Of a stretch of DNA of 64,000 nucleotides, positions 1-64,000 are shown one piece after another (the stretch's first letter is position 1; every line of letters starts with the position of its first letter). Source of the stretch: Candidatus Micrarchaeota archaeon (GTDB taxonomy: Archaea; Micrarchaeota; Micrarchaeia; Anstonellales; Bilamarchaeaceae); contig JAGMCT010000013.1 in the NCBI GenBank assembly GCA_023129075.1, positions 42,538 to 106,537 on the forward strand, read 5' to 3'. The position numbers and the translations under genes are program-made. The notes beneath the pieces are model-generated. The model was not told the DNA's origin. It made no database searches and worked only from the letters and a program-made list of their open reading frames with translations.

Positions 1-532
1 TTTTTGTGATGAAAATCACGGCAGAATCAACCCTTGGAGAAGGTGAAAAGTTCTCTTTTTTTACCTTCTTCTTCAATTCAATTTTGAAATATAAGGACGA
101 TGTTATAGACAATCTCCCGTAATTCTTTTCTCCTGGTTTTGCAACAAGCCTTTCAGCAAATTCTTTCTGCACCATCAAAACCGCACGCTTGAAAGGAATC
201 TCTGCAATCCTGAATAAGATTGGTGAGGAGATAGAATAAGGAATATTGCCAAAAATGCAGTCAAATTCGTATCCTTTAAAATCCATTTTCAGGAAATCTC
301 CTTCCTTTACCTCTATATTTTCCAAGGGAAGAGAACGAAGAATGTCAGCAAGCTTCTTATCCTTCTCTACAACGATTACCTTTTTCGCTTTCTTTGCAAG
401 CAGTTTAGTTATTCTTCCGTCTCCGCCACCTATCTCAAGAACTATTCCTTCCGGAGAAAGAAGATTGACCTCATACCTTGCGATTCCAGGGTTCTTAAGA
501 AAATGCTGGCCAAGATACTGTCTTCTTCTCAC
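1..532 (-). CDS. ksgA: 16S rRNA adenine dimethyltransferase KsgA/Dim1 (3' end runs off the window)
   Basis: Manual translation from GTG at 532 gives YLGQHFL, VLEIGGGDG, VEKD, GNIPYSISSPI, MVQKEFAERL and FSPSPRVDS, the characteristic KsgA motifs. The start overlaps the stop of the upstream gene (GTGA). Confidence 0.93.
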   Translation of the reverse strand, partial: MRRRQYLGQHFLKNPGIARYEVNLLSPEGIVLEIGGGDGRITKLLAKKAKKVIVVEKDKKLADILRSLPLENIEVKEGDFLKMDFKGYEFDCIFGNIPYSISSPILFRIAEIPFKRAVLMVQKEFAERLVAKPGEKNYGRLSITSSLYFKIELKKKVKKENFSPSPRVDSAVIFITK

Positions 533-759
533 TTTTTCCCCTCTATAAAAAGTATGGCTTCAAGAAGACCGTAAGAATAATCAGATGCTCCAAAGGAAGA
601 AAAATAATCCTTTGCCTCAAGAAAATACCTGGCATCAAGCATGTATTTATAGGCATGGGAAAGAATGGTTGGGTATTTCTTTCCATATTCCTTTTCCATT
701 TCAGCATACAATTCTATTAACTTTTCAAGGGATTTTTCAGACCTTTCTTTTTCGCTCAT
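529..759 (-). CDS. DUF357-family small archaeal protein
   Basis: 76 aa with AYKYMLDARYFLEAKDYFSSFGASDYSYGLLEA, the YxxDAxxF...D...A..YxYGxLxA pattern. Confidence 0.75.
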   Translation of the reverse strand: MSEKERSEKSLEKLIELYAEMEKEYGKKYPTILSHAYKYMLDARYFLEAKDYFSSFGASDYSYGLLEAILFIEGKK

Positions 760-777
760 GCTTTATCCTCTCAAAAA

Positions 778-977
778 GACGGGCCCGAAGGGAACTTGAA
801 ATCCGCAGTCTTGGAAACCAAAGGTTTCCGAGAGAATTACCCGGAGGGTAATCCGAGGGACCATCTGTTTTTTGGACGGGCCCGAAGGGAACTTAGAAAC
901 CTCTAAGTTTCTGAGTGCATTTTTACGGAGTAAAAATCCGCAGGGACCGTCTTATTTTGTGGACGGGCCCGAAGGGA
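778..977 (-). repeat. Tandem repeats of the tRNA-Arg 3' end separated by double-hairpin spacers
   Basis: GACGGGCCCGAAGGGA occurs at 778, ~875 and 962 (the tRNA itself). Spacers contain GGAAACC-AAA-GGTTTCC, ATTACCC-GGA-GGGTAAT, AGAAAC-CTCTAA-GTTTCT and ATTTTTAC-GGA-GTAAAAAT. Confidence 0.9.
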
Positions 978-1063
978 TTCGAACCCTCAACCTTCTGGTA
1001 TCCTCTAGCACTTTAGAGGAGCATCCGAAGCCAGACGCGCTATCCAGGTTGCGCTACGAGCCC
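964..1063 (-). tRNA. tRNA-Arg(TCG) with a 25-nt intron at canonical position 37/38 (1000-1024)
   Basis: GGGCTCG...CGGGCCCG acceptor stem, TCTGG-CTTCGG|intron|A-CCAGA anticodon arm, GAGGG-TTCGAAT-CCCTT T arm. A relaxed bulge-helix-bulge can form (CTTC:GAGG helix). Confidence 0.93.
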
Positions 1064-1959
1064 TATTTTGTAGTAACTTCAACACCGTTCGCAGTAATAA
1101 TAATAGTGTGTTCAAACTGTGAAACCAAGCCACCTTCTGCTTCCTTCAGCACAGGATAAGCCTTGAGCATCTGAGTCCTGAGCATTTCCTTTAAAGCATT
1201 CTTGAGGAGTAGTTTGGATTTGCATTCTTTATGGAGCCAGCGCTCTGCAAAAGGCAGAAGGCCGTATTCATTTAAAATGTGTGTTAATATTCTTCTGGAT
1301 TCTCTCATTCTTACCTGTCCGGGCATGTAAAGAGAAAAGATTTCAACCTGGTCCGTATCATTTACATATCCCTTGCCATCTGTTGCAAAGGGTTCTATCG
1401 CAAATATATCCCCTTCCTGGAATTCATAAGGGTCTTCTGTTTTTACATTAGGAACATCTATACCTGCATGAAGAATGCCTGGTCTGAGCATATGGCCTGT
1501 AAGGTTTGAGATAGGCTTGAAGCCGTCTGCTTTTATTATCTCCTCCACTACTCCTCCTACTTCCCCTACCTTTACACCTGGTTTTATGAATTTCAGGGCA
1601 GCATCCAGGGCCTTCCTTGAGGCGTCCAGAAGTTTCCCATGTTTTTCGCTCAGGTCAATAGTATACGCAGTGTCGGAAAGGCCGTCGTTCACATTCACCC
1701 CGAAATCCACCTTTACGATATCATCATCCCCGAAAACAGCATCTGAGCCTGCCTCTGGAGTATAATGTGCAGCAATATTATTTATGCTGATGTTCACAGG
1801 AAATGCAGGTTTATATCCTTCTTCTGCAATCATGCCTTCTATCGTTTCGGCAACATCAAGAAGAGAACCGCCCGGCATGACCAAATTCTCGCTTTCTTTT
1901 CTTATTTTTGATGCTATCTTTCCGGCAGTTCTAAAATCATCATAATTAATCTCGTCCAT
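1063..1959 (-). CDS. map: Methionine aminopeptidase type II
   Basis: AFPVNISINNIAAHYTP, KVDFG, DTAYT, NLTGH, FAIEPFAT and QFEHT metal-site motifs. Confidence 0.97.
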   Translation of the reverse strand: MDEINYDDFRTAGKIASKIRKESENLVMPGGSLLDVAETIEGMIAEEGYKPAFPVNISINNIAAHYTPEAGSDAVFGDDDIVKVDFGVNVNDGLSDTAYTIDLSEKHGKLLDASRKALDAALKFIKPGVKVGEVGGVVEEIIKADGFKPISNLTGHMLRPGILHAGIDVPNVKTEDPYEFQEGDIFAIEPFATDGKGYVNDTDQVEIFSLYMPGQVRMRESRRILTHILNEYGLLPFAERWLHKECKSKLLLKNALKEMLRTQMLKAYPVLKEAEGGLVSQFEHTIIITANGVEVTTK

Positions 1960-2039
1960 GGCTTATATTGGTGTATGATGTGTTTTAAAAACTTGCTTAT
2001 TGTCCGATGCTTGTTATACTATTATGCAATTCCGAGGGG

Positions 2040-3152
2040 TTATTGAACTAATCTTTTTACCCTGCCCTCATCCTGTTTCTTTTGAGGTCCCCTCATTTCC
2101 TTATTCTCAATATTTTCATTATTGTTCCACACTCTTTGAAGATTACTGAATAATTCCAATGATTCTGTTTTTGATATCATCCCTTTCTTTTGAAATTTTC
2201 TAAGTAATTGGATTACTTCTTTTCTTTTATTCGGAAGAATATCCTCTGGATTGGAAAACAAATAAATCAAAAGCTTTTGTTCTTTGGTGAATAGCTCTGG
2301 TTTTTCTTTTGCAATTTTGTTTATTGTTTCTTTTGTTGTGTTGTAGTAATTGTATGCATAAAGAACATCCGCCCCTTTCTGTATAAGGAGTTCACCCATT
2401 TCTGTATTTCTCCCTCCAGCAGTTACAATTAGTGCTGTCTTGCCATCCTCGTCTTTTGCATTTACATCTGCTCCTTTTTCTATTAAGAGTTCGGCTGTTT
2501 TTGTATGTTTATAGTAAGAAGCATACATCAATACAGTATAGCCATTCTCACCCTTTGCATTTACATCCACCCCTAATTGTATTAATAATTCGGCTGTTTC
2601 TGAATGCCCATTCTTAGATGCTTCTATGAATACTCTCTCAGCACAATTACTCTTTACATCTACTTCTGCTCCTTTTTCTATCAATAATTCAATTGTTTTT
2701 GTATGTCCGTTCCTAGCAGCATGTATTAATGCTGTTTCACCATTATTATCTTTTGAATTTACCTCTGCTCCTTTTTCTATCAATAATTCAATTAGTTCTG
2801 TATATCCTTTAGAAACAGCAAACATCAGTGCTGTCCGACCATTTTTATCCTTTGCATTTACATCTGCTCCTCTCCCTATCAATAATTCTACTGTTTTTGT
2901 TTGTCCATTTTTAGAAGCATACGTCAATAGTGTTATATCCTGCTCAGTCTTTACATTTACATTTACATTTGCTCCTTTCTCTATCAATAATTCAACTGCT
3001 TTTATATGTTTCTGGTCAAAAGCATGTATTAATGCTGTCAAACCCTCCTTATCTCTTGTATCTATGTCCACTCCCATCCTTATTAATAATTCAAGTGTTT
3101 CTGCTTGTTCGTCTTTAGCGGCTTTCAGTATTTCATCGCTCCAATAAATCAT
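2040..3152 (-). CDS. Ankyrin repeat protein with basic C-terminal tail
   Basis: About 8 repeats of GxTAL..A...GHxxxxELLIxKGAxVNAKD. Confidence 0.95.
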   Translation of the reverse strand: MIYWSDEILKAAKDEQAETLELLIRMGVDIDTRDKEGLTALIHAFDQKHIKAVELLIEKGANVNVNVKTEQDITLLTYASKNGQTKTVELLIGRGADVNAKDKNGRTALMFAVSKGYTELIELLIEKGAEVNSKDNNGETALIHAARNGHTKTIELLIEKGAEVDVKSNCAERVFIEASKNGHSETAELLIQLGVDVNAKGENGYTVLMYASYYKHTKTAELLIEKGADVNAKDEDGKTALIVTAGGRNTEMGELLIQKGADVLYAYNYYNTTKETINKIAKEKPELFTKEQKLLIYLFSNPEDILPNKRKEVIQLLRKFQKKGMISKTESLELFSNLQRVWNNNENIENKEMRGPQKKQDEGRVKRLVQ

Positions 3153-3245
3153 AATACTACATTTATGTAGACAATTTAAAAAAGTTTCCCCCTATAAAAA
3201 TCTTATTCCTGGAGTATATTTATCCAACCGCATATTTTTAATTGG

Positions 3246-3536
3246 TTGCTGAACAGTATGACAACTATGGCCTCTTTGAAAGAACTGGAAAAATGGATGT
3301 GTAGAATAGAGGAAAGGAACAGAAAGGTGGAAGGAAACAAAGCATGGGAAACAAGTTATTCAAGAAGGATTCTGCTTACAGTGTTCACCTATTTGGCTGT
3401 CGGGTTCTATCTTCAGGCAATAAATATCCCAAACGCATGGCTTAATGCAATCGTTCCTGCAGTAGCGTTTATGCTTTCTACATTAACACTTCCATTCTTT
3501 AAGGAAATGTGGCTGAGGTATATTTACAGGAAATAA
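3246..3536 (+). CDS. Small two-TM membrane protein (start may be 3258 or 3267)
   Basis: IEERNRKVEGNKAWETS followed by two hydrophobic helices. Confidence 0.7.
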   Translation: MLNSMTTMASLKELEKWMCRIEERNRKVEGNKAWETSYSRRILLTVFTYLAVGFYLQAINIPNAWLNAIVPAVAFMLSTLTLPFFKEMWLRYIYRK

Positions 3537-3684
3537 AAGAAGTTTATTTGGAAACCATCATCATCAATCTATTGAATTCTATTGTATATTCAAAAGGAAG
3601 CTCTTTTATAAAATCCTTGGATAAATCAAGCATAAGAAGTCTTGAGTGGTTATTTTTAAAAAAATTGTAGTTCAGAAAACAAAC

Positions 3685-4704
3685 CTACCTAAAGGGCCTC
3701 ATGTTTCTTTTTAATTGAAAAACAAAAGGAAGATTTATTGAAAGGGATTTCTTTGCAACCTCCAGTTCTTCAGGGTCCATAGCTGCACGCAGGTCTGCTT
3801 CTATAAGAACCGATGGATAAGCATAGGAAGAATTTATTGCTGAAAGGGAATGGACAGCAGAAGCAATATCATCAATCTTAAGCAAGGAGTTGAGATATTC
3901 TATTCGCAGAGGCCGGTCCCCCTGCACGGGTTTTAGGTAAAATATACGGATATCATCTGCAAAATCCTTTAAATCCCTAAGAGTCTGGTGCTTGGATGCC
4001 TCTTTGGAATAATAAATAGAAGAGGTCCTTTCCCCTTCCTTAAGAAGGTAATTAAGAAAGAATGTATCTGAGGTTCGGAAAGGGATGTGTGAAGGAAAAA
4101 GTTCAACAAACCTTCTTGCGCGGGAATCCTTTATCAGACCAAGAAGCTGTGTATTCTTCTCCTTTGCAATGGAGTAAAGATTCTTATATTTTGAAATCAA
4201 TTCTATGTATTTCTCAAAAAGAACAGAACTCTCGGAAGGTTTATCAGCAGGCAGAGGAAGGATGGAACCATCAAGAAAAAAGAAATCAGGACTGTATTTT
4301 TTTATTGCGGAGATTGCTTCTTTTATTTCGGAATCCAAACGAACAATGGATTTGTGCCAAAGGATTTCCTTTTCATCAAGACCCATCATTATTTCATATG
4401 AGGGCTTGGGAAAGGAAGATGGAGAATAAACAGAGGAAATAAGGGAAGAATTTTCGTATTCAAAGATTGCGGAAGCAGAACGGAAGATAAGAACATCAAC
4501 ACCATGCATCTCATAGGAAAGGATGCCCCCGTCAACAGCTCCAACCTTTAAATCAAGGGAAGAAGGAGATACGGGAAGAATCATTTTGCCTTCAATGAAT
4601 TCCATTGAATCCGGGTTTTTTTCCTTGAGCTTTTCTGCAGAATTCTTTATCTTTTCCTCCTTTTTCTGGATATGTAATGCTGCTTCTTTCAACTCTTCAA
4701 GCAT
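3685..4704 (-). CDS. nurA: DNA double-strand break repair nuclease NurA
   Basis: GAVDGG, FLDGSI, GLIKDS, PLRIEY and YAYPSVLIEAD motifs. Confidence 0.88.
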   Translation of the reverse strand: MLEELKEAALHIQKKEEKIKNSAEKLKEKNPDSMEFIEGKMILPVSPSSLDLKVGAVDGGILSYEMHGVDVLIFRSASAIFEYENSSLISSVYSPSSFPKPSYEIMMGLDEKEILWHKSIVRLDSEIKEAISAIKKYSPDFFFLDGSILPLPADKPSESSVLFEKYIELISKYKNLYSIAKEKNTQLLGLIKDSRARRFVELFPSHIPFRTSDTFFLNYLLKEGERTSSIYYSKEASKHQTLRDLKDFADDIRIFYLKPVQGDRPLRIEYLNSLLKIDDIASAVHSLSAINSSYAYPSVLIEADLRAAMDPEELEVAKKSLSINLPFVFQLKRNMRPFR

Positions 4705-6034
4705 TTATTATCTCCTCCACTCTTTTTCTGTATTTATTTGCATAGGATTCTGCGTTTTCCTTGGATTTTGCTTCTGCAAAAACCCTGATATAATTTTCTG
4801 TTCCAGAAGCTCTTACAATGACCCACCCATCCGGAAGGTTGAACCTCAGGCCGTCCACATCTATATACTGAATTCCCTCTGAATCAAATTGTTTTTTTAA
4901 CTCAGAAATAATATTTGGTTTCTTTTCATCAGGGCAGGAAATCTTTATTTTCATATTGTAATAGAAAGGAATTGCAGAAAGCAGTTCGGAAAGGGGTTTT
5001 TCTCTCATCCTTTCGGAGATAAATGCTGCAGTGAGAAAACCATCCTTTGCAAGAGAAACCTCCGGCCAGACTACCCCTCCAACCTCTTCTCCCCCTATAA
5101 CTGACTGCTTTTTCTCCATCTCTTTGCTAAGGTAAGGGGCTCCAACCTTCGTATAAACGGTTTTTACGCTGAATTGGTCTGCGATGTCCTCAACAAGCCT
5201 GCTAGTGGCAACGGTGGTGACAACATCTCCTTTTTTCTTCTGCAGAACAAAGTATTCACACAGGCCGAAAACCCTGTCGCCTACTATAAAATTGCCTTTT
5301 TCATCCACAAATATGACACGGTCTCCATCTCCGTCCCATGCAATTCCCCCGTCTGCTTTTAACTCAACAACCATCTTCTTCAAAACCGCTACATTTTCTT
5401 CAGTTGGTTCGGAAGGCCTTCCAGGGAATGTGCCGTCCATATTTGAGTTTATGGTGGTTATTTTTATATTCATTTTTTTGAATAATTCCGATGCAATTGT
5501 GATTGGTGAGCCGTTTGCCAAGTCAAGGATGAGGTATAGAGGTTTTGAAGAAGGTTTTACATATGAAAGGATTGTGTCAATGTGCTCCCTTGTTGCTGTG
5601 GAATATGAAATTCCGGGTTTTACCTTATCCCACTCTACCAACTCCACCTCTCCATCTATCATTCTCTCTATCTTTTCTCCCCTTTCCTTTGAAATTGCAG
5701 AACCATTTCCATCCATTACCTTAAGGGCGTTCCACTCGGGGGTGTTGTGGGAACCGGTTATTATTATTAGGCCATCCGGCTTTAGTCTTTCAACCATGAA
5801 TTCAGCAGTTGGTGTGGAAACCAGTCCAAGGTCCACTATCTGGCAGCCTACACTCTGCAAACCGCTCAGAACTGCATATGTTAGCAGTTCGCTTGTCTTT
5901 CTATGGTCCCTTGCAACAAGTATCTTTCCCCTGTTGAAGTAGATTCCAATTGCCTGGGCTGCCTTGAGTGCAAAAGAGGGGTTGAGTTTGTCAAAAGTTC
6001 CCCTTATTCCATTGGTTCCAAAATATTTCGCCAT
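4697..6034 (-). CDS. glmM: Phosphoglucosamine mutase / phosphomannomutase
   Basis: FGTNGIRG, TGSHN phosphoserine loop, DGDGDR, GGEEVG and RASGTE. The likely start is MAKY at 6034. Confidence 0.9.
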   Translation of the reverse strand: MAKYFGTNGIRGTFDKLNPSFALKAAQAIGIYFNRGKILVARDHRKTSELLTYAVLSGLQSVGCQIVDLGLVSTPTAEFMVERLKPDGLIIITGSHNTPEWNALKVMDGNGSAISKERGEKIERMIDGEVELVEWDKVKPGISYSTATREHIDTILSYVKPSSKPLYLILDLANGSPITIASELFKKMNIKITTINSNMDGTFPGRPSEPTEENVAVLKKMVVELKADGGIAWDGDGDRVIFVDEKGNFIVGDRVFGLCEYFVLQKKKGDVVTTVATSRLVEDIADQFSVKTVYTKVGAPYLSKEMEKKQSVIGGEEVGGVVWPEVSLAKDGFLTAAFISERMREKPLSELLSAIPFYYNMKIKISCPDEKKPNIISELKKQFDSEGIQYIDVDGLRFNLPDGWVIVRASGTENYIRVFAEAKSKENAESYANKYRKRVEEIINA

Positions 6035-6035
6035 C

Positions 6036-6389
6036 TTATCTCCTCTTCTTTTCCAATCTATCAAGTCTTTCTATTATCCCATCCAATTTTGCATGGGTTT
6101 CAGTCCAGTATGGATTTCTACTGCCTGCAATCCTTGCTTTCTGCTGGGGAAATTTGATTACCCTGTCCATTACAAAACCTATAACCCAGATTCCTATGAA
6201 TGCAAGCAGAACTCCAAAAAATACCAACTGCATTGTATAATCTATATTAAAAAATGCCTTAAGCTTATCCGAGGCTGAAATCACCAGCAGAACGAAATTT
6301 ATCAGAGTCAAAAATTGTATTCCAACTGTGAACCTCCAGTACTGCTCAATAACTAAATCCCGCAGGTTTCTTAAGAAATTCTTTATCAT
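6036..6389 (-). CDS. Two-TM hypothetical membrane protein
   Basis: Two hydrophobic helices and a RNPY...coiled tail; translationally adjacent to glmM. Confidence 0.7.
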   Translation of the reverse strand: MIKNFLRNLRDLVIEQYWRFTVGIQFLTLINFVLLVISASDKLKAFFNIDYTMQLVFFGVLLAFIGIWVIGFVMDRVIKFPQQKARIAGSRNPYWTETHAKLDGIIERLDRLEKKRR

Positions 6390-6420
6390 GGAAAGATTTC
6401 ACAGAACAGGTTTAAAAATC

Positions 6421-6978
6421 TCACTTATTTTCCTTTCCCCAGGCTACGATAAGCGCATGGTATTCCTTGTATAAATTTACATCTTTTGGAAGATTAGATT
6501 CAAAGAACAAACGATATTCATCATATTCCTTTGCCTCAAAAATGGAGTAATGTTTGCAGAATCTTCTTGTGTATGCATCTATCACGAAAATGGGTTTGTG
6601 GAATCCATAGAGCAATATAGAATCTGCGGTTTCCTTTCCAACCCCTTTTACTGAGAGAAAGTGTTCTCTTAATTTTAGGATATTCCAGGATGATTTAGCT
6701 TTGAGGTGGGCCTTTGTAAGCAAACCCAGTCTTTCTGCCTTTTGGTTGTAGTAGCCTGCAGGCCTTATCAACTCCGCAAGCTCTTCTTTCTTAAGATTTA
6801 AAATTAAATTCGGGGTAAGTTTTCCTTTGGATTTCAGGTTTAAAATGGCCTTTTCAACATTCTTCCAGTTGGTGTTCTGGGTTAAGAGAGCGCCGACAAC
6901 AACCTCAAAATCACTTTCTGCAGGCCACCAGTTCTGTTTTCCATATCTTTTAAGTAGTTTTTTGTATTGCCTCAGCAT
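6421..6978 (-). CDS. HhH-GPD / endonuclease III-related DNA glycosylase (no Fe-S cluster)
   Basis: WWPAE..FEVVVGALLTQNTNW, IRPAGYYNQKA, KGVGKETADSILLY and FVIDAY. Confidence 0.9.
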   Translation of the reverse strand: MLRQYKKLLKRYGKQNWWPAESDFEVVVGALLTQNTNWKNVEKAILNLKSKGKLTPNLILNLKKEELAELIRPAGYYNQKAERLGLLTKAHLKAKSSWNILKLREHFLSVKGVGKETADSILLYGFHKPIFVIDAYTRRFCKHYSIFEAKEYDEYRLFFESNLPKDVNLYKEYHALIVAWGKENK

Positions 6979-6979
6979 A

Positions 6980-7474
6980 TTATCTCTTGTATCCTATCTT
7001 TCTCAAGAAGTCCTTTCTTTCTTTTTTATCCTCATCCTTTTCTATTCCGAGCGGGGTCTCTCCATCAATCACTCCTAAAATTCCCCTTCCTTGTTTTGTT
7101 TCTGCTATCACTACCTGAAGTGAATTTGCTGTTGCTGCATAAAGCGAAACAACCTCGCTTATGCTCTGGATTCTATTAACAATGTTTACTGGAAAGCCGT
7201 CCTTGAGGAATATTACAAAGGAATGGCCTGCCCCTACTTTTAGAGCTGTCTGTTCTGCAAGGGAAATCAATTCCTTATCATTTCCATCGCTTCTTATGAG
7301 CCTTTTTGCAGATGCCTCACAAAAGGCAAGACCAAATCTTATTGAAATCCCGCTTTCTGCAATAGTTTCATAAAGGTCCTCAACAGTTTTTATGAAATGG
7401 GACTGACCAAGGATGACATTCATTCCTTCGGGTACTTTTATATCCACTAATTTCATTTCCATAAAAATCACCAA
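6980..7474 (-). CDS. Adenosine-specific kinase / AMP-protein transferase family (DUF355)
   Basis: [42 protein letters not shown] and RKIGYKR. Confidence 0.88.
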
Positions 7475-7497
7475 AAATAAAAGAAAAAGAAAGGAAT

Positions 7498-10400
7498 TTA
7501 TTTCTTTTTGCTTTTTAGCTTCTTTGTTCTTCTTTTTTTACCCTTTTTGCCTTTCTTCTGCTTGGTTTTGTATATATAAATCAGAACTGCAAGCAGAAGG
7601 AGAAGCAATAACAACCAGCCCCATTGGGTAATAATAGCTGTTGCTTTTTGTTCTAAGGTTTCTTCCGGCTCTTCCCTTGGAATCTCTACTGCCTTCTTTA
7701 TTATGTTCACTTCATCCTCATCAGGAACAAACCCTGCCTTTTCTGCTCTTAATATGCAGGTTCCTTCTATCCATGGGGTAAAGTTTATTTGTCCTATGTC
7801 ATTGGTGTAGCCAAGGAATCTTTCCTCTTCTGCACATGTTGCATAGACCTTTGCACCTGAGAGGAGGGAACCGTCTTCCATAGAGATTACTGTAAGAATA
7901 AGAACCTCTTCAACCTCTGCCTCTTTCCTGTCAGGCTCTACCTTCAGGCCTGGTCTTTCCATCTCTGGTGGTTCTTTCTCTTCCTCTCCTCCTTCACCTG
8001 GACCAGCTGTCGGCTGAACAACAATAAAGTTCTCATCATCAGGTTCATAATTCTGTTTTGTTGCTGTTGCTGTGTATGTTCCTAAGTCGGGGGGTGTGAA
8101 TGTAAGGTTAATATCCGTGCTTGTAAGGACTGCATTTGAGAAACCTGCTCCTGAAGGCCATACTATCGTTATGGTTGCATTAGAAAGGTAATCTTTGTTC
8201 TCATCCAAAACATAAAGCTGGATTGACTGGCCTTTTTCTATTGATGCAGGGTAAACTATAAGGTCAAGGAAACCTTCAACTACCTCAAAGTTCTCTGAGT
8301 CAGTCTTACAGCCCGGGGCTTTTCCTGTTGCCCTGTAGTCTCCTAGTTTGGGGGGTGCATAAATGAGTTTTCCGTTTGTTGTTGAGAATGTCTGGCTTAT
8401 CCAGTCAGGGTCTCTTACGGTTATCTCAGCGTTGTTTATGCATGAGGCAGCACCTGTAATCTGCATTAGCACATCTGTTCCAAACTTGGCTGTAGTAGGT
8501 GTAACTGTGAGGATAAGGTTATCTGCTCCGCCTCCTGGTGGTGCTGGTGGTACTGGGGGTACTCCAACATCGACCGCATAACCGCTGAATGCATTAACAG
8601 AGAATCTTACTGTTTCGGTTGAAGGACAGCTTATTGAAGCAGAAGCGTAGTTTATTCCATTTGTAATGATATCCAATCTTGTGGAAGGATAACCGTCTTT
8701 CTTCTTTACTTCTATGTTGCCTGCATCACAGGGGGCCATTGGTGAATCCAGTGTTATATATGCTGAATTATTGAACTGAGTTGCATTTCCATCTGAATCA
8801 TTAAGGGAAACAAATCCAGGGTCAAGGTAGATATTCTTATTCAAAGAAAGGTTTGTATAATTCACCTGTGCATCTTCCCACATTACGCATCCTGTGGATT
8901 CATTATAGCAGACTGCAAAATTGGCAAAGTAATTAACATCTGTTGAGGTATTCTCAAAGAATATGATGTCTCCCTGCGGAGAGTAAACTGTACTATCATA
9001 GAATATATTTGTATGCGGCATCAGAGTAGGACCTTCAAGTGAACCCTCAGCAAAATAAATTATCGGTTCTGTGCTTCCTGAGTAAACTGTGGAGTTTATA
9101 AGTGCAAAAAGGCTTGTATTGTCCTGAAGCCATATTGAATGCTCTGTTGCATTAATAGAGGTGTAATTAACAACAATCCAATTTGTTGTATGGTTTAGGA
9201 CAATCCCATAGGGGGCTCCGGAAATGTTGCAGTAAATCATCTCAGAGTGTGCATCAGTAGCCATGAAATATACGTTTGCTATTCCATTGTCAACTATATT
9301 GGAAAGGTATATGCCGCCCCCTGCATCCTCTCCTGCAAAAACTATTCCAGCCTGGTTATTATCATGCACATCCGTTAGGTATGTAATAAAGAAGCCGTCC
9401 ACGCTGTTTACCATTATCCCCAAATCATTTGAGTGGATGTCTGAACCGAGCAGATAGTTGTCTTCATTTGCATTGAAAAGAATGCCGTATTCGTTCTCGT
9501 AAATTTCGCTCGTATTAATCGTATTCTCTTCTGAAGTCCCATCAAATACAATTCCATGTGATGTATTGTAGACTGAAATGTTTATGAGCTCATTCCAGTT
9601 TGAATCATCCAAATAAATACCTGGATATATCCCCTCAGGAGGGTCAATATCTGTGGTGGTGTTTGAAATTGTTAAATTTATCAGTATATTTTCGTCTGAA
9701 CCTGCTAAAAGCACTGAATAATTGTTTCTATGTAGTTCCATACCACCGAATATATTGTCATTTGAACCAATAACTACCAGGCCTGCATAGTTGTCTGAGG
9801 AATTGGTATATGCGACAACTGCGTCATCTGTATTGATTAAGAGAATTCCATTGTTGTTGAGAATATCAGAACCACTCACATTTGCATTATAAATCTCTGC
9901 ATCATCCGCATCACAAAGGAGCAATTCTGAGACCTCTCCTCCTGCAAATACTGAAGAATCATTGTAATATATTATAGGTCTGTTGCCTGAGCCAACCATG
10001 TTGGTTATTATATGGTCGCAGTCTGAAATAACCCCCAGCTCAACATATAAATCAAATAAGAGGTTTTCCCTTGCATAAGAATTCTGAATCTCTCCTTCTG
10101 AAGATTCATTTAAGAGCAGACCATAAGTATTATTGTTTAAGTCTAAACCGGAAAGGAATGCATTATCAGAGTTGTAAAGTATAACACCTGAATAAGAATT
10201 GTTTGAGGTTATGTTTCCTGCAAGCACACAGTTGTTTGAATCTTCAATCATTACTCCTGTCACATCATGGTCTCTTGTTGAGATGTTTCCCAAAAGCACG
10301 TTGTCCGGGGAAACTGAGAGATAAACAGTATGCTGAGTGTTGTTTCCTGTGATATTCAATCCTGAGAAATTGTTTCCTCCTGAAGAAATGAACCAGAGTT

Positions 10401-13400
10401 CTCCAAGAATGGAGCTTCCTGTAAGGGTTTGGATTCCTGTGAAATTATTATTCCAGCATGATTCAAGGTATATGGAAGCATAAAGGTTTTCTTCTGAAGT
10501 GATATCTCCTAAGAATTTATTGCTTCCTGAGTAATTAAGGAAAAGAGCAAAAACATTCTGTGATGCACTAAGCTTAAGGTTCTCAAACTTATTTGAGCTT
10601 GAGGAGTTCATGTAAACTCCATAGGTAGCTCCAATGGAAGTTATATTTGCTTCTGAGAAATTATTGCTGTTTGAACTCTGGAAATACAGAGCTTCCTCTC
10701 CATTGCCTGAGAGGTTTATACCTCCTGAGAACAGGTTTGATGAGGAAGTATCGAAGTAAATTCCTGTAACAGTATTCAAGTGGGAGATAACAGGCAGATT
10801 GAAAACATTGGAATGAGAAGTATCCATGTAGATTCCGGATTGGGAATTGCTTTTTGTATCTATTGAACCATCCAAGAATCTATTTGAGCTTGAGGATTCC
10901 ATATAAATACCATAAGTTGCGCCATTAGATTCAATCTCCGCATCATCAAAGAGGTTATAATGAGAATTATCAAAATATAAATTCGCATATGTATTATCTG
11001 AAAAACTCACCTCTCCGGAAAAATTATTATTACCTGAGGAATCAAGATAAAGACCGGCCAGAGAATTATCAGATGCATCCAGCTCTCCCCCATCAAAAAC
11101 ATTATTGTTTGAACTATTCAGCAAAATTCCTATATTGCCGTTTGAAGAATTTATTGTTCCGTTGAAAAGATTATAAGTTGATGTATCAAGGTATATGCCT
11201 GCTTCTGTATTGATATCAGCTTCCAGTTCAAATTCTGTAAAGCGATTGTAATCCGCCTGCTCTAGATATACTGCATAATCTGAACCTGAGCTTGAGATAT
11301 TTGCTCCTGTGAAATTATTATAATCAGATATGAGTAGATAAAGTCCAGATATGCCGTTGCCGGAAACATTAATGTCTCCAGAAAAAACATTGTAATCTGA
11401 GAATTCAAGATAAACACCAATCTGGATATTATCTGATGAATTCATTGTTCCGTTGAAGAGATTATTATCTGAATTGTTCAGCATTATACCGGCTGTGTTG
11501 GTGTCTCCCTGGAAAAGGAACTCCTTAAATCTATTACTATTTGAGTTTTTTAGATAAACCGCATAAATAGAACCAGAACCTGTGATGTTTGCATCTGTGA
11601 AATTGTTGGAGTCTGCATTCTCAAAATAAAGACCGTAGTTTGTATTTCCTGTGGTTATGAGTTGTCCTTCAAAAGAATTATCTTCTGAATTGAGCATGTA
11701 GAGCCCTGAGTCCGAATTCAGGTAAGGTGCCAAGGTATTGACAAATTTATTGGAATTGGAATTATCAAAGAAAACACCGTGTCTGTTGCTGTATACCTGA
11801 AGTGCGCCTGCTCCAAAATCTCCTATGCTGTTTTCAACATTAAGAAGGTAAAGACCATCAAGGCTATTGGAATAAATCTCACCTGAAATATCTAACTGAG
11901 AATTATTAAGGTTCTCAAAGTAAATGCCTGTTAAGGAGTTGTCATGGATGTCTATTGAAGACAAATCTGCAGACAACTCCAATGGAGTTGGATAGCCCAC
12001 AACATATATTCCATGTTGATTATGGTCTATTTCTGTATTTAAAAGATTAAGCGATGCATGAGGGTTCGCAAGAAGATAAATACCATCAAGGGCATTACTC
12101 TGTATCTGAGAGGAATCCGCTGATATGTTGGACCCGTCCAAATAAACCCCATATAGTTGGTTGTTGCTAATATCCGAAGGACCATTAAGATAAATATAAC
12201 TTGAAGTAGCGTTTATACCGCTTTCCTTGTTGTTTTGCGAGGTAAGAGAAGAGCCTGCTTCAAAGGTTACGGGGCCCGCACCACTCCCTTGGTAACCAAC
12301 TAATAACCCACCCCTATCATTTAAATTAGTAGTAACCGCATTCGAAAAAGAGGAAGGTATTGGACCGTTAAGCCATATGCCGAATCCCTTATTTTGATTG
12401 GTGATTATTGAACCCAAAGAAGTTATTTTATAAGCTACTATACCAGCGCACGGCGACCAAATTGGTCGACAGAAATCACCTACATCCAAATTGTTTCCAT
12501 TTGCCGTTATAGAAGAACCTGCACCAACAAGAAGACTACCATCAGTGTAAATTCCGTTTCGAGCATTCCCGCTTGCTATGGTAGTACCGTAAAACTCTCC
12601 GCCACCATCGCCAAGAGTAAAAGAACTTAAAGAAATGCCTTGCTGAGAGTTATCTTCAACGGTGACACCACTGTTGAATACTGCATAGTAAGCGTGTATG
12701 CCATTCAAAAGGTTCCTGCTCGCCCCGACATGACCGTTGAAGGTTGCCGTGTCGTATATTGATATTCCATGGCCGCCGACATTATCGTTTGCACTCACGG
12801 TATTGCCAAAAGTCGCATTACCGTCTACAGATATGCCTGCATAGCTCGACCCGCTTATGCCGTTACCGTTTGCTGAGACTGGACCAGCAAAAGACACATC
12901 GGCATCTCCACAACCCCCCGAGGGTCCAATCAATTGCAATCCAGATTGCCTGTTGCTGTTCGCGGTAACAACTCCCGAAAGTGAAATGGAAGAGCCCCTC
13001 ATTTTAATACCATCTGCAAAATTCCCATTGGCAGTAACGCCACTAAGGGAGTGTGTAGTTCCATAAGCCTCCATACCATATAAACCATTACCCGAAGCAG
13101 TTACACTGCCAGTGATGGTTATGTCCAATCCAGCATACAAACCACTATCCCCGTTACCCGAAGCCTCGATGGAACCAGCTTGGAGGCTTCCGCTTGTAGA
13201 TGTTCCAGCTCCAACATTGCCATTTGTGGTAATAGAATCAGCTACAATGTTTCCAAACGAAATACTTAAACCACTCAATCCATTACCCGAAGCCTCAATG
13301 GAATTAGCTTGGAGGCTTCCAGCAGAAGTCATTATTCCCCGTCCACCATTACTATTTGCGGTAATGGAAGTGGCTGAAACATCTCCAGTCCCAACAAGTA

Positions 13401-16400
13401 TACCCGTACCTCCATTACCCGAAACATCGATTGAAGTGGCTGTAATATCTCCAGTCCCAACATTTATACCATAACCTCCATTACCCGAAGCATCAATGGA
13501 AAGGGCTGTAATATCTCCAGTCCAAACAAGTATACCATGTGCTCCATTACCCGAAGCATCGATGGAAGAGGCGCTGATTCCATTCTTTGCCCAGATCCCA
13601 TCCCCTGTACCACCAGTTGCGGAGTAGCTATCGCCACCAAGAAACACTTCGGACCGGATTCCATAGGTGCAACCACAACCTCCAAGAGATATCCCACTAG
13701 GGGGAGTGGAACTCCCATCTATGTAAACGCATGCGTCATACACACAAGCCTCTCCGCTGCCACCAACCGCGGTAATGCCCAAATCATTGTCAACTGAAGG
13801 GTCAAGGACTAGTGCGGTACCGCTGAAATTGTATACTATAAAATTGGGCGCAGTATTTCCGTTGGAATTATCAAAGAAAACACCATTTTTTGTATAATTT
13901 ATTGATACGTTATAAATAGTGTTGTTATCAGTATAATCAAAATAAAAGCCCGTATCGGTTGTATTGAAAATTGAAATATTCTCAATAGTGTTATTACCTC
14001 CTTCTTCAATTACAATTCCTTCATCTCCTGAAAGATAGAATGTTCCGTTCCATACAGAACTGTTGTAAGTACTCAAAAGATAAACATGGGTAGCAATGTG
14101 GTCTGCAGAAAAGATATTGCTTGTGCCTGAGGTATTGGAGGATGAAAGGTTGTACATTGAAACATTAAAGCAATTATTCTGAACAAAATTATGTGTGTTG
14201 GATGAGGAAGAAGTATTGAAGATTGACGAGTTTTCCATTGAATCAAAATAGATTCCAAGGGTGTAATTTTCTATTATACAATTTCTTACTGTAATATTAT
14301 GAAGATTATCTGCATATATCCCTATAGTTATACCTGATTCGGTTCCCTGAATTGAAAACCCATTGCAGTCAAGAACTGTGTTATTTGAGATTATGGAAAG
14401 GCAAGCTCCGGTTGTTAGGTTGCCCACTACATTCCCAGTTAACAGGGTGTCACCGCTAATCTGCCTGCAGATACCTGCTTCGCTTGCTGCATAACCAGAG
14501 AAATCCTCAACCTGGAAGGTTGTCTCTTCTCCGACACAAGAAGAATATGCTGGAGTAAATGAAAGACTATTGGAAAGAATTGCCTCTCTGGAAACAGGAA
14601 AACCGGACTTTTCTAGATAAAGTGTATTAGTGCATGTTGGCGTCCAGAGTGTAAGGTTTGCAGGTGCATTCATGGCTGAGGGTATTCCGGCGCTTGAGGT
14701 GTCCAGGGAAGTGAAATTCCATCCAAGCAAAAGGTTTGAACTCGTAATATCGGGGTCATCACCTGAATCAGTAAGGGATAAAGAAGGATAATTAAGAAGA
14801 CCTATTGTTTCATTGTAACCAAGCGTAAGATTTGTAAAGATGTTGTTTGTTGATGAATCAGTTAAGAGAATATATTTAGTCTGATTGTATTGGAACATAT
14901 TCCTAATCTCCATGCTGATAAAACTGGAAGAATTGAAACCATACGAAGTTGTATTGAAGATAGTTATGTCTTCCAACTCAACATTATTTCCCCATCTAAA
15001 AACAAACCCATAACCTGCCGTATCTATTGTAACATTCTTTATCAGGTAATCCACTGCACCTTCAAGGTAGAATGCATGACCTGAAGTGCTGGAAATGGAG
15101 ATATTCTCAATAGTGTTATTCCCTCCCCCTTCAATAACGATTCCTTCATCTCCAGAAAGATAGAATATGGAGTTCTCAACAGAACTGTTGTAAGTATCCA
15201 AAAGATAAACATGAGATGCCACATGAACAGAAGAAAAGATATTGCTTGTGCCCGAGGTATTGGAAGAGGAAAGGTTATGCATTGAAACATTAAAGCATTC
15301 ATTCTGCACAAAATTATGTGAGTTGGATGAGGAAGAAGTATTGAAGATTGATGAGTTTTCCATTGAATCAAGATAGATTCCAAGGGTGTAATTCTTTACA
15401 ATGCAGTTTTTCAACCTAATCTGGTCTGAAGAATCCATGAAAATACCTGCGGTTATTGCAGTTAAATCTCCTATAATTGAAGAGCCGTTGCAGTCTATTG
15501 TAATATTCTTTGCATAAGAGATGTTAAGGCAGGAGCCTTCAGAAGTAAAACCTGAAAGGTCTGTTCCCAGGTAATATTCCTTATCAGAACCTGTAATTCC
15601 TCCGCAGAGATTTATTTCTTTTGCATCATAAATGAAACCAATCTGGTCTATTGAAATATCCACAGACTGGGAGGTATTTACATAGCATCTAAATGTATGT
15701 GCAAAATCAGAGGCATTTACAACACTCAGAGCGCTCATGGAAGCAGAAACATCAAAGTTGGGGAGCCAGTCGCTGTAGTTGAAGAATGTCTCCCATTGGT
15801 GTGAAGAGGTGTTCCACCACTGCATCAGGAATGTTGCAGGGATAGTTTCATTTGATTTGAGTTCGCATGTGAAGTTTGCAAAATAAATTTCGTCCAATGG
15901 GCCTCCGGTATTCCAGGTTCCATTTACCCAATAAACCTGTGTATTATTTTTAGCCGCATAAACATCATCTGAAGAAGAAAGGTTTGTGGTTACTGTATTG
16001 TCATCCACATCAAAGGCAATGAAATTGCTTCCTTCCATGTAACCTGGGTCTGTAGCTGAAAGGTTGATGGTGTATTCATGTCCTGGGAGTGTTGGAAATA
16101 AGTATTTCCATTCTCCTGTGCATTCCTGTGCATCATAATCCCAATCCTTGCATTTGAAAAGGAAGTATCCTTTGGCTATTACTGTTACTTCAGCAGAATC
16201 TATATTTTTGGGGTTAATGGAGAATGCCTGGAGAGGGTCTTCTTCAGGGGCATTTGAAAAATTCTTGTCAAGCATCTGGAATTCCAATTGGGAATCCTTT
16301 GTAATGTTGTGTATTTTTACCTCGGTTATTGGGCTGTTCTGGATAACTATTGTTCCTTCTGTTCCCTGCTTTTCAAAAGAGTATTCTATCTTTCCTTCTG

Positions 16401-16704
16401 TCTGGACTGGGTTATACTGAGAAAGGTCAAGGTAGGTTATTATGTCTTCTTCATCGTAATATCGCTGTAATTGAAACAGGGCCCATTTTCCTTTTTTGTA
16501 TTCTGTGAAGTTTGCTTCTATTGGGGTTATGGTGTCTCCTATCCTTACTGCAAGAAGAACATCAGAAAAATCAGGGGAGAATTCCTCTTCATAAGAGATG
16601 TTTATGAAGAATTGGGGCTGTTCAGGTGTGATTTCTGGAATACCTGAAGTGGTAAGAAGCAGTATTAACAAGATGGCAATGCCTGGTGCAACTAATCTTT
16701 CCAT
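7498..16704 (-). CDS. Giant membrane-anchored surface protein with many right-handed beta-helix (NosD/PbH1-like) repeats
   Basis: Signal peptide from MERLV (16704), long arrays of GIYL..S..N repeats, a Pro-rich linker, three Ig/carboxypeptidase-regulatory-like domains, a C-terminal TM helix and a poly-Lys tail. Confidence 0.88.
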
Positions 16705-16809
16705 AATGGATAACCCCTTCACATAAATTAGCTGTATAGAAGTGTTTAAAAAGGTGTACTCTGAGTGTGTTTGGAAATGTTTAAATAGTAATATGTAGTA
16801 ATATGGTGT

Positions 16810-17700
16810 ATGCAAAAGGCAAAAAAAGGGAAAAATACTGGAAAAATAGGAAAAATAAAACAAAAAGCAAAGAATATTGCCAAGGAGTTCGGAAAGCATA
16901 TTATAGTTGCAGCATTAGTAGTTGCTACCGGCGGTTCGGTTTCTGGATGCGGAAATAGTTATGATGAAAAACCCAAGGAGAAAAAAGAGGTAATCTGCTC
17001 AACAGAAATTGAGGAATTAAACCAGAGCAGAATCAAAAGTATGGAATTGGATGATAATGTAGAGGGAAGGGAATATTTTGTACAGAGGATTGAAAAGGAG
17101 GTCTGCACTGATGGAGAAAACGAATGGGTGGAGAGTGAAAAACATAGTTTTGAACCTTCTTTAAGTGCAAGCGGTGACTGGCTGGTGGATATTGAATTTG
17201 AATTTATGGGAGAAGAAAGGAGTGTAAGTGATATTTTTATTGATGAAAATGAAAAAAAGGTTGTGTTACAGTTAACGGATGTGGAGTCAAAGCAATTCCT
17301 GGAAAAGGAAGAAACAGAAGCATTCATAACTGAAGAAGGGCAGTATAATATAGAGGTAATTAAGCTCGGAGAGACAGAAATAAAAGCAGGAGTAACGAAT
17401 CATGAGACAGAGGAAAGCATAATCCAGATCCTGCCGGTTGGAAATATCTCATTCAGTATGGAAGGGTTGTATATTCTTTTGTATGATGTGGGGAAGGTAA
17501 AGGGTGCAAGAGGAATAAACACAGTTGCATGGGTGGGGTGTGCAAGTGAAAGTTTTTATCTGTGGAACGGACATAATACAGAAATAGAATTTAACCAAGA
17601 AAAATTCCATGTGAGTACAACAATTGATGCAGATATGAAAGAGGATGGAAGGATAATAATAAATGGAATTGAAATAAAAAGAATAGAAATAGAAAATTAG
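16810..17700 (+). CDS. Putative acidic lipoprotein
   Basis: Lys-rich N-terminus, hydrophobic stretch, SVSGC lipobox-like site and a Glu-rich mature part. Confidence 0.65.
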   Translation: MQKAKKGKNTGKIGKIKQKAKNIAKEFGKHIIVAALVVATGGSVSGCGNSYDEKPKEKKEVICSTEIEELNQSRIKSMELDDNVEGREYFVQRIEKEVCTDGENEWVESEKHSFEPSLSASGDWLVDIEFEFMGEERSVSDIFIDENEKKVVLQLTDVESKQFLEKEETEAFITEEGQYNIEVIKLGETEIKAGVTNHETEESIIQILPVGNISFSMEGLYILLYDVGKVKGARGINTVAWVGCASESFYLWNGHNTEIEFNQEKFHVSTTIDADMKEDGRIIINGIEIKRIEIEN

Positions 17701-17703
17701 AAA

Positions 17704-19896
17704 TTAGGAATCCCTAAAGAATTCCGAATTGGGCGGGTCAGGCCTCATTCCTTTTCTTTTTCTGACATCGCCGACTACTTCAGAAACAAGGTCTCTGGGA
17801 ACATTTGCATAACCTGCATATTCCTGGTACCAGATAGAACGGCCCTGTGTTACTCCTCTTAATGCATTTGAGAATCCAAACATCTCAGCAACAGGAACAA
17901 CTGTAGTCATGGAGGCGGTTTCTCCCTCCTGCTCCATTCCTGCAAGCTGGCCTCTTCTTCCATTCGTCATGTTTATTACATCTCCTGAATATTCCTGCGG
18001 GCACTGGATAAGTATTTTCTGTCTTGGCTCCATCAGGGTGATACCTGCATCAAGTATGCATGCATAAATCGGCCTTGTAACTGCAGGAAGAACCTGTGCA
18101 GGACCTCTGTGAACATTATCTTCATGCAGGGCAGCATCCTCAAGAACAACCTTTACACCAATCACCTTTTCACCTGCAAGGGGTCCTCTTTTCATTGCAT
18201 CCTCAAAACCCTGTATGAATAACTCCTGTATTTCATTAAGATACTGAACTCCCTTTGTCCTGTTGACAAGCAGATTCTTGTTGTAGATATCCCATACTCC
18301 TTTTGCCTCATCCCTGCTCATGCCTGCTTCTATGAGTTTATTAACATATTCCTTTCCTTTTGGCTTCCCATCGGAAATAGCACCTTCTATCATAGCTTTC
18401 ACTACGCTATCTTCCAGAGGTTCAACATGTATCTTAAAGCGGTTGTGCTTATTTGGTGATTTGCCTTCAATCGTTTGGGACCTTCCTGTTATTGTTTCAT
18501 TGTAAACCACTATTGGAGGGGAGGTAATGATGTCTATTTTCTTTTCATTCTGAATCTTGTATTCAATAATTTCAAGGTGGAGCTCGCCCATGCCGGAGAT
18601 AAGATGCTCTCCTGTTTCCTGGTTAATCTCAACCCTGAGGGTTGGGTCCTCTTTGGAAAGACCGCGCAAAGCATCAATAAGTTTTGCAAGGTTCTTGGAT
18701 TCCTTCGCCTCTATGGATTTTGTAACCACTGGTTCTGAGTAATGCGTAATCTGCTCAAAGGGCTCCACTTCGCCGGAGCTTACGGTTTCTCCAATGTAGA
18801 TATCCTTAATGCCAACAATAGCACCGATGTTTCCTGCACTTATGGCTTCTGCAGAAATGCGGTCAGGGCCCATGTAAATGCCAACCTGCTGAACCTTGTA
18901 GCTGGTTTTCTTTGAAGCAAGGTAAATCATATCTCCTTTTTTTACTGAACCAGAGAAAAGTCTTACAACCCCTACTTCTCCTGCGTGCTCATCGTAAACA
19001 ACACCAAAGCAGATGCCGATTGTTTTTCCGGATATATTGCACTCAAGCATGTCCTTTCCATCCTGAGAGTCCATCTCGCCTTTCCAGAGCACAGGAATTC
19101 GGTATTTCTGTGCAAATCCAGGATTAGGAAGATGTTTTATAACCATCTCAAGCAGAACCTCATCAACAGGACATTTCTCAACAAGAAAGGAGTGCTCCCC
19201 TGCAAAACATTTATCATAAATATCTTTAAATGAAAGTCCTGAAGTTTTCATTGCTGAACCGCTCATAGCCCATTTATTAAAGGCAGACCCGAAAGCAACA
19301 TTTCCTTTTTCTACTGAAATCTGCCAGTCTTTTTTGTGTTCAGGCGGGGCATTTGCTTCAATAATTTTATTTAACCCTACAATCACCTTTATGAGTTTCT
19401 GCTGCATTCCCTGTGCATCCAGCTTAAGCTCATTTATCAGGCGGTCAAGCTTGTTAACGAAAACAATTGGCTGAGCTCTTTCCTTAAGGGCCTGTCTTAG
19501 TACTGTTTCAGTTTGCGGCATTATTCCCTCAACAGCATCAACTACAAGAACAACACCGTCTACGGCTCTAAGGGCCCTTGTAACATGGCCTCCAAAATCA
19601 ACATGGCCTGGGGTATCAATAAGATTGATAAGGTAGTTCTTTCCTTCATATGGGAAACCAAGAGAGATATTTGCAGATTTAATTGTGATGCCCCTTGCCT
19701 GCTCCTGCTCATCATAATCCATTACACGCTGTTCACCTGCAAGCTCCTTTGAAATGAGGCCTGCTCGTGCAACCATGGAATCTGTTAATGTGGTTTTTCC
19801 ATGGTCAACGTGGGCAATAATAGCAATATTTCTTACGGTTTCAATATTATCCATTATCTTTTGTATCTCTCCAACAACAAATTCTTTTCTCGCCAT
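17704..19896 (-). CDS. fusA: Translation elongation factor EF-2
   Basis: AHVDHGKTT, RGITI, DTPGHVDF, NKLD and the HRGPAQ diphthamide loop. Confidence 0.98.
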   Translation of the reverse strand: MARKEFVVGEIQKIMDNIETVRNIAIIAHVDHGKTTLTDSMVARAGLISKELAGEQRVMDYDEQEQARGITIKSANISLGFPYEGKNYLINLIDTPGHVDFGGHVTRALRAVDGVVLVVDAVEGIMPQTETVLRQALKERAQPIVFVNKLDRLINELKLDAQGMQQKLIKVIVGLNKIIEANAPPEHKKDWQISVEKGNVAFGSAFNKWAMSGSAMKTSGLSFKDIYDKCFAGEHSFLVEKCPVDEVLLEMVIKHLPNPGFAQKYRIPVLWKGEMDSQDGKDMLECNISGKTIGICFGVVYDEHAGEVGVVRLFSGSVKKGDMIYLASKKTSYKVQQVGIYMGPDRISAEAISAGNIGAIVGIKDIYIGETVSSGEVEPFEQITHYSEPVVTKSIEAKESKNLAKLIDALRGLSKEDPTLRVEINQETGEHLISGMGELHLEIIEYKIQNEKKIDIITSPPIVVYNETITGRSQTIEGKSPNKHNRFKIHVEPLEDSVVKAMIEGAISDGKPKGKEYVNKLIEAGMSRDEAKGVWDIYNKNLLVNRTKGVQYLNEIQELFIQGFEDAMKRGPLAGEKVIGVKVVLEDAALHEDNVHRGPAQVLPAVTRPIYACILDAGITLMEPRQKILIQCPQEYSGDVINMTNGRRGQLAGMEQEGETASMTTVVPVAEMFGFSNALRGVTQGRSIWYQEYAGYANVPRDLVSEVVGDVRKRKGMRPDPPNSEFFRDS

Positions 19897-19917
19897 GCTT
19901 TCACCAAAAAAAAGTCT

Positions 19918-20523
19918 TTATCTTGCGCTCCTTGCCATCCTCTCCATCTCATTCATCTTCTTTATCGCATAAGAGTTTTGAACATCATTACCTGCAGTGA
20001 ACATTATTTCATCGGCAAGGGCCTTTCCAAGAGAGGTGTCCTTGTTAAAGGTTCTCATGAGTGCTGAAAGGGTAATGTTCTTAAGTGCTAAATCCAGTCT
20101 TCTGGAAGCTGATGAGTCAACAGCAATCTGATAGCTTACTCCACCGTGAGAAACCCTTGTAACCTCTTCTCTTGGTGCAGAATTCTCAAGCGCCTCAACA
20201 AGCACCTGAATAGGATTCTTTTTTGTTTTCTGCTCTATTATTCCGAATGCTTCCTTTACAACGGTTATGATGCGGGTTTTCTTTCCCTGCAGTCTTCCGT
20301 TGGTTCTTATTACCTTTCCTGATGTTTTTTTACCTGTTCCACCACGCATTAGTTTGTTTACGAGTCTCTCAACAATATTCACTTTTTCCTTTGCAAGGGG
20401 TTTTTTTGCATGCCTTCCAAAGGAGTGCGGAAGATATATTTCCTGAAGGGAGATTACCTGTTTAAGGCTTTTATCTCTTATCTCAACGCCATCAAAACCA
20501 TACTTTCCAAAAAGTTTAACCAT
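19918..20523 (-). CDS. rps7: 30S ribosomal protein S7 (uS7)
   Basis: NIVERLVNKLMR, NPIQVLVEALENSAPREE and ERMARSAR. Confidence 0.97.
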   Translation of the reverse strand: MVKLFGKYGFDGVEIRDKSLKQVISLQEIYLPHSFGRHAKKPLAKEKVNIVERLVNKLMRGGTGKKTSGKVIRTNGRLQGKKTRIITVVKEAFGIIEQKTKKNPIQVLVEALENSAPREEVTRVSHGGVSYQIAVDSSASRRLDLALKNITLSALMRTFNKDTSLGKALADEIMFTAGNDVQNSYAIKKMNEMERMARSAR

Positions 20524-20528
20524 TCTCT

Positions 20529-20966
20529 CTACCTCTTAGACTTTTCTTTCTTGCCTTTTCTCAGGGACTGGAGAGCAACATCATTCACGAATTCAACTGC
20601 ATATCTTACTCCGGGAATAGAACCAATCTGTCCTCTCTGCGAACCGCCGAGCCCCCTGATTGTTACCTCATCGTGCTCATCTATGAAGGTTATTGCTTTA
20701 TCCCTTGGAGGGAAAGCAGTAACCAATCTGCCGTTCTTTATTAACTGAACCTTTACAACCTTAATAAGACCTGAGTGGGGCTGTTTTTGCTCAAGGGTTG
20801 CCTTTTCCACAACGATTCCTTTTGCCTGGGGAGCACCCTCCATTGCATCATACTTCTCTTTAAGCTTAAGCTTCTTTCTCTTCCATCTTTTGGAGAGCCA
20901 TCGTCCTTTCTTCCTGTTTCTTTTCTTGTTTCTTCCTGCGAATTCTCCGTTTCCTCCTTTGCCCAT
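20529..20966 (-). CDS. rps12: 30S ribosomal protein S12 (uS12)
   Basis: AKGIVVEK...[22 protein letters not shown] and IPGVRY. Confidence 0.97.
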
Positions 20967-21235
20967 TAAATCACCATAATATTCAACAAATTTGAAGTTT
21001 TAACACTTTAGAGAAGAAGCCTTTAAAAAACTTCCTGAAAGAAAAGACTACTTCTTTTAAGCTGCAGTTAAATTTCAGCAAAAATCCACATTCTTTACAT
21101 TCTAAGGAAAGGAACCATAACGGAAACACCGGAAACGAGGTCTCTCCTTTTGTTTATAAAGCCTTTGAATACTATTTTTTATACTCAAAAGAGCTACCGT
21201 TGGAATGACGGGAAGTAATTCTCCTGTGGAATTGA

Positions 21236-21400
21236 AACAGAAGGTTCAAAGGTAGAAGTTCAAGGTATCTACGCAAGGAGTTTCCAGAGCTCCTAAAGAT
21301 GCCTAAATTATGGACACGCTCATATTTCCTTTCAACTACTGGAAATGTTTCATCTGCAACAATACGAAAATACATAGAAAGGCAATGGGATGAGATATGA
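21236..21400 (+). pseudogene. tnpA: Y1 transposase TnpA, C-terminal fragment only
   Basis: Translates FKGRSSRYLRKEFPELLKMPKLWTRSYFLSTTGNVSSATIRKYIERQ with the catalytic Tyr helix. An in-frame stop lies just upstream and there is no HUH motif or start codon. The stop overlaps the tnpB start (ATGA). Confidence 0.85.
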
Positions 21401-22410
21401 TATTAACCTATAAGATAAAGCATGAAAAAGATTTCGGCAGAGAACTCAGCTTGGCGAAGAAGGTAGCTAAACATGCCATCAGACAAAGAACTTTATCCAG
21501 TAAAGATGTAAAACATATCGGTCTAAAATCCATGATTGCCAATCAAATCCTTAGAAAGTATGCAAGGAATAAGACAGTCAAAAATATCAATTCTATAAAG
21601 TTGACAATCCCTTCTCAGGGAATCAGATTCACAGATAGGGAGATAACAATACCTTGTCTGAAACTTGTTCTCCCCATCAACTTCAACCATTCATTTGAAA
21701 AGATAAACCAGATTGAAGTTGGCGAAACATTTGCCTATGTTTCTTGTTCTTATAAAGAGCCTCGGCAATATACCTCAAAGCAGATAATTGGCGTAGATAG
21801 GAACACCACAGGGCATGTGTTGGTTGCTTCCAATATCAACACAGGAAAGGTGCTGAAACTTGGAAAGGAGTGCAACCACCTTCATAAAAAATACAAAAAC
21901 ATAAGGAAAAACCTTCAGAAGAAGGGCAAGTATTCTCTCGTCAAAAAAATCAAAAACAGGGAGAGTAGAATTGTCAGAAACATAAACCATCAGATAAGCA
22001 AATGCCTTGTTAAAGAAGCGCAGAACAACAAGGCGATTATAGTCCTTGAAGGATTGAAAGACATCCAAAAGACAGCAAAGGTAAGAAGGAGGCAACTGTA
22101 TTCCCTAAACTCTTGGAGTTTCTATCAATTGCAGAACATGATAGAATACAAAGCCAAAAAGTTTGGAGTGCCTATTGCCTATGTTGAACCACAATATACC
22201 TCTCAGAGGTGTAGTAGGTGTGGTCATATAGACGCAAATAACAGAAAAGGAAAACAGTTCCATTGTGCTAAATGCTCAATGGTTGAGAATGCCGATGTAA
22301 ACGCAGGATTCAATATTGCCAGTTTATATCATCAAGGCATATCTCGATTCAACACAGAAAGGGATGTGTTGGAGGGGAGCACTGATACCCCTAAAGGTGA
22401 GATGCTGTGA
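21397..22410 (+). CDS. tnpB: RNA-guided endonuclease TnpB (337 aa)
   Basis: RuvC I GVDRN, RuvC II VLEGL, WSFYQLQNMIEYKA, YTSQRCSRC..CAKC zinc finger and RuvC III NADVNAGFNI. Confidence 0.95.
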   Translation: MILTYKIKHEKDFGRELSLAKKVAKHAIRQRTLSSKDVKHIGLKSMIANQILRKYARNKTVKNINSIKLTIPSQGIRFTDREITIPCLKLVLPINFNHSFEKINQIEVGETFAYVSCSYKEPRQYTSKQIIGVDRNTTGHVLVASNINTGKVLKLGKECNHLHKKYKNIRKNLQKKGKYSLVKKIKNRESRIVRNINHQISKCLVKEAQNNKAIIVLEGLKDIQKTAKVRRRQLYSLNSWSFYQLQNMIEYKAKKFGVPIAYVEPQYTSQRCSRCGHIDANNRKGKQFHCAKCSMVENADVNAGFNIASLYHQGISRFNTERDVLEGSTDTPKGEML

Positions 22411-22489
22411 ATCCGGTAACACCAAAACAAAAAAGAACCCAACAACATTTAGTCGTTGGAGTATGTCAGAGTGTGCGCACTGCTTTCAC
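22300..22489 (+). ncRNA. Predicted omega/reRNA of TnpB (5' boundary approximate)
   Basis: Established IS605 architecture places the scaffold over the tnpB 3' end and right-end hairpin. The guide would be the flank after TCAG: AGTGTGCGCACTGCTTTCAC. Confidence 0.55.
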
Positions 22490-22894
22490 ATAAAGGTCTG
22501 CATTGAATTTTTTCTTAAGAAATGCCTTTGCTGCCTTTATGCGCTTTCCTCCTTTTCCGAGCGCTATTCCCCTTTGTGATTCAGGAACAGAAAGAAAAAC
22601 AGCCTTATCGCCCATTGCTTCTCTTATTTCTATACTTATTATCTGTATATTGTTAAAAAGATTTCTTGTGAACTGTTCAAGGTCAGGGCTGTCTGCTATA
22701 ATAAGGATATCCTTGTTGAGTTTTGAGGAAAGGGATTTTATGTTACGGCCCCCCCTGCCGATTGCCTTGCCCAGCTGGGTTATGGGCACAAGGAAAAGGT
22801 ATCCTGTAGGGGTTTTAAGAAAATCAGTCGGGAGAACATTTGTAACATCACCAAAAAAATGGAATAATTTTAGGTCTTCGCTTGTCAGCTCCAC
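22466..22894 (-). CDS. nusA: Archaeal NusA (KH domain)
   Basis: LGKAIGRGGRNIK and GIALGKGGKRIK; position after L30e. Confidence 0.92.
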   Translation of the reverse strand: MELTSEDLKLFHFFGDVTNVLPTDFLKTPTGYLFLVPITQLGKAIGRGGRNIKSLSSKLNKDILIIADSPDLEQFTRNLFNNIQIISIEIREAMGDKAVFLSVPESQRGIALGKGGKRIKAAKAFLKKKFNADLYVKAVRTL

Positions 22895-22898
22895 ACTA

Positions 22899-23267
22899 TC
22901 ACTTGCCTTTTTTGGAGAACGAAAGAATCTCTGAAACTCCTTCTTTATATACTGTCAGGATGGATACTGGGTATGGTTTACCGCATACAGAACCCAGCTC
23001 CTTTGAAGAACCTTCAAAAATAATTACAGGAATAGCTGAGACCTTGGAATAATAGGTTATATCCTGCATAGAATCCTTTGGAATGTTTGATGCAACAACA
23101 AACATCCTTGCTTTTCCAAGCAACGATTTCTTTATGCCTTTCCTTGTTCCAAAATCAACTTCCCCGCTTTCCACAACAAGCCTTACTGCCTTCTGGAGAG
23201 GATTCTCTTTTTCTTTCCTGCTTTTTCTTTTACGAATAACTTTTTTCCTTTCAACCATTGTACCCAC
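22899..23267 (-). CDS. rpl30e: 50S ribosomal protein L30e
   Basis: GSSKELGSVCGKPYPVS; operon position. Confidence 0.93.
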   Translation of the reverse strand: MGTMVERKKVIRKRKSRKEKENPLQKAVRLVVESGEVDFGTRKGIKKSLLGKARMFVVASNIPKDSMQDITYYSKVSAIPVIIFEGSSKELGSVCGKPYPVSILTVYKEGVSEILSFSKKGK

Positions 23268-24281
<1,014 letters not shown>

Positions 24282-24283
24282 CT

Positions 24284-26734
24284 CTATACAGTATCTACGG
24301 CATCTTCTTTTGCAGATTCCATATACTCTGTGGTTGTTTCATACATTGGGTCCTTGCCGTCTCCTCCATACATAAACTGCACTATGGCATCCTTCCCATT
24401 CTTTACAGTCCTATCCTCCTGAACAGTAAGGTCCTGCAGGGCATGTATCAGCCTTCTCTGCATGTAACCTGAACGTGCTGTTCTTATAGCAGTGTTAACC
24501 AGGGATTCTCTGCCTCCCATTGCATGGTGGAAAAATTCATCAGGTGTAAGGCCCTTTCTGAATGAATTGTAAACAAAACCGCGCTCCTTTCCTTTGAGCG
24601 AGCCTTTTTTATAAAATGGCAGCGACCTCTGTATGTATCCTCTTTTAAGACGTTTGTTCCTTACGGCCTGCTGTCCAACTAGAGCAGACATCTGTATTGC
24701 ATTGAGCAGGCTTCCCCTTGCTCCAATCTTGGCCATGATTATTGATGAATTTGTCTGGCCAAGGTCATCCTCAACTATCTTCCCTGCCTCATTCCTTGTC
24801 CTTGTTGTAACCGCCATTATATTGAATTCAAGAGTTTCCTTCAGAGTAAGCCCTGGAGAACGCTCAAGTGTCTTATTTTTATATTGCAGGATGAGGTTTT
24901 CCATCTCCCTGTTTGCCTTATTCTCTATTCCTTCCACCGTTTTCAGGGCTGCAGGAGATAGTGAATAATTCTTAAGGGAAACACTCAGACCTGTCCAGCG
25001 AAGAGCCTCCAATGAAATTTTCGTGATTGCATCAAGGAAATCCCTTGTTGCCTTGGGACCTTTTATAAGAAAGAATCTTTCAAGGAGACCTCCTTCAAGG
25101 ACCCTGTTATCCAGCGCCCCTTTTATCATTTTTCCTTTCTTTATCTCAACTATATCCCCTAATTTTGTTTTTTCCTTAAGACTTAATTCTGAAGGAAGGA
25201 GCAGGGAGAAAAGAAGTTTTCCTGAGTATTTGTCTCCTTTATCGGGCTTTGGAAGCTTCTTTATGTTTGCAATAATAAGAAGTTTTGATGCCTCCTTTCT
25301 AGTAAATACTGCATCATCCCTTGTAAGGAAATAAGCAGCAGAAACATGGTCTTCTGTGGGCTTTATAATTGCATGACCGTGCCTTGGTGAAATTATCTGG
25401 TTCTCAACCTTCATAAGCTCCCTTACCTCTGCCTGGGCATCTGGAGTCTGTATTATGTGTAGATTCATCTCATCCCCATCAAAATCAGCATTGTATGGTG
25501 TTGTTGTAATCGGATTAAGCCTGAATGTCTTTCCAGGGAGAACCCTTATCTCATGCCCCATCATGGAAACCCTATGCAAGGACGGCTGGCGGTTGAATAT
25601 CGCTATATCACCATCCACAATCTGTCTTTCAATTATCCAGCCTATCTTCAATTCTTTTAGAACCTCCTCTTTTGTAATATCAGTTACCCTTATTCTTCTT
25701 CCGTCATTTCTTATTACATACAGTGCCTGGGGATAACTTTCCGAGGATATATGTCTCTTGCATTCATCTATATTCCAGTCAGTTACGGTAACAGGAATCG
25801 TCAATTCTTCGGCCATCTTCAAGGGGACCCCAACCTCATCAAGCCTTATCATCGGGTCAGGAGAGATAACAGTCCTGGCAGAAAAGTTAACCCTTTTTCC
25901 AAGAAGATTGTACCTGAACCTCCCTTCCTTTCCTTTTAATCTCTGGGCAAGGGTTTTGAGCGGTCTTCCGCTTCTGTGCCTTGCAGGGGGTATATTTGCA
26001 GTTTCATTATCAAAATAAGTGGTGATGTGGTACTGAAGAAGCTCCCACAAATCTTCTATAATTAACTGAGGGGCTCCTGCATTTATATTTGCTTCAAGCT
26101 TCTGGTTTATTCTTATTATATCCACCAATTTATGGGTAAGGTCATCCTCGCTTCTTTCCCCGGATTCAAGGGTTATGGAAGGTCTTACTGATACTGGAGG
26201 AACAAGAAGAACAGAAATAATCATCCATTCAGGCCTTGCGTATCTTGGGTCAAGACCCATTTTCATAAGGGTGGAATCAGGAATAGAAACAAGCCAGTCC
26301 CTTACCTCCGTTGGAAGCATCGCTGCTCCATCCTTGAAAATGGTTGTTGGTTTAAGAAATTTTATTTCTGGGATTTTTGCTTTGCAGTTCGGGCATTTTT
26401 TTGCGGTTTTTGAAATAATAGTATGGCATTCCGGGCATGTTGTAGAAAGAATAGTATAAATGGTCTTTCCAAACTCTACATGAATTATTGGCCTTACGAG
26501 TTCAATCATTCCGAAGTGGCCAGGACAGGTCTTTATTTTTCCTCCGCAGGTTTTACAGCGCAGACCTGGGTCTATAACACCAAGCCTCTGGTCCACAAGA
26601 CCTCCATCTATAGGGTAGCCATCATCATCATAGGTATCCGGAATCGTTATCTTAGCAACCGCAATATCCCTAACTATTTCCGGAGAAAGTAAGGAAAACC
26701 GTATCTTATCTATAATTTTTGTGACTTCTTTCAT
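24284..26734 (-). CDS. rpoA1: RNA polymerase subunit A'
   Basis: [10 protein letters not shown] catalytic motif, CPGHFG and [11 protein letters not shown]. Confidence 0.98.
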
Positions 26735-26742
26735 AAAAACAC

Positions 26743-28587
26743 CTATGCTTTATCTTTTAGTACGAGTCTCGGGAATATGTAAAGGGACATTATCTCGTCA
26801 ACGAGCAGTTTGAATGCATAGCTTATCTCTACTGGAGAATTCATATCGCTTCCGCAGGCGGGACAGAGTGTTTTTCCCTTTATGTGGTTATGAAATCCGA
26901 GCATTCCGCAGTTCTCGCAAACAAGCTGGACTGTCTTGTCGCTCTCTTCCAGAAGTCTTTCCCTGACAACCATACTGGCGCCGTAACCTATAAGGCAGTC
27001 CCTTTCCATCTCACCAAATCTAAGACCGCCTTCTCTTGCCCTTCCTTCTGTTGGCTGGAGGGTAAGAAGCTGAACCGGTCCTCTACTTCTCACATGCATC
27101 TTGTTGGAAACCAGATGGTGCAGTTTTTGGTAGTAAATCGGAGAGATGAATATCTTTGCCCTTATTCTTTTTCCTGTTATGCCATCGTACAAGACCTCCT
27201 CGCCATACTCATCAAAACCATTTTCCTTTAGTATCTTCATGTAATCTGTTTCATTGTTTCCTGTAAATGCAGTGCCGTCCATTATCATTCCTCCAATGGT
27301 AGCGGCCTTCCCACCCAGCGCATCAAGAAGATGCCCTGCAGTCATCCTGCTTGGGATGGCGTGGGGATTCATTATTAAATCTGGAACTATTCCATCTTTT
27401 GTAAAAGGCATGTTTTCCTGTGAAAGAAGAGAACCTATAACACCTTTCTGGCCGTGTCTTGAGGCCATCTTGTCGCCTACTTCAGGAATCTTCATGGACC
27501 TAACCTTGACCTTTACAAGTCTGTTGCCATTTGGTGATTCAGTAACCATAACAGAATCTATCTTTCCTTTTTCTCCTGATTTTAGAGAAAGAGAGCTCTC
27601 CCTTTTCTTCTCTTCAACAACCCCAAAAACAGAAACCTCTTCTATAAATCTTGGGGGGGATGTTTTTCCTACGAGCACTAATCTTGATTCTACATCGGAT
27701 TCCGGGAATATTACGCCGTCTGCATCAAGATTTACATATGGTTCATCACCCCTATATCCCACAACATCAGGGGTTGGCAGTTCAATCTTATCTTTCTGGC
27801 CTCCTGGATACAGCCTTTCTTCAGTTTGATAGGTTTTAAACATTACAACACGGCCCATCCCCCTATCAACAGCTGACCTGTTTATAACTAAACCATCTCC
27901 CATGTTGTATCCTTCATGAGTTGCAATAGCAACGATAAGGTTCTGGCCGGCAGCCCTGTTTTTCAGGTCAAGGGCCTTGTAAAAATCTGTGCTGACAAGC
28001 GGCTGCTGGGGATAAAACATAACATACCCTCTAGTATCGAACCTCTTTGCAAAATTAGTTGAATATACTCCAAGGGACTGCTTGGCCATTGAACAGGCCA
28101 TCGTAATTCTTGGAGCGGAATTGTGCTCAGGATAAGGGAGTGCAGAGGTCGTTACACCGAATATAATGGAGGGATCCAGCTCAAGATGGGTATGCTCGTC
28201 TGTTATATCTTCAGGGTTCATAGCCACATATGCATTCTCTTCTTCATCTGCATCAAGGTATTCTATAACCCCCATCTTAACAAGATGCTCCCATGTAAGT
28301 TCTCCTTTTTTAAGCTTGGAGTGTATTTCCTGTCCTAAACGGGACCTTCCTTCTTCAACAACTATATACGGCTTCCTTACCCTGCCTCTATCTGTATTTA
28401 TATATATTTCGTGTGTTCTTTTACTCATATATATGTTTGTTTCATAATTCAACTGATTTGTTCTTCTTTTTTCCTTGAGTTTAGCAACAAGGGCCTCGCC
28501 ATTCTTATGAAAACCAACAAGATTTCCATTTACATAAACAGCATATTTTTCCTTTTTTGATTTTGAAGGTTTTGGTTTTTTAGTCAT
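26743..28587 (-). CDS. rpoB1: RNA polymerase subunit B'
   Basis: GDKMASRHGQKG, NPHAIPSRMT, GGLRFGEMERD and a zinc ribbon. Confidence 0.97.
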   Translation of the reverse strand: MTKKPKPSKSKKEKYAVYVNGNLVGFHKNGEALVAKLKEKRRTNQLNYETNIYMSKRTHEIYINTDRGRVRKPYIVVEEGRSRLGQEIHSKLKKGELTWEHLVKMGVIEYLDADEEENAYVAMNPEDITDEHTHLELDPSIIFGVTTSALPYPEHNSAPRITMACSMAKQSLGVYSTNFAKRFDTRGYVMFYPQQPLVSTDFYKALDLKNRAAGQNLIVAIATHEGYNMGDGLVINRSAVDRGMGRVVMFKTYQTEERLYPGGQKDKIELPTPDVVGYRGDEPYVNLDADGVIFPESDVESRLVLVGKTSPPRFIEEVSVFGVVEEKKRESSLSLKSGEKGKIDSVMVTESPNGNRLVKVKVRSMKIPEVGDKMASRHGQKGVIGSLLSQENMPFTKDGIVPDLIMNPHAIPSRMTAGHLLDALGGKAATIGGMIMDGTAFTGNNETDYMKILKENGFDEYGEEVLYDGITGKRIRAKIFISPIYYQKLHHLVSNKMHVRSRGPVQLLTLQPTEGRAREGGLRFGEMERDCLIGYGASMVVRERLLEESDKTVQLVCENCGMLGFHNHIKGKTLCPACGSDMNSPVEISYAFKLLVDEIMSLYIFPRLVLKDKA

Positions 28588-28590
28588 TCT

Positions 28591-30057
28591 CTAATACCCC
28601 CATTCAGTCTCGAGTTTTGCATTCTTGAGTTCTTCAAGAATTTCACTCTCATCCTTTCCCTCAGTGACATTTGCAAGGATTGCAATATTCTTTACAAGGG
28701 AACAACTGGGCCCCTCAGGAGTCTCACTTGGGCAGAGCTTGCCCCAATGTGTTCCATGCAAATCCCTTGCTTTGAAGTGTGGATGTTTCTTTGAAAGCGG
28801 TGAGATAATTCTTCTTGAATGGGAAAGCATTGCAAGAAAGCTTGTTCTGTCAAGCAGTTGGGAAATCCCTGTCTGGCCTGCAATCCAGTTCCCTGTTGCC
28901 ATTGCATATTTTATCCTGTCAACAAGTGTGTCCTGCCTTACCAGAGTATGCACCTGAAGTTTTCTTCCTCTTGCTTCAGCCCTGCTTGCCTGATAAATAA
29001 TATCCTTTACAAGAAATTGGAACGCATACCTGAAGAGCTCTTCCATAAGAACCCCTGCAAGCTTCACACGCTTATTTGCATAATGGTCCTTGTCATCCGG
29101 AGGTATTTTTTTCCTTGAAACATTAATTGCCTTTTCCGCCATCTTTATAAGAAAAAATGCTTTCTTAGGCTTATCAGAGGCCTCAACACCAAGATGCGGA
29201 AGCAGATAAGAGGTTACAAGGTTTTCCAGTCTTGAAAGCCTGAATTCCTCCGGCTGGCCCGGGGAAAGTCTTTTGCTGAGGGTGCTTATTGCTTCCTCCT
29301 TTGTTTTTGTTTCCTGCTGTTCAAGGTTGAGCAGAATATCGTTCTGGATTATCTTTGAATCAGAAAAAGCATCTAAGATGTCCTTGTCTTTTTCAAGTCC
29401 AAGCACTCTTAAAATCTGGATTAAAGAAAGGTCTGCAGGAGTAGCCGGAAACTCCAGCTTAAGGGTTCCATCTTTTTTTCTTGTGACTGCACACCTGGCC
29501 CTGAAGCCCTCCCTTGTAGAAAATATCTTTGAAACTGTTCCTGTGAGTTCAATTGTGGTCATTACCTTATTCTGGACAAGGTCTTCTATTCCAACGAGAA
29601 TCCTTTCGCTTCCGTTTATTATAAAATAACCTCCAGGGTCTCCTGGGTCCTCCTCTTTCTCTATTAATTCTTCATCAGATAAACCATAGAGATAACAGAG
29701 TTGGGATTTTACCATAACAGGAACCTCTCCAATGTAAACATCTGAATAAACAGGTCTTTCTATTCCATTGAATGTCGGAACAATTGTAAGAAACAGTGGG
29801 GCTGAGTAGGTTATGTTTCTCATTCTTGCCTCGCATGGACAAACGGATTTGTAGCCTCCTTTAACTTCATAAAACCTCGGCCTTTCAATCCTCACCTTTC
29901 CAAGCTTCAATTCAAAGCCAACCACATTTGTTTTTATTACCTTGACTTTGTCTATAATGGATTGGACTCCAGTATCTATGAATTTATTATAGGAATCCAA
30001 CTGCTGTTTGACTAAACTATTTGTCTTGAAGTAGGCACCAACCATTCCCTTTACCAT
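28591..30057 (-). CDS. rpoB2: RNA polymerase subunit B''
   Basis: GGYFIINGSE, DDKDHYANKR and RDLHGTHWGKLCPSETPEG. Confidence 0.97.
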   Translation of the reverse strand: MVKGMVGAYFKTNSLVKQQLDSYNKFIDTGVQSIIDKVKVIKTNVVGFELKLGKVRIERPRFYEVKGGYKSVCPCEARMRNITYSAPLFLTIVPTFNGIERPVYSDVYIGEVPVMVKSQLCYLYGLSDEELIEKEEDPGDPGGYFIINGSERILVGIEDLVQNKVMTTIELTGTVSKIFSTREGFRARCAVTRKKDGTLKLEFPATPADLSLIQILRVLGLEKDKDILDAFSDSKIIQNDILLNLEQQETKTKEEAISTLSKRLSPGQPEEFRLSRLENLVTSYLLPHLGVEASDKPKKAFFLIKMAEKAINVSRKKIPPDDKDHYANKRVKLAGVLMEELFRYAFQFLVKDIIYQASRAEARGRKLQVHTLVRQDTLVDRIKYAMATGNWIAGQTGISQLLDRTSFLAMLSHSRRIISPLSKKHPHFKARDLHGTHWGKLCPSETPEGPSCSLVKNIAILANVTEGKDESEILEELKNAKLETEWGY

Positions 30058-30081
30058 TCATTCACCTTTTATCTTATTTTT

Positions 30082-30345
30082 CTATTTTAATTCGCCTTCT
30101 ATTATAACGCGATAATAAGTATAATTTCCTGTGTAATCCTTTCTTTTTATCTGAATTAAATCTCCAATTTTTGCCTTGATGGCAACTGCCACAGGATCTA
30201 TAGAAAACATTTTCGGAATTAAATCCGGAGAGGTATTATATTCCTCATAAAATGATTCAGCTTCCTTTTTATTCAGGATTTTTAATTCAGGCATAAGTTT
30301 ATGAGAAAGGATATCAATCTCACTATCAGATTTCTTTTTTCTCAA
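30082..30345 (-). CDS. rpoH: RNA polymerase subunit H (Rpo5)
   Basis: HKLMPE, IPKM...DPV, IKR...G...YYRV. Confidence 0.93.
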   Translation of the reverse strand: MRKKKSDSEIDILSHKLMPELKILNKKEAESFYEEYNTSPDLIPKMFSIDPVAVAIKAKIGDLIQIKRKDYTGNYTYYRVIIEGELK

Positions 30346-30414
30346 GATTCCACCACCGCCGAGAGAAATGCAGTCTTAGAAGTATTAAAAGAAAAGATTT
30401 ATAAATATATTCCT

Positions 30415-31296
30415 TTAAAGCGCCTGCTCTGAATAGAATGCCTGAAAACCTTTTTGTTTTATTGCCTGGATAATGGTGTTCGCACTTTCTTTATCCTTTG
30501 CAAGAGCAACTATACAGCCGCCGCCTCCAGCACCAGTGAGTTTTGCACCTAGAGCCCCTTTATCCTTTGCTATTTCAATAAGAAGTTCAAGCTCAAGGGT
30601 TGAGACTCCTATGTTATAAAGCAGTTCCTGATTTTTATCCATAAGTTTTCCTATGGTTTTCAAATTATGCTGTTCAAAGGCTATTCTTGCTGATTCTATT
30701 ATTTCTTCCATTTCCTTTGTCCATTCTTGGAATTTTTCCGGATTTTTTTCTTTCAGGTTTTTTACATTTGCAACCATCTGCTTTGTGCTTCCCTTTTCTC
30801 CGGTGCATGCGATTACAAGAGGCAGTGGTTCTATTTCAAGAGAGGTAAATGGTTTTCCTTTTGTAAATTCCAGGACACCCCCAAAGGTTGAGAGGGTATT
30901 ATCTATTCCTGAGGGATTGCCATGAAAGAATTTTTCACCCTCATGTGCAAGCTCGTTTATTCTTTTATCTGTGAGTTTTAGGAAATGATGATAAGAAAGA
31001 GCTCTTGTAAATGAAACGCAGATTGCAGCGCCGGAACCAAGACCTGCGCTGACAGGGATGTTGGAATTGAAAACTGCCTTGTAAGGGCCTATGAGATTGA
31101 GTTTTACAAGAATAGACTGAAGAGCAGGGATTACAACCTCGGATTGGTTAACTCCCTGGATTTCCCAGATGTCTGAGGGGTGGAGGGTGCAGGTTGTGTA
31201 AAGGTCTTTTAGAGCCATTCCTATGGCAGGTATTCCATAAACTACAAAGTGCTCTCCGAACAGTATGAGTTTTGCATAACCTTTGTGTTCTTTCAT
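30415..31296 (-). CDS. mvk: Mevalonate kinase
   Basis: KLILFGEHFVVYG, PVSAGLGSGAA, HGNPSGID and KLTGAGGGG. Confidence 0.9.
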   Translation of the reverse strand: MKEHKGYAKLILFGEHFVVYGIPAIGMALKDLYTTCTLHPSDIWEIQGVNQSEVVIPALQSILVKLNLIGPYKAVFNSNIPVSAGLGSGAAICVSFTRALSYHHFLKLTDKRINELAHEGEKFFHGNPSGIDNTLSTFGGVLEFTKGKPFTSLEIEPLPLVIACTGEKGSTKQMVANVKNLKEKNPEKFQEWTKEMEEIIESARIAFEQHNLKTIGKLMDKNQELLYNIGVSTLELELLIEIAKDKGALGAKLTGAGGGGCIVALAKDKESANTIIQAIKQKGFQAFYSEQAL

Positions 31297-31385
31297 CCAA
31301 ACATCCTATTTATATAGGTAATATAGGAGGAAAGATTTATGATGTTAACGGAAGCTTTTTAAGCAAATACAGATAATAAAGGGGC

Positions 31386-31748
31386 ATGGAAGATAAAATA
31401 ATAAAAAGTATCGTAAACAATTTAAAGGCAAAAAAAAACGTTGTCGGGATTGTTCTTTTCGGTTCACAAGCAAGAGGCGCATCCAAACCTATTTCAGATA
31501 CGGATATCGCAGTAATTCTAAATAAGTATTCAAAAGAAGATGTATACGAAATAGAGGCGCATTCATCAAAGAATGTGGACGTGGTGGTTTTCAATGAGTT
31601 GCCGCCTATCTTTAAAATGGAAATTGTAAAAGAACATAAGATATTGTACTGCAAAGATGAGGGTAAACTCAGGCACATATTTATGAAAGCTGCTTTTGAA
31701 TATATTGAACATAAACCATTATATGAGATGCTGAAGGTGAATAAATGA
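31386..31748 (+). CDS. Minimal nucleotidyltransferase (MntA antitoxin)
   Basis: LFGSQARG...SDTDIAV and VDVV. Confidence 0.88.
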   Translation: MEDKIIKSIVNNLKAKKNVVGIVLFGSQARGASKPISDTDIAVILNKYSKEDVYEIEAHSSKNVDVVVFNELPPIFKMEIVKEHKILYCKDEGKLRHIFMKAAFEYIEHKPLYEMLKVNK

Positions 31749-32143
31749 AGGATGTAAATTTGTTAATAAGAAAAATTAAAGAGCATGTCAATGATGCTAA
31801 AACTGCTTATGCCGGCTTCAGAGAAAAAAGTGATAAAATCATGTTCAATAACCTTGCGATGGAATGTTTTCAGGCATGCAATTATATCATTTCTCTTGCT
31901 GGATTTTTGATAGAAAAAAAATCCTGGGGTTATCCTACAAGTTATTCAGAGATGTTTAGAACTCTCAATGAGAGAAATATTATATCGGAAAATGAACTAA
32001 AGGGTTTTCTGAAGATAATATCGCTGAGAAACAGGATTGCACATGAATACTACGAGATTGACAAGGAGAGATTACTGGGGATTTATTCAACCCTTGTAGC
32101 ACTTGAAAAAACTATTGAAAAAATTGGTATTGAAGCAAAATAA
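31745..32143 (+). CDS. HEPN/DUF86 ribonuclease toxin (HepT)
   Basis: RNRIAHEY motif and PTSYSEMF; overlaps the MNT gene stop. Confidence 0.88.
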   Translation: MKDVNLLIRKIKEHVNDAKTAYAGFREKSDKIMFNNLAMECFQACNYIISLAGFLIEKKSWGYPTSYSEMFRTLNERNIISENELKGFLKIISLRNRIAHEYYEIDKERLLGIYSTLVALEKTIEKIGIEAK

Positions 32144-32144
32144 T

Positions 32145-34172
32145 CTATTTAGTAAAGAGCGGGGATTTTTTAAGGGTTTGCAGTCCTTGTTTTACGCTCC
32201 CTGAAATCCTAGCTTTTTCAAACTCGCCCCAAATTCTTTTATTAACGTTATAGATTCTTTCTGCAGAGTTTGAGTCAATATTAAGGTTTGTTAATTTTTT
32301 TATCTGCTCTGCCTTTGGAACTTTTAGGAATTTTCTTGAGAAAAGAACGTCTATTAGTTTTGCTTTATTCTTATTTGTGATTGCTTTGACGGATTTAAGT
32401 GAAAATATCTTGTTCAGGAGGCCTTTTGATTCTGCGAATATTACTGCCCTTCCACCTCTGAGGGTAAAGAGCCTGTAAGGAACGGTTACTCCCTTGAGCA
32501 GACCTCCAAATGCCAGAAAATCTCTTTGCATGCCTAAGAAATGAGAGCCGAATACATCTAGGAACTGGGTGTAATCATTTGTTTTTAAGGATATTTTCAA
32601 TTCTGGAGCTGAAACCGCTCCAATTCCTGCAAAAAATGCAGACCAGGCAAGAACATTTTTTGGGGCGAGTTCTGCTATTTGGGTTGTTTTTACAGGAATC
32701 ACCATTAATTTCATCTTTGAAAGGAGCGGGCGGAATGTGCGGGCAGAACCCATGAAAATAAGGCCGGTATCAATCGCTGCCTCTCCTATGTTTCCTTTTT
32801 TTACATCTTCATGCAAGGAAAAGGAAGCACCTCCTATCGTGGCCAGGCCGGCAGCCTTTCCAACAGAACCCGAAGCACCCATTCCAAATGCAGCCAGAAC
32901 AGTGCCCTGTTTTATCTGCTCAAAAGCCTTTTGCTTTTCTTCTTCCGTGCCTGCAAAAACCAAATCATCAATGCCGTTTACAAGAACAATTGAACCTGCA
33001 GAAGCAACAATCAGTGAGCCTGCTCCAAATCCTGTTTTTGCACCTGCAGCAGTGCCTCCGGGAGCAGGGCTGAGGAAACCTACGATTGCACCTGTTGTTG
33101 TTGTTCCTGCAAGGACAACAAGTGAATACCTATTTGCATACTTTCCTGTGCGGAGTGCAAATCTCTTTAGCATCTTCGGCTCTTTTGCTATCTTCTGGTC
33201 TATTTTCAATTCATAAACCTTGTTGTGAATTTCATTTATGAAAGAGCCTGAAGAATTCAGGAATTCTATTGTATCATCCATAGTGGAGAGATTGACTGCC
33301 TTCTTTCGTAGGGAAGAATCTTCCTTTGAAATAAATCCTTTGAGTTTTCCCTGTGAAATAAATTTGGAATAAAAAACAAGTGAGGAAACAACGTCATTTG
33401 CGACCTGCTGTCTTTCATTTTTGGGCAGTGTAAAAAGGAATTCCTTATTCCTGAATACAAGGAGGATAGAATCAAGTGCATCTCCTGATGCCAGTATGGA
33501 ATTCTTGTCTCCTTTTGAAAAAGCATTCTCAAGCATGGTGCTGTAAAAAGAAAGGATATTTTTCTTATAATCTGAAAGATTTTCATCCTTCATTGCTTCT
33601 TCTGCAAGATTCAGGTTCAGAATGTGGTTTGAGAAAAGCAGAAAACTGCCTGTGTGTGAAAGTATTTTTAATGAAAAACTCCTGGTTTTGAGTTTTTCAG
33701 GATTTTTGAGCACTGAATCAGTAAAGGAAGAGATGTCAGATTCAAGCAAAGAGAAATAATTGTTATTTTTTATGCTGTTTTTTAGTGAAATCAGGTTTAG
33801 AAGGGCAATGGCATTTGGAGCAAGGGAAGGGTCTTTTTTTATCAGAGTGAGGAGGGATTTTCTTTGCTTCTGGGTAAGAGAAAGGTCTGCAAAGGGATTT
33901 GAGAGAGTAAAAAAATCATCTTTTATGATTAGATTGAGCTGGGGGGTGGATTTTACAACCTGCTCAAGCAGGAGTTGTTTCTGCTTTGTGAGTGGACCAG
34001 AAATAACTGGTCTCTGCCCTGAAAGAAGGGCAATGAATTCAACAGGAAGCTTTTTTTGGAGGAGTGTTTTATCCAACAGTGCAGGGGGTCTTCCTGTTTC
34101 AAGAAAATGAACTAGTACGGCCTCCTGAGGACTTTGGACTCTTTTTGGAATTACCAGGATTTCTTTTGCCAT
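32145..34172 (-). CDS. Hypothetical 675-aa protein with Gly/Ala-rich membrane-inserting region
   Basis: Long ORF with a TATA-like box upstream and a central GxxxG-rich hydrophobic segment. Confidence 0.7.
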   Translation of the reverse strand: MAKEILVIPKRVQSPQEAVLVHFLETGRPPALLDKTLLQKKLPVEFIALLSGQRPVISGPLTKQKQLLLEQVVKSTPQLNLIIKDDFFTLSNPFADLSLTQKQRKSLLTLIKKDPSLAPNAIALLNLISLKNSIKNNNYFSLLESDISSFTDSVLKNPEKLKTRSFSLKILSHTGSFLLFSNHILNLNLAEEAMKDENLSDYKKNILSFYSTMLENAFSKGDKNSILASGDALDSILLVFRNKEFLFTLPKNERQQVANDVVSSLVFYSKFISQGKLKGFISKEDSSLRKKAVNLSTMDDTIEFLNSSGSFINEIHNKVYELKIDQKIAKEPKMLKRFALRTGKYANRYSLVVLAGTTTTGAIVGFLSPAPGGTAAGAKTGFGAGSLIVASAGSIVLVNGIDDLVFAGTEEEKQKAFEQIKQGTVLAAFGMGASGSVGKAAGLATIGGASFSLHEDVKKGNIGEAAIDTGLIFMGSARTFRPLLSKMKLMVIPVKTTQIAELAPKNVLAWSAFFAGIGAVSAPELKISLKTNDYTQFLDVFGSHFLGMQRDFLAFGGLLKGVTVPYRLFTLRGGRAVIFAESKGLLNKIFSLKSVKAITNKNKAKLIDVLFSRKFLKVPKAEQIKKLTNLNIDSNSAERIYNVNKRIWGEFEKARISGSVKQGLQTLKKSPLFTK

Positions 34173-34208
34173 AGTATATAATAGGGGCGAGGAAGTTTAA
34201 AAATGTTG

Positions 34209-35072
34209 CTAAAACGAGAAATAAGCAAAGGTAAGAGAAAGAAGACCGAGAACTAAAGAAACCAGGGTTATTATCCTGATATAGGAATAATCTTTTTTGG
34301 TTTTGAGAAAAAAGAGTTTTGCACATGAAACAACAAGAAGAGCAAAAGAAAAGAGGAAAAGAGGAAAAGAGATAACAGAAAATTTCAAACACTGAAACAG
34401 GAAAATTAAGGATATCATACTAATTAAAACAAAAAATAAAACAACTATTGAAGAGTTCTTTTTTCCAATTAGAATTGGCAGGGTGTTTGAATCCCTTGCT
34501 TTTTTGTCACCTTCCATGTCCTCAATAGATTTTATAATTTCCCTGGCAGTTCCTATATTCAATGCAATAATAAACAGTAAAAAATTAATTTCGGAAATAG
34601 AAAAAGAAGATAGGATGTTCCCGTAAATAAAGGGAATTGCCATTGAAAATCCGATATATATATTTCCAATAAGAGGCAGGTCCTTTAACTTGTAGTTATA
34701 TGCAGCTGAAAAGACATTAAAGAAAAGAATAATAAAAAAAGGAATCCAGCCTAAGAAAAAAGAAAGAAGGGTGGATATAAAAAAACAAAAAATTGAGAAA
34801 TTGTATGCAAAAGAGGGAGATAATTCGCCGGTTACCAAAGGGCGGTTCTTTTTATTTATTTTATCTGTTTTAATGTCCAAATAATCGTTTAAGGAGAATG
34901 CTGCCATCTCTGAGAAAACAGGTGCAAGAATACCAATAAGCAGGATATAAAGAGGTGGAAAAGAACCTGAAAAAAGAACACCCAATAAAACTGCCAATGC
35001 TATCATTATTGCATGGTAAAATCTTGTTAATCTAAATATTGAAGAAATCATATTAATTCCATCAGAAATCAT
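34209..35072 (-). CDS. UbiA-family prenyltransferase, probably DGGGP synthase
   Basis: NDYLDIKTDKINKKNRPL, YNYKLK and REIIKSIEDMEGD. The start is likely 35072 or 35051. Confidence 0.85.
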   Translation of the reverse strand: MISDGINMISSIFRLTRFYHAIMIALAVLLGVLFSGSFPPLYILLIGILAPVFSEMAAFSLNDYLDIKTDKINKKNRPLVTGELSPSFAYNFSIFCFFISTLLSFFLGWIPFFIILFFNVFSAAYNYKLKDLPLIGNIYIGFSMAIPFIYGNILSSFSISEINFLLFIIALNIGTAREIIKSIEDMEGDKKARDSNTLPILIGKKNSSIVVLFFVLISMISLIFLFQCLKFSVISFPLFLFSFALLVVSCAKLFFLKTKKDYSYIRIITLVSLVLGLLSLTFAYFSF

Positions 35073-35905
35073 ATTAACCCCACCAGGAATCCTATTAATC
35101 CCATTATGAGCATGGAAAAGACTATGGGAGGGAGTGCAGGCAGGATGGAGCGGGTTTTCCATGCATAAACCATTACAGAAAGCGCTCCTATAACCGCGCC
35201 TATGAAAAGAAGAAATGAAAGCATTGGGGCTATTTGAAACGCTGAAACCTCAAGCATAATCGGAAGTGCAAGGTCTCCTGTGCCCAAGTCCATTCTTCGC
35301 TCTTTTCCTTCAGGGGATATCTCTACAGCATCAACAGTAAAGGAAAGGTTTCTTGAGATAATCTGTTTTGCAAATGTTATCATATGCTTTGTCTTGAAAA
35401 CAGCGATAAAATCATATATTGAAAGCAGGAGGAGAAGAATGACTGCTGGAAAAAAACCTATTGAGAAACCGAATACTGCTCCTGCTCCTGCAGAAGCAAC
35501 GACAGCGCATATGTTTTTCATGGAAGGGTGAAAATGTTTTGAAAGTGCAAAAAGGACTGCAATAGAAACTGCAAAAAGGATTGCCATTATTGTTGGAAGA
35601 AAAAACAGGACCTTTAGAAAAACATAGAATATTATAGAAGAAGTAGTAGATATCACAGCAAATTCAAGAATATCAAAAAGGATTGAACTGCCTAATTTTA
35701 TTATAAGAAACATAAGGCCGATTCCAAGGGCAAGGTAAAGGATGAAGAAGAGAAAGGAGCTTATTCCTGTTTGTTTGACTGTGAAATAATCAGCAAATTC
35801 ATTGCTTTGGATATCTGAGATAAGGAAAACACCTGCATATATACCAAGAACCTGGGCTGCAAGAAAAAAGAAAACGATTTTGAGCAGGAGATTCAGTAAA
35901 ATCAC
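35069..35905 (-). CDS. Presenilin/SPP-like intramembrane aspartyl protease
   Basis: SIYDFIAV...HM, LGTGD and PALP motifs; multiple TM helices. Confidence 0.88.
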   Translation of the reverse strand: MILLNLLLKIVFFFLAAQVLGIYAGVFLISDIQSNEFADYFTVKQTGISSFLFFILYLALGIGLMFLIIKLGSSILFDILEFAVISTTSSIIFYVFLKVLFFLPTIMAILFAVSIAVLFALSKHFHPSMKNICAVVASAGAGAVFGFSIGFFPAVILLLLLSIYDFIAVFKTKHMITFAKQIISRNLSFTVDAVEISPEGKERRMDLGTGDLALPIMLEVSAFQIAPMLSFLLFIGAVIGALSVMVYAWKTRSILPALPPIVFSMLIMGLIGFLVGLI

Positions 35906-37950
35906 CCTTTGTCAACTGGTTTTACCCAATCATGCTCTACTTCATAAATATCTCCTTTCCTTTGGAGTTCCTTTATGATTCTTGAGGCAGTTGGGGTGTC
36001 TATTCCATGCTCCTTAGCAACTGCAATAACCTCTTTTATTTCTACTGCATCGTATTCTCTTGTTTTCTCCTTTATGATGTCCATTATTGTTTCATATTTC
36101 TGCACCTGGGAGCGCGATTTTCCGACTGAAATTATATCAGAATCAAGAACACCTGTTTCCGGGTCAATCATCAACTTTGACATACTGTATTTAAGGAGGG
36201 TTATTGCTACTTCTGCGTCCTTTCCTTCAACAATATTACTTAAATTCATCTTTGCACTTGCCTCTGCCATTCTTACAAGACCTTCAAGGTAACGCGGGGT
36301 AATTGGAACCGAACCTGAGTGCTGACCCTGCACTCTCAAATCAACATAGAATTCCTTTATCTTATCCTTTGCCTCATCGCTTAGAATAGGTTTAACGCTC
36401 CTTCTTGCATAAGCTATATATTTTCTTAAAAGGTCTTTATCAATTGTAAACCCATCTTCTTCAAACGTTTCTGCAGAAAGGCCTTCTTTGTGCGATTTCA
36501 GGATATATTCTGCCAGTTTTGCATCCTTTTCTTCATCAAGAACATCCACAATCGGGAAGAGTAAATCAAATCTTGAGAGCAAAGAAGGAGGAATATCAAA
36601 CTGGTCTGCTAGATTCTTCTTTTGGTTGAAACGGCCGTGCTTTGGATTAGCTGCTGCAACTATTGCTGTTTTGGCCCTGAATTTAGCTACTATTCCTGCC
36701 TTTGCAAGAGAAACACTGCTTGATTCCATAACCTCGTGCAGAGCTGCCCTGTCTTCATCACGTATCTTATCAAACTCATCCAGGGAAACAATTCCACCTG
36801 AAGCAATTACAAGAGCGCCTGCTTTCAAGGTCCAGCCCCCCTCCCCCATCTCATCGCGCTCTGCAGATGCAGTAAGACCTGCAGCTGAAACGCTCTTACC
36901 GCTTATATAGATGCTTTTGGGAGCTATAGCAGCAATTGATTGCAAAAATCTGGATTTTGCAATTCCTGGGTCGCCTATTAAAAGCAGGTGGATATCATCC
37001 CTTATTGGTGCTCCACCTTTAAGCATCTTGCCTCTTGTGCCTCCAAACAACTGGAGGGCTAATGCATGTTTTACTTCGGTGTAACCATAAATAGCAGGGG
37101 CAACAGATGAGATTATTTTCTTTTCTACATCCGGGTCTTTTGCAAGCTCCTTTATTCTTCTTATGTCCTCTTTGGTTAAATCTATCTCTTCAAAATCCTT
37201 TTTTATGCTCTTTAGATGAATGACCTCAGCATACCTTCCGTAAATAAGGTCTTTTTTCTGCTGAAGGCGGAGAGGTTCCTTTAATCTCAGGATACCTACT
37301 ACCTCTATGTTTTCTCCTGGAACTATTCTGTTGACAAGGTCTTCTTCAAGCCAGAGCTCTATCTTTGATGCAGGAGAACCTCCTTTCACCCTCTCAAGCA
37401 TCTCCTGAACCTCAGCTTTCTGGACATCTACATACCTTGATTTGCTCTCTACCGGCACCAGAGCAAATTTCTTGCAGGATTCACATTTTCTCGGAGGTTT
37501 AAAATCTCTTTTCACAATAAAACGGTAGGTTTGTTCACAGGCCTCGCAGACATATTCTGCAATCTTAACCCTGTGCATAATATCGGTCCTTTTTGTGACA
37601 ACACCTTTAAATGAAACAAGCTGGCCAAGAGATGTTGAGCTCAATTCCTCAATCAAGGTGTCTGAACCTGGAACATTGTAAAATCTTATCTCTGGGGAAA
37701 AGAGGCCTGCTCCTTTTGGGATGGATATATTCATTTCAGTAATTGAATTTTTTGCAGCCTCAAGGGTTGTTTCGGGCTCTTCTATCAAGACATCTGCAAG
37801 CTCGGGATTATATGCTGAGAGAATATTGTAATCAACCTTAAGGGATCTTCTGGAGGGGTAAACCAATGAGAGCTCATCTATCTTTTCTTTATAGTAATTT
37901 CTAAAGAACTCCTGAAACAGCGAGATGAGAGAAGATAGGTCTTTTTCCAT
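35902..37950 (-). CDS. mcm: MCM replicative helicase
   Basis: CEAC..CESC zinc finger, GDPGIAKS, DEFDK, AAANP and SRFD; no intein. Confidence 0.97.
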   Translation of the reverse strand: MEKDLSSLISLFQEFFRNYYKEKIDELSLVYPSRRSLKVDYNILSAYNPELADVLIEEPETTLEAAKNSITEMNISIPKGAGLFSPEIRFYNVPGSDTLIEELSSTSLGQLVSFKGVVTKRTDIMHRVKIAEYVCEACEQTYRFIVKRDFKPPRKCESCKKFALVPVESKSRYVDVQKAEVQEMLERVKGGSPASKIELWLEEDLVNRIVPGENIEVVGILRLKEPLRLQQKKDLIYGRYAEVIHLKSIKKDFEEIDLTKEDIRRIKELAKDPDVEKKIISSVAPAIYGYTEVKHALALQLFGGTRGKMLKGGAPIRDDIHLLLIGDPGIAKSRFLQSIAAIAPKSIYISGKSVSAAGLTASAERDEMGEGGWTLKAGALVIASGGIVSLDEFDKIRDEDRAALHEVMESSSVSLAKAGIVAKFRAKTAIVAAANPKHGRFNQKKNLADQFDIPPSLLSRFDLLFPIVDVLDEEKDAKLAEYILKSHKEGLSAETFEEDGFTIDKDLLRKYIAYARRSVKPILSDEAKDKIKEFYVDLRVQGQHSGSVPITPRYLEGLVRMAEASAKMNLSNIVEGKDAEVAITLLKYSMSKLMIDPETGVLDSDIISVGKSRSQVQKYETIMDIIKEKTREYDAVEIKEVIAVAKEHGIDTPTASRIIKELQRKGDIYEVEHDWVKPVDKG

Positions 37951-38022
37951 GTTCCCACATTTAAGATTTGAAGAAAGGGAATTAAATGGGAGGCAAGAGT
38001 TTAAAAAAATAGATGATTGGGT

Positions 38023-38037
38023 GTAACCATAGTTACA
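38023..38037. repeat. Palindromic 15-mer GTAACCATAGTTACA, copy 1
   Basis: An identical copy lies at 39000-39014; GTAAC-cata-GTTAC dyad. Confidence 0.8.
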
Positions 38038-38042
38038 TTATC

Positions 38043-38951
38043 CTACTTAATTTTCATCAATCTGGCATTTCTAATCGGCTTCTGAGGTATCCTTAGGCTG
38101 CCTTTTTTTAAGAGTATATTGTCATTTTGTTCTGAAAGCCATTTCCTGTACAGTTTCAAAGCAACCTCTTTTGCTCCTGGGCCTTTTATTCTTCTTAGGA
38201 ATCCCATCAAGGTTTCTTTGCTTGTGTTCTTATCAATATTTTTTTCTATGACTCGGCCGAGGGCGCGAACAGCATTCTTTTTTACATCCTCACCGCTCTT
38301 TTCCAGTTTACTGAATAAGGGCTCTATCGCATCAGGATTTCCAAACCCGGCCAGGGACCATATTACTGCTACCTGCACTTCCATATCCTCATCATCAAGC
38401 ATTCCCAACACATCTGGAAACGCAATTGCATCTCTTCTTCGACTTAACGACCTTAAGGCATTCTTTCTTACCCCTGCACTCTCATCCTTTAGTGCTTCTA
38501 TCAGGGGTTCTGTTGCTTCCGGGTTTTCGGCATTTATCAGTTTCCCAGCAGCAATCTCTCTCCTACCAGGGTCCTCGTCTTTCAGTTCTTTGAATAGATC
38601 GTTGAGTTCTTTTTCATCAAAAAACCTTGGCTTTCTCATGTAACCCATAGTTCTGAGGGCGGAAATCGTATGGAGGGTGTTGGGAGTGTAAAGAATACGG
38701 GGGGGAACAGCATGACAAACAACAGGAGTTTTTGGCATGGGCATCTGTCTTGGAGCAGGTTTTTCCAGGGATTCTGGAAGAAACCCTATATCCTGCTTCT
38801 GTGCCCTGGACAATTGAGTCATTGCAAAGGAATTGAAAATCTCGTGGCCGACGATAAAGAAAACAGAGAGAGAAATGTTTCTTATAAATCTGCTTAAACC
38901 GGCAGTAATGGTTCGGAATAACGGCTCTTTTGGTTCTGCTTTTATTTCCAT
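38043..38951 (-). CDS. HEAT (PBS-lyase-like) repeat protein with basic C-terminal tail
   Basis: LKDEDPGRREIAA, EPLIEALKDESAGVRKNA, LDDEDMEVQVAV and EDVKKNAVRALG. Confidence 0.85.
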   Translation of the reverse strand: MEIKAEPKEPLFRTITAGLSRFIRNISLSVFFIVGHEIFNSFAMTQLSRAQKQDIGFLPESLEKPAPRQMPMPKTPVVCHAVPPRILYTPNTLHTISALRTMGYMRKPRFFDEKELNDLFKELKDEDPGRREIAAGKLINAENPEATEPLIEALKDESAGVRKNALRSLSRRRDAIAFPDVLGMLDDEDMEVQVAVIWSLAGFGNPDAIEPLFSKLEKSGEDVKKNAVRALGRVIEKNIDKNTSKETLMGFLRRIKGPGAKEVALKLYRKWLSEQNDNILLKKGSLRIPQKPIRNARLMKIK

Positions 38952-38999
38952 ATGCTTATATTTATGAACACAAAAGTATTTAAACCTAACGAATCAAAC

Positions 39000-39014
39000 G
39001 TAACCATAGTTACA
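39000..39014. repeat. Palindromic 15-mer GTAACCATAGTTACA, copy 2
   Basis: Identical to 38023-38037. Confidence 0.8.
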
Positions 39015-39059
39015 CGAACCGCGCAAAACATTTATAAACATCAGGAAAGAAGCCGGATT

Positions 39060-39608
39060 ATGACCCCCCCTCTTACAGAAAAGGATTTTCTCAAAGAGAT
39101 GCTCTCTATTTTTAGAAAAAGAAACCAGAAAAAAATGAGAAAACTCAACGATAAAATACTAAGGCAGGCCGTCATCTCCTTTTCAAAGGAATTCTATGAA
39201 CTAGCAATAATCTGTTATGTACTCGCAAAAATCCTTTCAAAACCAAGATATACGAATCTAATGCATAAACCAATCCTTTTGGAAATAGAAAAAAAACTTG
39301 AAAATGCATCAAAAAAACCAAAGAAGGAATTAAGAAAAGAATTTCAATCTCTGAAAAAAACCATAACCTCCCTTGATCAGAAAGACTCCAGATATGTAAC
39401 AGGTTTGATTACAAAGGGAAGAATAAAAACAGCTGCAATCCTTTATGCACAAGGTCTTTCTCTTGGAATCGCAGCAGAAACCGCAGGAATAGACAAACAG
39501 GAAATAATGGCGTATGCAGGAATAACAAGGATGTTTGACCGCTTAAAGGAAAAAAAAGACCTTAAACAGAGGCTCAAGGAATTAAAGGGAGTGATGGAAA
39601 ATGACTGA
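39060..39608 (+). CDS. Helical hypothetical protein with C-terminal HTH-like segment
   Basis: ATG at 39060 about 25 nt after TTTATAAA; LYAQGLSLGIAAETAGI. Confidence 0.7.
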   Translation: MTPPLTEKDFLKEMLSIFRKRNQKKMRKLNDKILRQAVISFSKEFYELAIICYVLAKILSKPRYTNLMHKPILLEIEKKLENASKKPKKELRKEFQSLKKTITSLDQKDSRYVTGLITKGRIKTAAILYAQGLSLGIAAETAGIDKQEIMAYAGITRMFDRLKEKKDLKQRLKELKGVMEND

Positions 39609-40272
39609 TTTCATATGCGATTCCAGTTCACTTATCTCTTTTACTGATTCATGTTTGGTAAAGGCCCTTTCATTCCTGAAATCAAAAGGCGCCAGATTCT
39701 TCATTCCTCCCTCAGTACTTTACGAATCTGTAACACATCCCCTTGAGCTGAAAATGCGAGCCTACCGTTTCTCTGCAATAAAACTCAAGGATTACATCAA
39801 CAAAAATCGTATTGAAGTTGTGAAACTAGGGGAAGACAATAAAAGAAAGCAGTTCATGAAGCTCTGCAACGAATTATTTTATGCAAGAGGGAGACCGCTA
39901 AAACTTGTTCATCTTGGGGAAGCTGAAATGATAATGCTTGCAAAGGAAACAGGAGTAAAAAATCTCATGATGGATGAAAGGACAACAAGACTTATAATAG
40001 AAGACCCTATGCTCTTGAAAGAACACCTCCAAAAGGAATTGAGAGTTAATATAATGGCGAATAAAAATAATCTACAAAAGATACATAATATAACCCAGGG
40101 AATGAAAATCTTCAGAAGCACAGAGATACTTGCTTATGCGTATGAAAAGGGTTTCTTCAAAAGCTATGGTGAACTGGAGGGGGATGCTGTTGAATCTGCC
40201 CTTTATAGTTTGAAATATTCCGGATGCAGTATAGGGTTTAACGAGATTGAAGAATATGTGGGAGAAATATGA
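39601..40272 (+). CDS. PIN-domain protein
   Basis: ICDSSSLI, PPSVLYE, HLGEAE and MMDERTTR acidic tetrad. Confidence 0.75.
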   Translation: MTDFICDSSSLISFTDSCLVKALSFLKSKGARFFIPPSVLYESVTHPLELKMRAYRFSAIKLKDYINKNRIEVVKLGEDNKRKQFMKLCNELFYARGRPLKLVHLGEAEMIMLAKETGVKNLMMDERTTRLIIEDPMLLKEHLQKELRVNIMANKNNLQKIHNITQGMKIFRSTEILAYAYEKGFFKSYGELEGDAVESALYSLKYSGCSIGFNEIEEYVGEI

Positions 40273-40901
40273 AACTAAAAATAATAATGGATGCAAGAGA
40301 AGAGCCATTGATAAAAGAATTGCTTGAAATGCAGGGGGCAGAGGTTCAAAATAAATTAATTCCAACAGGAGACTTTATCTGTTCAGACAGGTCGGTTGTT
40401 GAAAGAAAAACAAGAAGTGATTTTGAAGGCTCAATAATAGACGGCAGATTATTTCAGCAACTGAAAAGATTAAAAGAAGAATATCAGACTCCGATAATAA
40501 TTGTAGAAGGAAAAAGTCCTGAAAGAAGGATAAACAAAAAAGCACTTCTCGGCGCTTATGCTTCCATACTTACTGATTTTAACTGCGGGCTTTTTTTTAC
40601 AAGAAATCTTGAAAGCACTGCAGAGGTTATCTATTCTATAGCCCATCATGAACAGATAGCAGAAAAAAGAGAAGTGCGGATTGCACCTTCAAGAAAAGGA
40701 AGAACTATGAGGGAAAAGCAAAAGGCAATTGTAGAAATGCTTCCTTTGGTCGGACCCAAAATGGCTGAAAAACTCCTAAAGCATTTTGGAAGCATAAAAA
40801 AACTCTTTAATGCAAAGGAAGAAAAACTTCTCAAAATGGACGGAATGGGGAAAATAGGGGCAAAAACAATAAGAAATGTTATTGAGGAGGAATACCAATG
40901 A
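40269..40901 (+). CDS. xpf: Short XPF/ERCC4 structure-specific nuclease
   Basis: DARE, GDFI...VERKT..DF..SIIDGRLF.Q and a C-terminal (HhH)2. Confidence 0.9.
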   Translation: MKLKIIMDAREEPLIKELLEMQGAEVQNKLIPTGDFICSDRSVVERKTRSDFEGSIIDGRLFQQLKRLKEEYQTPIIIVEGKSPERRINKKALLGAYASILTDFNCGLFFTRNLESTAEVIYSIAHHEQIAEKREVRIAPSRKGRTMREKQKAIVEMLPLVGPKMAEKLLKHFGSIKKLFNAKEEKLLKMDGMGKIGAKTIRNVIEEEYQ

Positions 40902-42130
40902 AGATTACTGCAGATTTACATATTCACTCAAAATATTCACGTGCAACCAGCAAGAATTCAGAACCTGATGGTTTGAGTGAATGGGCAAAGATAAAGGGTC
41001 TTGACCTGATTGGAACCGGAGACTTTACCCACCCGCTCTGGCTCAAGGAATTAAAGGAAAAACTTTCTGAAAAAGAAAAAGGAATCTATGAATACAATGG
41101 AATAAATTTCCTTTTAACTACTGAGATAAGCAATATATTCAAGGTTGGAGAAAAAACAAAGAAAATGCATACTGTTCTTTTTGCTCCTTCCTTTGAGGTT
41201 GCTGAACAGATAAATGATGTTTTATCTAAATACGGAAATCTAAAGGAAGATGGAAGGCCGACGCTTTCAATCTCTTCAGCAGAACTCCTTGAGAGGATAA
41301 AAGAAATTGAAAAGGATATTTTCATACTTCTTGCACACATCTGGACTCCATGGTTCTCTGTTTTTGGCTCTAAATCAGGATTTGATTCTCTGGAAGAGGC
41401 ATTTGGAGAAACAAAAAAATATATAGACGGCCTTGAGACCGGATTGAGCAGCGACCCTGCAATGAATTGGATAGTGAGTGAATTGAATGATTACCCTTTG
41501 CTTTCAAACAGCGATGCACACTCTCCTCCGAAATTGGGAAGGGAATTCAATCTGTTTGAGATGGAAAAACTTTCCTATTCCTCGCTTATAAAAACCATAA
41601 AAACAGGAAAAGGATTTTTGAAAACCTATGAATTTTATCCGCAGGAAGGAAAGTATTTCTGGGACGGACACAGGAAATGCAATGTCCAGCTTTCCCCATA
41701 TGATGCAATAAAACTCAAAAATATCTGTCCTGTGTGCAGGAAACCGCTTACTCTGGGTGTTCTGCACAGGATTGTTGAACTCTCTGATAAAAAAGAGGGC
41801 TTTAAACCCAAAAATGCGGTTGATTTTGAATACCACATTCCCCTGCCGTTGCTGATTGCTTCAATAAAAGGAAAGGGAGAGAATACCCAGGGGGTTCAAA
41901 AAATATACTTTGATATGATAAAATACTTTGGAAACGAATTCAAGGCATACAATGCTCCTGAAGAAGAGCTTGGGTTCGTGGTTGATAAAGAAATTGTTAA
42001 TGGAATAAAAAAAGTAAGAGAAGGAAAACTAAAATGGAGCCCTGGTTATGACGGGGTTTTTGGACATCCATTATTAAAAAATGAAGAGGTTCCCTCAGGA
42101 ATAAAACAGAGAACACTTGGAGAATATTAG
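40898..42130 (+). CDS. Endonuclease Q (PHP domain plus zinc ribbon)
   Basis: DLHIHSKYSRATS, GTGDFTHP, ETGLSSD, SNSDAHS, GKY..DGHRKC, CPVC and PGYDGVFG. Confidence 0.92.
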   Translation: MKITADLHIHSKYSRATSKNSEPDGLSEWAKIKGLDLIGTGDFTHPLWLKELKEKLSEKEKGIYEYNGINFLLTTEISNIFKVGEKTKKMHTVLFAPSFEVAEQINDVLSKYGNLKEDGRPTLSISSAELLERIKEIEKDIFILLAHIWTPWFSVFGSKSGFDSLEEAFGETKKYIDGLETGLSSDPAMNWIVSELNDYPLLSNSDAHSPPKLGREFNLFEMEKLSYSSLIKTIKTGKGFLKTYEFYPQEGKYFWDGHRKCNVQLSPYDAIKLKNICPVCRKPLTLGVLHRIVELSDKKEGFKPKNAVDFEYHIPLPLLIASIKGKGENTQGVQKIYFDMIKYFGNEFKAYNAPEEELGFVVDKEIVNGIKKVREGKLKWSPGYDGVFGHPLLKNEEVPSGIKQRTLGEY

Positions 42131-42528
42131 TTGTTTTTGTTTACTTTTTTTCCAAGTGTTTTAGCTTTTTCAAATTGTTTCGGCTTGTGCAGCTGCTTTT
42201 TATCAATTGGTTCCTGGCGTGAAAGAAAAGAATCTGTTTCTCTTTTAATTAGCTCTGCTATCTCTTTATGGCCTTCCCTATTGGCAAGCTGAAGTGCTGT
42301 AAGTCCATTTTCATCTTTTACAAAGGGGTTTACGCCCTGCTCAAATGCTTTTTGAACATCCTTGTAAATGCCGATATATGCACCATTCAAAAGAAGCAGT
42401 TCCCACCTTCCTATGTGAGCTTTATGCCAAAGGGTATTCTTTCTATTAAATTTTTCTGTATTGTTGACCACAATAACACCAGTCCAAATGATGTTCAGAA
42501 ATGTTTTTAAATGGGTGTCATGAACCAC
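42127..42528 (-). CDS. Small single-ankyrin protein or remnant
   Basis: GVNPFVKDENGLTALQLANREGHKEIAELI; start uncertain. Confidence 0.65.
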   Translation of the reverse strand: MVHDTHLKTFLNIIWTGVIVVNNTEKFNRKNTLWHKAHIGRWELLLLNGAYIGIYKDVQKAFEQGVNPFVKDENGLTALQLANREGHKEIAELIKRETDSFLSRQEPIDKKQLHKPKQFEKAKTLGKKVNKNN

Positions 42529-42587
42529 AATAAATTACTATGAATAAAAGACAATAATTTAAATAGTATTCTTAAAAAAGAAAAAGA

Positions 42588-44072
42588 GTGGTGAAAACAA
42601 TGAAACTCCATGAAAGGATATTTGAACTCGCACTCTCACGGTCTTTCTTCTTTCCAAGCAATGAAATCTATAAGGCAAATGCAGGATTCTATGATTTCGG
42701 CCCTACAGGCCTGCTCATGAAAAAAAGGATGGAAAACCTATGGAGAAGAATGTTTATACAGGAAGAGGGTTTCCATGAGATTGAAAGCACTACAGTAACT
42801 CCTGAAATAGTCCTGCAGGCATCAGGGCATGTAGATGAATTTACCGACCCTGTAGTGGAATGCAAAAAATGCAGCACCAAATTCCGTGCCGACCACATAA
42901 TAGAAAACAAAGGAGTGAAATGGGACGGAAAACTTGAAACCCTAAATAAAGTAATAAAAGAAAAAGATATTCACTGTTCATCCTGCGGAGGAGAATTCAG
43001 TGATGCAGTCTTTTCAAACCTTATGTTTGCAACCGGAATAGGGGTGGAAGCATCAAAAGCATATCTAAGGCCTGAGACCGCCCAGGGAATATTCACCTCC
43101 TTCCACAGAATTTTCAGAAACCACGGAATGAAACTTCCCATAGCAGTCGGCCAGATTGGAAGGAGTTTCAGAAATGAAATTTCTCCAAGAAAAGCGCTTG
43201 TCCGCTTAAGAGAATTCACACAGATGGAGCTTGAATATTTCTTTAATCCTGCATTCCAGAATATTGAAAATTTTGAACAAATAAAGGAGAAAAAAATAAT
43301 ACTGCTTACAAGAGAAGCACAGGAAAAAAAGGAAAAGCCTGTTGAAATAAGCGCCGGGGAAATGGTTGAGAAAGGAATCTGCAACGAAATAATGGCCCAC
43401 TTCTTAGTCAAGGAATGGGAATATTACAAAAAGGTGGGCTTGGATGAAAAAAGGATGTGGTTCCGCCATCTTTTGGACAATGAAACACCGCACTATTCAA
43501 AAGGAAATATGGATTTGGAGGTTGAAACCTCCTATGGAATAATAGAGATTGCAGGAAACGCTTACAGAACAGATTATGACCTTAGACAGCATCAGAAATT
43601 CAGCAGGCAGAATCTTGAGGTTTTTGACCCTAAAGAAAACAAAAAAGTCCTTCCTCATGTAGTTGAAGTTTCTATGGGAGTTGACCGCATGTTTTTCTGT
43701 GTTCTTGAACATTCATTCAGAGAAAAAAGCAAGGAAAAAGAATGGGAGTGGTTTGAATTCAGTCCATTAATTTGTCCTTATGAAGTAGCTGTGTTTCCTT
43801 TGGTAAAAAAAGACGGTCTGCTTGAAAAAGCAGAAGAACTCGCAAAGCAACTAAGAGAGGATTTCCAGGTATTCTTTCATCCAAGCGGAAGCATAGGAAG
43901 AAGATATGCAAGGGCTGATGAGATTGGGATTTCATATTCCCTAACCATAGATTATGACACAATGGATGACAATACAGTAACAATAAGGGAAAGAAATACA
44001 GGAAAACAAGAAAGAGTAAAAATAGAAAATCTAAAAGAAGAAATAAAAAAGAAAATTAGTGCTTTTTTATAA
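42588..44072 (+). CDS. glyS: Glycine--tRNA ligase (homodimeric type)
   Basis: YLRPETAQG, SFRNEISPR, REFTQME and GSIGRRYARADEIG. Confidence 0.97.
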   Translation: MVKTMKLHERIFELALSRSFFFPSNEIYKANAGFYDFGPTGLLMKKRMENLWRRMFIQEEGFHEIESTTVTPEIVLQASGHVDEFTDPVVECKKCSTKFRADHIIENKGVKWDGKLETLNKVIKEKDIHCSSCGGEFSDAVFSNLMFATGIGVEASKAYLRPETAQGIFTSFHRIFRNHGMKLPIAVGQIGRSFRNEISPRKALVRLREFTQMELEYFFNPAFQNIENFEQIKEKKIILLTREAQEKKEKPVEISAGEMVEKGICNEIMAHFLVKEWEYYKKVGLDEKRMWFRHLLDNETPHYSKGNMDLEVETSYGIIEIAGNAYRTDYDLRQHQKFSRQNLEVFDPKENKKVLPHVVEVSMGVDRMFFCVLEHSFREKSKEKEWEWFEFSPLICPYEVAVFPLVKKDGLLEKAEELAKQLREDFQVFFHPSGSIGRRYARADEIGISYSLTIDYDTMDDNTVTIRERNTGKQERVKIENLKEEIKKKISAFL

Positions 44073-44451
44073 TCTCAAGCGCCTTTGAATATTGCTCGTC
44101 TCTTGGTTTTAATGCAACATCTGTTGTTTCTGACCTTTTGTTTATAATGTACACACTTTCAAGGTCTATTCCCTTATTTGCAAACTTTCGTGTTATCTTT
44201 CCTAATTCTCCGGGCCTATTTGTCATCTCAACAACAATAATATCGGATACAATAATATTCTTTATTCCTTTAATTTTCTCAAGGGTTTTCCTTGCGCTTG
44301 TAACATCTTTTGTGACAACCCTGAAAACAGCATTCTTATCGCTTTCATAAGCTGAGATTGCCTCTATGTTTATTCCTACTCCCCCCAGTGCTTCTGCAAT
44401 GGTAGCAAGTGTTCCTACACTATTCTCTGCTATTATTGTTACTTCATTCAT
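44056..44451 (-). CDS. Tandem ACT-domain protein
   Basis: NSVGTLA...GINIEAI and NRPGELG...GIDLESVY. Confidence 0.88.
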   Translation of the reverse strand: MNEVTIIAENSVGTLATIAEALGGVGINIEAISAYESDKNAVFRVVTKDVTSARKTLEKIKGIKNIIVSDIIVVEMTNRPGELGKITRKFANKGIDLESVYIINKRSETTDVALKPRDEQYSKALEIIKKH

Positions 44452-44518
44452 TTACTCACCTAAATGAGTAATTACAGAAAGTGCTTAAAAACCTACCGTT
44501 TCACTAATAATAATTGAA

Positions 44519-45814
44519 ATGGTCCATAAAATACAACAAAAAAATCTGGCTGAAAAGCGAACCAAATTAGTTTCAAGAATGCTTGGAAAAGGATACAGCG
44601 GAAAGAAATTCGCAAAACTTTCCAGAGAGAAAAAAGAAACAGCTTCTGAACTGGTAATAAAAAGGTATAATCTTCTTTTTAAAATGATAAAAAAAGAGAT
44701 AACTTCCGAAGAACTCGTTGAACTTGACAACTGCAACAAAGAACTGGAAAAGAAATACGGGATGAAACTGTATTCTGCAAAGAAAATGTATGGGATAATC
44801 AAAAGATATTCAGATATAAAAAGAGAAAGCACCATAAAAAAATATGTTAGAAGAATGGAAACAAATCCAGAGGTATTTGTCATTTCAGAATTAAAAAATG
44901 TGATTCCAAAAAAAATGAAAGAAACGGAATTCAATCCAAATCCAGCAGTATTTAGATCTATTCTTGAATTCAGAAACAGACCAAGAGGGAAAATAAGCAG
45001 ATGGAGAAGAGATATTTGCAATACTGCATTTGTTCAAATTGCAAACAAAGCAGATAGATATGAAGGAAAGAAAAGAAGAATGAGCATGAGAGAACTAAAA
45101 AAACAGATTCAGCAAAGGCTTGAATATATGAAAACCAATTTCATGAAAACAAAGGAATTCAGAAGAAATAAAAGATACTGGAATTCTGTATTCAAAACAA
45201 TGAATCCGGAGATTTTTATAAGTGTCGGAGTAAAAAACCTTGCAGGAGAGATTAAAGGTTCCAAGAAAAAAATAGATTTGGTAAAAAAAGAAATGGATAA
45301 ATACGGCCCTCTTTACTTAAGCTTAAAACCTTCAAACAGGAATTTTTACTCTTTCGGTCTTTTTGAAGCAAACCGAAAAAAGGTTATGACATCCTACAGA
45401 ATCGGAAGGGATATGAAAGTCAGGCATCCTTCCAGACTAAGCAGATATACAAAACTCCAGGACCACATAGATGGAGAGATTCTTTACATGTTAAACAGAT
45501 TTTATTTGGTCGGGAAAGCTTTAAAGAAATCAGGAAATTTCGAAAACTTTGTTTCTTCTTTAGAAGGGGAATCATTTTCAAAAAAACGGGCTTTCCTAAG
45601 CTGCATTTATTATTTATCCAGAGATATGGAAAAAAATGAAACGCCTATAAGACTTCTTGTAGGAAATATGGTTTATAAAAGGTTAACACAAGGGGATGAA
45701 ATACGAACACTCAAAGATATTTACTCAATTTTAAGAAATTCAAAAAAACTAGAGGATGTTGCGACTCTTTATACAATGCTTGAAATGGAAGGAGTAAAGA
45801 TAGCAAAAAGGTAA
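44519..45814 (+). CDS. Hypothetical highly basic protein
   Basis: 431-aa ORF, Lys/Arg-rich, with host-like codon usage and no recognised motif. Confidence 0.7.
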   Translation: MVHKIQQKNLAEKRTKLVSRMLGKGYSGKKFAKLSREKKETASELVIKRYNLLFKMIKKEITSEELVELDNCNKELEKKYGMKLYSAKKMYGIIKRYSDIKRESTIKKYVRRMETNPEVFVISELKNVIPKKMKETEFNPNPAVFRSILEFRNRPRGKISRWRRDICNTAFVQIANKADRYEGKKRRMSMRELKKQIQQRLEYMKTNFMKTKEFRRNKRYWNSVFKTMNPEIFISVGVKNLAGEIKGSKKKIDLVKKEMDKYGPLYLSLKPSNRNFYSFGLFEANRKKVMTSYRIGRDMKVRHPSRLSRYTKLQDHIDGEILYMLNRFYLVGKALKKSGNFENFVSSLEGESFSKKRAFLSCIYYLSRDMEKNETPIRLLVGNMVYKRLTQGDEIRTLKDIYSILRNSKKLEDVATLYTMLEMEGVKIAKR

Positions 45815-45887
45815 AATGGAAAAACTTTTCCTTTGGCAAATTCAAGGTGGTTTGTCGCGATATTACTTTTACAGAACAATGGATGAT

Positions 45888-46868
45888 TCAGCCAAGTTGC
45901 CCTAATGCAGCTTTGATATCCCTGGCACTACCTCTCCCTTCATTTAAGCACTTCAAAAGTTCTTCTTTGAAATTCTCTTTTTCCAATTCCTCAACATTAT
46001 TACAGAATACTAGTCCACATAGCACCCTTGCATAATTAACATCCGATTCTGGCAGTCTATTCTTTAGGTCGCAGAACAGTTGCACTGCCTCCTGGTTTTT
46101 TCCCAACTCTTTCAGGCAATAAGCGCGTATGCATTCAGCCAGATTTCCTATTTCATAAGGTTTCGGGACTTTAAGGAAATCATCAATTTTTGAAATCACT
46201 AAATCATATTTCTTTTGTTTTCTCAATGCTTCACAGGAATTCAAAAACATGTTATTGTTCTTCTGGATATGGGGTGGGGCTTTCTCTATTAGAGAAATGA
46301 TTTCCCCAAACATATCACGCCGGTAGTATGCGTCAATCATGGAATTGCAGGTAACAACATTTGCTATGTTCTTTTGTACTACTTCATCAAAAATTTCCTT
46401 TGCATTTGTTACATCTCCTGCTTTTCCGTATGCATCAATCATAGAATTATATGTATATTCATCTGCTATTCTTCTGCTTACTGCTTTGTCAAAGATTTCC
46501 TTTGCATTTGTTACGTCTCCTGCTTTTCCGTATGCATCAATCATAGAATTATATGTATATTTATCTGTTATTCTCCTGCTTATTGCTTTGTCAAAGATTT
46601 CCCTTGCCTCTAACAATTTCCCTCTTATGCCCAATACTTTAATCAAAATATTCATAAAAAATACATCTGAAGGGTGGTCCAGTAAGGTCTCTTTCAAAAG
46701 TTTTTCTGCCTCCTGATATTTGTGTTTTATAATCAAAATCTTAGCTCTTGCAGATATCTGTCTGGACTGCTCTGAAGTTTTTGGTCCTTTTCGGCTGAAG
46801 GCTTTGTTTTTTGGACTTCCATTGCTTCTATTAGCTAATTTGTTTGGTTTATAAGGATATTTGTCCAT
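45888..46868 (-). CDS. Pentatricopeptide-repeat-like (PPR) protein with flanking TPR-like helices
   Basis: YTYNSMIDAYGKAGDVTNAKEIFD twice, plus VTCNSMIDAY and FFMNILIKVLG, matching the PPR consensus. The likely start is MDKY at 46868. Confidence 0.85.
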   Translation of the reverse strand: MDKYPYKPNKLANRSNGSPKNKAFSRKGPKTSEQSRQISARAKILIIKHKYQEAEKLLKETLLDHPSDVFFMNILIKVLGIRGKLLEAREIFDKAISRRITDKYTYNSMIDAYGKAGDVTNAKEIFDKAVSRRIADEYTYNSMIDAYGKAGDVTNAKEIFDEVVQKNIANVVTCNSMIDAYYRRDMFGEIISLIEKAPPHIQKNNNMFLNSCEALRKQKKYDLVISKIDDFLKVPKPYEIGNLAECIRAYCLKELGKNQEAVQLFCDLKNRLPESDVNYARVLCGLVFCNNVEELEKENFKEELLKCLNEGRGSARDIKAALGQLG

Positions 46869-46940
46869 TCTAATATTGTGGTAAATAAGTATTAAAAATG
46901 TTCCTATGGGATTCATTTACCAAAAGGGCTTCTTCGTAGA

Positions 46941-47246
46941 TTATCCAAAGGATAAACCGACCGAGTGAGCAGTAAGAATACGCTGAGGGAGGGAACTTGG
47001 AAATCCGCAGGATTTCTGAGTGTTTTATCCGTAGGATAAACCGACCGAGTAAGCAATAAGAATACGCTGAGGGAGGGACCTTGGAAATCCAATAGATTTC
47101 TGAGTGTTTTATCCATAGGATAAACCGACCGGGTGAACAGTAAGAATACGCTGAGGGAGGGAACTTGGAAATCCGCAGGATTTCTGAGTGTTTTATCCGT
47201 AGGATAAACCGACCGAGTAAGCAATAAGAATACGCTGAGGGAGGGA
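46941..47246 (-). repeat. 84-bp tandem repeats containing the tRNA-Ser 3' end
   Basis: CGCTGAGGGAGGGA at 46981, 47065, 47149 and 47233; each unit carries two hairpins. Confidence 0.95.
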
Positions 47247-47316
47247 TTTGAACCCTCAAGTCCCGAAAGACACTGGATTAGCAGTCCAGCGCACTACCAG
47301 ATTATGCGACCTCAGC
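47233..47316 (-). tRNA. tRNA-Ser(GCT)
   Basis: GCTGAGG...CCTCAGC-G acceptor stem, CTGGA-CTGCTAA-TCCAG anticodon arm, long variable arm and GAGGG-TTCAAAT-CCCTC T arm. Confidence 0.95.
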
Positions 47317-47482
47317 ATGAGGAGCTCTTATGCGACGAATGCTGTGGGTATTTGCCAAAAGCAAATCTGACCTCAGCATGAGGAGCTCTTATGCAACGAA
47401 TGCTGTGGGTTATCTCCAAAGGAGATTCCGACCTCAGCATTTATGTTGAGGGTATTTGCCAAAGGCAAATCTGACCTCAGCA
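47308..47482 (-). repeat. 61/61/43-bp tandem repeats containing the tRNA-Ser 5' end
   Basis: GACCTCAGCA at 47308, 47369, 47430 and 47473; each unit has a CC-AAA-GG-type hairpin. Confidence 0.92.
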
Positions 47483-47507
47483 CAATATACATCTTTTCCA
47501 AAGGAAA

Positions 47508-47518
47508 GATATAAAAAA
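47508..47518 (-). promoter_or_regulatory. Putative TATA box for the tRNA-Ser/repeat transcript
   Basis: TTTTTTATAT ends about 28 nt upstream of the most distal GCTGAGG copy (47481). Confidence 0.5.
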
Positions 47519-47521
47519 CAA

Positions 47522-48013
47522 TTATAAAGAAGAAACAAATTTCATCATAACTACTCTGAGCCTTCCATCTATCTCTTCTGCTTCCATAATCTTATTTTCA
47601 AACAACTCCTTGACTGTCCGCTTGTCATCTTCAACAGCACGCTTAAACCACTCTACTTCATGCGGAATATCCCCCTTAACATAATATGCAATTGCAAGAG
47701 TTAAATCATAAATTGCAAGCTCCTTTTTCTCTTTTATTCCCTCTCGTTTCTTCTTGAGATAGGAAATAGCGGAATCAGGTTTTCCAGAACCAATTAAAGA
47801 AAGGGCATAGAATAATCTCTCCCTTTGAAAAATTCTTGCTTTGGAGAAAAACTCTACTGCTTTTCCATAATCTTTTTTGAAAAAATAAAGAATTGCCTTG
47901 TAAGCTGTCATTCTTTTTGGGTCAACATTTCCTGTTGCAAGAGAAATTGCATTCTCCAGCTTCTCAGCAGAACCCTGCTTCACTGCATTATCACATTCCT
48001 GCTCAAAACCCAT
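47522..48013 (-). CDS. TPR-like protein
   Basis: KAILYFFKKDYGKAVEFFSKA and LAIAYYVKGD...WFKRAVE helical pairs. Confidence 0.7.
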   Translation of the reverse strand: MGFEQECDNAVKQGSAEKLENAISLATGNVDPKRMTAYKAILYFFKKDYGKAVEFFSKARIFQRERLFYALSLIGSGKPDSAISYLKKKREGIKEKKELAIYDLTLAIAYYVKGDIPHEVEWFKRAVEDDKRTVKELFENKIMEAEEIDGRLRVVMMKFVSSL

Positions 48014-48033
48014 CCAATCCCTCTTAAAAAAGA

Positions 48034-48819
48034 TTATTTAGCAACAGGAGCATTAACAGATTTTGGGGGTTTTGAAAGTTCCGAATCAATCTTAAAAAGC
48101 ATGGGAAATTTATGAGCTTCCTCCGGTTTAATAAACTTGAGATATGGTTTAAACGAAGACATATCTACTCCTGCTCTATGTATTGAACGTGCTAAGATAC
48201 CCATTTGTAGAGTATCATCAATGTTTCCTTTTGCTGCATTGCCAATCATCCAGGCAAAAACAATATCCCTAATCTCTTCTTTTTTCACATAAAGTTCCTT
48301 GATTATAACAAGAGTACCCGTAGCTAAATCAATTGCATTAAATTTACTATTACCAAGACCTTCTTTCAACCCTTTGTCGCTCAAAAGAGAGGAAGCGATA
48401 GAAAAGGTCTCTTCAGGATGTTCAAGAAGAATGGGCCTGAGCAAGAGAAATTCCACCCTTGCTTTGGAAGGGTCTATTTTTGAATTCCTGTTCTCAGGAA
48501 AGAACTCAATATTGAAAAAATCCTTCATCTCATTTATCTTCTCTATTATCTTCATGGTTTCTCCTTTTTTCTTATGCTCTCTTAATTCATCTCTGATACT
48601 GTTTGTTGCGCTCTTTTTATCCTTCAAAGAAGCATTGAAATTGTGAAGAACATTCAATCTCCCATCCTTATACTTTTTGGATTCCTTTAGTTTTTGCTTT
48701 ACCACCATAATTTCACCGTCCTTTTTATACTTATCAAAGTTTGCATCCCCCCTGCTGTTGCAGTTGGAAAGGGCCACAACACAAGGAAACAAAGCAATTG
48801 CAACTGCTTTACGTTTCAT
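48034..48819 (-). CDS. Putative lipoprotein
   Basis: MKRK plus hydrophobic stretch plus LSNC; the start overlaps the stop of the upstream gene. Confidence 0.65.
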   Translation of the reverse strand: MKRKAVAIALFPCVVALSNCNSRGDANFDKYKKDGEIMVVKQKLKESKKYKDGRLNVLHNFNASLKDKKSATNSIRDELREHKKKGETMKIIEKINEMKDFFNIEFFPENRNSKIDPSKARVEFLLLRPILLEHPEETFSIASSLLSDKGLKEGLGNSKFNAIDLATGTLVIIKELYVKKEEIRDIVFAWMIGNAAKGNIDDTLQMGILARSIHRAGVDMSSFKPYLKFIKPEEAHKFPMLFKIDSELSKPPKSVNAPVAK

Positions 48820-50006
48820 CCTGAACCTCCTGTTCCCTCTCTCAAAGAAATAAGATTTTCTGGACTGATATTATCATAACTACTAGAATTCACTATAGAT
48901 TCATCTATTGTCTTACATGATGTATATAGCTGGTTCATTTTCTCAACACCAATCTTTGCAACTTTTGCACCTTTTCCTCCTTCTTTTGCAGCTACCCTTG
49001 CAGCTTTGGTGACTACCCTTACAACTTTTACATTCCCTGAACCTGAAACAGGGAATTTTTTAATAAACTTTGGAAGTTTTTCCTGTATCTCCTCTATCCT
49101 TTTCAGGGTTGGCGCCATCTTCTTAAATAAGGTAAATTGTTTGGTAACTATTTCTATCTCTTGGTTTGAAAACTTAACTAAACTCTTTCCTGCTTTCTTT
49201 CCTGCTTTTATTGCTTTAATTAGTTCAGATGCCTTATAAAGTTTCAAAACTTTGCCAAAAGCTCCCATTGTTCCTCCTATAGCAACTGCAAGAAAAAGGT
49301 CCTTTTTAGTAAGCTTAAGCTCCCCATCGATAACAGCATTGGCCGTTCCTGCAACTACAAGGTCAACCCCAGCACCCATAAGAGCACCCCCTACAACAGA
49401 GGAAGCCACTTTGGAAGCAAGCAATGGAAACAGAACAGCTGCAAATGTGGTGACTGCGGTACCCCCAACAACCTTAGTCATCTCTTGGGTATATTCAGCA
49501 TTGCCAACGAGCTTTGCATTATCCTCGTGGCACTCCCTGATTTTCTGGTCAGCCATGGGCATGGCTCTTTCCATGTATTCCTGCAATTGTTTTGGATTAT
49601 TCATTCTTTTTTTCAATCCTTTCTTTACTGCCTTTATGAATGTAACCGTCCGATTTATATTATTCTGAATCTGCGGAAGTTCCTCTCTTGCATGGGTATA
49701 ATATTTGCTCATAATTTCCTGTGGCTGGTCAGAAAGCTGGTCTTGTATATTAGAAAGAGAAGCACTAAGATGAGCTGCACTTTCATTAAGATAATCTCTC
49801 ACTGCATTCTTTCCTTTGGGAGTCTCCACAAAACTGTTGAATGCTGCAGTAAGAACCGCAAGCCTTAAATCCATATTTTCCTGTGAAAGATTTGACCTGG
49901 AAATCTCTTCTGATTTTTGCTGCATGGCCAAAAAAGGGCTTGGGGCCTGCTCAAGCATCTGAACATCCTTTTTGAACTCCTTCTTAATTTTCAGTGCTCC
50001 TCCCAT
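48816..50006 (-). CDS. Coiled-coil protein with glycine-zipper hydrophobic hairpin
   Basis: Helical N-half, then VVGGTAV...VVGGALMGAGVDLVVAG...AIGGTMGAFG. Confidence 0.7.
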   Translation of the reverse strand: MGGALKIKKEFKKDVQMLEQAPSPFLAMQQKSEEISRSNLSQENMDLRLAVLTAAFNSFVETPKGKNAVRDYLNESAAHLSASLSNIQDQLSDQPQEIMSKYYTHAREELPQIQNNINRTVTFIKAVKKGLKKRMNNPKQLQEYMERAMPMADQKIRECHEDNAKLVGNAEYTQEMTKVVGGTAVTTFAAVLFPLLASKVASSVVGGALMGAGVDLVVAGTANAVIDGELKLTKKDLFLAVAIGGTMGAFGKVLKLYKASELIKAIKAGKKAGKSLVKFSNQEIEIVTKQFTLFKKMAPTLKRIEEIQEKLPKFIKKFPVSGSGNVKVVRVVTKAARVAAKEGGKGAKVAKIGVEKMNQLYTSCKTIDESIVNSSSYDNISPENLISLREGTGGSG

Positions 50007-50010
50007 ATTA

Positions 50011-50466
50011 CTATTTCTTAGGAAATGAATTTAAATCTTCTTTTAATTGTTTGAATCTTTGTCTTATCCTTTTCCAGTGCGAACCTTCCCAGTATTCCTT
50101 TCCGCATCTTTTGCATACCCATCCTTTTTCATTCTTCTTTAAGGGTCCATTGCAGTCAGTACATAAAGTTCCTGTTGGTTCTTCTGGAATCTCCAGTCCT
50201 GTTTCCTTTGCAATATGCAGAAGCATAGAATCCAGCTCAGCAAACGGGCAAAGCACGCATTTTATTCCTTTTTTCAGTGCTCTTTCACATAATTCCCTAT
50301 CCCTTGTAAGAATTATTCTTTTTTCTTTCTCTGCAAGCGCAATAATCTTTTCATCTTCAAAAGTAACATAAAGCGTATCAAAACCCATCATCCTCAACCA
50401 GCGTGCAACGTCTCCGAGCATAGCATCTGCAATAAATTCTTTTTTCATAAAATCACTAAACATCAA
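50011..50466 (-). CDS. Mut7-C RNase-domain (PIN plus zinc ribbon) protein
   Basis: FIADAMLGDVARWLRMMGFDT, LTRD, CTDCNG and CKRCGKEYWEGSH. Confidence 0.9.
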   Translation of the reverse strand: MMFSDFMKKEFIADAMLGDVARWLRMMGFDTLYVTFEDEKIIALAEKEKRIILTRDRELCERALKKGIKCVLCPFAELDSMLLHIAKETGLEIPEEPTGTLCTDCNGPLKKNEKGWVCKRCGKEYWEGSHWKRIRQRFKQLKEDLNSFPKK

Positions 50467-51529
50467 GAAAAGAATCGTAAATTTTTAAGAGCATCAACTT
50501 ATTGCATACTGCAGGAACACCGCACACTGAAGAAAAACTCGGGGTTGTTCTTCCTTCATCTCCATGTATTAATTCCTTTATATAAGTGCCCTGCTCTGCC
50601 TCAATCTCAATCTCAAACTCCTTTCCAGAACCTGAAACAGAAAGAACATTTGCCCTTCTTTTTCTTATTTTGTCTGCTCTTCTGTGCAAAACCCTTATAG
50701 GAGTTTTCTGATTAAGAACCTCATCAAAAACCCTTAATCTTTCAATGCATTCATCAGAAATAATATTCTCAAAAGAGATATTTGCTTTGTAAACCTTTCT
50801 GAAATGCGAATCAGAAACAAGCTTAACCCAGGTTCTATTTACAAATCTCAAATCATGCAGTTCTATTCTTTTATCCAGTTTCAGGTTTTCAAGAGAAGGT
50901 ATTTTTTTCCAGTTTTTTATCTCAAAAACAAAAGGCCTCCCTGCAAGATTAACAACATCAACATCCTCCCTTCCTGAAGCATGCAAAATTCCTTTTCCTT
51001 TGCTTTCTCCAAATGATTCATCTATAATTTCCTCAATTGATTCATACATCCTTCCTGTTCCACCGCATTTTTCGCATCCTCTTCCCATACAGACCTTGCA
51101 ATGCCATCTGCTCTGGCAAAGCCCTGGTGCAAGTTTGCTATACCTTCCAAAAATAAAAAGAGGTTCCTGCTCAAGCTTCACTTCATTTTTCACGAAATCA
51201 AAAACAACAGAATAAAGAAAATTAACAGAATCAAAAACCCCATCAAGTTCTTTCATAAAAAAGGTGTTAAGGCCTTTTTTTATGCTCATTCCAAATCCAA
51301 AATCCCAGAGGTCCTCTTCCTTTGCAAGCATCTTCTTTGAGATATGTGTTGCTATCCTGAATTTTGGTTTTCCTTTTTCCTCAAGCAGTTTCTCTGCCTC
51401 TTTAACAAACTCTTTTCTCTTTTCCATCAATCCATTGCAGATGTGGCACTCTCCTTCCTTGAACCTGTTTCCATTCAAGGAGTTGCAAAAAGAGCAGAGC
51501 TCAATGGAGCTTCCTGAACTTAAATCCAT
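50456..51529 (-). CDS. pus10: tRNA pseudouridine(54/55) synthase Pus10
   Basis: GRYSKL, HASGREDVDV, GRPFVFE, QKTPIRVLHRRAD and GTYIKELIHGDEGRT. Confidence 0.93.
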   Translation of the reverse strand: MDLSSGSSIELCSFCNSLNGNRFKEGECHICNGLMEKRKEFVKEAEKLLEEKGKPKFRIATHISKKMLAKEEDLWDFGFGMSIKKGLNTFFMKELDGVFDSVNFLYSVVFDFVKNEVKLEQEPLFIFGRYSKLAPGLCQSRWHCKVCMGRGCEKCGGTGRMYESIEEIIDESFGESKGKGILHASGREDVDVVNLAGRPFVFEIKNWKKIPSLENLKLDKRIELHDLRFVNRTWVKLVSDSHFRKVYKANISFENIISDECIERLRVFDEVLNQKTPIRVLHRRADKIRKRRANVLSVSGSGKEFEIEIEAEQGTYIKELIHGDEGRTTPSFSSVCGVPAVCNKLMLLKIYDSFLDV

Positions 51530-51902
51530 AACTTATCAAACCTTCCGGGTCTTCCCTCTGCACTACTCTGAACACCATTTCCACTCCATCCCCTATCTTA
51601 ATGTCTTTTTTTCTTACATCAACAATCTGCGCTGTGCATCTTGCTCCTTCCTCCAACTCAACTACTGCAAGAACATAAGGAATCTGGTCTTCCAGACCCT
51701 CGGGAGCAGAATGAATCTCAGTAAGAGAATAAATTCTTCCCTTTCCTGAAAATTTATAAGGAACAATCCTGCCCTTTCTCCTGCATTTCCTGCATATCCT
51801 TCTTGCAGGAAAATAATATGAATCACAGGTTTCACAATGTGTTCCCTCTAATCTATATCTCTCAGGAATTCTTCTCCAATGCAACGCTATTGAACCCTTC
51901 AT
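51501..51902 (-). CDS. DUF35 Zn-ribbon/OB-fold scaffold of the thiolase-HMG-CoA synthase complex
   Basis: C..C...FP.R..C..C, PYVLAVVELEEG and YGFKF. Confidence 0.92.
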   Translation of the reverse strand: MKGSIALHWRRIPERYRLEGTHCETCDSYYFPARRICRKCRRKGRIVPYKFSGKGRIYSLTEIHSAPEGLEDQIPYVLAVVELEEGARCTAQIVDVRKKDIKIGDGVEMVFRVVQREDPEGLISYGFKFRKLH

Positions 51903-51904
51903 TA

Positions 51905-53065
51905 TTATAGCCTCCTGTAAAGATGAACAACTGCAGTTGCCCCGCTTCCGCCTACATTATGCGTCAGTCCTACTTCCACATCCTTAACCTGCCTTCCTTC
52001 TGCTTCACCCCTTAACTGCCAGGTTATCTCAACCGCCTGTTTTACTCCTGTTGCACCAACGGGATGGCCTGCTGCCTTCAAACCGCCACTTGTATTAATC
52101 ACAACATCTCCTCCAAAAGTAGTTCTTCCTTCAAGAGTTGCCTTTCCCCCTTCTCCTTTCTTAAAGAAACCTAAATCCTCTATGGCCATTATCTCTGCAA
52201 TAGTAAAGCAGTCATGCACCTCTGCAACCTGGATATCCTTTGGACCCAACCCTGTTTTTTTGTATGCTGCCTTAGAGGCAATCTCAGCAGCTTTTATTCC
52301 GGTTAAACTGCTTCTGTCATGCAAAGCAAGCGTATCAGTTGCCTGGTCTGTAGCAAGAAGCTCTATTGGTTTTTTAGAATAGCTCTCTGCTGTTTCTACA
52401 GGTGCAAGCACAAGAGCGGCAGCCCCATCTGTAATAGGGGAGCAGTCAAACATTTTCAATGGGTCTGCAACCATCTTTGAGTTCAGAACTGTTTCCATTG
52501 TTATCTCTTTTTGAAATTGTGCATAAGGATTCTTTGCTCCATGTTTGTGATTCTTTACTGCAGCTGATGCAAGCATTTCTTCTGTTGTTCCATATTCATG
52601 CATATGTCTTTTTGCCATCAGAGCGTAAAGACCTGGGAAGGTAGCGCCAAGGAAAAGCTCCCATTCCTGGTCTCCTGCACCTCCAAGAATCCTGCTTACT
52701 GCTGCTGTTCCAAGGTCATTCATCTTCTCAACCCCCCCTATGACAACAATATCATGAATTCCTGATGCAACGGCCATTATTCCCTGCCTTAAAGCAAGAG
52801 CTCCGGAAGCGCATGCACCCTCAACCCTTGTAATAGGAACAGGGTTTAAACCCATATAATCAGCAATAAGAGCACCTGCATGCTCCTGCCCAATTAGGCT
52901 GCCAGGGGCCATCGTCCCTACATAACCTGCAGAAATCTCATTTCCTGAAAGCCCCGCATCCTTTAATGCATTCAATCCTGCTTCTGTTACAAGGTCCCTG
53001 AAACCCTTATCCCAGTGCTCGCCAAACCTTGTCATTCCTACTCCTATTATTGCAACCTGCCTCAT
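51905..53065 (-). CDS. Acetoacetyl-CoA thiolase (archaeal type)
   Basis: [32 protein letters not shown] and HNVGG. Confidence 0.95.
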
Positions 53066-53067
53066 AA

Positions 53068-54108
53068 TTACAACCCTTTCAACTTTCTTCTGTATTTCGC
53101 ATAAACCGCGTAACTCACATATTCTTTATTATCAATGAAATAGGACAAATTCTCTGCGTTTTCCCTTTTCCTTATGTTCTCAGTAACCTTAAGAGAAAAT
53201 GCATCGCTTCCTGCCCCGCTTCCAAAAGAACTAATGAATATTCTCTCCCCCTCCTTTGCCTTATCCAGTACATTTGCAAGACCAAGAGGAACAGCAGCAG
53301 AATAGGCGTTTCCTATATAAGGAACAACAAGGCCGTCAGTTATTTTTTCCTGCGGAATGCCCATTCTTTTTGCAAGTGTCTTTGGAAATTTTGCATTCGG
53401 CTGATGGAAAACAAAATAATCATAATCCTCTATTGTTCTATTTAACTTCTTCAAAAGAGCATCAGCAGCGCTTCTCACATGCCTGAAATAAGCCGGCTCT
53501 CCGGTAAATCTTCCCCCATGAGAAGGAAAATCAGCCTTTGGCCTTCTCCAGAAATCAGGAGTATCTGTTGTAAAGGAACAGGTATCCTCTATTATTGCAA
53601 GGGATTCCTCATCCTTTCCGATTAGGTATGCTCCTGCTCCTGCTGCAGCTGAGTATTCAAGAGCATCAGCAGGTCTTCCCTGGGCTGTATCAGAACCAAT
53701 TGCCATTCCGTATTCTACCATACTGCTTCCAACCAATCCCATACATATCTGAATCCCTGCGGTTCCTGCCTTGCATGCAAACTCCAAATCCGCGGCAGTT
53801 AAGTCCGGCACTGCATCAATAGCTTCTGCAACAATGGTTGCAGTAGGTTTAACAGCATAGGGGTGGGATTCGCTTCCAACATAAAGAGCACCTATCTTCT
53901 TTGGATCTATTTCTGCCCTTTTCAATGCAATCTTTGCTGCAACAACCGCCATGGTTGCTGAATCCTCATCTATTGCAGGCACACTCTTCTCATTTATTCC
54001 AAGGCCTGATTTAATTCTCTCTGCATCCTCCCCCCATACCTCTGCAATCTCCTCTGTCTTTATCCTGTATTTGGGAACATATGCCCCATATCCTATTATT
54101 CCAGCCAT
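53068..54108 (-). CDS. Hydroxymethylglutaryl-CoA synthase (archaeal type)
   Basis: [24 protein letters not shown] and SFGSGAG. Confidence 0.95.
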
Positions 54109-54185
54109 GTTTTTCCCTCAGTGAATAAAGAAATTATTTATCAGAATAGATTTAAAAATCAATCTAACAGAACTACGTTGATTGT

Positions 54186-54869
54186 CTAAATTTTATTCAG
54201 AACGTCCTTTATCTTACTTATCTCCTTCTTTGTAATAATAAGTGGAATCCTTTCCTTTTCCGAAAGCTTTATCGCAAGCTTGTCTGCTTCCTTCAATCCA
54301 TGCAGAACCACTGCCACAGGCTTGGAAGGGCTTACCCTTATAACCACCATTGGACTCCTTCCTGAAGAAACCCCTGTAAAAATCATTACCTTCCCATTCA
54401 TGTTGCTGTATATTCCTGTAAGAAAATTGTGCGGCATTTCAAGGATTACCTTCAAACTGTCAACCAATGTATATCCATATATCTTCTTTTCCTTTACTAC
54501 ATCTTCATTGGTTATTACCTTTCCGCCTATCAAATCTATGAAATCAGAAAGGAGGAGACCTCTTGCAAACTCATGAACCTCAAAAAAGCTTTCTGTAGGC
54601 TCTGAACCTTCAAGCAGTTTCTGTGTAATAAAACCTCCTTTTTTCATATCAATCTCAAAAAGGGCGTTCACAAATCTGCTTATGATTGCGGTTCCCGGGG
54701 ATTTCCTTCTGTTGCTCTCATAATCACTTATTGTTGAGACGGTTATACCAAGATATTCAGCAAGCTCGGATTGAGTAATACTGAAGAGTTCTCTCCATTT
54801 CTTCATTGTGGAGCCAGGGTCTGAAGAAAGGGTTATTTCTCCGGCAAGCCTGAGCTTTAACTTTTCCAT
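54186..54869 (-). CDS. XRE-family HTH transcriptional regulator (conserved archaeal type)
   Basis: AGEITLS..PG..MKKWR, ISDYESNRRKSPG and TGVSSGRSPMV. Confidence 0.88.
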   Translation of the reverse strand: MEKLKLRLAGEITLSSDPGSTMKKWRELFSITQSELAEYLGITVSTISDYESNRRKSPGTAIISRFVNALFEIDMKKGGFITQKLLEGSEPTESFFEVHEFARGLLLSDFIDLIGGKVITNEDVVKEKKIYGYTLVDSLKVILEMPHNFLTGIYSNMNGKVMIFTGVSSGRSPMVVIRVSPSKPVAVVLHGLKEADKLAIKLSEKERIPLIITKKEISKIKDVLNKI

Positions 54870-54904
54870 ATTTTTACCTTAATTGGGATATATTTAAAGT
54901 CTTT

Positions 54905-55216
54905 CTAAAGCCGTTCTGCAAGAAGGGAAAAGTATTCCTTTGCATCCTCAAGTGTTTTCCTTCCTTTCTTTGTCATTTTGTAATACTTTCTTTTTTCTTC
55001 CATCTCAGAACTTATGAGCTTCTCATCTTCCAATCTATTAAGTACAATATATATCATTACCCTGCTTGGCCTGAAAAAGAATTCCTGCTCTATTTCTTCA
55101 GGAAGGTTGTAAGCGTATATCTTTCCTCTTTCCTTTATTAAAGAGAGTAAATAGAGCCATAAGTTCTCTATGGTCAAGTGCCTTTTCAGTCTTCTTATTG
55201 GTCTTACTTCCTGCAT
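54905..55216 (-). CDS. PadR-family transcriptional regulator
   Basis: LWLYLLSL...YAY, IY.VL.RLE..LI and RKYYKMT.KG. The likely start is MQEV at 55216. Confidence 0.85.
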   Translation of the reverse strand: MQEVRPIRRLKRHLTIENLWLYLLSLIKERGKIYAYNLPEEIEQEFFFRPSRVMIYIVLNRLEDEKLISSEMEEKRKYYKMTKKGRKTLEDAKEYFSLLAERL

Positions 55217-55221
55217 AAAAA

Positions 55222-58200
55222 TCACGCTTTGGGTTTTTTCTTCCTTGAAGCCCACTTCTTGAGGGGTGTTCTTGGGAGTGATCTAGACTTCACAATACTT
55301 GTCTTTTTTCTTTCCTTTGCCCTCTCTCCAGGACCACGACTAATAAACTTCTGAAAATCAGTAGTTAAAGCATTCTCTTTTTTATTTTTCTTTTCCTCTA
55401 TAGTTTCTAATGCCTTACCCATTGCTTTGCTGTCTGTTCCATCAATAAAGGGTTTTACATCAGTATAAAGCTCAAAGCCTTCCTTTGTAACTTTGCTTAA
55501 TGTTTTTTGCCTGTTCCCTGCATCCTCAAGTTTTAGATTGGTCTGTTCTCTTAAAGTTTTTATACTGTCCATCTCTACTCCTATTGCTCTTTTTCTGTCA
55601 GTGTTAATCTTTTCTTTCAACTCCTTATTTAGTGAATTTTCTCTTTCTTTTAATGCATACAAGTCCCCCCTTGCTTTAATCACATCTCCTGCTGCATTGT
55701 CTCTGGCTTTGTCTCTAGCTGTTTCAAACTTCTTAAATTCTCCATACTCCTTTCTTAATCCGGCCTTAGTTTCCTGAAGGGTTAATTCCGTTTTGAGAGG
55801 ATTATAGTCAATGACTCCTTCCTTTGTTTCAAAGCAGGATGCTTGCATATATGCCCTATTATATTGTTTGTAATCAGAAAACCTCTTTTCATTCTTAGAA
55901 GCAAACTTGAAACTATCATCCATGTATTCCTTTGCTCTTGCAGCAGAAACCGATTCAGTAAGACGGGGAGATTCCACCAGAGCTTTTAAAGCAACAACGT
56001 TGGCACTCTTTGCTCCAACTGGTATCTCTTCGTATCTTTTAACTGCTTCTATAACAGCCACTGCACCTAAATTTTTAGAAATCCTGCCTGCTTCTGTTTT
56101 ATAGGTTTTTATATCAGAATGATTTGCAACATCGCTGAACTTAGAAGAAAGCAGTATTGAAGCAGCGGCATAATTATTGAATTTAGTTTGTTCAATTTGT
56201 GGTGCACTAACCTTTTCATTAAGAGCGATTGAAGGAGCGCTTGTTATTGCAGTATGAAACCATTTCTCTCCAGCCTTGGTTTTACCCTCTGCAAAATTCT
56301 GTTTCGCCATCATAAGTGAATAATCAGTATAGGCTGTCTGTTTCTTCAGACTCACAGTAGGAGAGCTTACAAATTTCTTTATTTCTGCTGGTTTTGCTGA
56401 AAAATCCTTGCCTAATGTTTCGGTGTAGGAAACACCTTTTAACCCTGAATCCACCAGAGCTTTTTCTACATTTTCTGTTTTCCCAACCCCAAAAACTCCA
56501 TAATCAGTTGCATATGGTTTCCTTTCTGCTTCTCCTGCACCTACAAATCCTTTTATTATATTGTCATCCATCCCGGAGGTCATACCCTTAACTGAATTAA
56601 AATCCGAAACAAAATTTTTCGCCCCTCCTTTTTCCCCATAACCAATATTCTTCATTTCAACTTTGCCAATTTCCTTCATTTCTCCTGTTCCAGGGTTAAA
56701 CACCTGCACCACTGTTTCTTGCATTGGATTTCCTTTTTTATCCTTAATAACTTCTCCTTTTTTATTAACGACATCACGAGTAACAACGCTTGCAGTGACG
56801 CCTGAAAGTTCAGAAATTGCGGATACTCCTGATCCTTTGACAATGGCTGCAGAATGCTCATAAAGACTGGTTGCTGCATTTAGTCTTGTAGCTTTATATC
56901 CATCATATGCTCTACTGTCAGCAGATGAAGACATATCAAACTCTACCGTATTCCCTGTAATTGTATTCGTTATTATTGCTTTCACAACTTCTCCTTTTTC
57001 ATTCTTTTCTTCTTCAACCTCTTGTCTTGCATACATGGCATTCCTTGCATATACTTCTTTCAGGCTTTCTTTTTTCTGTGTTCCTCTAAATAAACCCATT
57101 TGTTTTCCTAAGAAAACCAATCCGCCGATATTAGAAGATTGTGCTATATTGCCGATAATCGAACTGGAACTCCTATACGCATCTGTATCCGTTCCCTTGG
57201 CTCGTGCACCCTTTATTATTCCTTTTGCCTCCATAATCGCTCCAATCCCTGTTATTGATTTAACAAGGTTTACGAATCCCTGTCCTGTAAAAATCTTTCC
57301 AGTTAAGATTGCATCTCCAACTGCTTTAGCAGGCATTCCTCCTGTCATACCTGCTTCCTTTCCTGCCATAGCCGCTGCCTTTGCGTCTTTCCCTGAACCT
57401 CCTCCTTTACCCTTTGCTGCTTTTACAGCTTCTCCAAGTGTTTTCTCTGCATCAACAGCTGCAGCTCCGGTTGCTTTTGCAAGACCTGCCTTCATTGCTG
57501 CAGAAGCAATGTTCACAGCACTAAATGACATACCTCGCCCTCTTATTGCTCTTCTTGAACCCATAGAAAACTTCGGGCCTCTGAAATCAAAGCCTGCAAA
57601 AGGATTCCTTCCCAACATGAACATGCCCCCTGCAAGCAAACCAAACAAGAGAAGTATGGGGAGACAGAATGCCATCTCTATATCAGATTTAGGAAGTTGA
57701 GCGACCTTTTCATAGGGAAAATTTACTGTTGTGGGAAAGAGAGCAGGTTCTACTCCTTCAACAAGTGCTATCTCAGGCCAGCCCGCATCAACATAATTCT
57801 TGCATGCAGGTATACTATCCAAGGTTGCCATTGGCTGCTGCAGGCAGGCTTCTATCATGCAATCAACAGATACATTAGTACAGCAAAAAATAAACTTAAA
57901 AGTGCATCCATCTTCAATACAATAATCAAGGTCAGAGAAATCAAAAACTGCTTTTCCATCTTCATTAGTATGCATCTTGCATCGGTGCCTCTTCTTTGCA
58001 TCCCTATCAATTACAACTGCAAAGATTGTTGCCTCCTCAACAGGTCTTCTTACTCCTGATTTCTCCTGTGCAAGTATTACTTCTATCTTATATATATCCT
58101 TCTCTGCACTTATGTTGCTCACAGGCATCATAAATGGAATATCCGACAAAGGGTCGGGACAGCCTTCGCACGGACTGTATTCAAATGTTGCAAGCCAGTC

Positions 58201-58314
58201 AGTCAGAGGAAGATTTGGTGTTTCAATATATTGCATATGGGGGGGAATAGTGCTTTGAAACTCTTGTGCAAACGAAAAGGAAAACAACAAGAGAAATAAA
58301 ATCCAGAATCTCAT
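55222..58314 (-). CDS. Large single-pass membrane protein (Cys-containing ectodomain, long cytoplasmic coiled-coil region)
   Basis: Signal peptide, TM helix CLPILLLFGLLAGGMFML followed by GRNPF, then Gly/Ala-rich and coiled-coil regions. Confidence 0.8.
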   Translation of the reverse strand: MRFWILFLLLFSFSFAQEFQSTIPPHMQYIETPNLPLTDWLATFEYSPCEGCPDPLSDIPFMMPVSNISAEKDIYKIEVILAQEKSGVRRPVEEATIFAVVIDRDAKKRHRCKMHTNEDGKAVFDFSDLDYCIEDGCTFKFIFCCTNVSVDCMIEACLQQPMATLDSIPACKNYVDAGWPEIALVEGVEPALFPTTVNFPYEKVAQLPKSDIEMAFCLPILLLFGLLAGGMFMLGRNPFAGFDFRGPKFSMGSRRAIRGRGMSFSAVNIASAAMKAGLAKATGAAAVDAEKTLGEAVKAAKGKGGGSGKDAKAAAMAGKEAGMTGGMPAKAVGDAILTGKIFTGQGFVNLVKSITGIGAIMEAKGIIKGARAKGTDTDAYRSSSSIIGNIAQSSNIGGLVFLGKQMGLFRGTQKKESLKEVYARNAMYARQEVEEEKNEKGEVVKAIITNTITGNTVEFDMSSSADSRAYDGYKATRLNAATSLYEHSAAIVKGSGVSAISELSGVTASVVTRDVVNKKGEVIKDKKGNPMQETVVQVFNPGTGEMKEIGKVEMKNIGYGEKGGAKNFVSDFNSVKGMTSGMDDNIIKGFVGAGEAERKPYATDYGVFGVGKTENVEKALVDSGLKGVSYTETLGKDFSAKPAEIKKFVSSPTVSLKKQTAYTDYSLMMAKQNFAEGKTKAGEKWFHTAITSAPSIALNEKVSAPQIEQTKFNNYAAASILLSSKFSDVANHSDIKTYKTEAGRISKNLGAVAVIEAVKRYEEIPVGAKSANVVALKALVESPRLTESVSAARAKEYMDDSFKFASKNEKRFSDYKQYNRAYMQASCFETKEGVIDYNPLKTELTLQETKAGLRKEYGEFKKFETARDKARDNAAGDVIKARGDLYALKERENSLNKELKEKINTDRKRAIGVEMDSIKTLREQTNLKLEDAGNRQKTLSKVTKEGFELYTDVKPFIDGTDSKAMGKALETIEEKKNKKENALTTDFQKFISRGPGERAKERKKTSIVKSRSLPRTPLKKWASRKKKPKA

Positions 58315-58376
58315 AAATGAAATACTATATTATACTTTAAAAATCTAACTATATCTATGGTATTATTATTCCAACC

Positions 58377-61300
58377 CTAAGGTTGTACATGTACCGGTTC
58401 TGTGTAAATACATCGACCACACTTTTCACTCCACAGAGAAATCCCAGGACATTCATCGCTTGGAACAAGGCACTCCTGAAAATCCTCATACCAATAATTG
58501 CCCTCGCCACAGTATGTCAGGACATTGACGCACTCCTGTGTTTCTTCAACCCATCCTTCATTGGAAGAACAGGCCGTTCCTGAGGCTACGCATTCATCGC
58601 CAACCTTGACTTCACCGACTTTGCATCCATTATCCAGAATACATGCATATTCTTCTTCCTTATATTCTCCAAAATCACAAATACATTCCTCCAAATCAGC
58701 ATCCCAGTAAGCTCCATGTCCACATATTGCTTCTTCAAAAGGAGCACATGTCTGAGTTTCGCTGTCCCATTCCTCCCCAAGTTCGCAGATACTTTCGCAT
58801 TCTCCTGTATCTGGATTAAATTCCTCTCCTTCTCCGCATTCTTCTGTTGATGGAATGCATTCTCCTGTAACAGGGTCTAATTCCTGTCCCTGCGGACAGA
58901 CGCTCTCGACTTCGCATTTATAATAATACCAGAAACCAGCACGTTTTGGCTCAAAACCCTCAGGACAAAACATAAGACATTTGCCATCAACAGAATCAAA
59001 CCTATGATAGTTAGAAATACTCTCACAGTCCTCAGGAGAATAAATATATATATCCGAGTAACTTCCATCCTTCTCACATATTATTCTAGTCGTACAAACC
59101 TGAATAGAATCACAGTCAAACAATTTACAAGAACCAGCGTAGATATCAAAGAAAGAATATTTGGGGGGTCTATGCATACTACATCCATAAACATCAACAC
59201 ACTCTGTTTTATCCGAGCTCCAGATATAACCTTCCTTACATCTATGCTCACCACCTACACAACCACATACGTCTTCATCCCAAGAATACTCTCCAGTGCA
59301 GGGAATTACGCACATTTTCTTCCCCTTGCACATTACACTAACTTCACCAGCTGCACAAGTTACAGGGGCCTTTGGACAATTCAGGCATTTGCAGGAAATT
59401 GTTCTTTTTGTTATGGGTATCTCAAACCCGCATATCTCTGGGTCCAGGTCCACAGTACCGCAGTCAGCAAGGTCGCTCCCATCCTTAGGAAATATTATTG
59501 CTTCCGGAGCATAGAAATCCGATGGAAGTGTTTTGAAAGAATAATTTTTAAGCGAACAAGGAATGGTCTCATATTTTCCCTCTATGCTCCCTACATAATC
59601 CGCATAAAGGTCCATATTATCCTGGTCTATCTCTACATTCACCTGCTCTATTGTTCCATCCTCATAAGTAATGGAGCATTTAAGCTCAACAGAGTCAAGT
59701 GTGCATGTATCTTCCGTGAGGCAGTTATCAGGCCATTTAACATTAGAACCTTTCTTATATCCCTCACAAAAGGGTCCGACACCGTTGAACTGTCCATTGC
59801 AAAGACCAGAGTCATCAAACACTGTACAAGGGATACATGGACACTTCTCAGCTATCCCTACTTTTTGGGTAAATGTTCGGTATTTATAGCCTACAAAAAG
59901 GCGTGATGCTGCATAGACATCATCAAAAGGTCCATCATCCAATTTATAAACATTAAAAGGCCCATCTCCTATATCTCTTTTCACTAAACTTGAATCAAAT
60001 TCTGTTTCCCATTGCTCATACACAAAACCGAAATTTCCGCTTCTCACAAGATTCTGGGTATTTTCAGATAAATACTGTGCATACTCTCCTCCCGGATCAG
60101 GAGATGCTCCTTCTAAAAGAAGTATGTTCGGCTTTCCGAATAACCTTAGAAGTTCTCTTCCAACCCCTAAATGTGCTTTGTAAAACTCTTCAGGTAGACC
60201 ACCATAGTAAAAATGGTCTGGACAAGCAGCTACTTCTATGAAATCAACTGCTTCAATTAATTCAGTATTACACATGGAGTCAGGAACCGAGCATGGTTTC
60301 TCTTCAGTATTTTCAAACAAAATAGAAACATCCCTTATAATACTTTTGGCATAGCGTTCACTAGGAGTTAAATCTACCTGGCCATCTAAACTTACTGTAT
60401 ATATTTGCACCCCAACCAAACACTTAGGACATAACCTCCTTATCTTTGAGGAAGCATCTATTACACGTTGCTTAAGGTCGGCATCCATAACATTATTGGA
60501 ATCAAAATACGCAACTATATAAACGATGGGACCTTGGTTTTTTATTCTCCTAACTATGGATTCAAAGGGTTTTTCAGGGACATAAGATCCTCCTAATTCT
60601 TCCTTAGCCCATTCAGGAAAATCGTTATAATTCTCAAGACCACGGCAACCCTGCAGGCACTCCTTCAGGCACTCAGTTGGAGAAGATAGAGGATTATCCT
60701 CACAGAAAATATCACAGGAAATATCACAGAAATCCTTACAGTAAGGAGCATGTTCATCCCTTGAAGTTGAAAAATCCTCATAAAACTCATTAGCAGAGAT
60801 ATCCACAACAGGAAGAACTCCTCTCTGGAGATATTCCTTTATTTTATCTCTTAAATAAAGAGAATCCGGAACCCCCATAGACCAGCTGGTAAGCCCTATC
60901 CATGACCTATATTCCGTTGGGTCATCCAATTTTGGAACACGGCAGACAGGTATGAACTCCTCATCCATACCCGGGATCACCATCAAGGGATAATGCCCAA
61001 ATTCATCAGTAGGACAATTAAATAAATTAGGAGAAGAAGGTTTTACTTCTTCTCTTGCTAGATTTACAAAACTGCATGATTCACACCATCCAAAGCGGTG
61101 GAGTTCAAGGCCAGTAAACAGGTTCATATAACAATCCCCAATTTTATATTTATTCAACTCTGTAACAAAGGAATCGGTAGTAGGAACTGCAACTGTTGCC
61201 CAAGGAGAGTATGCTTTACAGCTCAGGTCATCATTGTGTTCAACACAAAAATATTCAGGATCATTAAAATTATTCTGACACCACGCTCCAGCATCTGCGG

Positions 61301-63944
61301 CTGCCTGAAAGGCAACCCACTCATTAGAAATGCTTTTCATTCTAGGGTAGCCTTCTATAAAGGGGTATGGACATGTGTGAATCGTAATATTCTGACTTAT
61401 TTCATCAGGGTCACCACAACCCATCCAATACAGATAATTATGCGGACCATTTATACTCTTCGAAACATCAAATGTGGGCTTTGTCATATCAAAAAAATAA
61501 TCCACATTATTGACATACTCCGCATTTACCACTACCCCATTGAAAGTAGCGTGAGCACCTGCACGAAACTGATAAAAAAAGGAAGGCATCCCCAGGTTTT
61601 GGAGGTAGAGCGCTTCTTCTTTTTCCTTACACTCTCCTTCATCATTCTTTATCGATATATCAAATTTAAACTCATCAAAAAACAAGTCATCTTCTAAAGC
61701 ACCCGCGTAATACTTATCCCAACTTTTCCACGCTGGCTCTCCATCACAGTCAATCTTATTAACATAATCAGTTTTAATGCCTAACCTTCCAAAACCAGAT
61801 ACTGTATTCATACCTGTAAAATCTTTGGTAGTCCATAAGAACATTGGAAAGGATATTATTCTGCTTACGTCATTTTCGTCCCACTCTTCATCATCCCATC
61901 CATGTCCACATGCAAAATTCTCAACAAGCTGCAGACCTATTGCCTGTGGCCATTCCATCACTTCATCATCACATCCCTCTGGCCAACCATCACCAAGAGT
62001 GGCAACATCTCCAGGTGGGTACATGTGCTGTACAAAGTTAGCAATTTCATTATACTGGTTCTCAGACCCATATTTAGTTCCAAAATTATTCGAATCCAAG
62101 TAGATTTGAAAATCCATGGTATATGGACGCCTGTGAGCACCAACAAGCTCTATAGACACACCACTCGACTCACCACTCAAATCCTGGTCATCAAATCTTA
62201 CTGTGGACGGGTCTATCTCATAATTTATATCATAAGGGTCCTTTGCAAACTCAACATCCACCCCATAAACTACAAATACAGGAACAGATGTGCCTTCTGC
62301 AATATTTTTCGCTATAAATGAACGTGATTTCATTGGCTGTCCGGACTCTAATTTATACATTGTAACCTCATTACCACCAACGTCATCAAAATATTCCCAG
62401 TAATAAGTATCTGTTGTGCGTCCTGTTTTTACGGGATCGAGACCACAGACTGTTTCTCCTGCATCATTCATCTCACAATCACAATCTATTGCTATAGAGA
62501 CCTGCTTCCCATCTATTTCAGTATAAGAAACACATGCATACCTTACATAATCCTCCCAACTGCATGCACCGCTCATGCAATCTGCTCCGGAAAGGCATTC
62601 ATATTCAAAACCTGGTTTTATGGTTCCATCTTTGGTTCGGTGTATGTCTTTTCTTGGACGCGACTTCTCTCCATATGGCCAATCTTTCACAGGGTCTCCT
62701 GTATATAGATACTCTCCTTGCAGGAAACTGCCATAGCCTTTCAAACTGCTTGTTTTGTAATCAATTGCAAAATAAGGCGTGCCCTTTACTCCTCTTTCTT
62801 TTACTACGCTGGAGTAAACGGAGGCATAACTAGCCCAAGGAGTTTCATCATGCCAAGAATAGTCAAGAAGAGGAGAAAGAGGAGGGATGCTCTCGGAAGT
62901 TGTAGAAGGTGTTGAACATTCTTCATAACATTTCTGCGCGGTTGGAAACTCGTCATAAATAGTCCCATGAAGCTCCTCATCATACACTTCACTACATATG
63001 GAACTATGACCTATCCAAAGACCATGAAGAAGTATACAGTTACCACCATCCCACTCTATTCTTTTTGAATGGATTACCTTATACCCTCTAAAACCGCCTT
63101 CATGCTGATAATACCAGCACCTCAGATTACAATCATGATGAGAATAAGAGGAGATATCATCATTAGTCTTGCAGACCCATTCTCCATTTAACAATTCTAC
63201 ATTCCCGGAATAAGAGCAAAGACTTCCAGCACGGTCATGGCCTACCTCAGTAAAACTATTACCACCAGCATCAAACTCCATATCAACAGCCAAATAATTC
63301 ATATAGCGGTCCTTATCCCCCATTGGATTCAATCTGCAGTCAGCATCAGTAACCGGAAAGAAAACAGAGGAGATATCATATTCATTAAAAGTACTTCCAA
63401 CCCCAAACCTGTATCCCAATGCATAAAGCTTTCCCTTGCTGTTCTGTATTGCACGCAGAAGCAGAGGGGTAAGTTTCTCAAACCTGCAGTCCACACCATA
63501 AAGGTTCCTTGTCTGGCCCTCAAAACCAACCTTATCCCTCTCTTCTGTAAAACTTGAGGTTGAAGGCGTGGGTTTAGGGAGATAACTGAAATCACCGCAG
63601 ATAAGAGCTACACAATTTCCCCTGGTGCAGCCCGTTATCTCAAGCTCTCCGCATATAGGAATCAGCATAGTCTCAGTTTTACCAGGGGGGGTTACATTGC
63701 AGGTATTTACAAGAACGATTTTGTCCTCCTCTGTATCGCATTTTTTACTCCCATCAGGATAAGCAAAACAGTACTCATCTTCGGTAAAATAATAGCAGAA
63801 TTCTGTTGTGTATTTTGTTTCGTTTTCAAGAACGCATGTTCCATCCATAGTTGCATTATACCTTAAACAACAGTCGTAGAACTCAGGGTCATTGGTGCAG
63901 CCAAAAAGGAAAAGAAACAAAAATACAATCAATAATCTCTTCAT
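58377..63944 (-). CDS. Giant Cys-rich extracellular lipoprotein with C-terminal CxxGxxW/F repeats
   Basis: MKR...LFGC lipobox, dense Cys content and about 10 short Cys repeats near the C-terminus. Confidence 0.82.
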   Translation of the reverse strand: MKRLLIVFLFLFLFGCTNDPEFYDCCLRYNATMDGTCVLENETKYTTEFCYYFTEDEYCFAYPDGSKKCDTEEDKIVLVNTCNVTPPGKTETMLIPICGELEITGCTRGNCVALICGDFSYLPKPTPSTSSFTEERDKVGFEGQTRNLYGVDCRFEKLTPLLLRAIQNSKGKLYALGYRFGVGSTFNEYDISSVFFPVTDADCRLNPMGDKDRYMNYLAVDMEFDAGGNSFTEVGHDRAGSLCSYSGNVELLNGEWVCKTNDDISSYSHHDCNLRCWYYQHEGGFRGYKVIHSKRIEWDGGNCILLHGLWIGHSSICSEVYDEELHGTIYDEFPTAQKCYEECSTPSTTSESIPPLSPLLDYSWHDETPWASYASVYSSVVKERGVKGTPYFAIDYKTSSLKGYGSFLQGEYLYTGDPVKDWPYGEKSRPRKDIHRTKDGTIKPGFEYECLSGADCMSGACSWEDYVRYACVSYTEIDGKQVSIAIDCDCEMNDAGETVCGLDPVKTGRTTDTYYWEYFDDVGGNEVTMYKLESGQPMKSRSFIAKNIAEGTSVPVFVVYGVDVEFAKDPYDINYEIDPSTVRFDDQDLSGESSGVSIELVGAHRRPYTMDFQIYLDSNNFGTKYGSENQYNEIANFVQHMYPPGDVATLGDGWPEGCDDEVMEWPQAIGLQLVENFACGHGWDDEEWDENDVSRIISFPMFLWTTKDFTGMNTVSGFGRLGIKTDYVNKIDCDGEPAWKSWDKYYAGALEDDLFFDEFKFDISIKNDEGECKEKEEALYLQNLGMPSFFYQFRAGAHATFNGVVVNAEYVNNVDYFFDMTKPTFDVSKSINGPHNYLYWMGCGDPDEISQNITIHTCPYPFIEGYPRMKSISNEWVAFQAAADAGAWCQNNFNDPEYFCVEHNDDLSCKAYSPWATVAVPTTDSFVTELNKYKIGDCYMNLFTGLELHRFGWCESCSFVNLAREEVKPSSPNLFNCPTDEFGHYPLMVIPGMDEEFIPVCRVPKLDDPTEYRSWIGLTSWSMGVPDSLYLRDKIKEYLQRGVLPVVDISANEFYEDFSTSRDEHAPYCKDFCDISCDIFCEDNPLSSPTECLKECLQGCRGLENYNDFPEWAKEELGGSYVPEKPFESIVRRIKNQGPIVYIVAYFDSNNVMDADLKQRVIDASSKIRRLCPKCLVGVQIYTVSLDGQVDLTPSERYAKSIIRDVSILFENTEEKPCSVPDSMCNTELIEAVDFIEVAACPDHFYYGGLPEEFYKAHLGVGRELLRLFGKPNILLLEGASPDPGGEYAQYLSENTQNLVRSGNFGFVYEQWETEFDSSLVKRDIGDGPFNVYKLDDGPFDDVYAASRLFVGYKYRTFTQKVGIAEKCPCIPCTVFDDSGLCNGQFNGVGPFCEGYKKGSNVKWPDNCLTEDTCTLDSVELKCSITYEDGTIEQVNVEIDQDNMDLYADYVGSIEGKYETIPCSLKNYSFKTLPSDFYAPEAIIFPKDGSDLADCGTVDLDPEICGFEIPITKRTISCKCLNCPKAPVTCAAGEVSVMCKGKKMCVIPCTGEYSWDEDVCGCVGGEHRCKEGYIWSSDKTECVDVYGCSMHRPPKYSFFDIYAGSCKLFDCDSIQVCTTRIICEKDGSYSDIYIYSPEDCESISNYHRFDSVDGKCLMFCPEGFEPKRAGFWYYYKCEVESVCPQGQELDPVTGECIPSTEECGEGEEFNPDTGECESICELGEEWDSETQTCAPFEEAICGHGAYWDADLEECICDFGEYKEEEYACILDNGCKVGEVKVGDECVASGTACSSNEGWVEETQECVNVLTYCGEGNYWYEDFQECLVPSDECPGISLWSEKCGRCIYTEPVHVQP

Positions 63945-64000
63945 AAAAATCTCACCAACATTCTTGAGAACAATCCGGCCTCCCCGCCGAGAATATTTGT
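63941..64000 (-). CDS. 3' end of an upstream gene (partial)
   Basis: Open frame TNILGGEAGLFSRMLVRFL* whose TGA overlaps the ATG of the 1,855-aa gene (ATGA). Confidence 0.55.
   Translation of the reverse strand, partial: TNILGGEAGLFSRMLVRFL

Follow-up and report, generated by a model that had tools for sequence, protein, structure and literature searches.

The window analyzed here, a 64,000-nucleotide stretch of archaeal DNA, contains arrays of short palindromic units attached to tRNA genes, and these inserts look like miniature mobile elements of a new kind, which leave their target gene intact. With a probability of about 60%, we read the units as a palindromic insertion element, non-autonomous and lineage-specific, whose accompanying duplication regenerates the tRNA end. 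This reading is favored because orthologous sites are empty in related genera, because near-identical modules stand at unrelated tRNAs, each with its own tRNA's 13-nt copy, and because related modules are dispersed and lie inside open reading frames (ORFs) in a sister genus.

In the archaeal genome examined (0.99 Mb on 25 contigs, with an assembly that is 93% complete), the units are restricted to tRNA ends. Twelve of the 37 tRNA genes, about a third, have their own 3' or 5' end copied within 300 nt. At least 9 nt of the 3' end are repeated downstream of eight tRNAs, and at least 8 nt of the 5' end are repeated upstream of six. At three control positions per word, on the opposite flank or strand, the same tRNA-end words yielded no match. 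The tRNA-anchored hairpin-repeat system that an earlier note had proposed from two loci is real and wider than first noted, and the enrichment beside tRNA genes that it suggested checking is evident. Duplication length differs among kinds of unit, from 24 nt at tRNA-Thr through 13 nt in family 1 (see below) and 11 nt at the 3' end of tRNA-Ser(TGA) to 9 nt at tRNA-Leu(TAG), with 5'-side duplications spanning 8-17 nt. This variation is a poor fit to one enzyme with a fixed stagger.

Two anchoring tRNA genes lie in the window with the following features, for which matches to the search model R1 are given where they support a unit.

964-1063, minus strand: tRNA-Arg(TCG) with a 25-nt intron, anchor of the first array (Rfam RF00005, 54.6 bits; ARAGORN with introns)
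877-963, minus strand: Arg 3' unit 1, 87 nt (R1 match at 890-956, E 1.8e-11; fold)
780-876, minus strand: Arg 3' unit 2, 97 nt (R1 match at 808-870, E 2.2e-17)
47508-47519, minus strand: TATA-like A/T box at normal promoter distance from the distal 5' copy (A/T windows)
47317-47481, minus strand: three 5' units at 47317-47377, 47378-47438 and 47439-47481 (TRF period 61; copies at -61, -122 and -165)
47233-47316, minus strand: tRNA-Ser(GCT), anchor of a 3' and a 5' array (Rfam, 61.8 bits; ARAGORN)
46981-47232, minus strand: three 84-nt 3' units at 47149-47232, 47065-47148 and 46981-47064 (TRF, R1, exact copies)
46932-46980, minus strand: partial fourth 3' unit with linker, CGGTC word and hairpin A only (fold)

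The intron-bearing tRNA-Arg(TCG) was missed by a default ARAGORN run and was found by Rfam and by ARAGORN when introns were allowed. Its trailer holds two units that are unlike one another. Unit 1 consists of an A-rich linker, the CGGTC word, hairpin A, hairpin B and a copy of tRNA nt 61-73 at 877-889. Unit 2, with its nt 61-73 copy at 780-792, is a longer subtype that has an additional half-hairpin. The exact tRNA-end copy is 14 nt long in both. The GGGAACTT word and hairpin that had been matched between the two loci lie at 790-808 and 46990-47009, one G apart; TTTCTGAGTG does occur at both the tRNA-Arg and tRNA-Ser loci, and the three variable but perfectly paired stems described for hairpin 2 are present in the sequence.

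The 3' trailer array of tRNA-Ser(GCT) covers 46932-47232 and has a TRF period of 84 with 3.6 copies, a copy number that comes from the assembly; public contigs of the likely source sample cover the array only as short fragments interrupted at the repeats. The three full units match R1 with E values of 1e-15 to 1e-17 and end in 13-nt tRNA-Ser copies at 47149-47161, 47065-47077 and 46981-46993. The partial fourth unit gives a weak R1 match (46936-46974, E 0.01). On the other side of the gene, one 61-nt 5' unit is missing from one public contig of another study.

The 3' units of both genes belong to family 1, a ~55-nt two-hairpin module that is the same behind tRNA-Arg(TCG), tRNA-Ser(GCT), tRNA-Arg(TCT), tRNA-Lys(TTT) and tRNA-Leu(CAG), which lie on four contigs. 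The claim of one hairpin family common to unrelated tRNAs extends from two tRNAs to five. All eight family-1 copies terminate, with zero mismatches, in nt 61-73 of their own tRNA, which comprise the 3' strand of the T-stem, the 3' strand of the acceptor and the discriminator. The inner modules of Arg-TCG (unit 2) and Leu-CAG (contig C16) are 94% identical over 67 nt, and those of Lys and Ser-GCT are 92.6% identical over 54 nt. On its right, the 3' copy stops at the discriminator: matching continues for 0-1 bases at the three single-unit loci and for no more than 4 at any of the five, a boundary that could instead stem from selection at the RNA level. At tRNA-Lys, the unit and its copy are wedged between the tRNA and a second element, which at three other tRNAs lies directly at the tRNA end or a short distance behind it.

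A search of the genome with model R1 found 17 matches with E<=1, and for 11 of these E was below 1e-5. Eight of those 11 lie directly behind the five family-1 tRNAs. The others are a degenerate copy behind tRNA-Met, a degenerate, inverted orphan copy near tRNA-Gly, and a copy in an array without a tRNA. In the window, a 25-nt degenerate core pattern has three matches versus 0.00 expected from 100 shuffles.

Of the module's 17 base pairs, six covary, and the share of paired cells is 95.6%; 0 of 500 shuffles reach this. RNAalifold recovers the same two-hairpin structure. The paired stems with differing sequence that the earlier note described are borne out by this covariation, which is compatible with a DNA hairpin as well as with RNA. 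The palindromes in the units are the two internal hairpins; the unit ends, an A-rich linker and a CAAG-type tail, are not inverted copies of each other and form no terminal inverted repeats. Seven of eight units have their more stable hairpins on the strand complementary to the tRNA (sums of -146.1 versus -122.4 kcal/mol), where C/A mismatches turn into G-U pairs.

The repeats at 47317-47481 represent a second, 5' kind of unit that is absent from the earlier description. Here the stretch that recurs is nt 1-8 to 1-13, and some copies also take in a few leader bases from outside the tRNA (8+4 nt for Ser-TGA, 13+4 nt for Leu-TAA). A Ser-GCT 5' unit starts with a copy of tRNA nt 1-9 or 1-10; behind it come a variable hairpin and then a strand that is a near-complement of the 5' copy. 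Inspection by eye shows this copy facing the downstream strand with 6/7 positions paired in 5' units of Ser-GCT, Ser-TGA and Cys and with 7/7 paired in one Cys unit, and inner-hairpin stems that vary with compensation.

The promoter has stayed at the distal 5' copy. No A/T box occurs within 60 nt of tRNA-Ser(GCT) itself, and the Ser A/T windows begin at -37 to -35 relative to the distal 5' copy. Among tRNAs without a 5' unit, an A/T box starts at -42 to -30 in 21 of 30. For tRNAs with a 5' unit, a box occupies this interval in 0 of 7 when distances are measured from the tRNA, versus 5 of 5 tested when they are measured from the distal 5' copy.

The intron-bearing tRNA-Arg follows a methionine aminopeptidase gene in related genera too. 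Among 29 methionine-aminopeptidase loci of relatives, the tRNA-Arg is visible in 14, and none of these 14 carries a tRNA-end copy of at least 13 nt. The ATG of the next gene lies 1-2 nt past the tRNA in genomes G092 and G094, versus 204 nt in the genome examined here. Any end copy is found at only 1 of 35 tRNAs in the nearest genus. The nearest genomes retain only ~70% identity in a neighboring protein, and the search turned up no close strain in which the site is cleanly empty.

A scan of related genomes, which the earlier note had put forward as a check, found the module dispersed in the sister genus g2 as well as the orthologous tRNA-Arg site empty elsewhere. The g2 modules are located away from tRNAs. 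Four of them sit deep within long ORFs, one verified by an alignment gap and three further cases, and those in ORFs read in one frame. In genome G001 of this genus, a conserved enzyme carries a clean in-frame insertion of 18 aa relative to its C19 orthologue in the genome examined here. Placement within ORFs is seen in g2 only, whereas the copies in the present genome are at tRNA edges.

The proposed element would consist of the ~55-nt two-hairpin core plus the A-rich linker. Every insertion would directly duplicate the adjoining tRNA segment and so leave a complete tRNA gene beside the insert, and arrays could expand through repeated insertion at the regenerated site or through unequal recombination. 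The duplication may be a target-site duplication produced by a staggered cut that is measured, in a casposase-like manner, from the T-loop/D-loop palindrome. Purifying selection would then clear all insertions whose duplication stops short of the tRNA end. Inserts are probably co-transcribed with the tRNA and removed by normal end processing. The genome encodes a PIN_5 protein, a candidate protein-only RNase P of the HARP type, and an RNase P RNA was not detected in the lineage.

The earlier note had envisaged a ~70-bp element that targets the T-arm, leaves a second copy of the tRNA 3' end and is mobilized by a RAYT/Y1 transposase or a tyrosine integrase. The element itself is favored here, but the proposed agents were not found. 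The window contains one remnant of the relevant kind.

21239-22410, plus strand: IS200/IS605 remnant with a Y1 C-terminal fragment (21239-21385) and a TnpB-type ORF (21397-22410)

The Y1 fragment covers only positions 70-121 of PF01797 in a 54-aa frame and is the sole Y1-type candidate in a genome that has no intact RAYT/Y1 gene; the TnpB-type ORF matches PF07282 (E 3.4e-24). The single tyrosine recombinase, a 407-aa frame, is just downstream of tRNA-Asp, and an exact 11-nt copy of this tRNA's 3' end plus 4 trailer bases recurs 8,715 nt away. This integrase is part of a separate 8.7-kb element at tRNA-Asp, whose att-proximal ends carry no family-1 hairpins. The best match to Cas1 (PF01867) in the genome is noise below the cut-off (E 0.06, 11 bits), and Cas1 is present in 9 of the 99 genomes of the family. 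DDE_Tnp_1 and rve (PF01609, PF00665) have no match in the genome. The enzyme may be supplied in trans by a virus, plasmid or host outside the assembly.

Several observations could also be accommodated if the units worked as RNA, in line with the co-transcribed structured RNAs that were the earlier note's other reading; the modules would be made together with the tRNA or read off the opposite strand. Read in the direction of the tRNA, 5' units fold into minihelices like acceptor stems, 3' units contain an extra acceptor/T-stem strand, and both might serve the end-processing enzymes as substrates or decoys. In the antisense direction, 13 nt complementary to the tRNA 3' end would stand beside two stable hairpins. 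The covariation and its agreement with RNAalifold, the paired 5' copies and compensated inner stems of the Ser-GCT, Ser-TGA and Cys units, the halt of the copy within 0-4 nt of the discriminator, and the greater opposite-strand stability in 7/8 units all point in this direction. Nevertheless, such a role appears unlikely, because orthologous tRNA-Arg genes do without a unit at 14/14 related loci by the 13-nt criterion, 34 of the 35 tRNAs in the nearest genus have no end copy, the g2 module is inside protein-coding frames rather than beside tRNAs, and degenerate copies exist behind tRNA-Met and near tRNA-Gly. Rfam 15, applied to the window and eight loci, matches tRNA and 5S models and no family for the units; the sole C/D-type match (26 bits versus a 42-bit cut-off) is outside them. 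By eye, no bulge-helix-bulge (two 3-nt bulges, 4-bp helix) can be drawn between the T-loop junction and the unit end, and the units have no C box. It is similarly doubtful that integration is anchored on tRNA loop-coding palindromes and measures 13 bp, resembling CRISPR leader-repeat integration without Cas1, and/or that the units are kept as RNA, whether as tRNA-minihelix mimics in leaders and trailers or as antisense RNAs that could pair with tRNA 3' ends over 13 nt. If this were true, RNA units could feed or titrate end-processing enzymes.

A quite improbable explanation is that the units are scars or miniatures of integrase-mobilized elements, with the tRNA-end copy as the att site and the hairpins as leftover ends or arm sites. 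The repeat of the tyrosine recombinase's element at tRNA-Asp is similar in position and size to the 13-nt copies, and archaeal partial tRNA genes from integrating elements are common according to the available text of PMC9897764. Yet such an element must carry the sequence of each target, and five tRNAs each have their own copy beside near-identical modules. Nor would independent decay of large elements repeatedly leave the same 55-nt core; the 8.7-kb element lacks these hairpins at its ends, and the g2 copies are in ORFs without any tRNA. Mobility would be dispensed with altogether if slippage or unequal crossing-over acted at highly transcribed, hairpin-rich tRNA flanks, with one breakpoint by chance inside the tRNA end. 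The Ser-GCT 3' array finishes in a partial unit, as plain tandem duplication predicts; the 57-nt repeat of Leu-TAG and an 85-nt repeat in genome G060 consist of trailer and tRNA end repeated in simple tandem, and copy lengths range from 8 to 24 nt. This origin is highly improbable, as the single units of Arg-TCT and Lys-TTT have no second trailer or module copy behind them (identity past the copy is 0-1 nt), the same module recurs at five tRNAs on four contigs, and related modules occur in ORFs of another genus.

The insertion element favored here has partial parallels among known systems. Rickettsia palindromic elements (RPEs) are short, palindromic, non-coding selfish inserts that keep the reading frame and are hence tolerated in genes. 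The g2 modules are alike in sitting in ORFs, in one frame, and in adding 18 aa to a conserved enzyme. RPEs are of another sequence family and another domain of life, the copies in the present genome are at tRNA edges rather than in ORFs, and RPEs are not known to us to duplicate tRNA ends. RPE-like in-frame insertion was encountered in g2 only, through the 18-aa gap in G001, and was not seen in the genome examined here. REP/BIME-RAYT elements and IS200/IS605 derivatives are short, imperfect, multicopy, non-coding hairpins with strand-asymmetric stability, which insert without target duplication and are recognized by an intact Y1 protein. The units are likewise multicopy, strand-asymmetric hairpins, and an IS200/IS605 remnant is in the window. 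This identity was rejected on the 13-nt duplication that is the rule and on a Y1 fragment of only 54 aa; no GTAG-type conserved head was seen in the units.

MITEs, as defined in the available text of PMC11602168, combine duplications of 2-10 bp with terminal inverted repeats of at least 10-15 bp, and some DPANN genomes have high MITE densities. The units are similarly small, non-autonomous and multi-copy. Identity with a DDE-type MITE was set aside given their internal hairpins, their 13-nt duplication, and the lack of terminal inverted repeats and of PF01609 and PF00665 matches. The partial tRNA genes derived from viruses or islands accompany inserts of 9-23 kb with an integrase, and a direct repeat of the tRNA end flanks the foreign DNA while the tRNA stays whole (PMC9897764, available text). 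The 8.7-kb tRNA-Asp element, flanked by a tRNA-end repeat, is a local counterpart. The units differ in being 40-100 nt long with the same core at many different tRNAs, and five tRNAs with five different 13-nt copies and one core count against their identity as att-site scars.

Casposons, as far as the available text of two papers goes (PMC5137440, PMC4779613), are large and have terminal inverted repeats, a polymerase and Cas1, and the duplication of the A. boonei casposon overlaps the tRNA by only 5 bp. The units, by contrast, lack terminal inverted repeats and are 40-100 nt long, their duplication is wholly nt 61-73, and no Cas1 was found. The same text describes a 14-15 bp duplication made by the Cas1-type casposase next to the T-loop-coding part of a tRNA, with the T-loop-coding segment as the anchor upstream of the duplicated segment, and tandem elements parted by a shared duplication that arise from repeated use of one site (PMC5137440, PMC4779613). 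The 13-nt duplication of the units starts right after the T-loop, in a geometry that is similar though not identical to the one in PMC5137440.

The assembly comprises 25 contigs (987,661 bases, G+C approximately 38.5%), one of which, C5, contains the window. With introns allowed, ARAGORN reports 37 tRNA genes across the whole genome, many of them intron-bearing, and the Rfam tRNA model gives 37 matches, 36 of them above its cut-off. Together, the tRNA introns and the assembly size point to a small archaeal genome. Two tRNA genes in the window anchor the repeats that an earlier note had described from the sequence alone:

964-1063, minus strand: tRNA-Arg(TCG), with a 25-nt intron
47233-47316, minus strand: tRNA-Ser(GCT)

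Every sequence statement in that note proved correct when checked against the window, where a degenerate 25-nt core pattern has three matches and 0.00 are expected. These loci also matter for annotation. The intron-bearing tRNA-Arg is overlooked by a default tRNA scan, and the arrays give rise to false ORFs. Three reading frames of 95-129 aa (46870-47259 and 46913-47224 on the minus strand, 872-1159 on the plus strand) cross the arrays and tRNA genes; because their translations are repetitive, they are by-products of the repeats and not genes. Coding ORFs of the window also hold in-frame tandem repeats at 2455-2928 (99 nt, in an ankyrin-like protein at 2040-3152), 13363-13572 (66 nt) and 46385-46645 (102 nt, in a helical-repeat protein at 45888-46916 that adjoins the Ser array).

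The repeated module that follows tRNA 3' ends (the family-1 unit) is described here in the tRNA sense, from the discriminator downstream. An A-rich linker of 10-17 nt leads to a conserved CGGTC word, hairpin A, hairpin B and a copy of the tRNA end. Hairpin A has 7-9 bp of variable sequence and a 3-nt loop. Hairpin B opens with a conserved CTC(A/G)GAAA word and consists of three outer pairs, a 2x2 or 1x1 C/A internal loop, seven inner pairs and a 3-nt loop; two bases belonging to its outer pairs precede the tRNA copy. Each unit ends with nucleotides 61-73 of its own tRNA, reproduced exactly, and the exact match spans 13-15 nt in all eight family-1 copies (five tRNAs). Beyond the discriminator, the sequence after the copy agrees with the real trailer for 0-1 nt at the three single-unit loci and for 2-4 nt at Arg-TCG.

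The claim that the stems stay paired while their sequences change is borne out by an alignment of eight units. In total, 95.6% of cells are paired, and 6 of the 17 pairs have changed on both sides. Among 500 shuffles, none attains the observed values for paired cells, doubly changed cells or covariation score, and eight attain the observed number of doubly changed pairs. Shifting partners by one to three columns lowers pairing to 17-61%, and RNAalifold, unaided, recovers the identical structure. The hairpins are thus preserved among eight units that are related copies, and the covariation fits a DNA hairpin as well as an RNA one. On the strand opposite the tRNA, C/A mismatches turn into G-U pairs, and the hairpins are more stable in seven of the eight units and equal in one. 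A stem closing the unit, in which the CGGTC word would pair with the 13-nt copy, is not claimed: six of seven positions pair at Arg and Lys, but the pairing fails at Ser.

The family extends to unrelated tRNAs beyond Arg and Ser. A covariance model of the module, R1, has 17 matches in the genome at E ≤ 1, 11 of them below 1e-5. Eight of these 11 directly follow five tRNAs, namely Arg-TCG (two), Ser-GCT (three), Arg-TCT, Lys-TTT and Leu-CAG, which upholds the suspected enrichment beside tRNA genes. The others are a degenerate copy after tRNA-Met, an inverted match 87 nt past tRNA-Gly and one in an array on contig C1 that has no tRNA. A census of all 37 tRNAs agrees with this enrichment: 3'-end copies of at least 9 nt occur within 300 nt downstream of eight, and 5'-end copies of at least 8 nt within 300 nt upstream of six. 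Twelve tRNAs are affected in total, with both kinds present at Ser-GCT and Ser-TGA, and the census words find no match when the other flank or the other strand is searched. Inner modules can be nearly identical between loci (94% over 67 nt for Arg-TCG and Leu-CAG, 92.6% over 54 nt for Lys and Ser-GCT), yet each is closed by the local tRNA's own 13-mer.

A different unit follows tRNA-Leu(TAG), where two 57-nt tandem copies (C11:7827-8030) each end with a 9-nt copy of the tRNA end. Approximately 30 nt of this unit recur in the Leu-GAG trailer and also inside the 111-nt intron of Leu-TAA (C16:53655-53851).

Units on the leader side are found at Ser-GCT (three), Ser-TGA, Cys (three), Leu-TAA, Leu-GAG and Met, with a decayed one at Ser-CGA. 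They open with tRNA nucleotides 1-8, 1-9 or 1-13 and continue with a hairpin resembling hairpin A and then a strand almost complementary to the 5' copy. Such units imply structured leaders of 50-190 nt on several tRNAs. Promoter positions were judged from A/T-only 8-mers of TATA type. Measured from the tRNA, these begin at -42 to -30 in 21 of 30 tRNAs that have no 5' unit and in none of the seven that have one. In the latter, the same spacing is kept to the distal 5' copy in all five cases tested, and by eye at Cys. The original promoter therefore kept its place at the original 5' end, upstream of what is now the complete gene. The duplications at Ser-TGA and Leu-TAA take in four leader bases outside the tRNA, which favours an event at the DNA level.

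Sites that correspond to the tRNA-Arg locus are empty in relatives. The methionine aminopeptidase gene beside tRNA-Arg(TCG) is present in 93 of 99 family genomes, with a best identity of 71% outside this genome, and has no close relative in metagenome contigs. An intron-bearing tRNA-Arg is visible at 14 of 29 related loci that were fetched, and none of these 14 carries a tRNA-end copy of at least 13 nt. In two relatives (G092 and G094), the start codon of a small conserved ORF, the orthologue of window 529-759, lies 1-2 nt past the tRNA. The corresponding interval here is 204 nt, which equals two units plus 20 nt.

At tRNA-Lys, a unit and its copy separate the tRNA from a second element, G-rich, which at Leu-TAA, Ile and Gly lies directly at the tRNA end or shortly after it. 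This is the layout that insertion with duplication, and not tandem duplication, would be expected to leave. In a contig of low depth (4.1) from another study, one 61-nt 5' unit is missing and the sequence diverges from the window 7 nt past the tRNA 3' end, which points weakly to differences between strains. Public contigs at the Ser array end at repeats and hold no information on copy number.

The G-rich element is itself repeated. It spans approximately 60 nt, with two hairpins and a T run after each, and is found at C16:53655 (Leu-TAA), C23:7757 (Ile), C12:97952 (Gly), C17:23243+81 (after the Lys unit) and C1:~12170. It adjoins tRNA 3' ends without any tRNA copy and may be a terminator-like module. 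A similar G-rich hairpin follows tRNA-Arg in G013 and stands ahead of the copy at tRNA-Thr in G094.

Scanning with the model, as the earlier note had proposed, revealed other tRNA loci in this genome, and relatives were scanned as well. At E ≤ 0.001, R1 matches 6 of 98 other family genomes (genus g2, 3/3; g5, 1/1; g14, 2/8). The two g14 matches fall within a repeat in coding sequence, upstream of tRNA-Arg(TCT), and were judged likely to be spurious. In g2, the architecture of the module is retained with different stem sequences, and the module is not beside tRNAs. Four g2 copies lie deep within ORFs of 203-373 codons, a count that leaves out modules in the first 35 codons, and several are read in one frame. 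One G001 protein, similar to type-2 isopentenyl-diphosphate isomerase, differs from its orthologue here by a clean 18-aa gap exactly at the module.

End copies with unrelated hairpin inserts occur at 3 of approximately 20 tRNAs in G060, one of them being the 85-nt tandem repeat at tRNA-Arg(TCG). This count omits a Ser-GCT match that lies within an ORF at +298, as well as a 457-nt 'Gly' prediction that is too implausible to be a tRNA. In the nearest genus, g14, end copies are found at 1 of 35 tRNAs. The habit thus occurs across the family at low frequency and has expanded greatly in this genome. The exact module pattern has no match in metagenome contigs, and a 25-nt pattern allowing one mismatch finds nothing in 40 relatives. 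A looser pattern yields 34 single matches, all in genome contigs of unrelated bacteria, which were taken as chance.

Genus g2 presents two further observations. G001 (1.5 Mb, 89% complete) has only four tRNAs at E ≤ 1e-4 with the Rfam model, compared to 20-43 in other family genomes, and it belongs to the genus with dispersed modules; perhaps its tRNA genes are strongly interrupted or missing from the assembly. Two g2 genomes also share a run of at least five hairpins with the module embedded (L032, G001:C7:~26000; L118, G099:C53:~4700), which looks like a larger structured RNA or a composite repeat.

The reading favoured here, with a probability of about 0.6, is that the units belong to a non-autonomous, palindromic insertion element, and that the duplication which accompanies it restores the tRNA end. 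The element would cut at the loop boundary and duplicate exactly what remains of the tRNA gene; duplication length differs between unit kinds, and the units may since have taken on an RNA role. Several other explanations were rejected. Against pieces of split or permuted tRNAs stands the intact tRNA that adjoins every anchored locus, and for a bulge-helix-bulge intron at position 59/60 no such motif could be drawn. Guide RNAs of the C/D or H/ACA type were set aside because the units have no C box and do not follow the ACA rule. The copies have no CCA, which speaks against a retroelement primer-binding site.

If the insertion reading is true, the units are a miniature mobile element able, through its insertion rule, to live inside essential tRNA genes, and about a third of the tRNA genes in a 1-Mb genome carry it. 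Empty sites, single units, arrays and in-ORF copies in a sister genus would then form a natural series in which to study the origin, without Cas1, of long and measured target duplications.

The earlier note had anticipated such an element at the T-arm, with duplication of the tRNA 3' end, and the empty sites in relatives and tRNA-specific 13-mers favour that part. It had also suggested a RAYT/Y1 transposase or a tyrosine integrase as the agent, a suggestion that found no support here. Candidate enzymes reside in two elements:

window 21239-22410: IS200/IS605 remnant with a 54-aa Y1 transposase fragment and a 337-aa TnpB-type ORF, between ribosomal-protein-like and NusA-like genes
C12:2305-11091: 8.7-kb integrated element whose tyrosine recombinase (407-aa frame) adjoins tRNA-Asp(GTC)

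The Y1 sequence is only a fragment, and the recombinase, the one such enzyme in the genome, belongs to the tRNA-Asp element. This element is bounded by a 15-nt repeat, the far copy of which consists of an exact 11-nt copy of the tRNA 3' end plus four trailer bases. A second TnpB-type ORF is located on C2, and DDE_Tnp_1 and rve domains are absent from the genome. No link was found between the modules and the Y1 remnant, the TnpB-type ORFs or the recombinase.

Archaeal RNase P RNA is found in 81 of 99 family genomes and was detected neither here nor in g14 (0/8). The apparent paradox was rejected: a PIN_5 protein, the HARP-type form of RNase P that works without RNA, is encoded in 89 of 99 family genomes, including this one (C5:3003-3539).

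A literature search for archaeal miniature elements that duplicate tRNA ends returned nothing closer than casposase. Unlike casposons, the units have no inverted termini, and Cas1 is absent from this genome. Casposase is the nearest mechanistic model in print: it generates a 15-bp duplication beside the T-loop-coding part of tRNA-Pro, at a site that can be reused in tandem (PMC5137440, PMC4779613).
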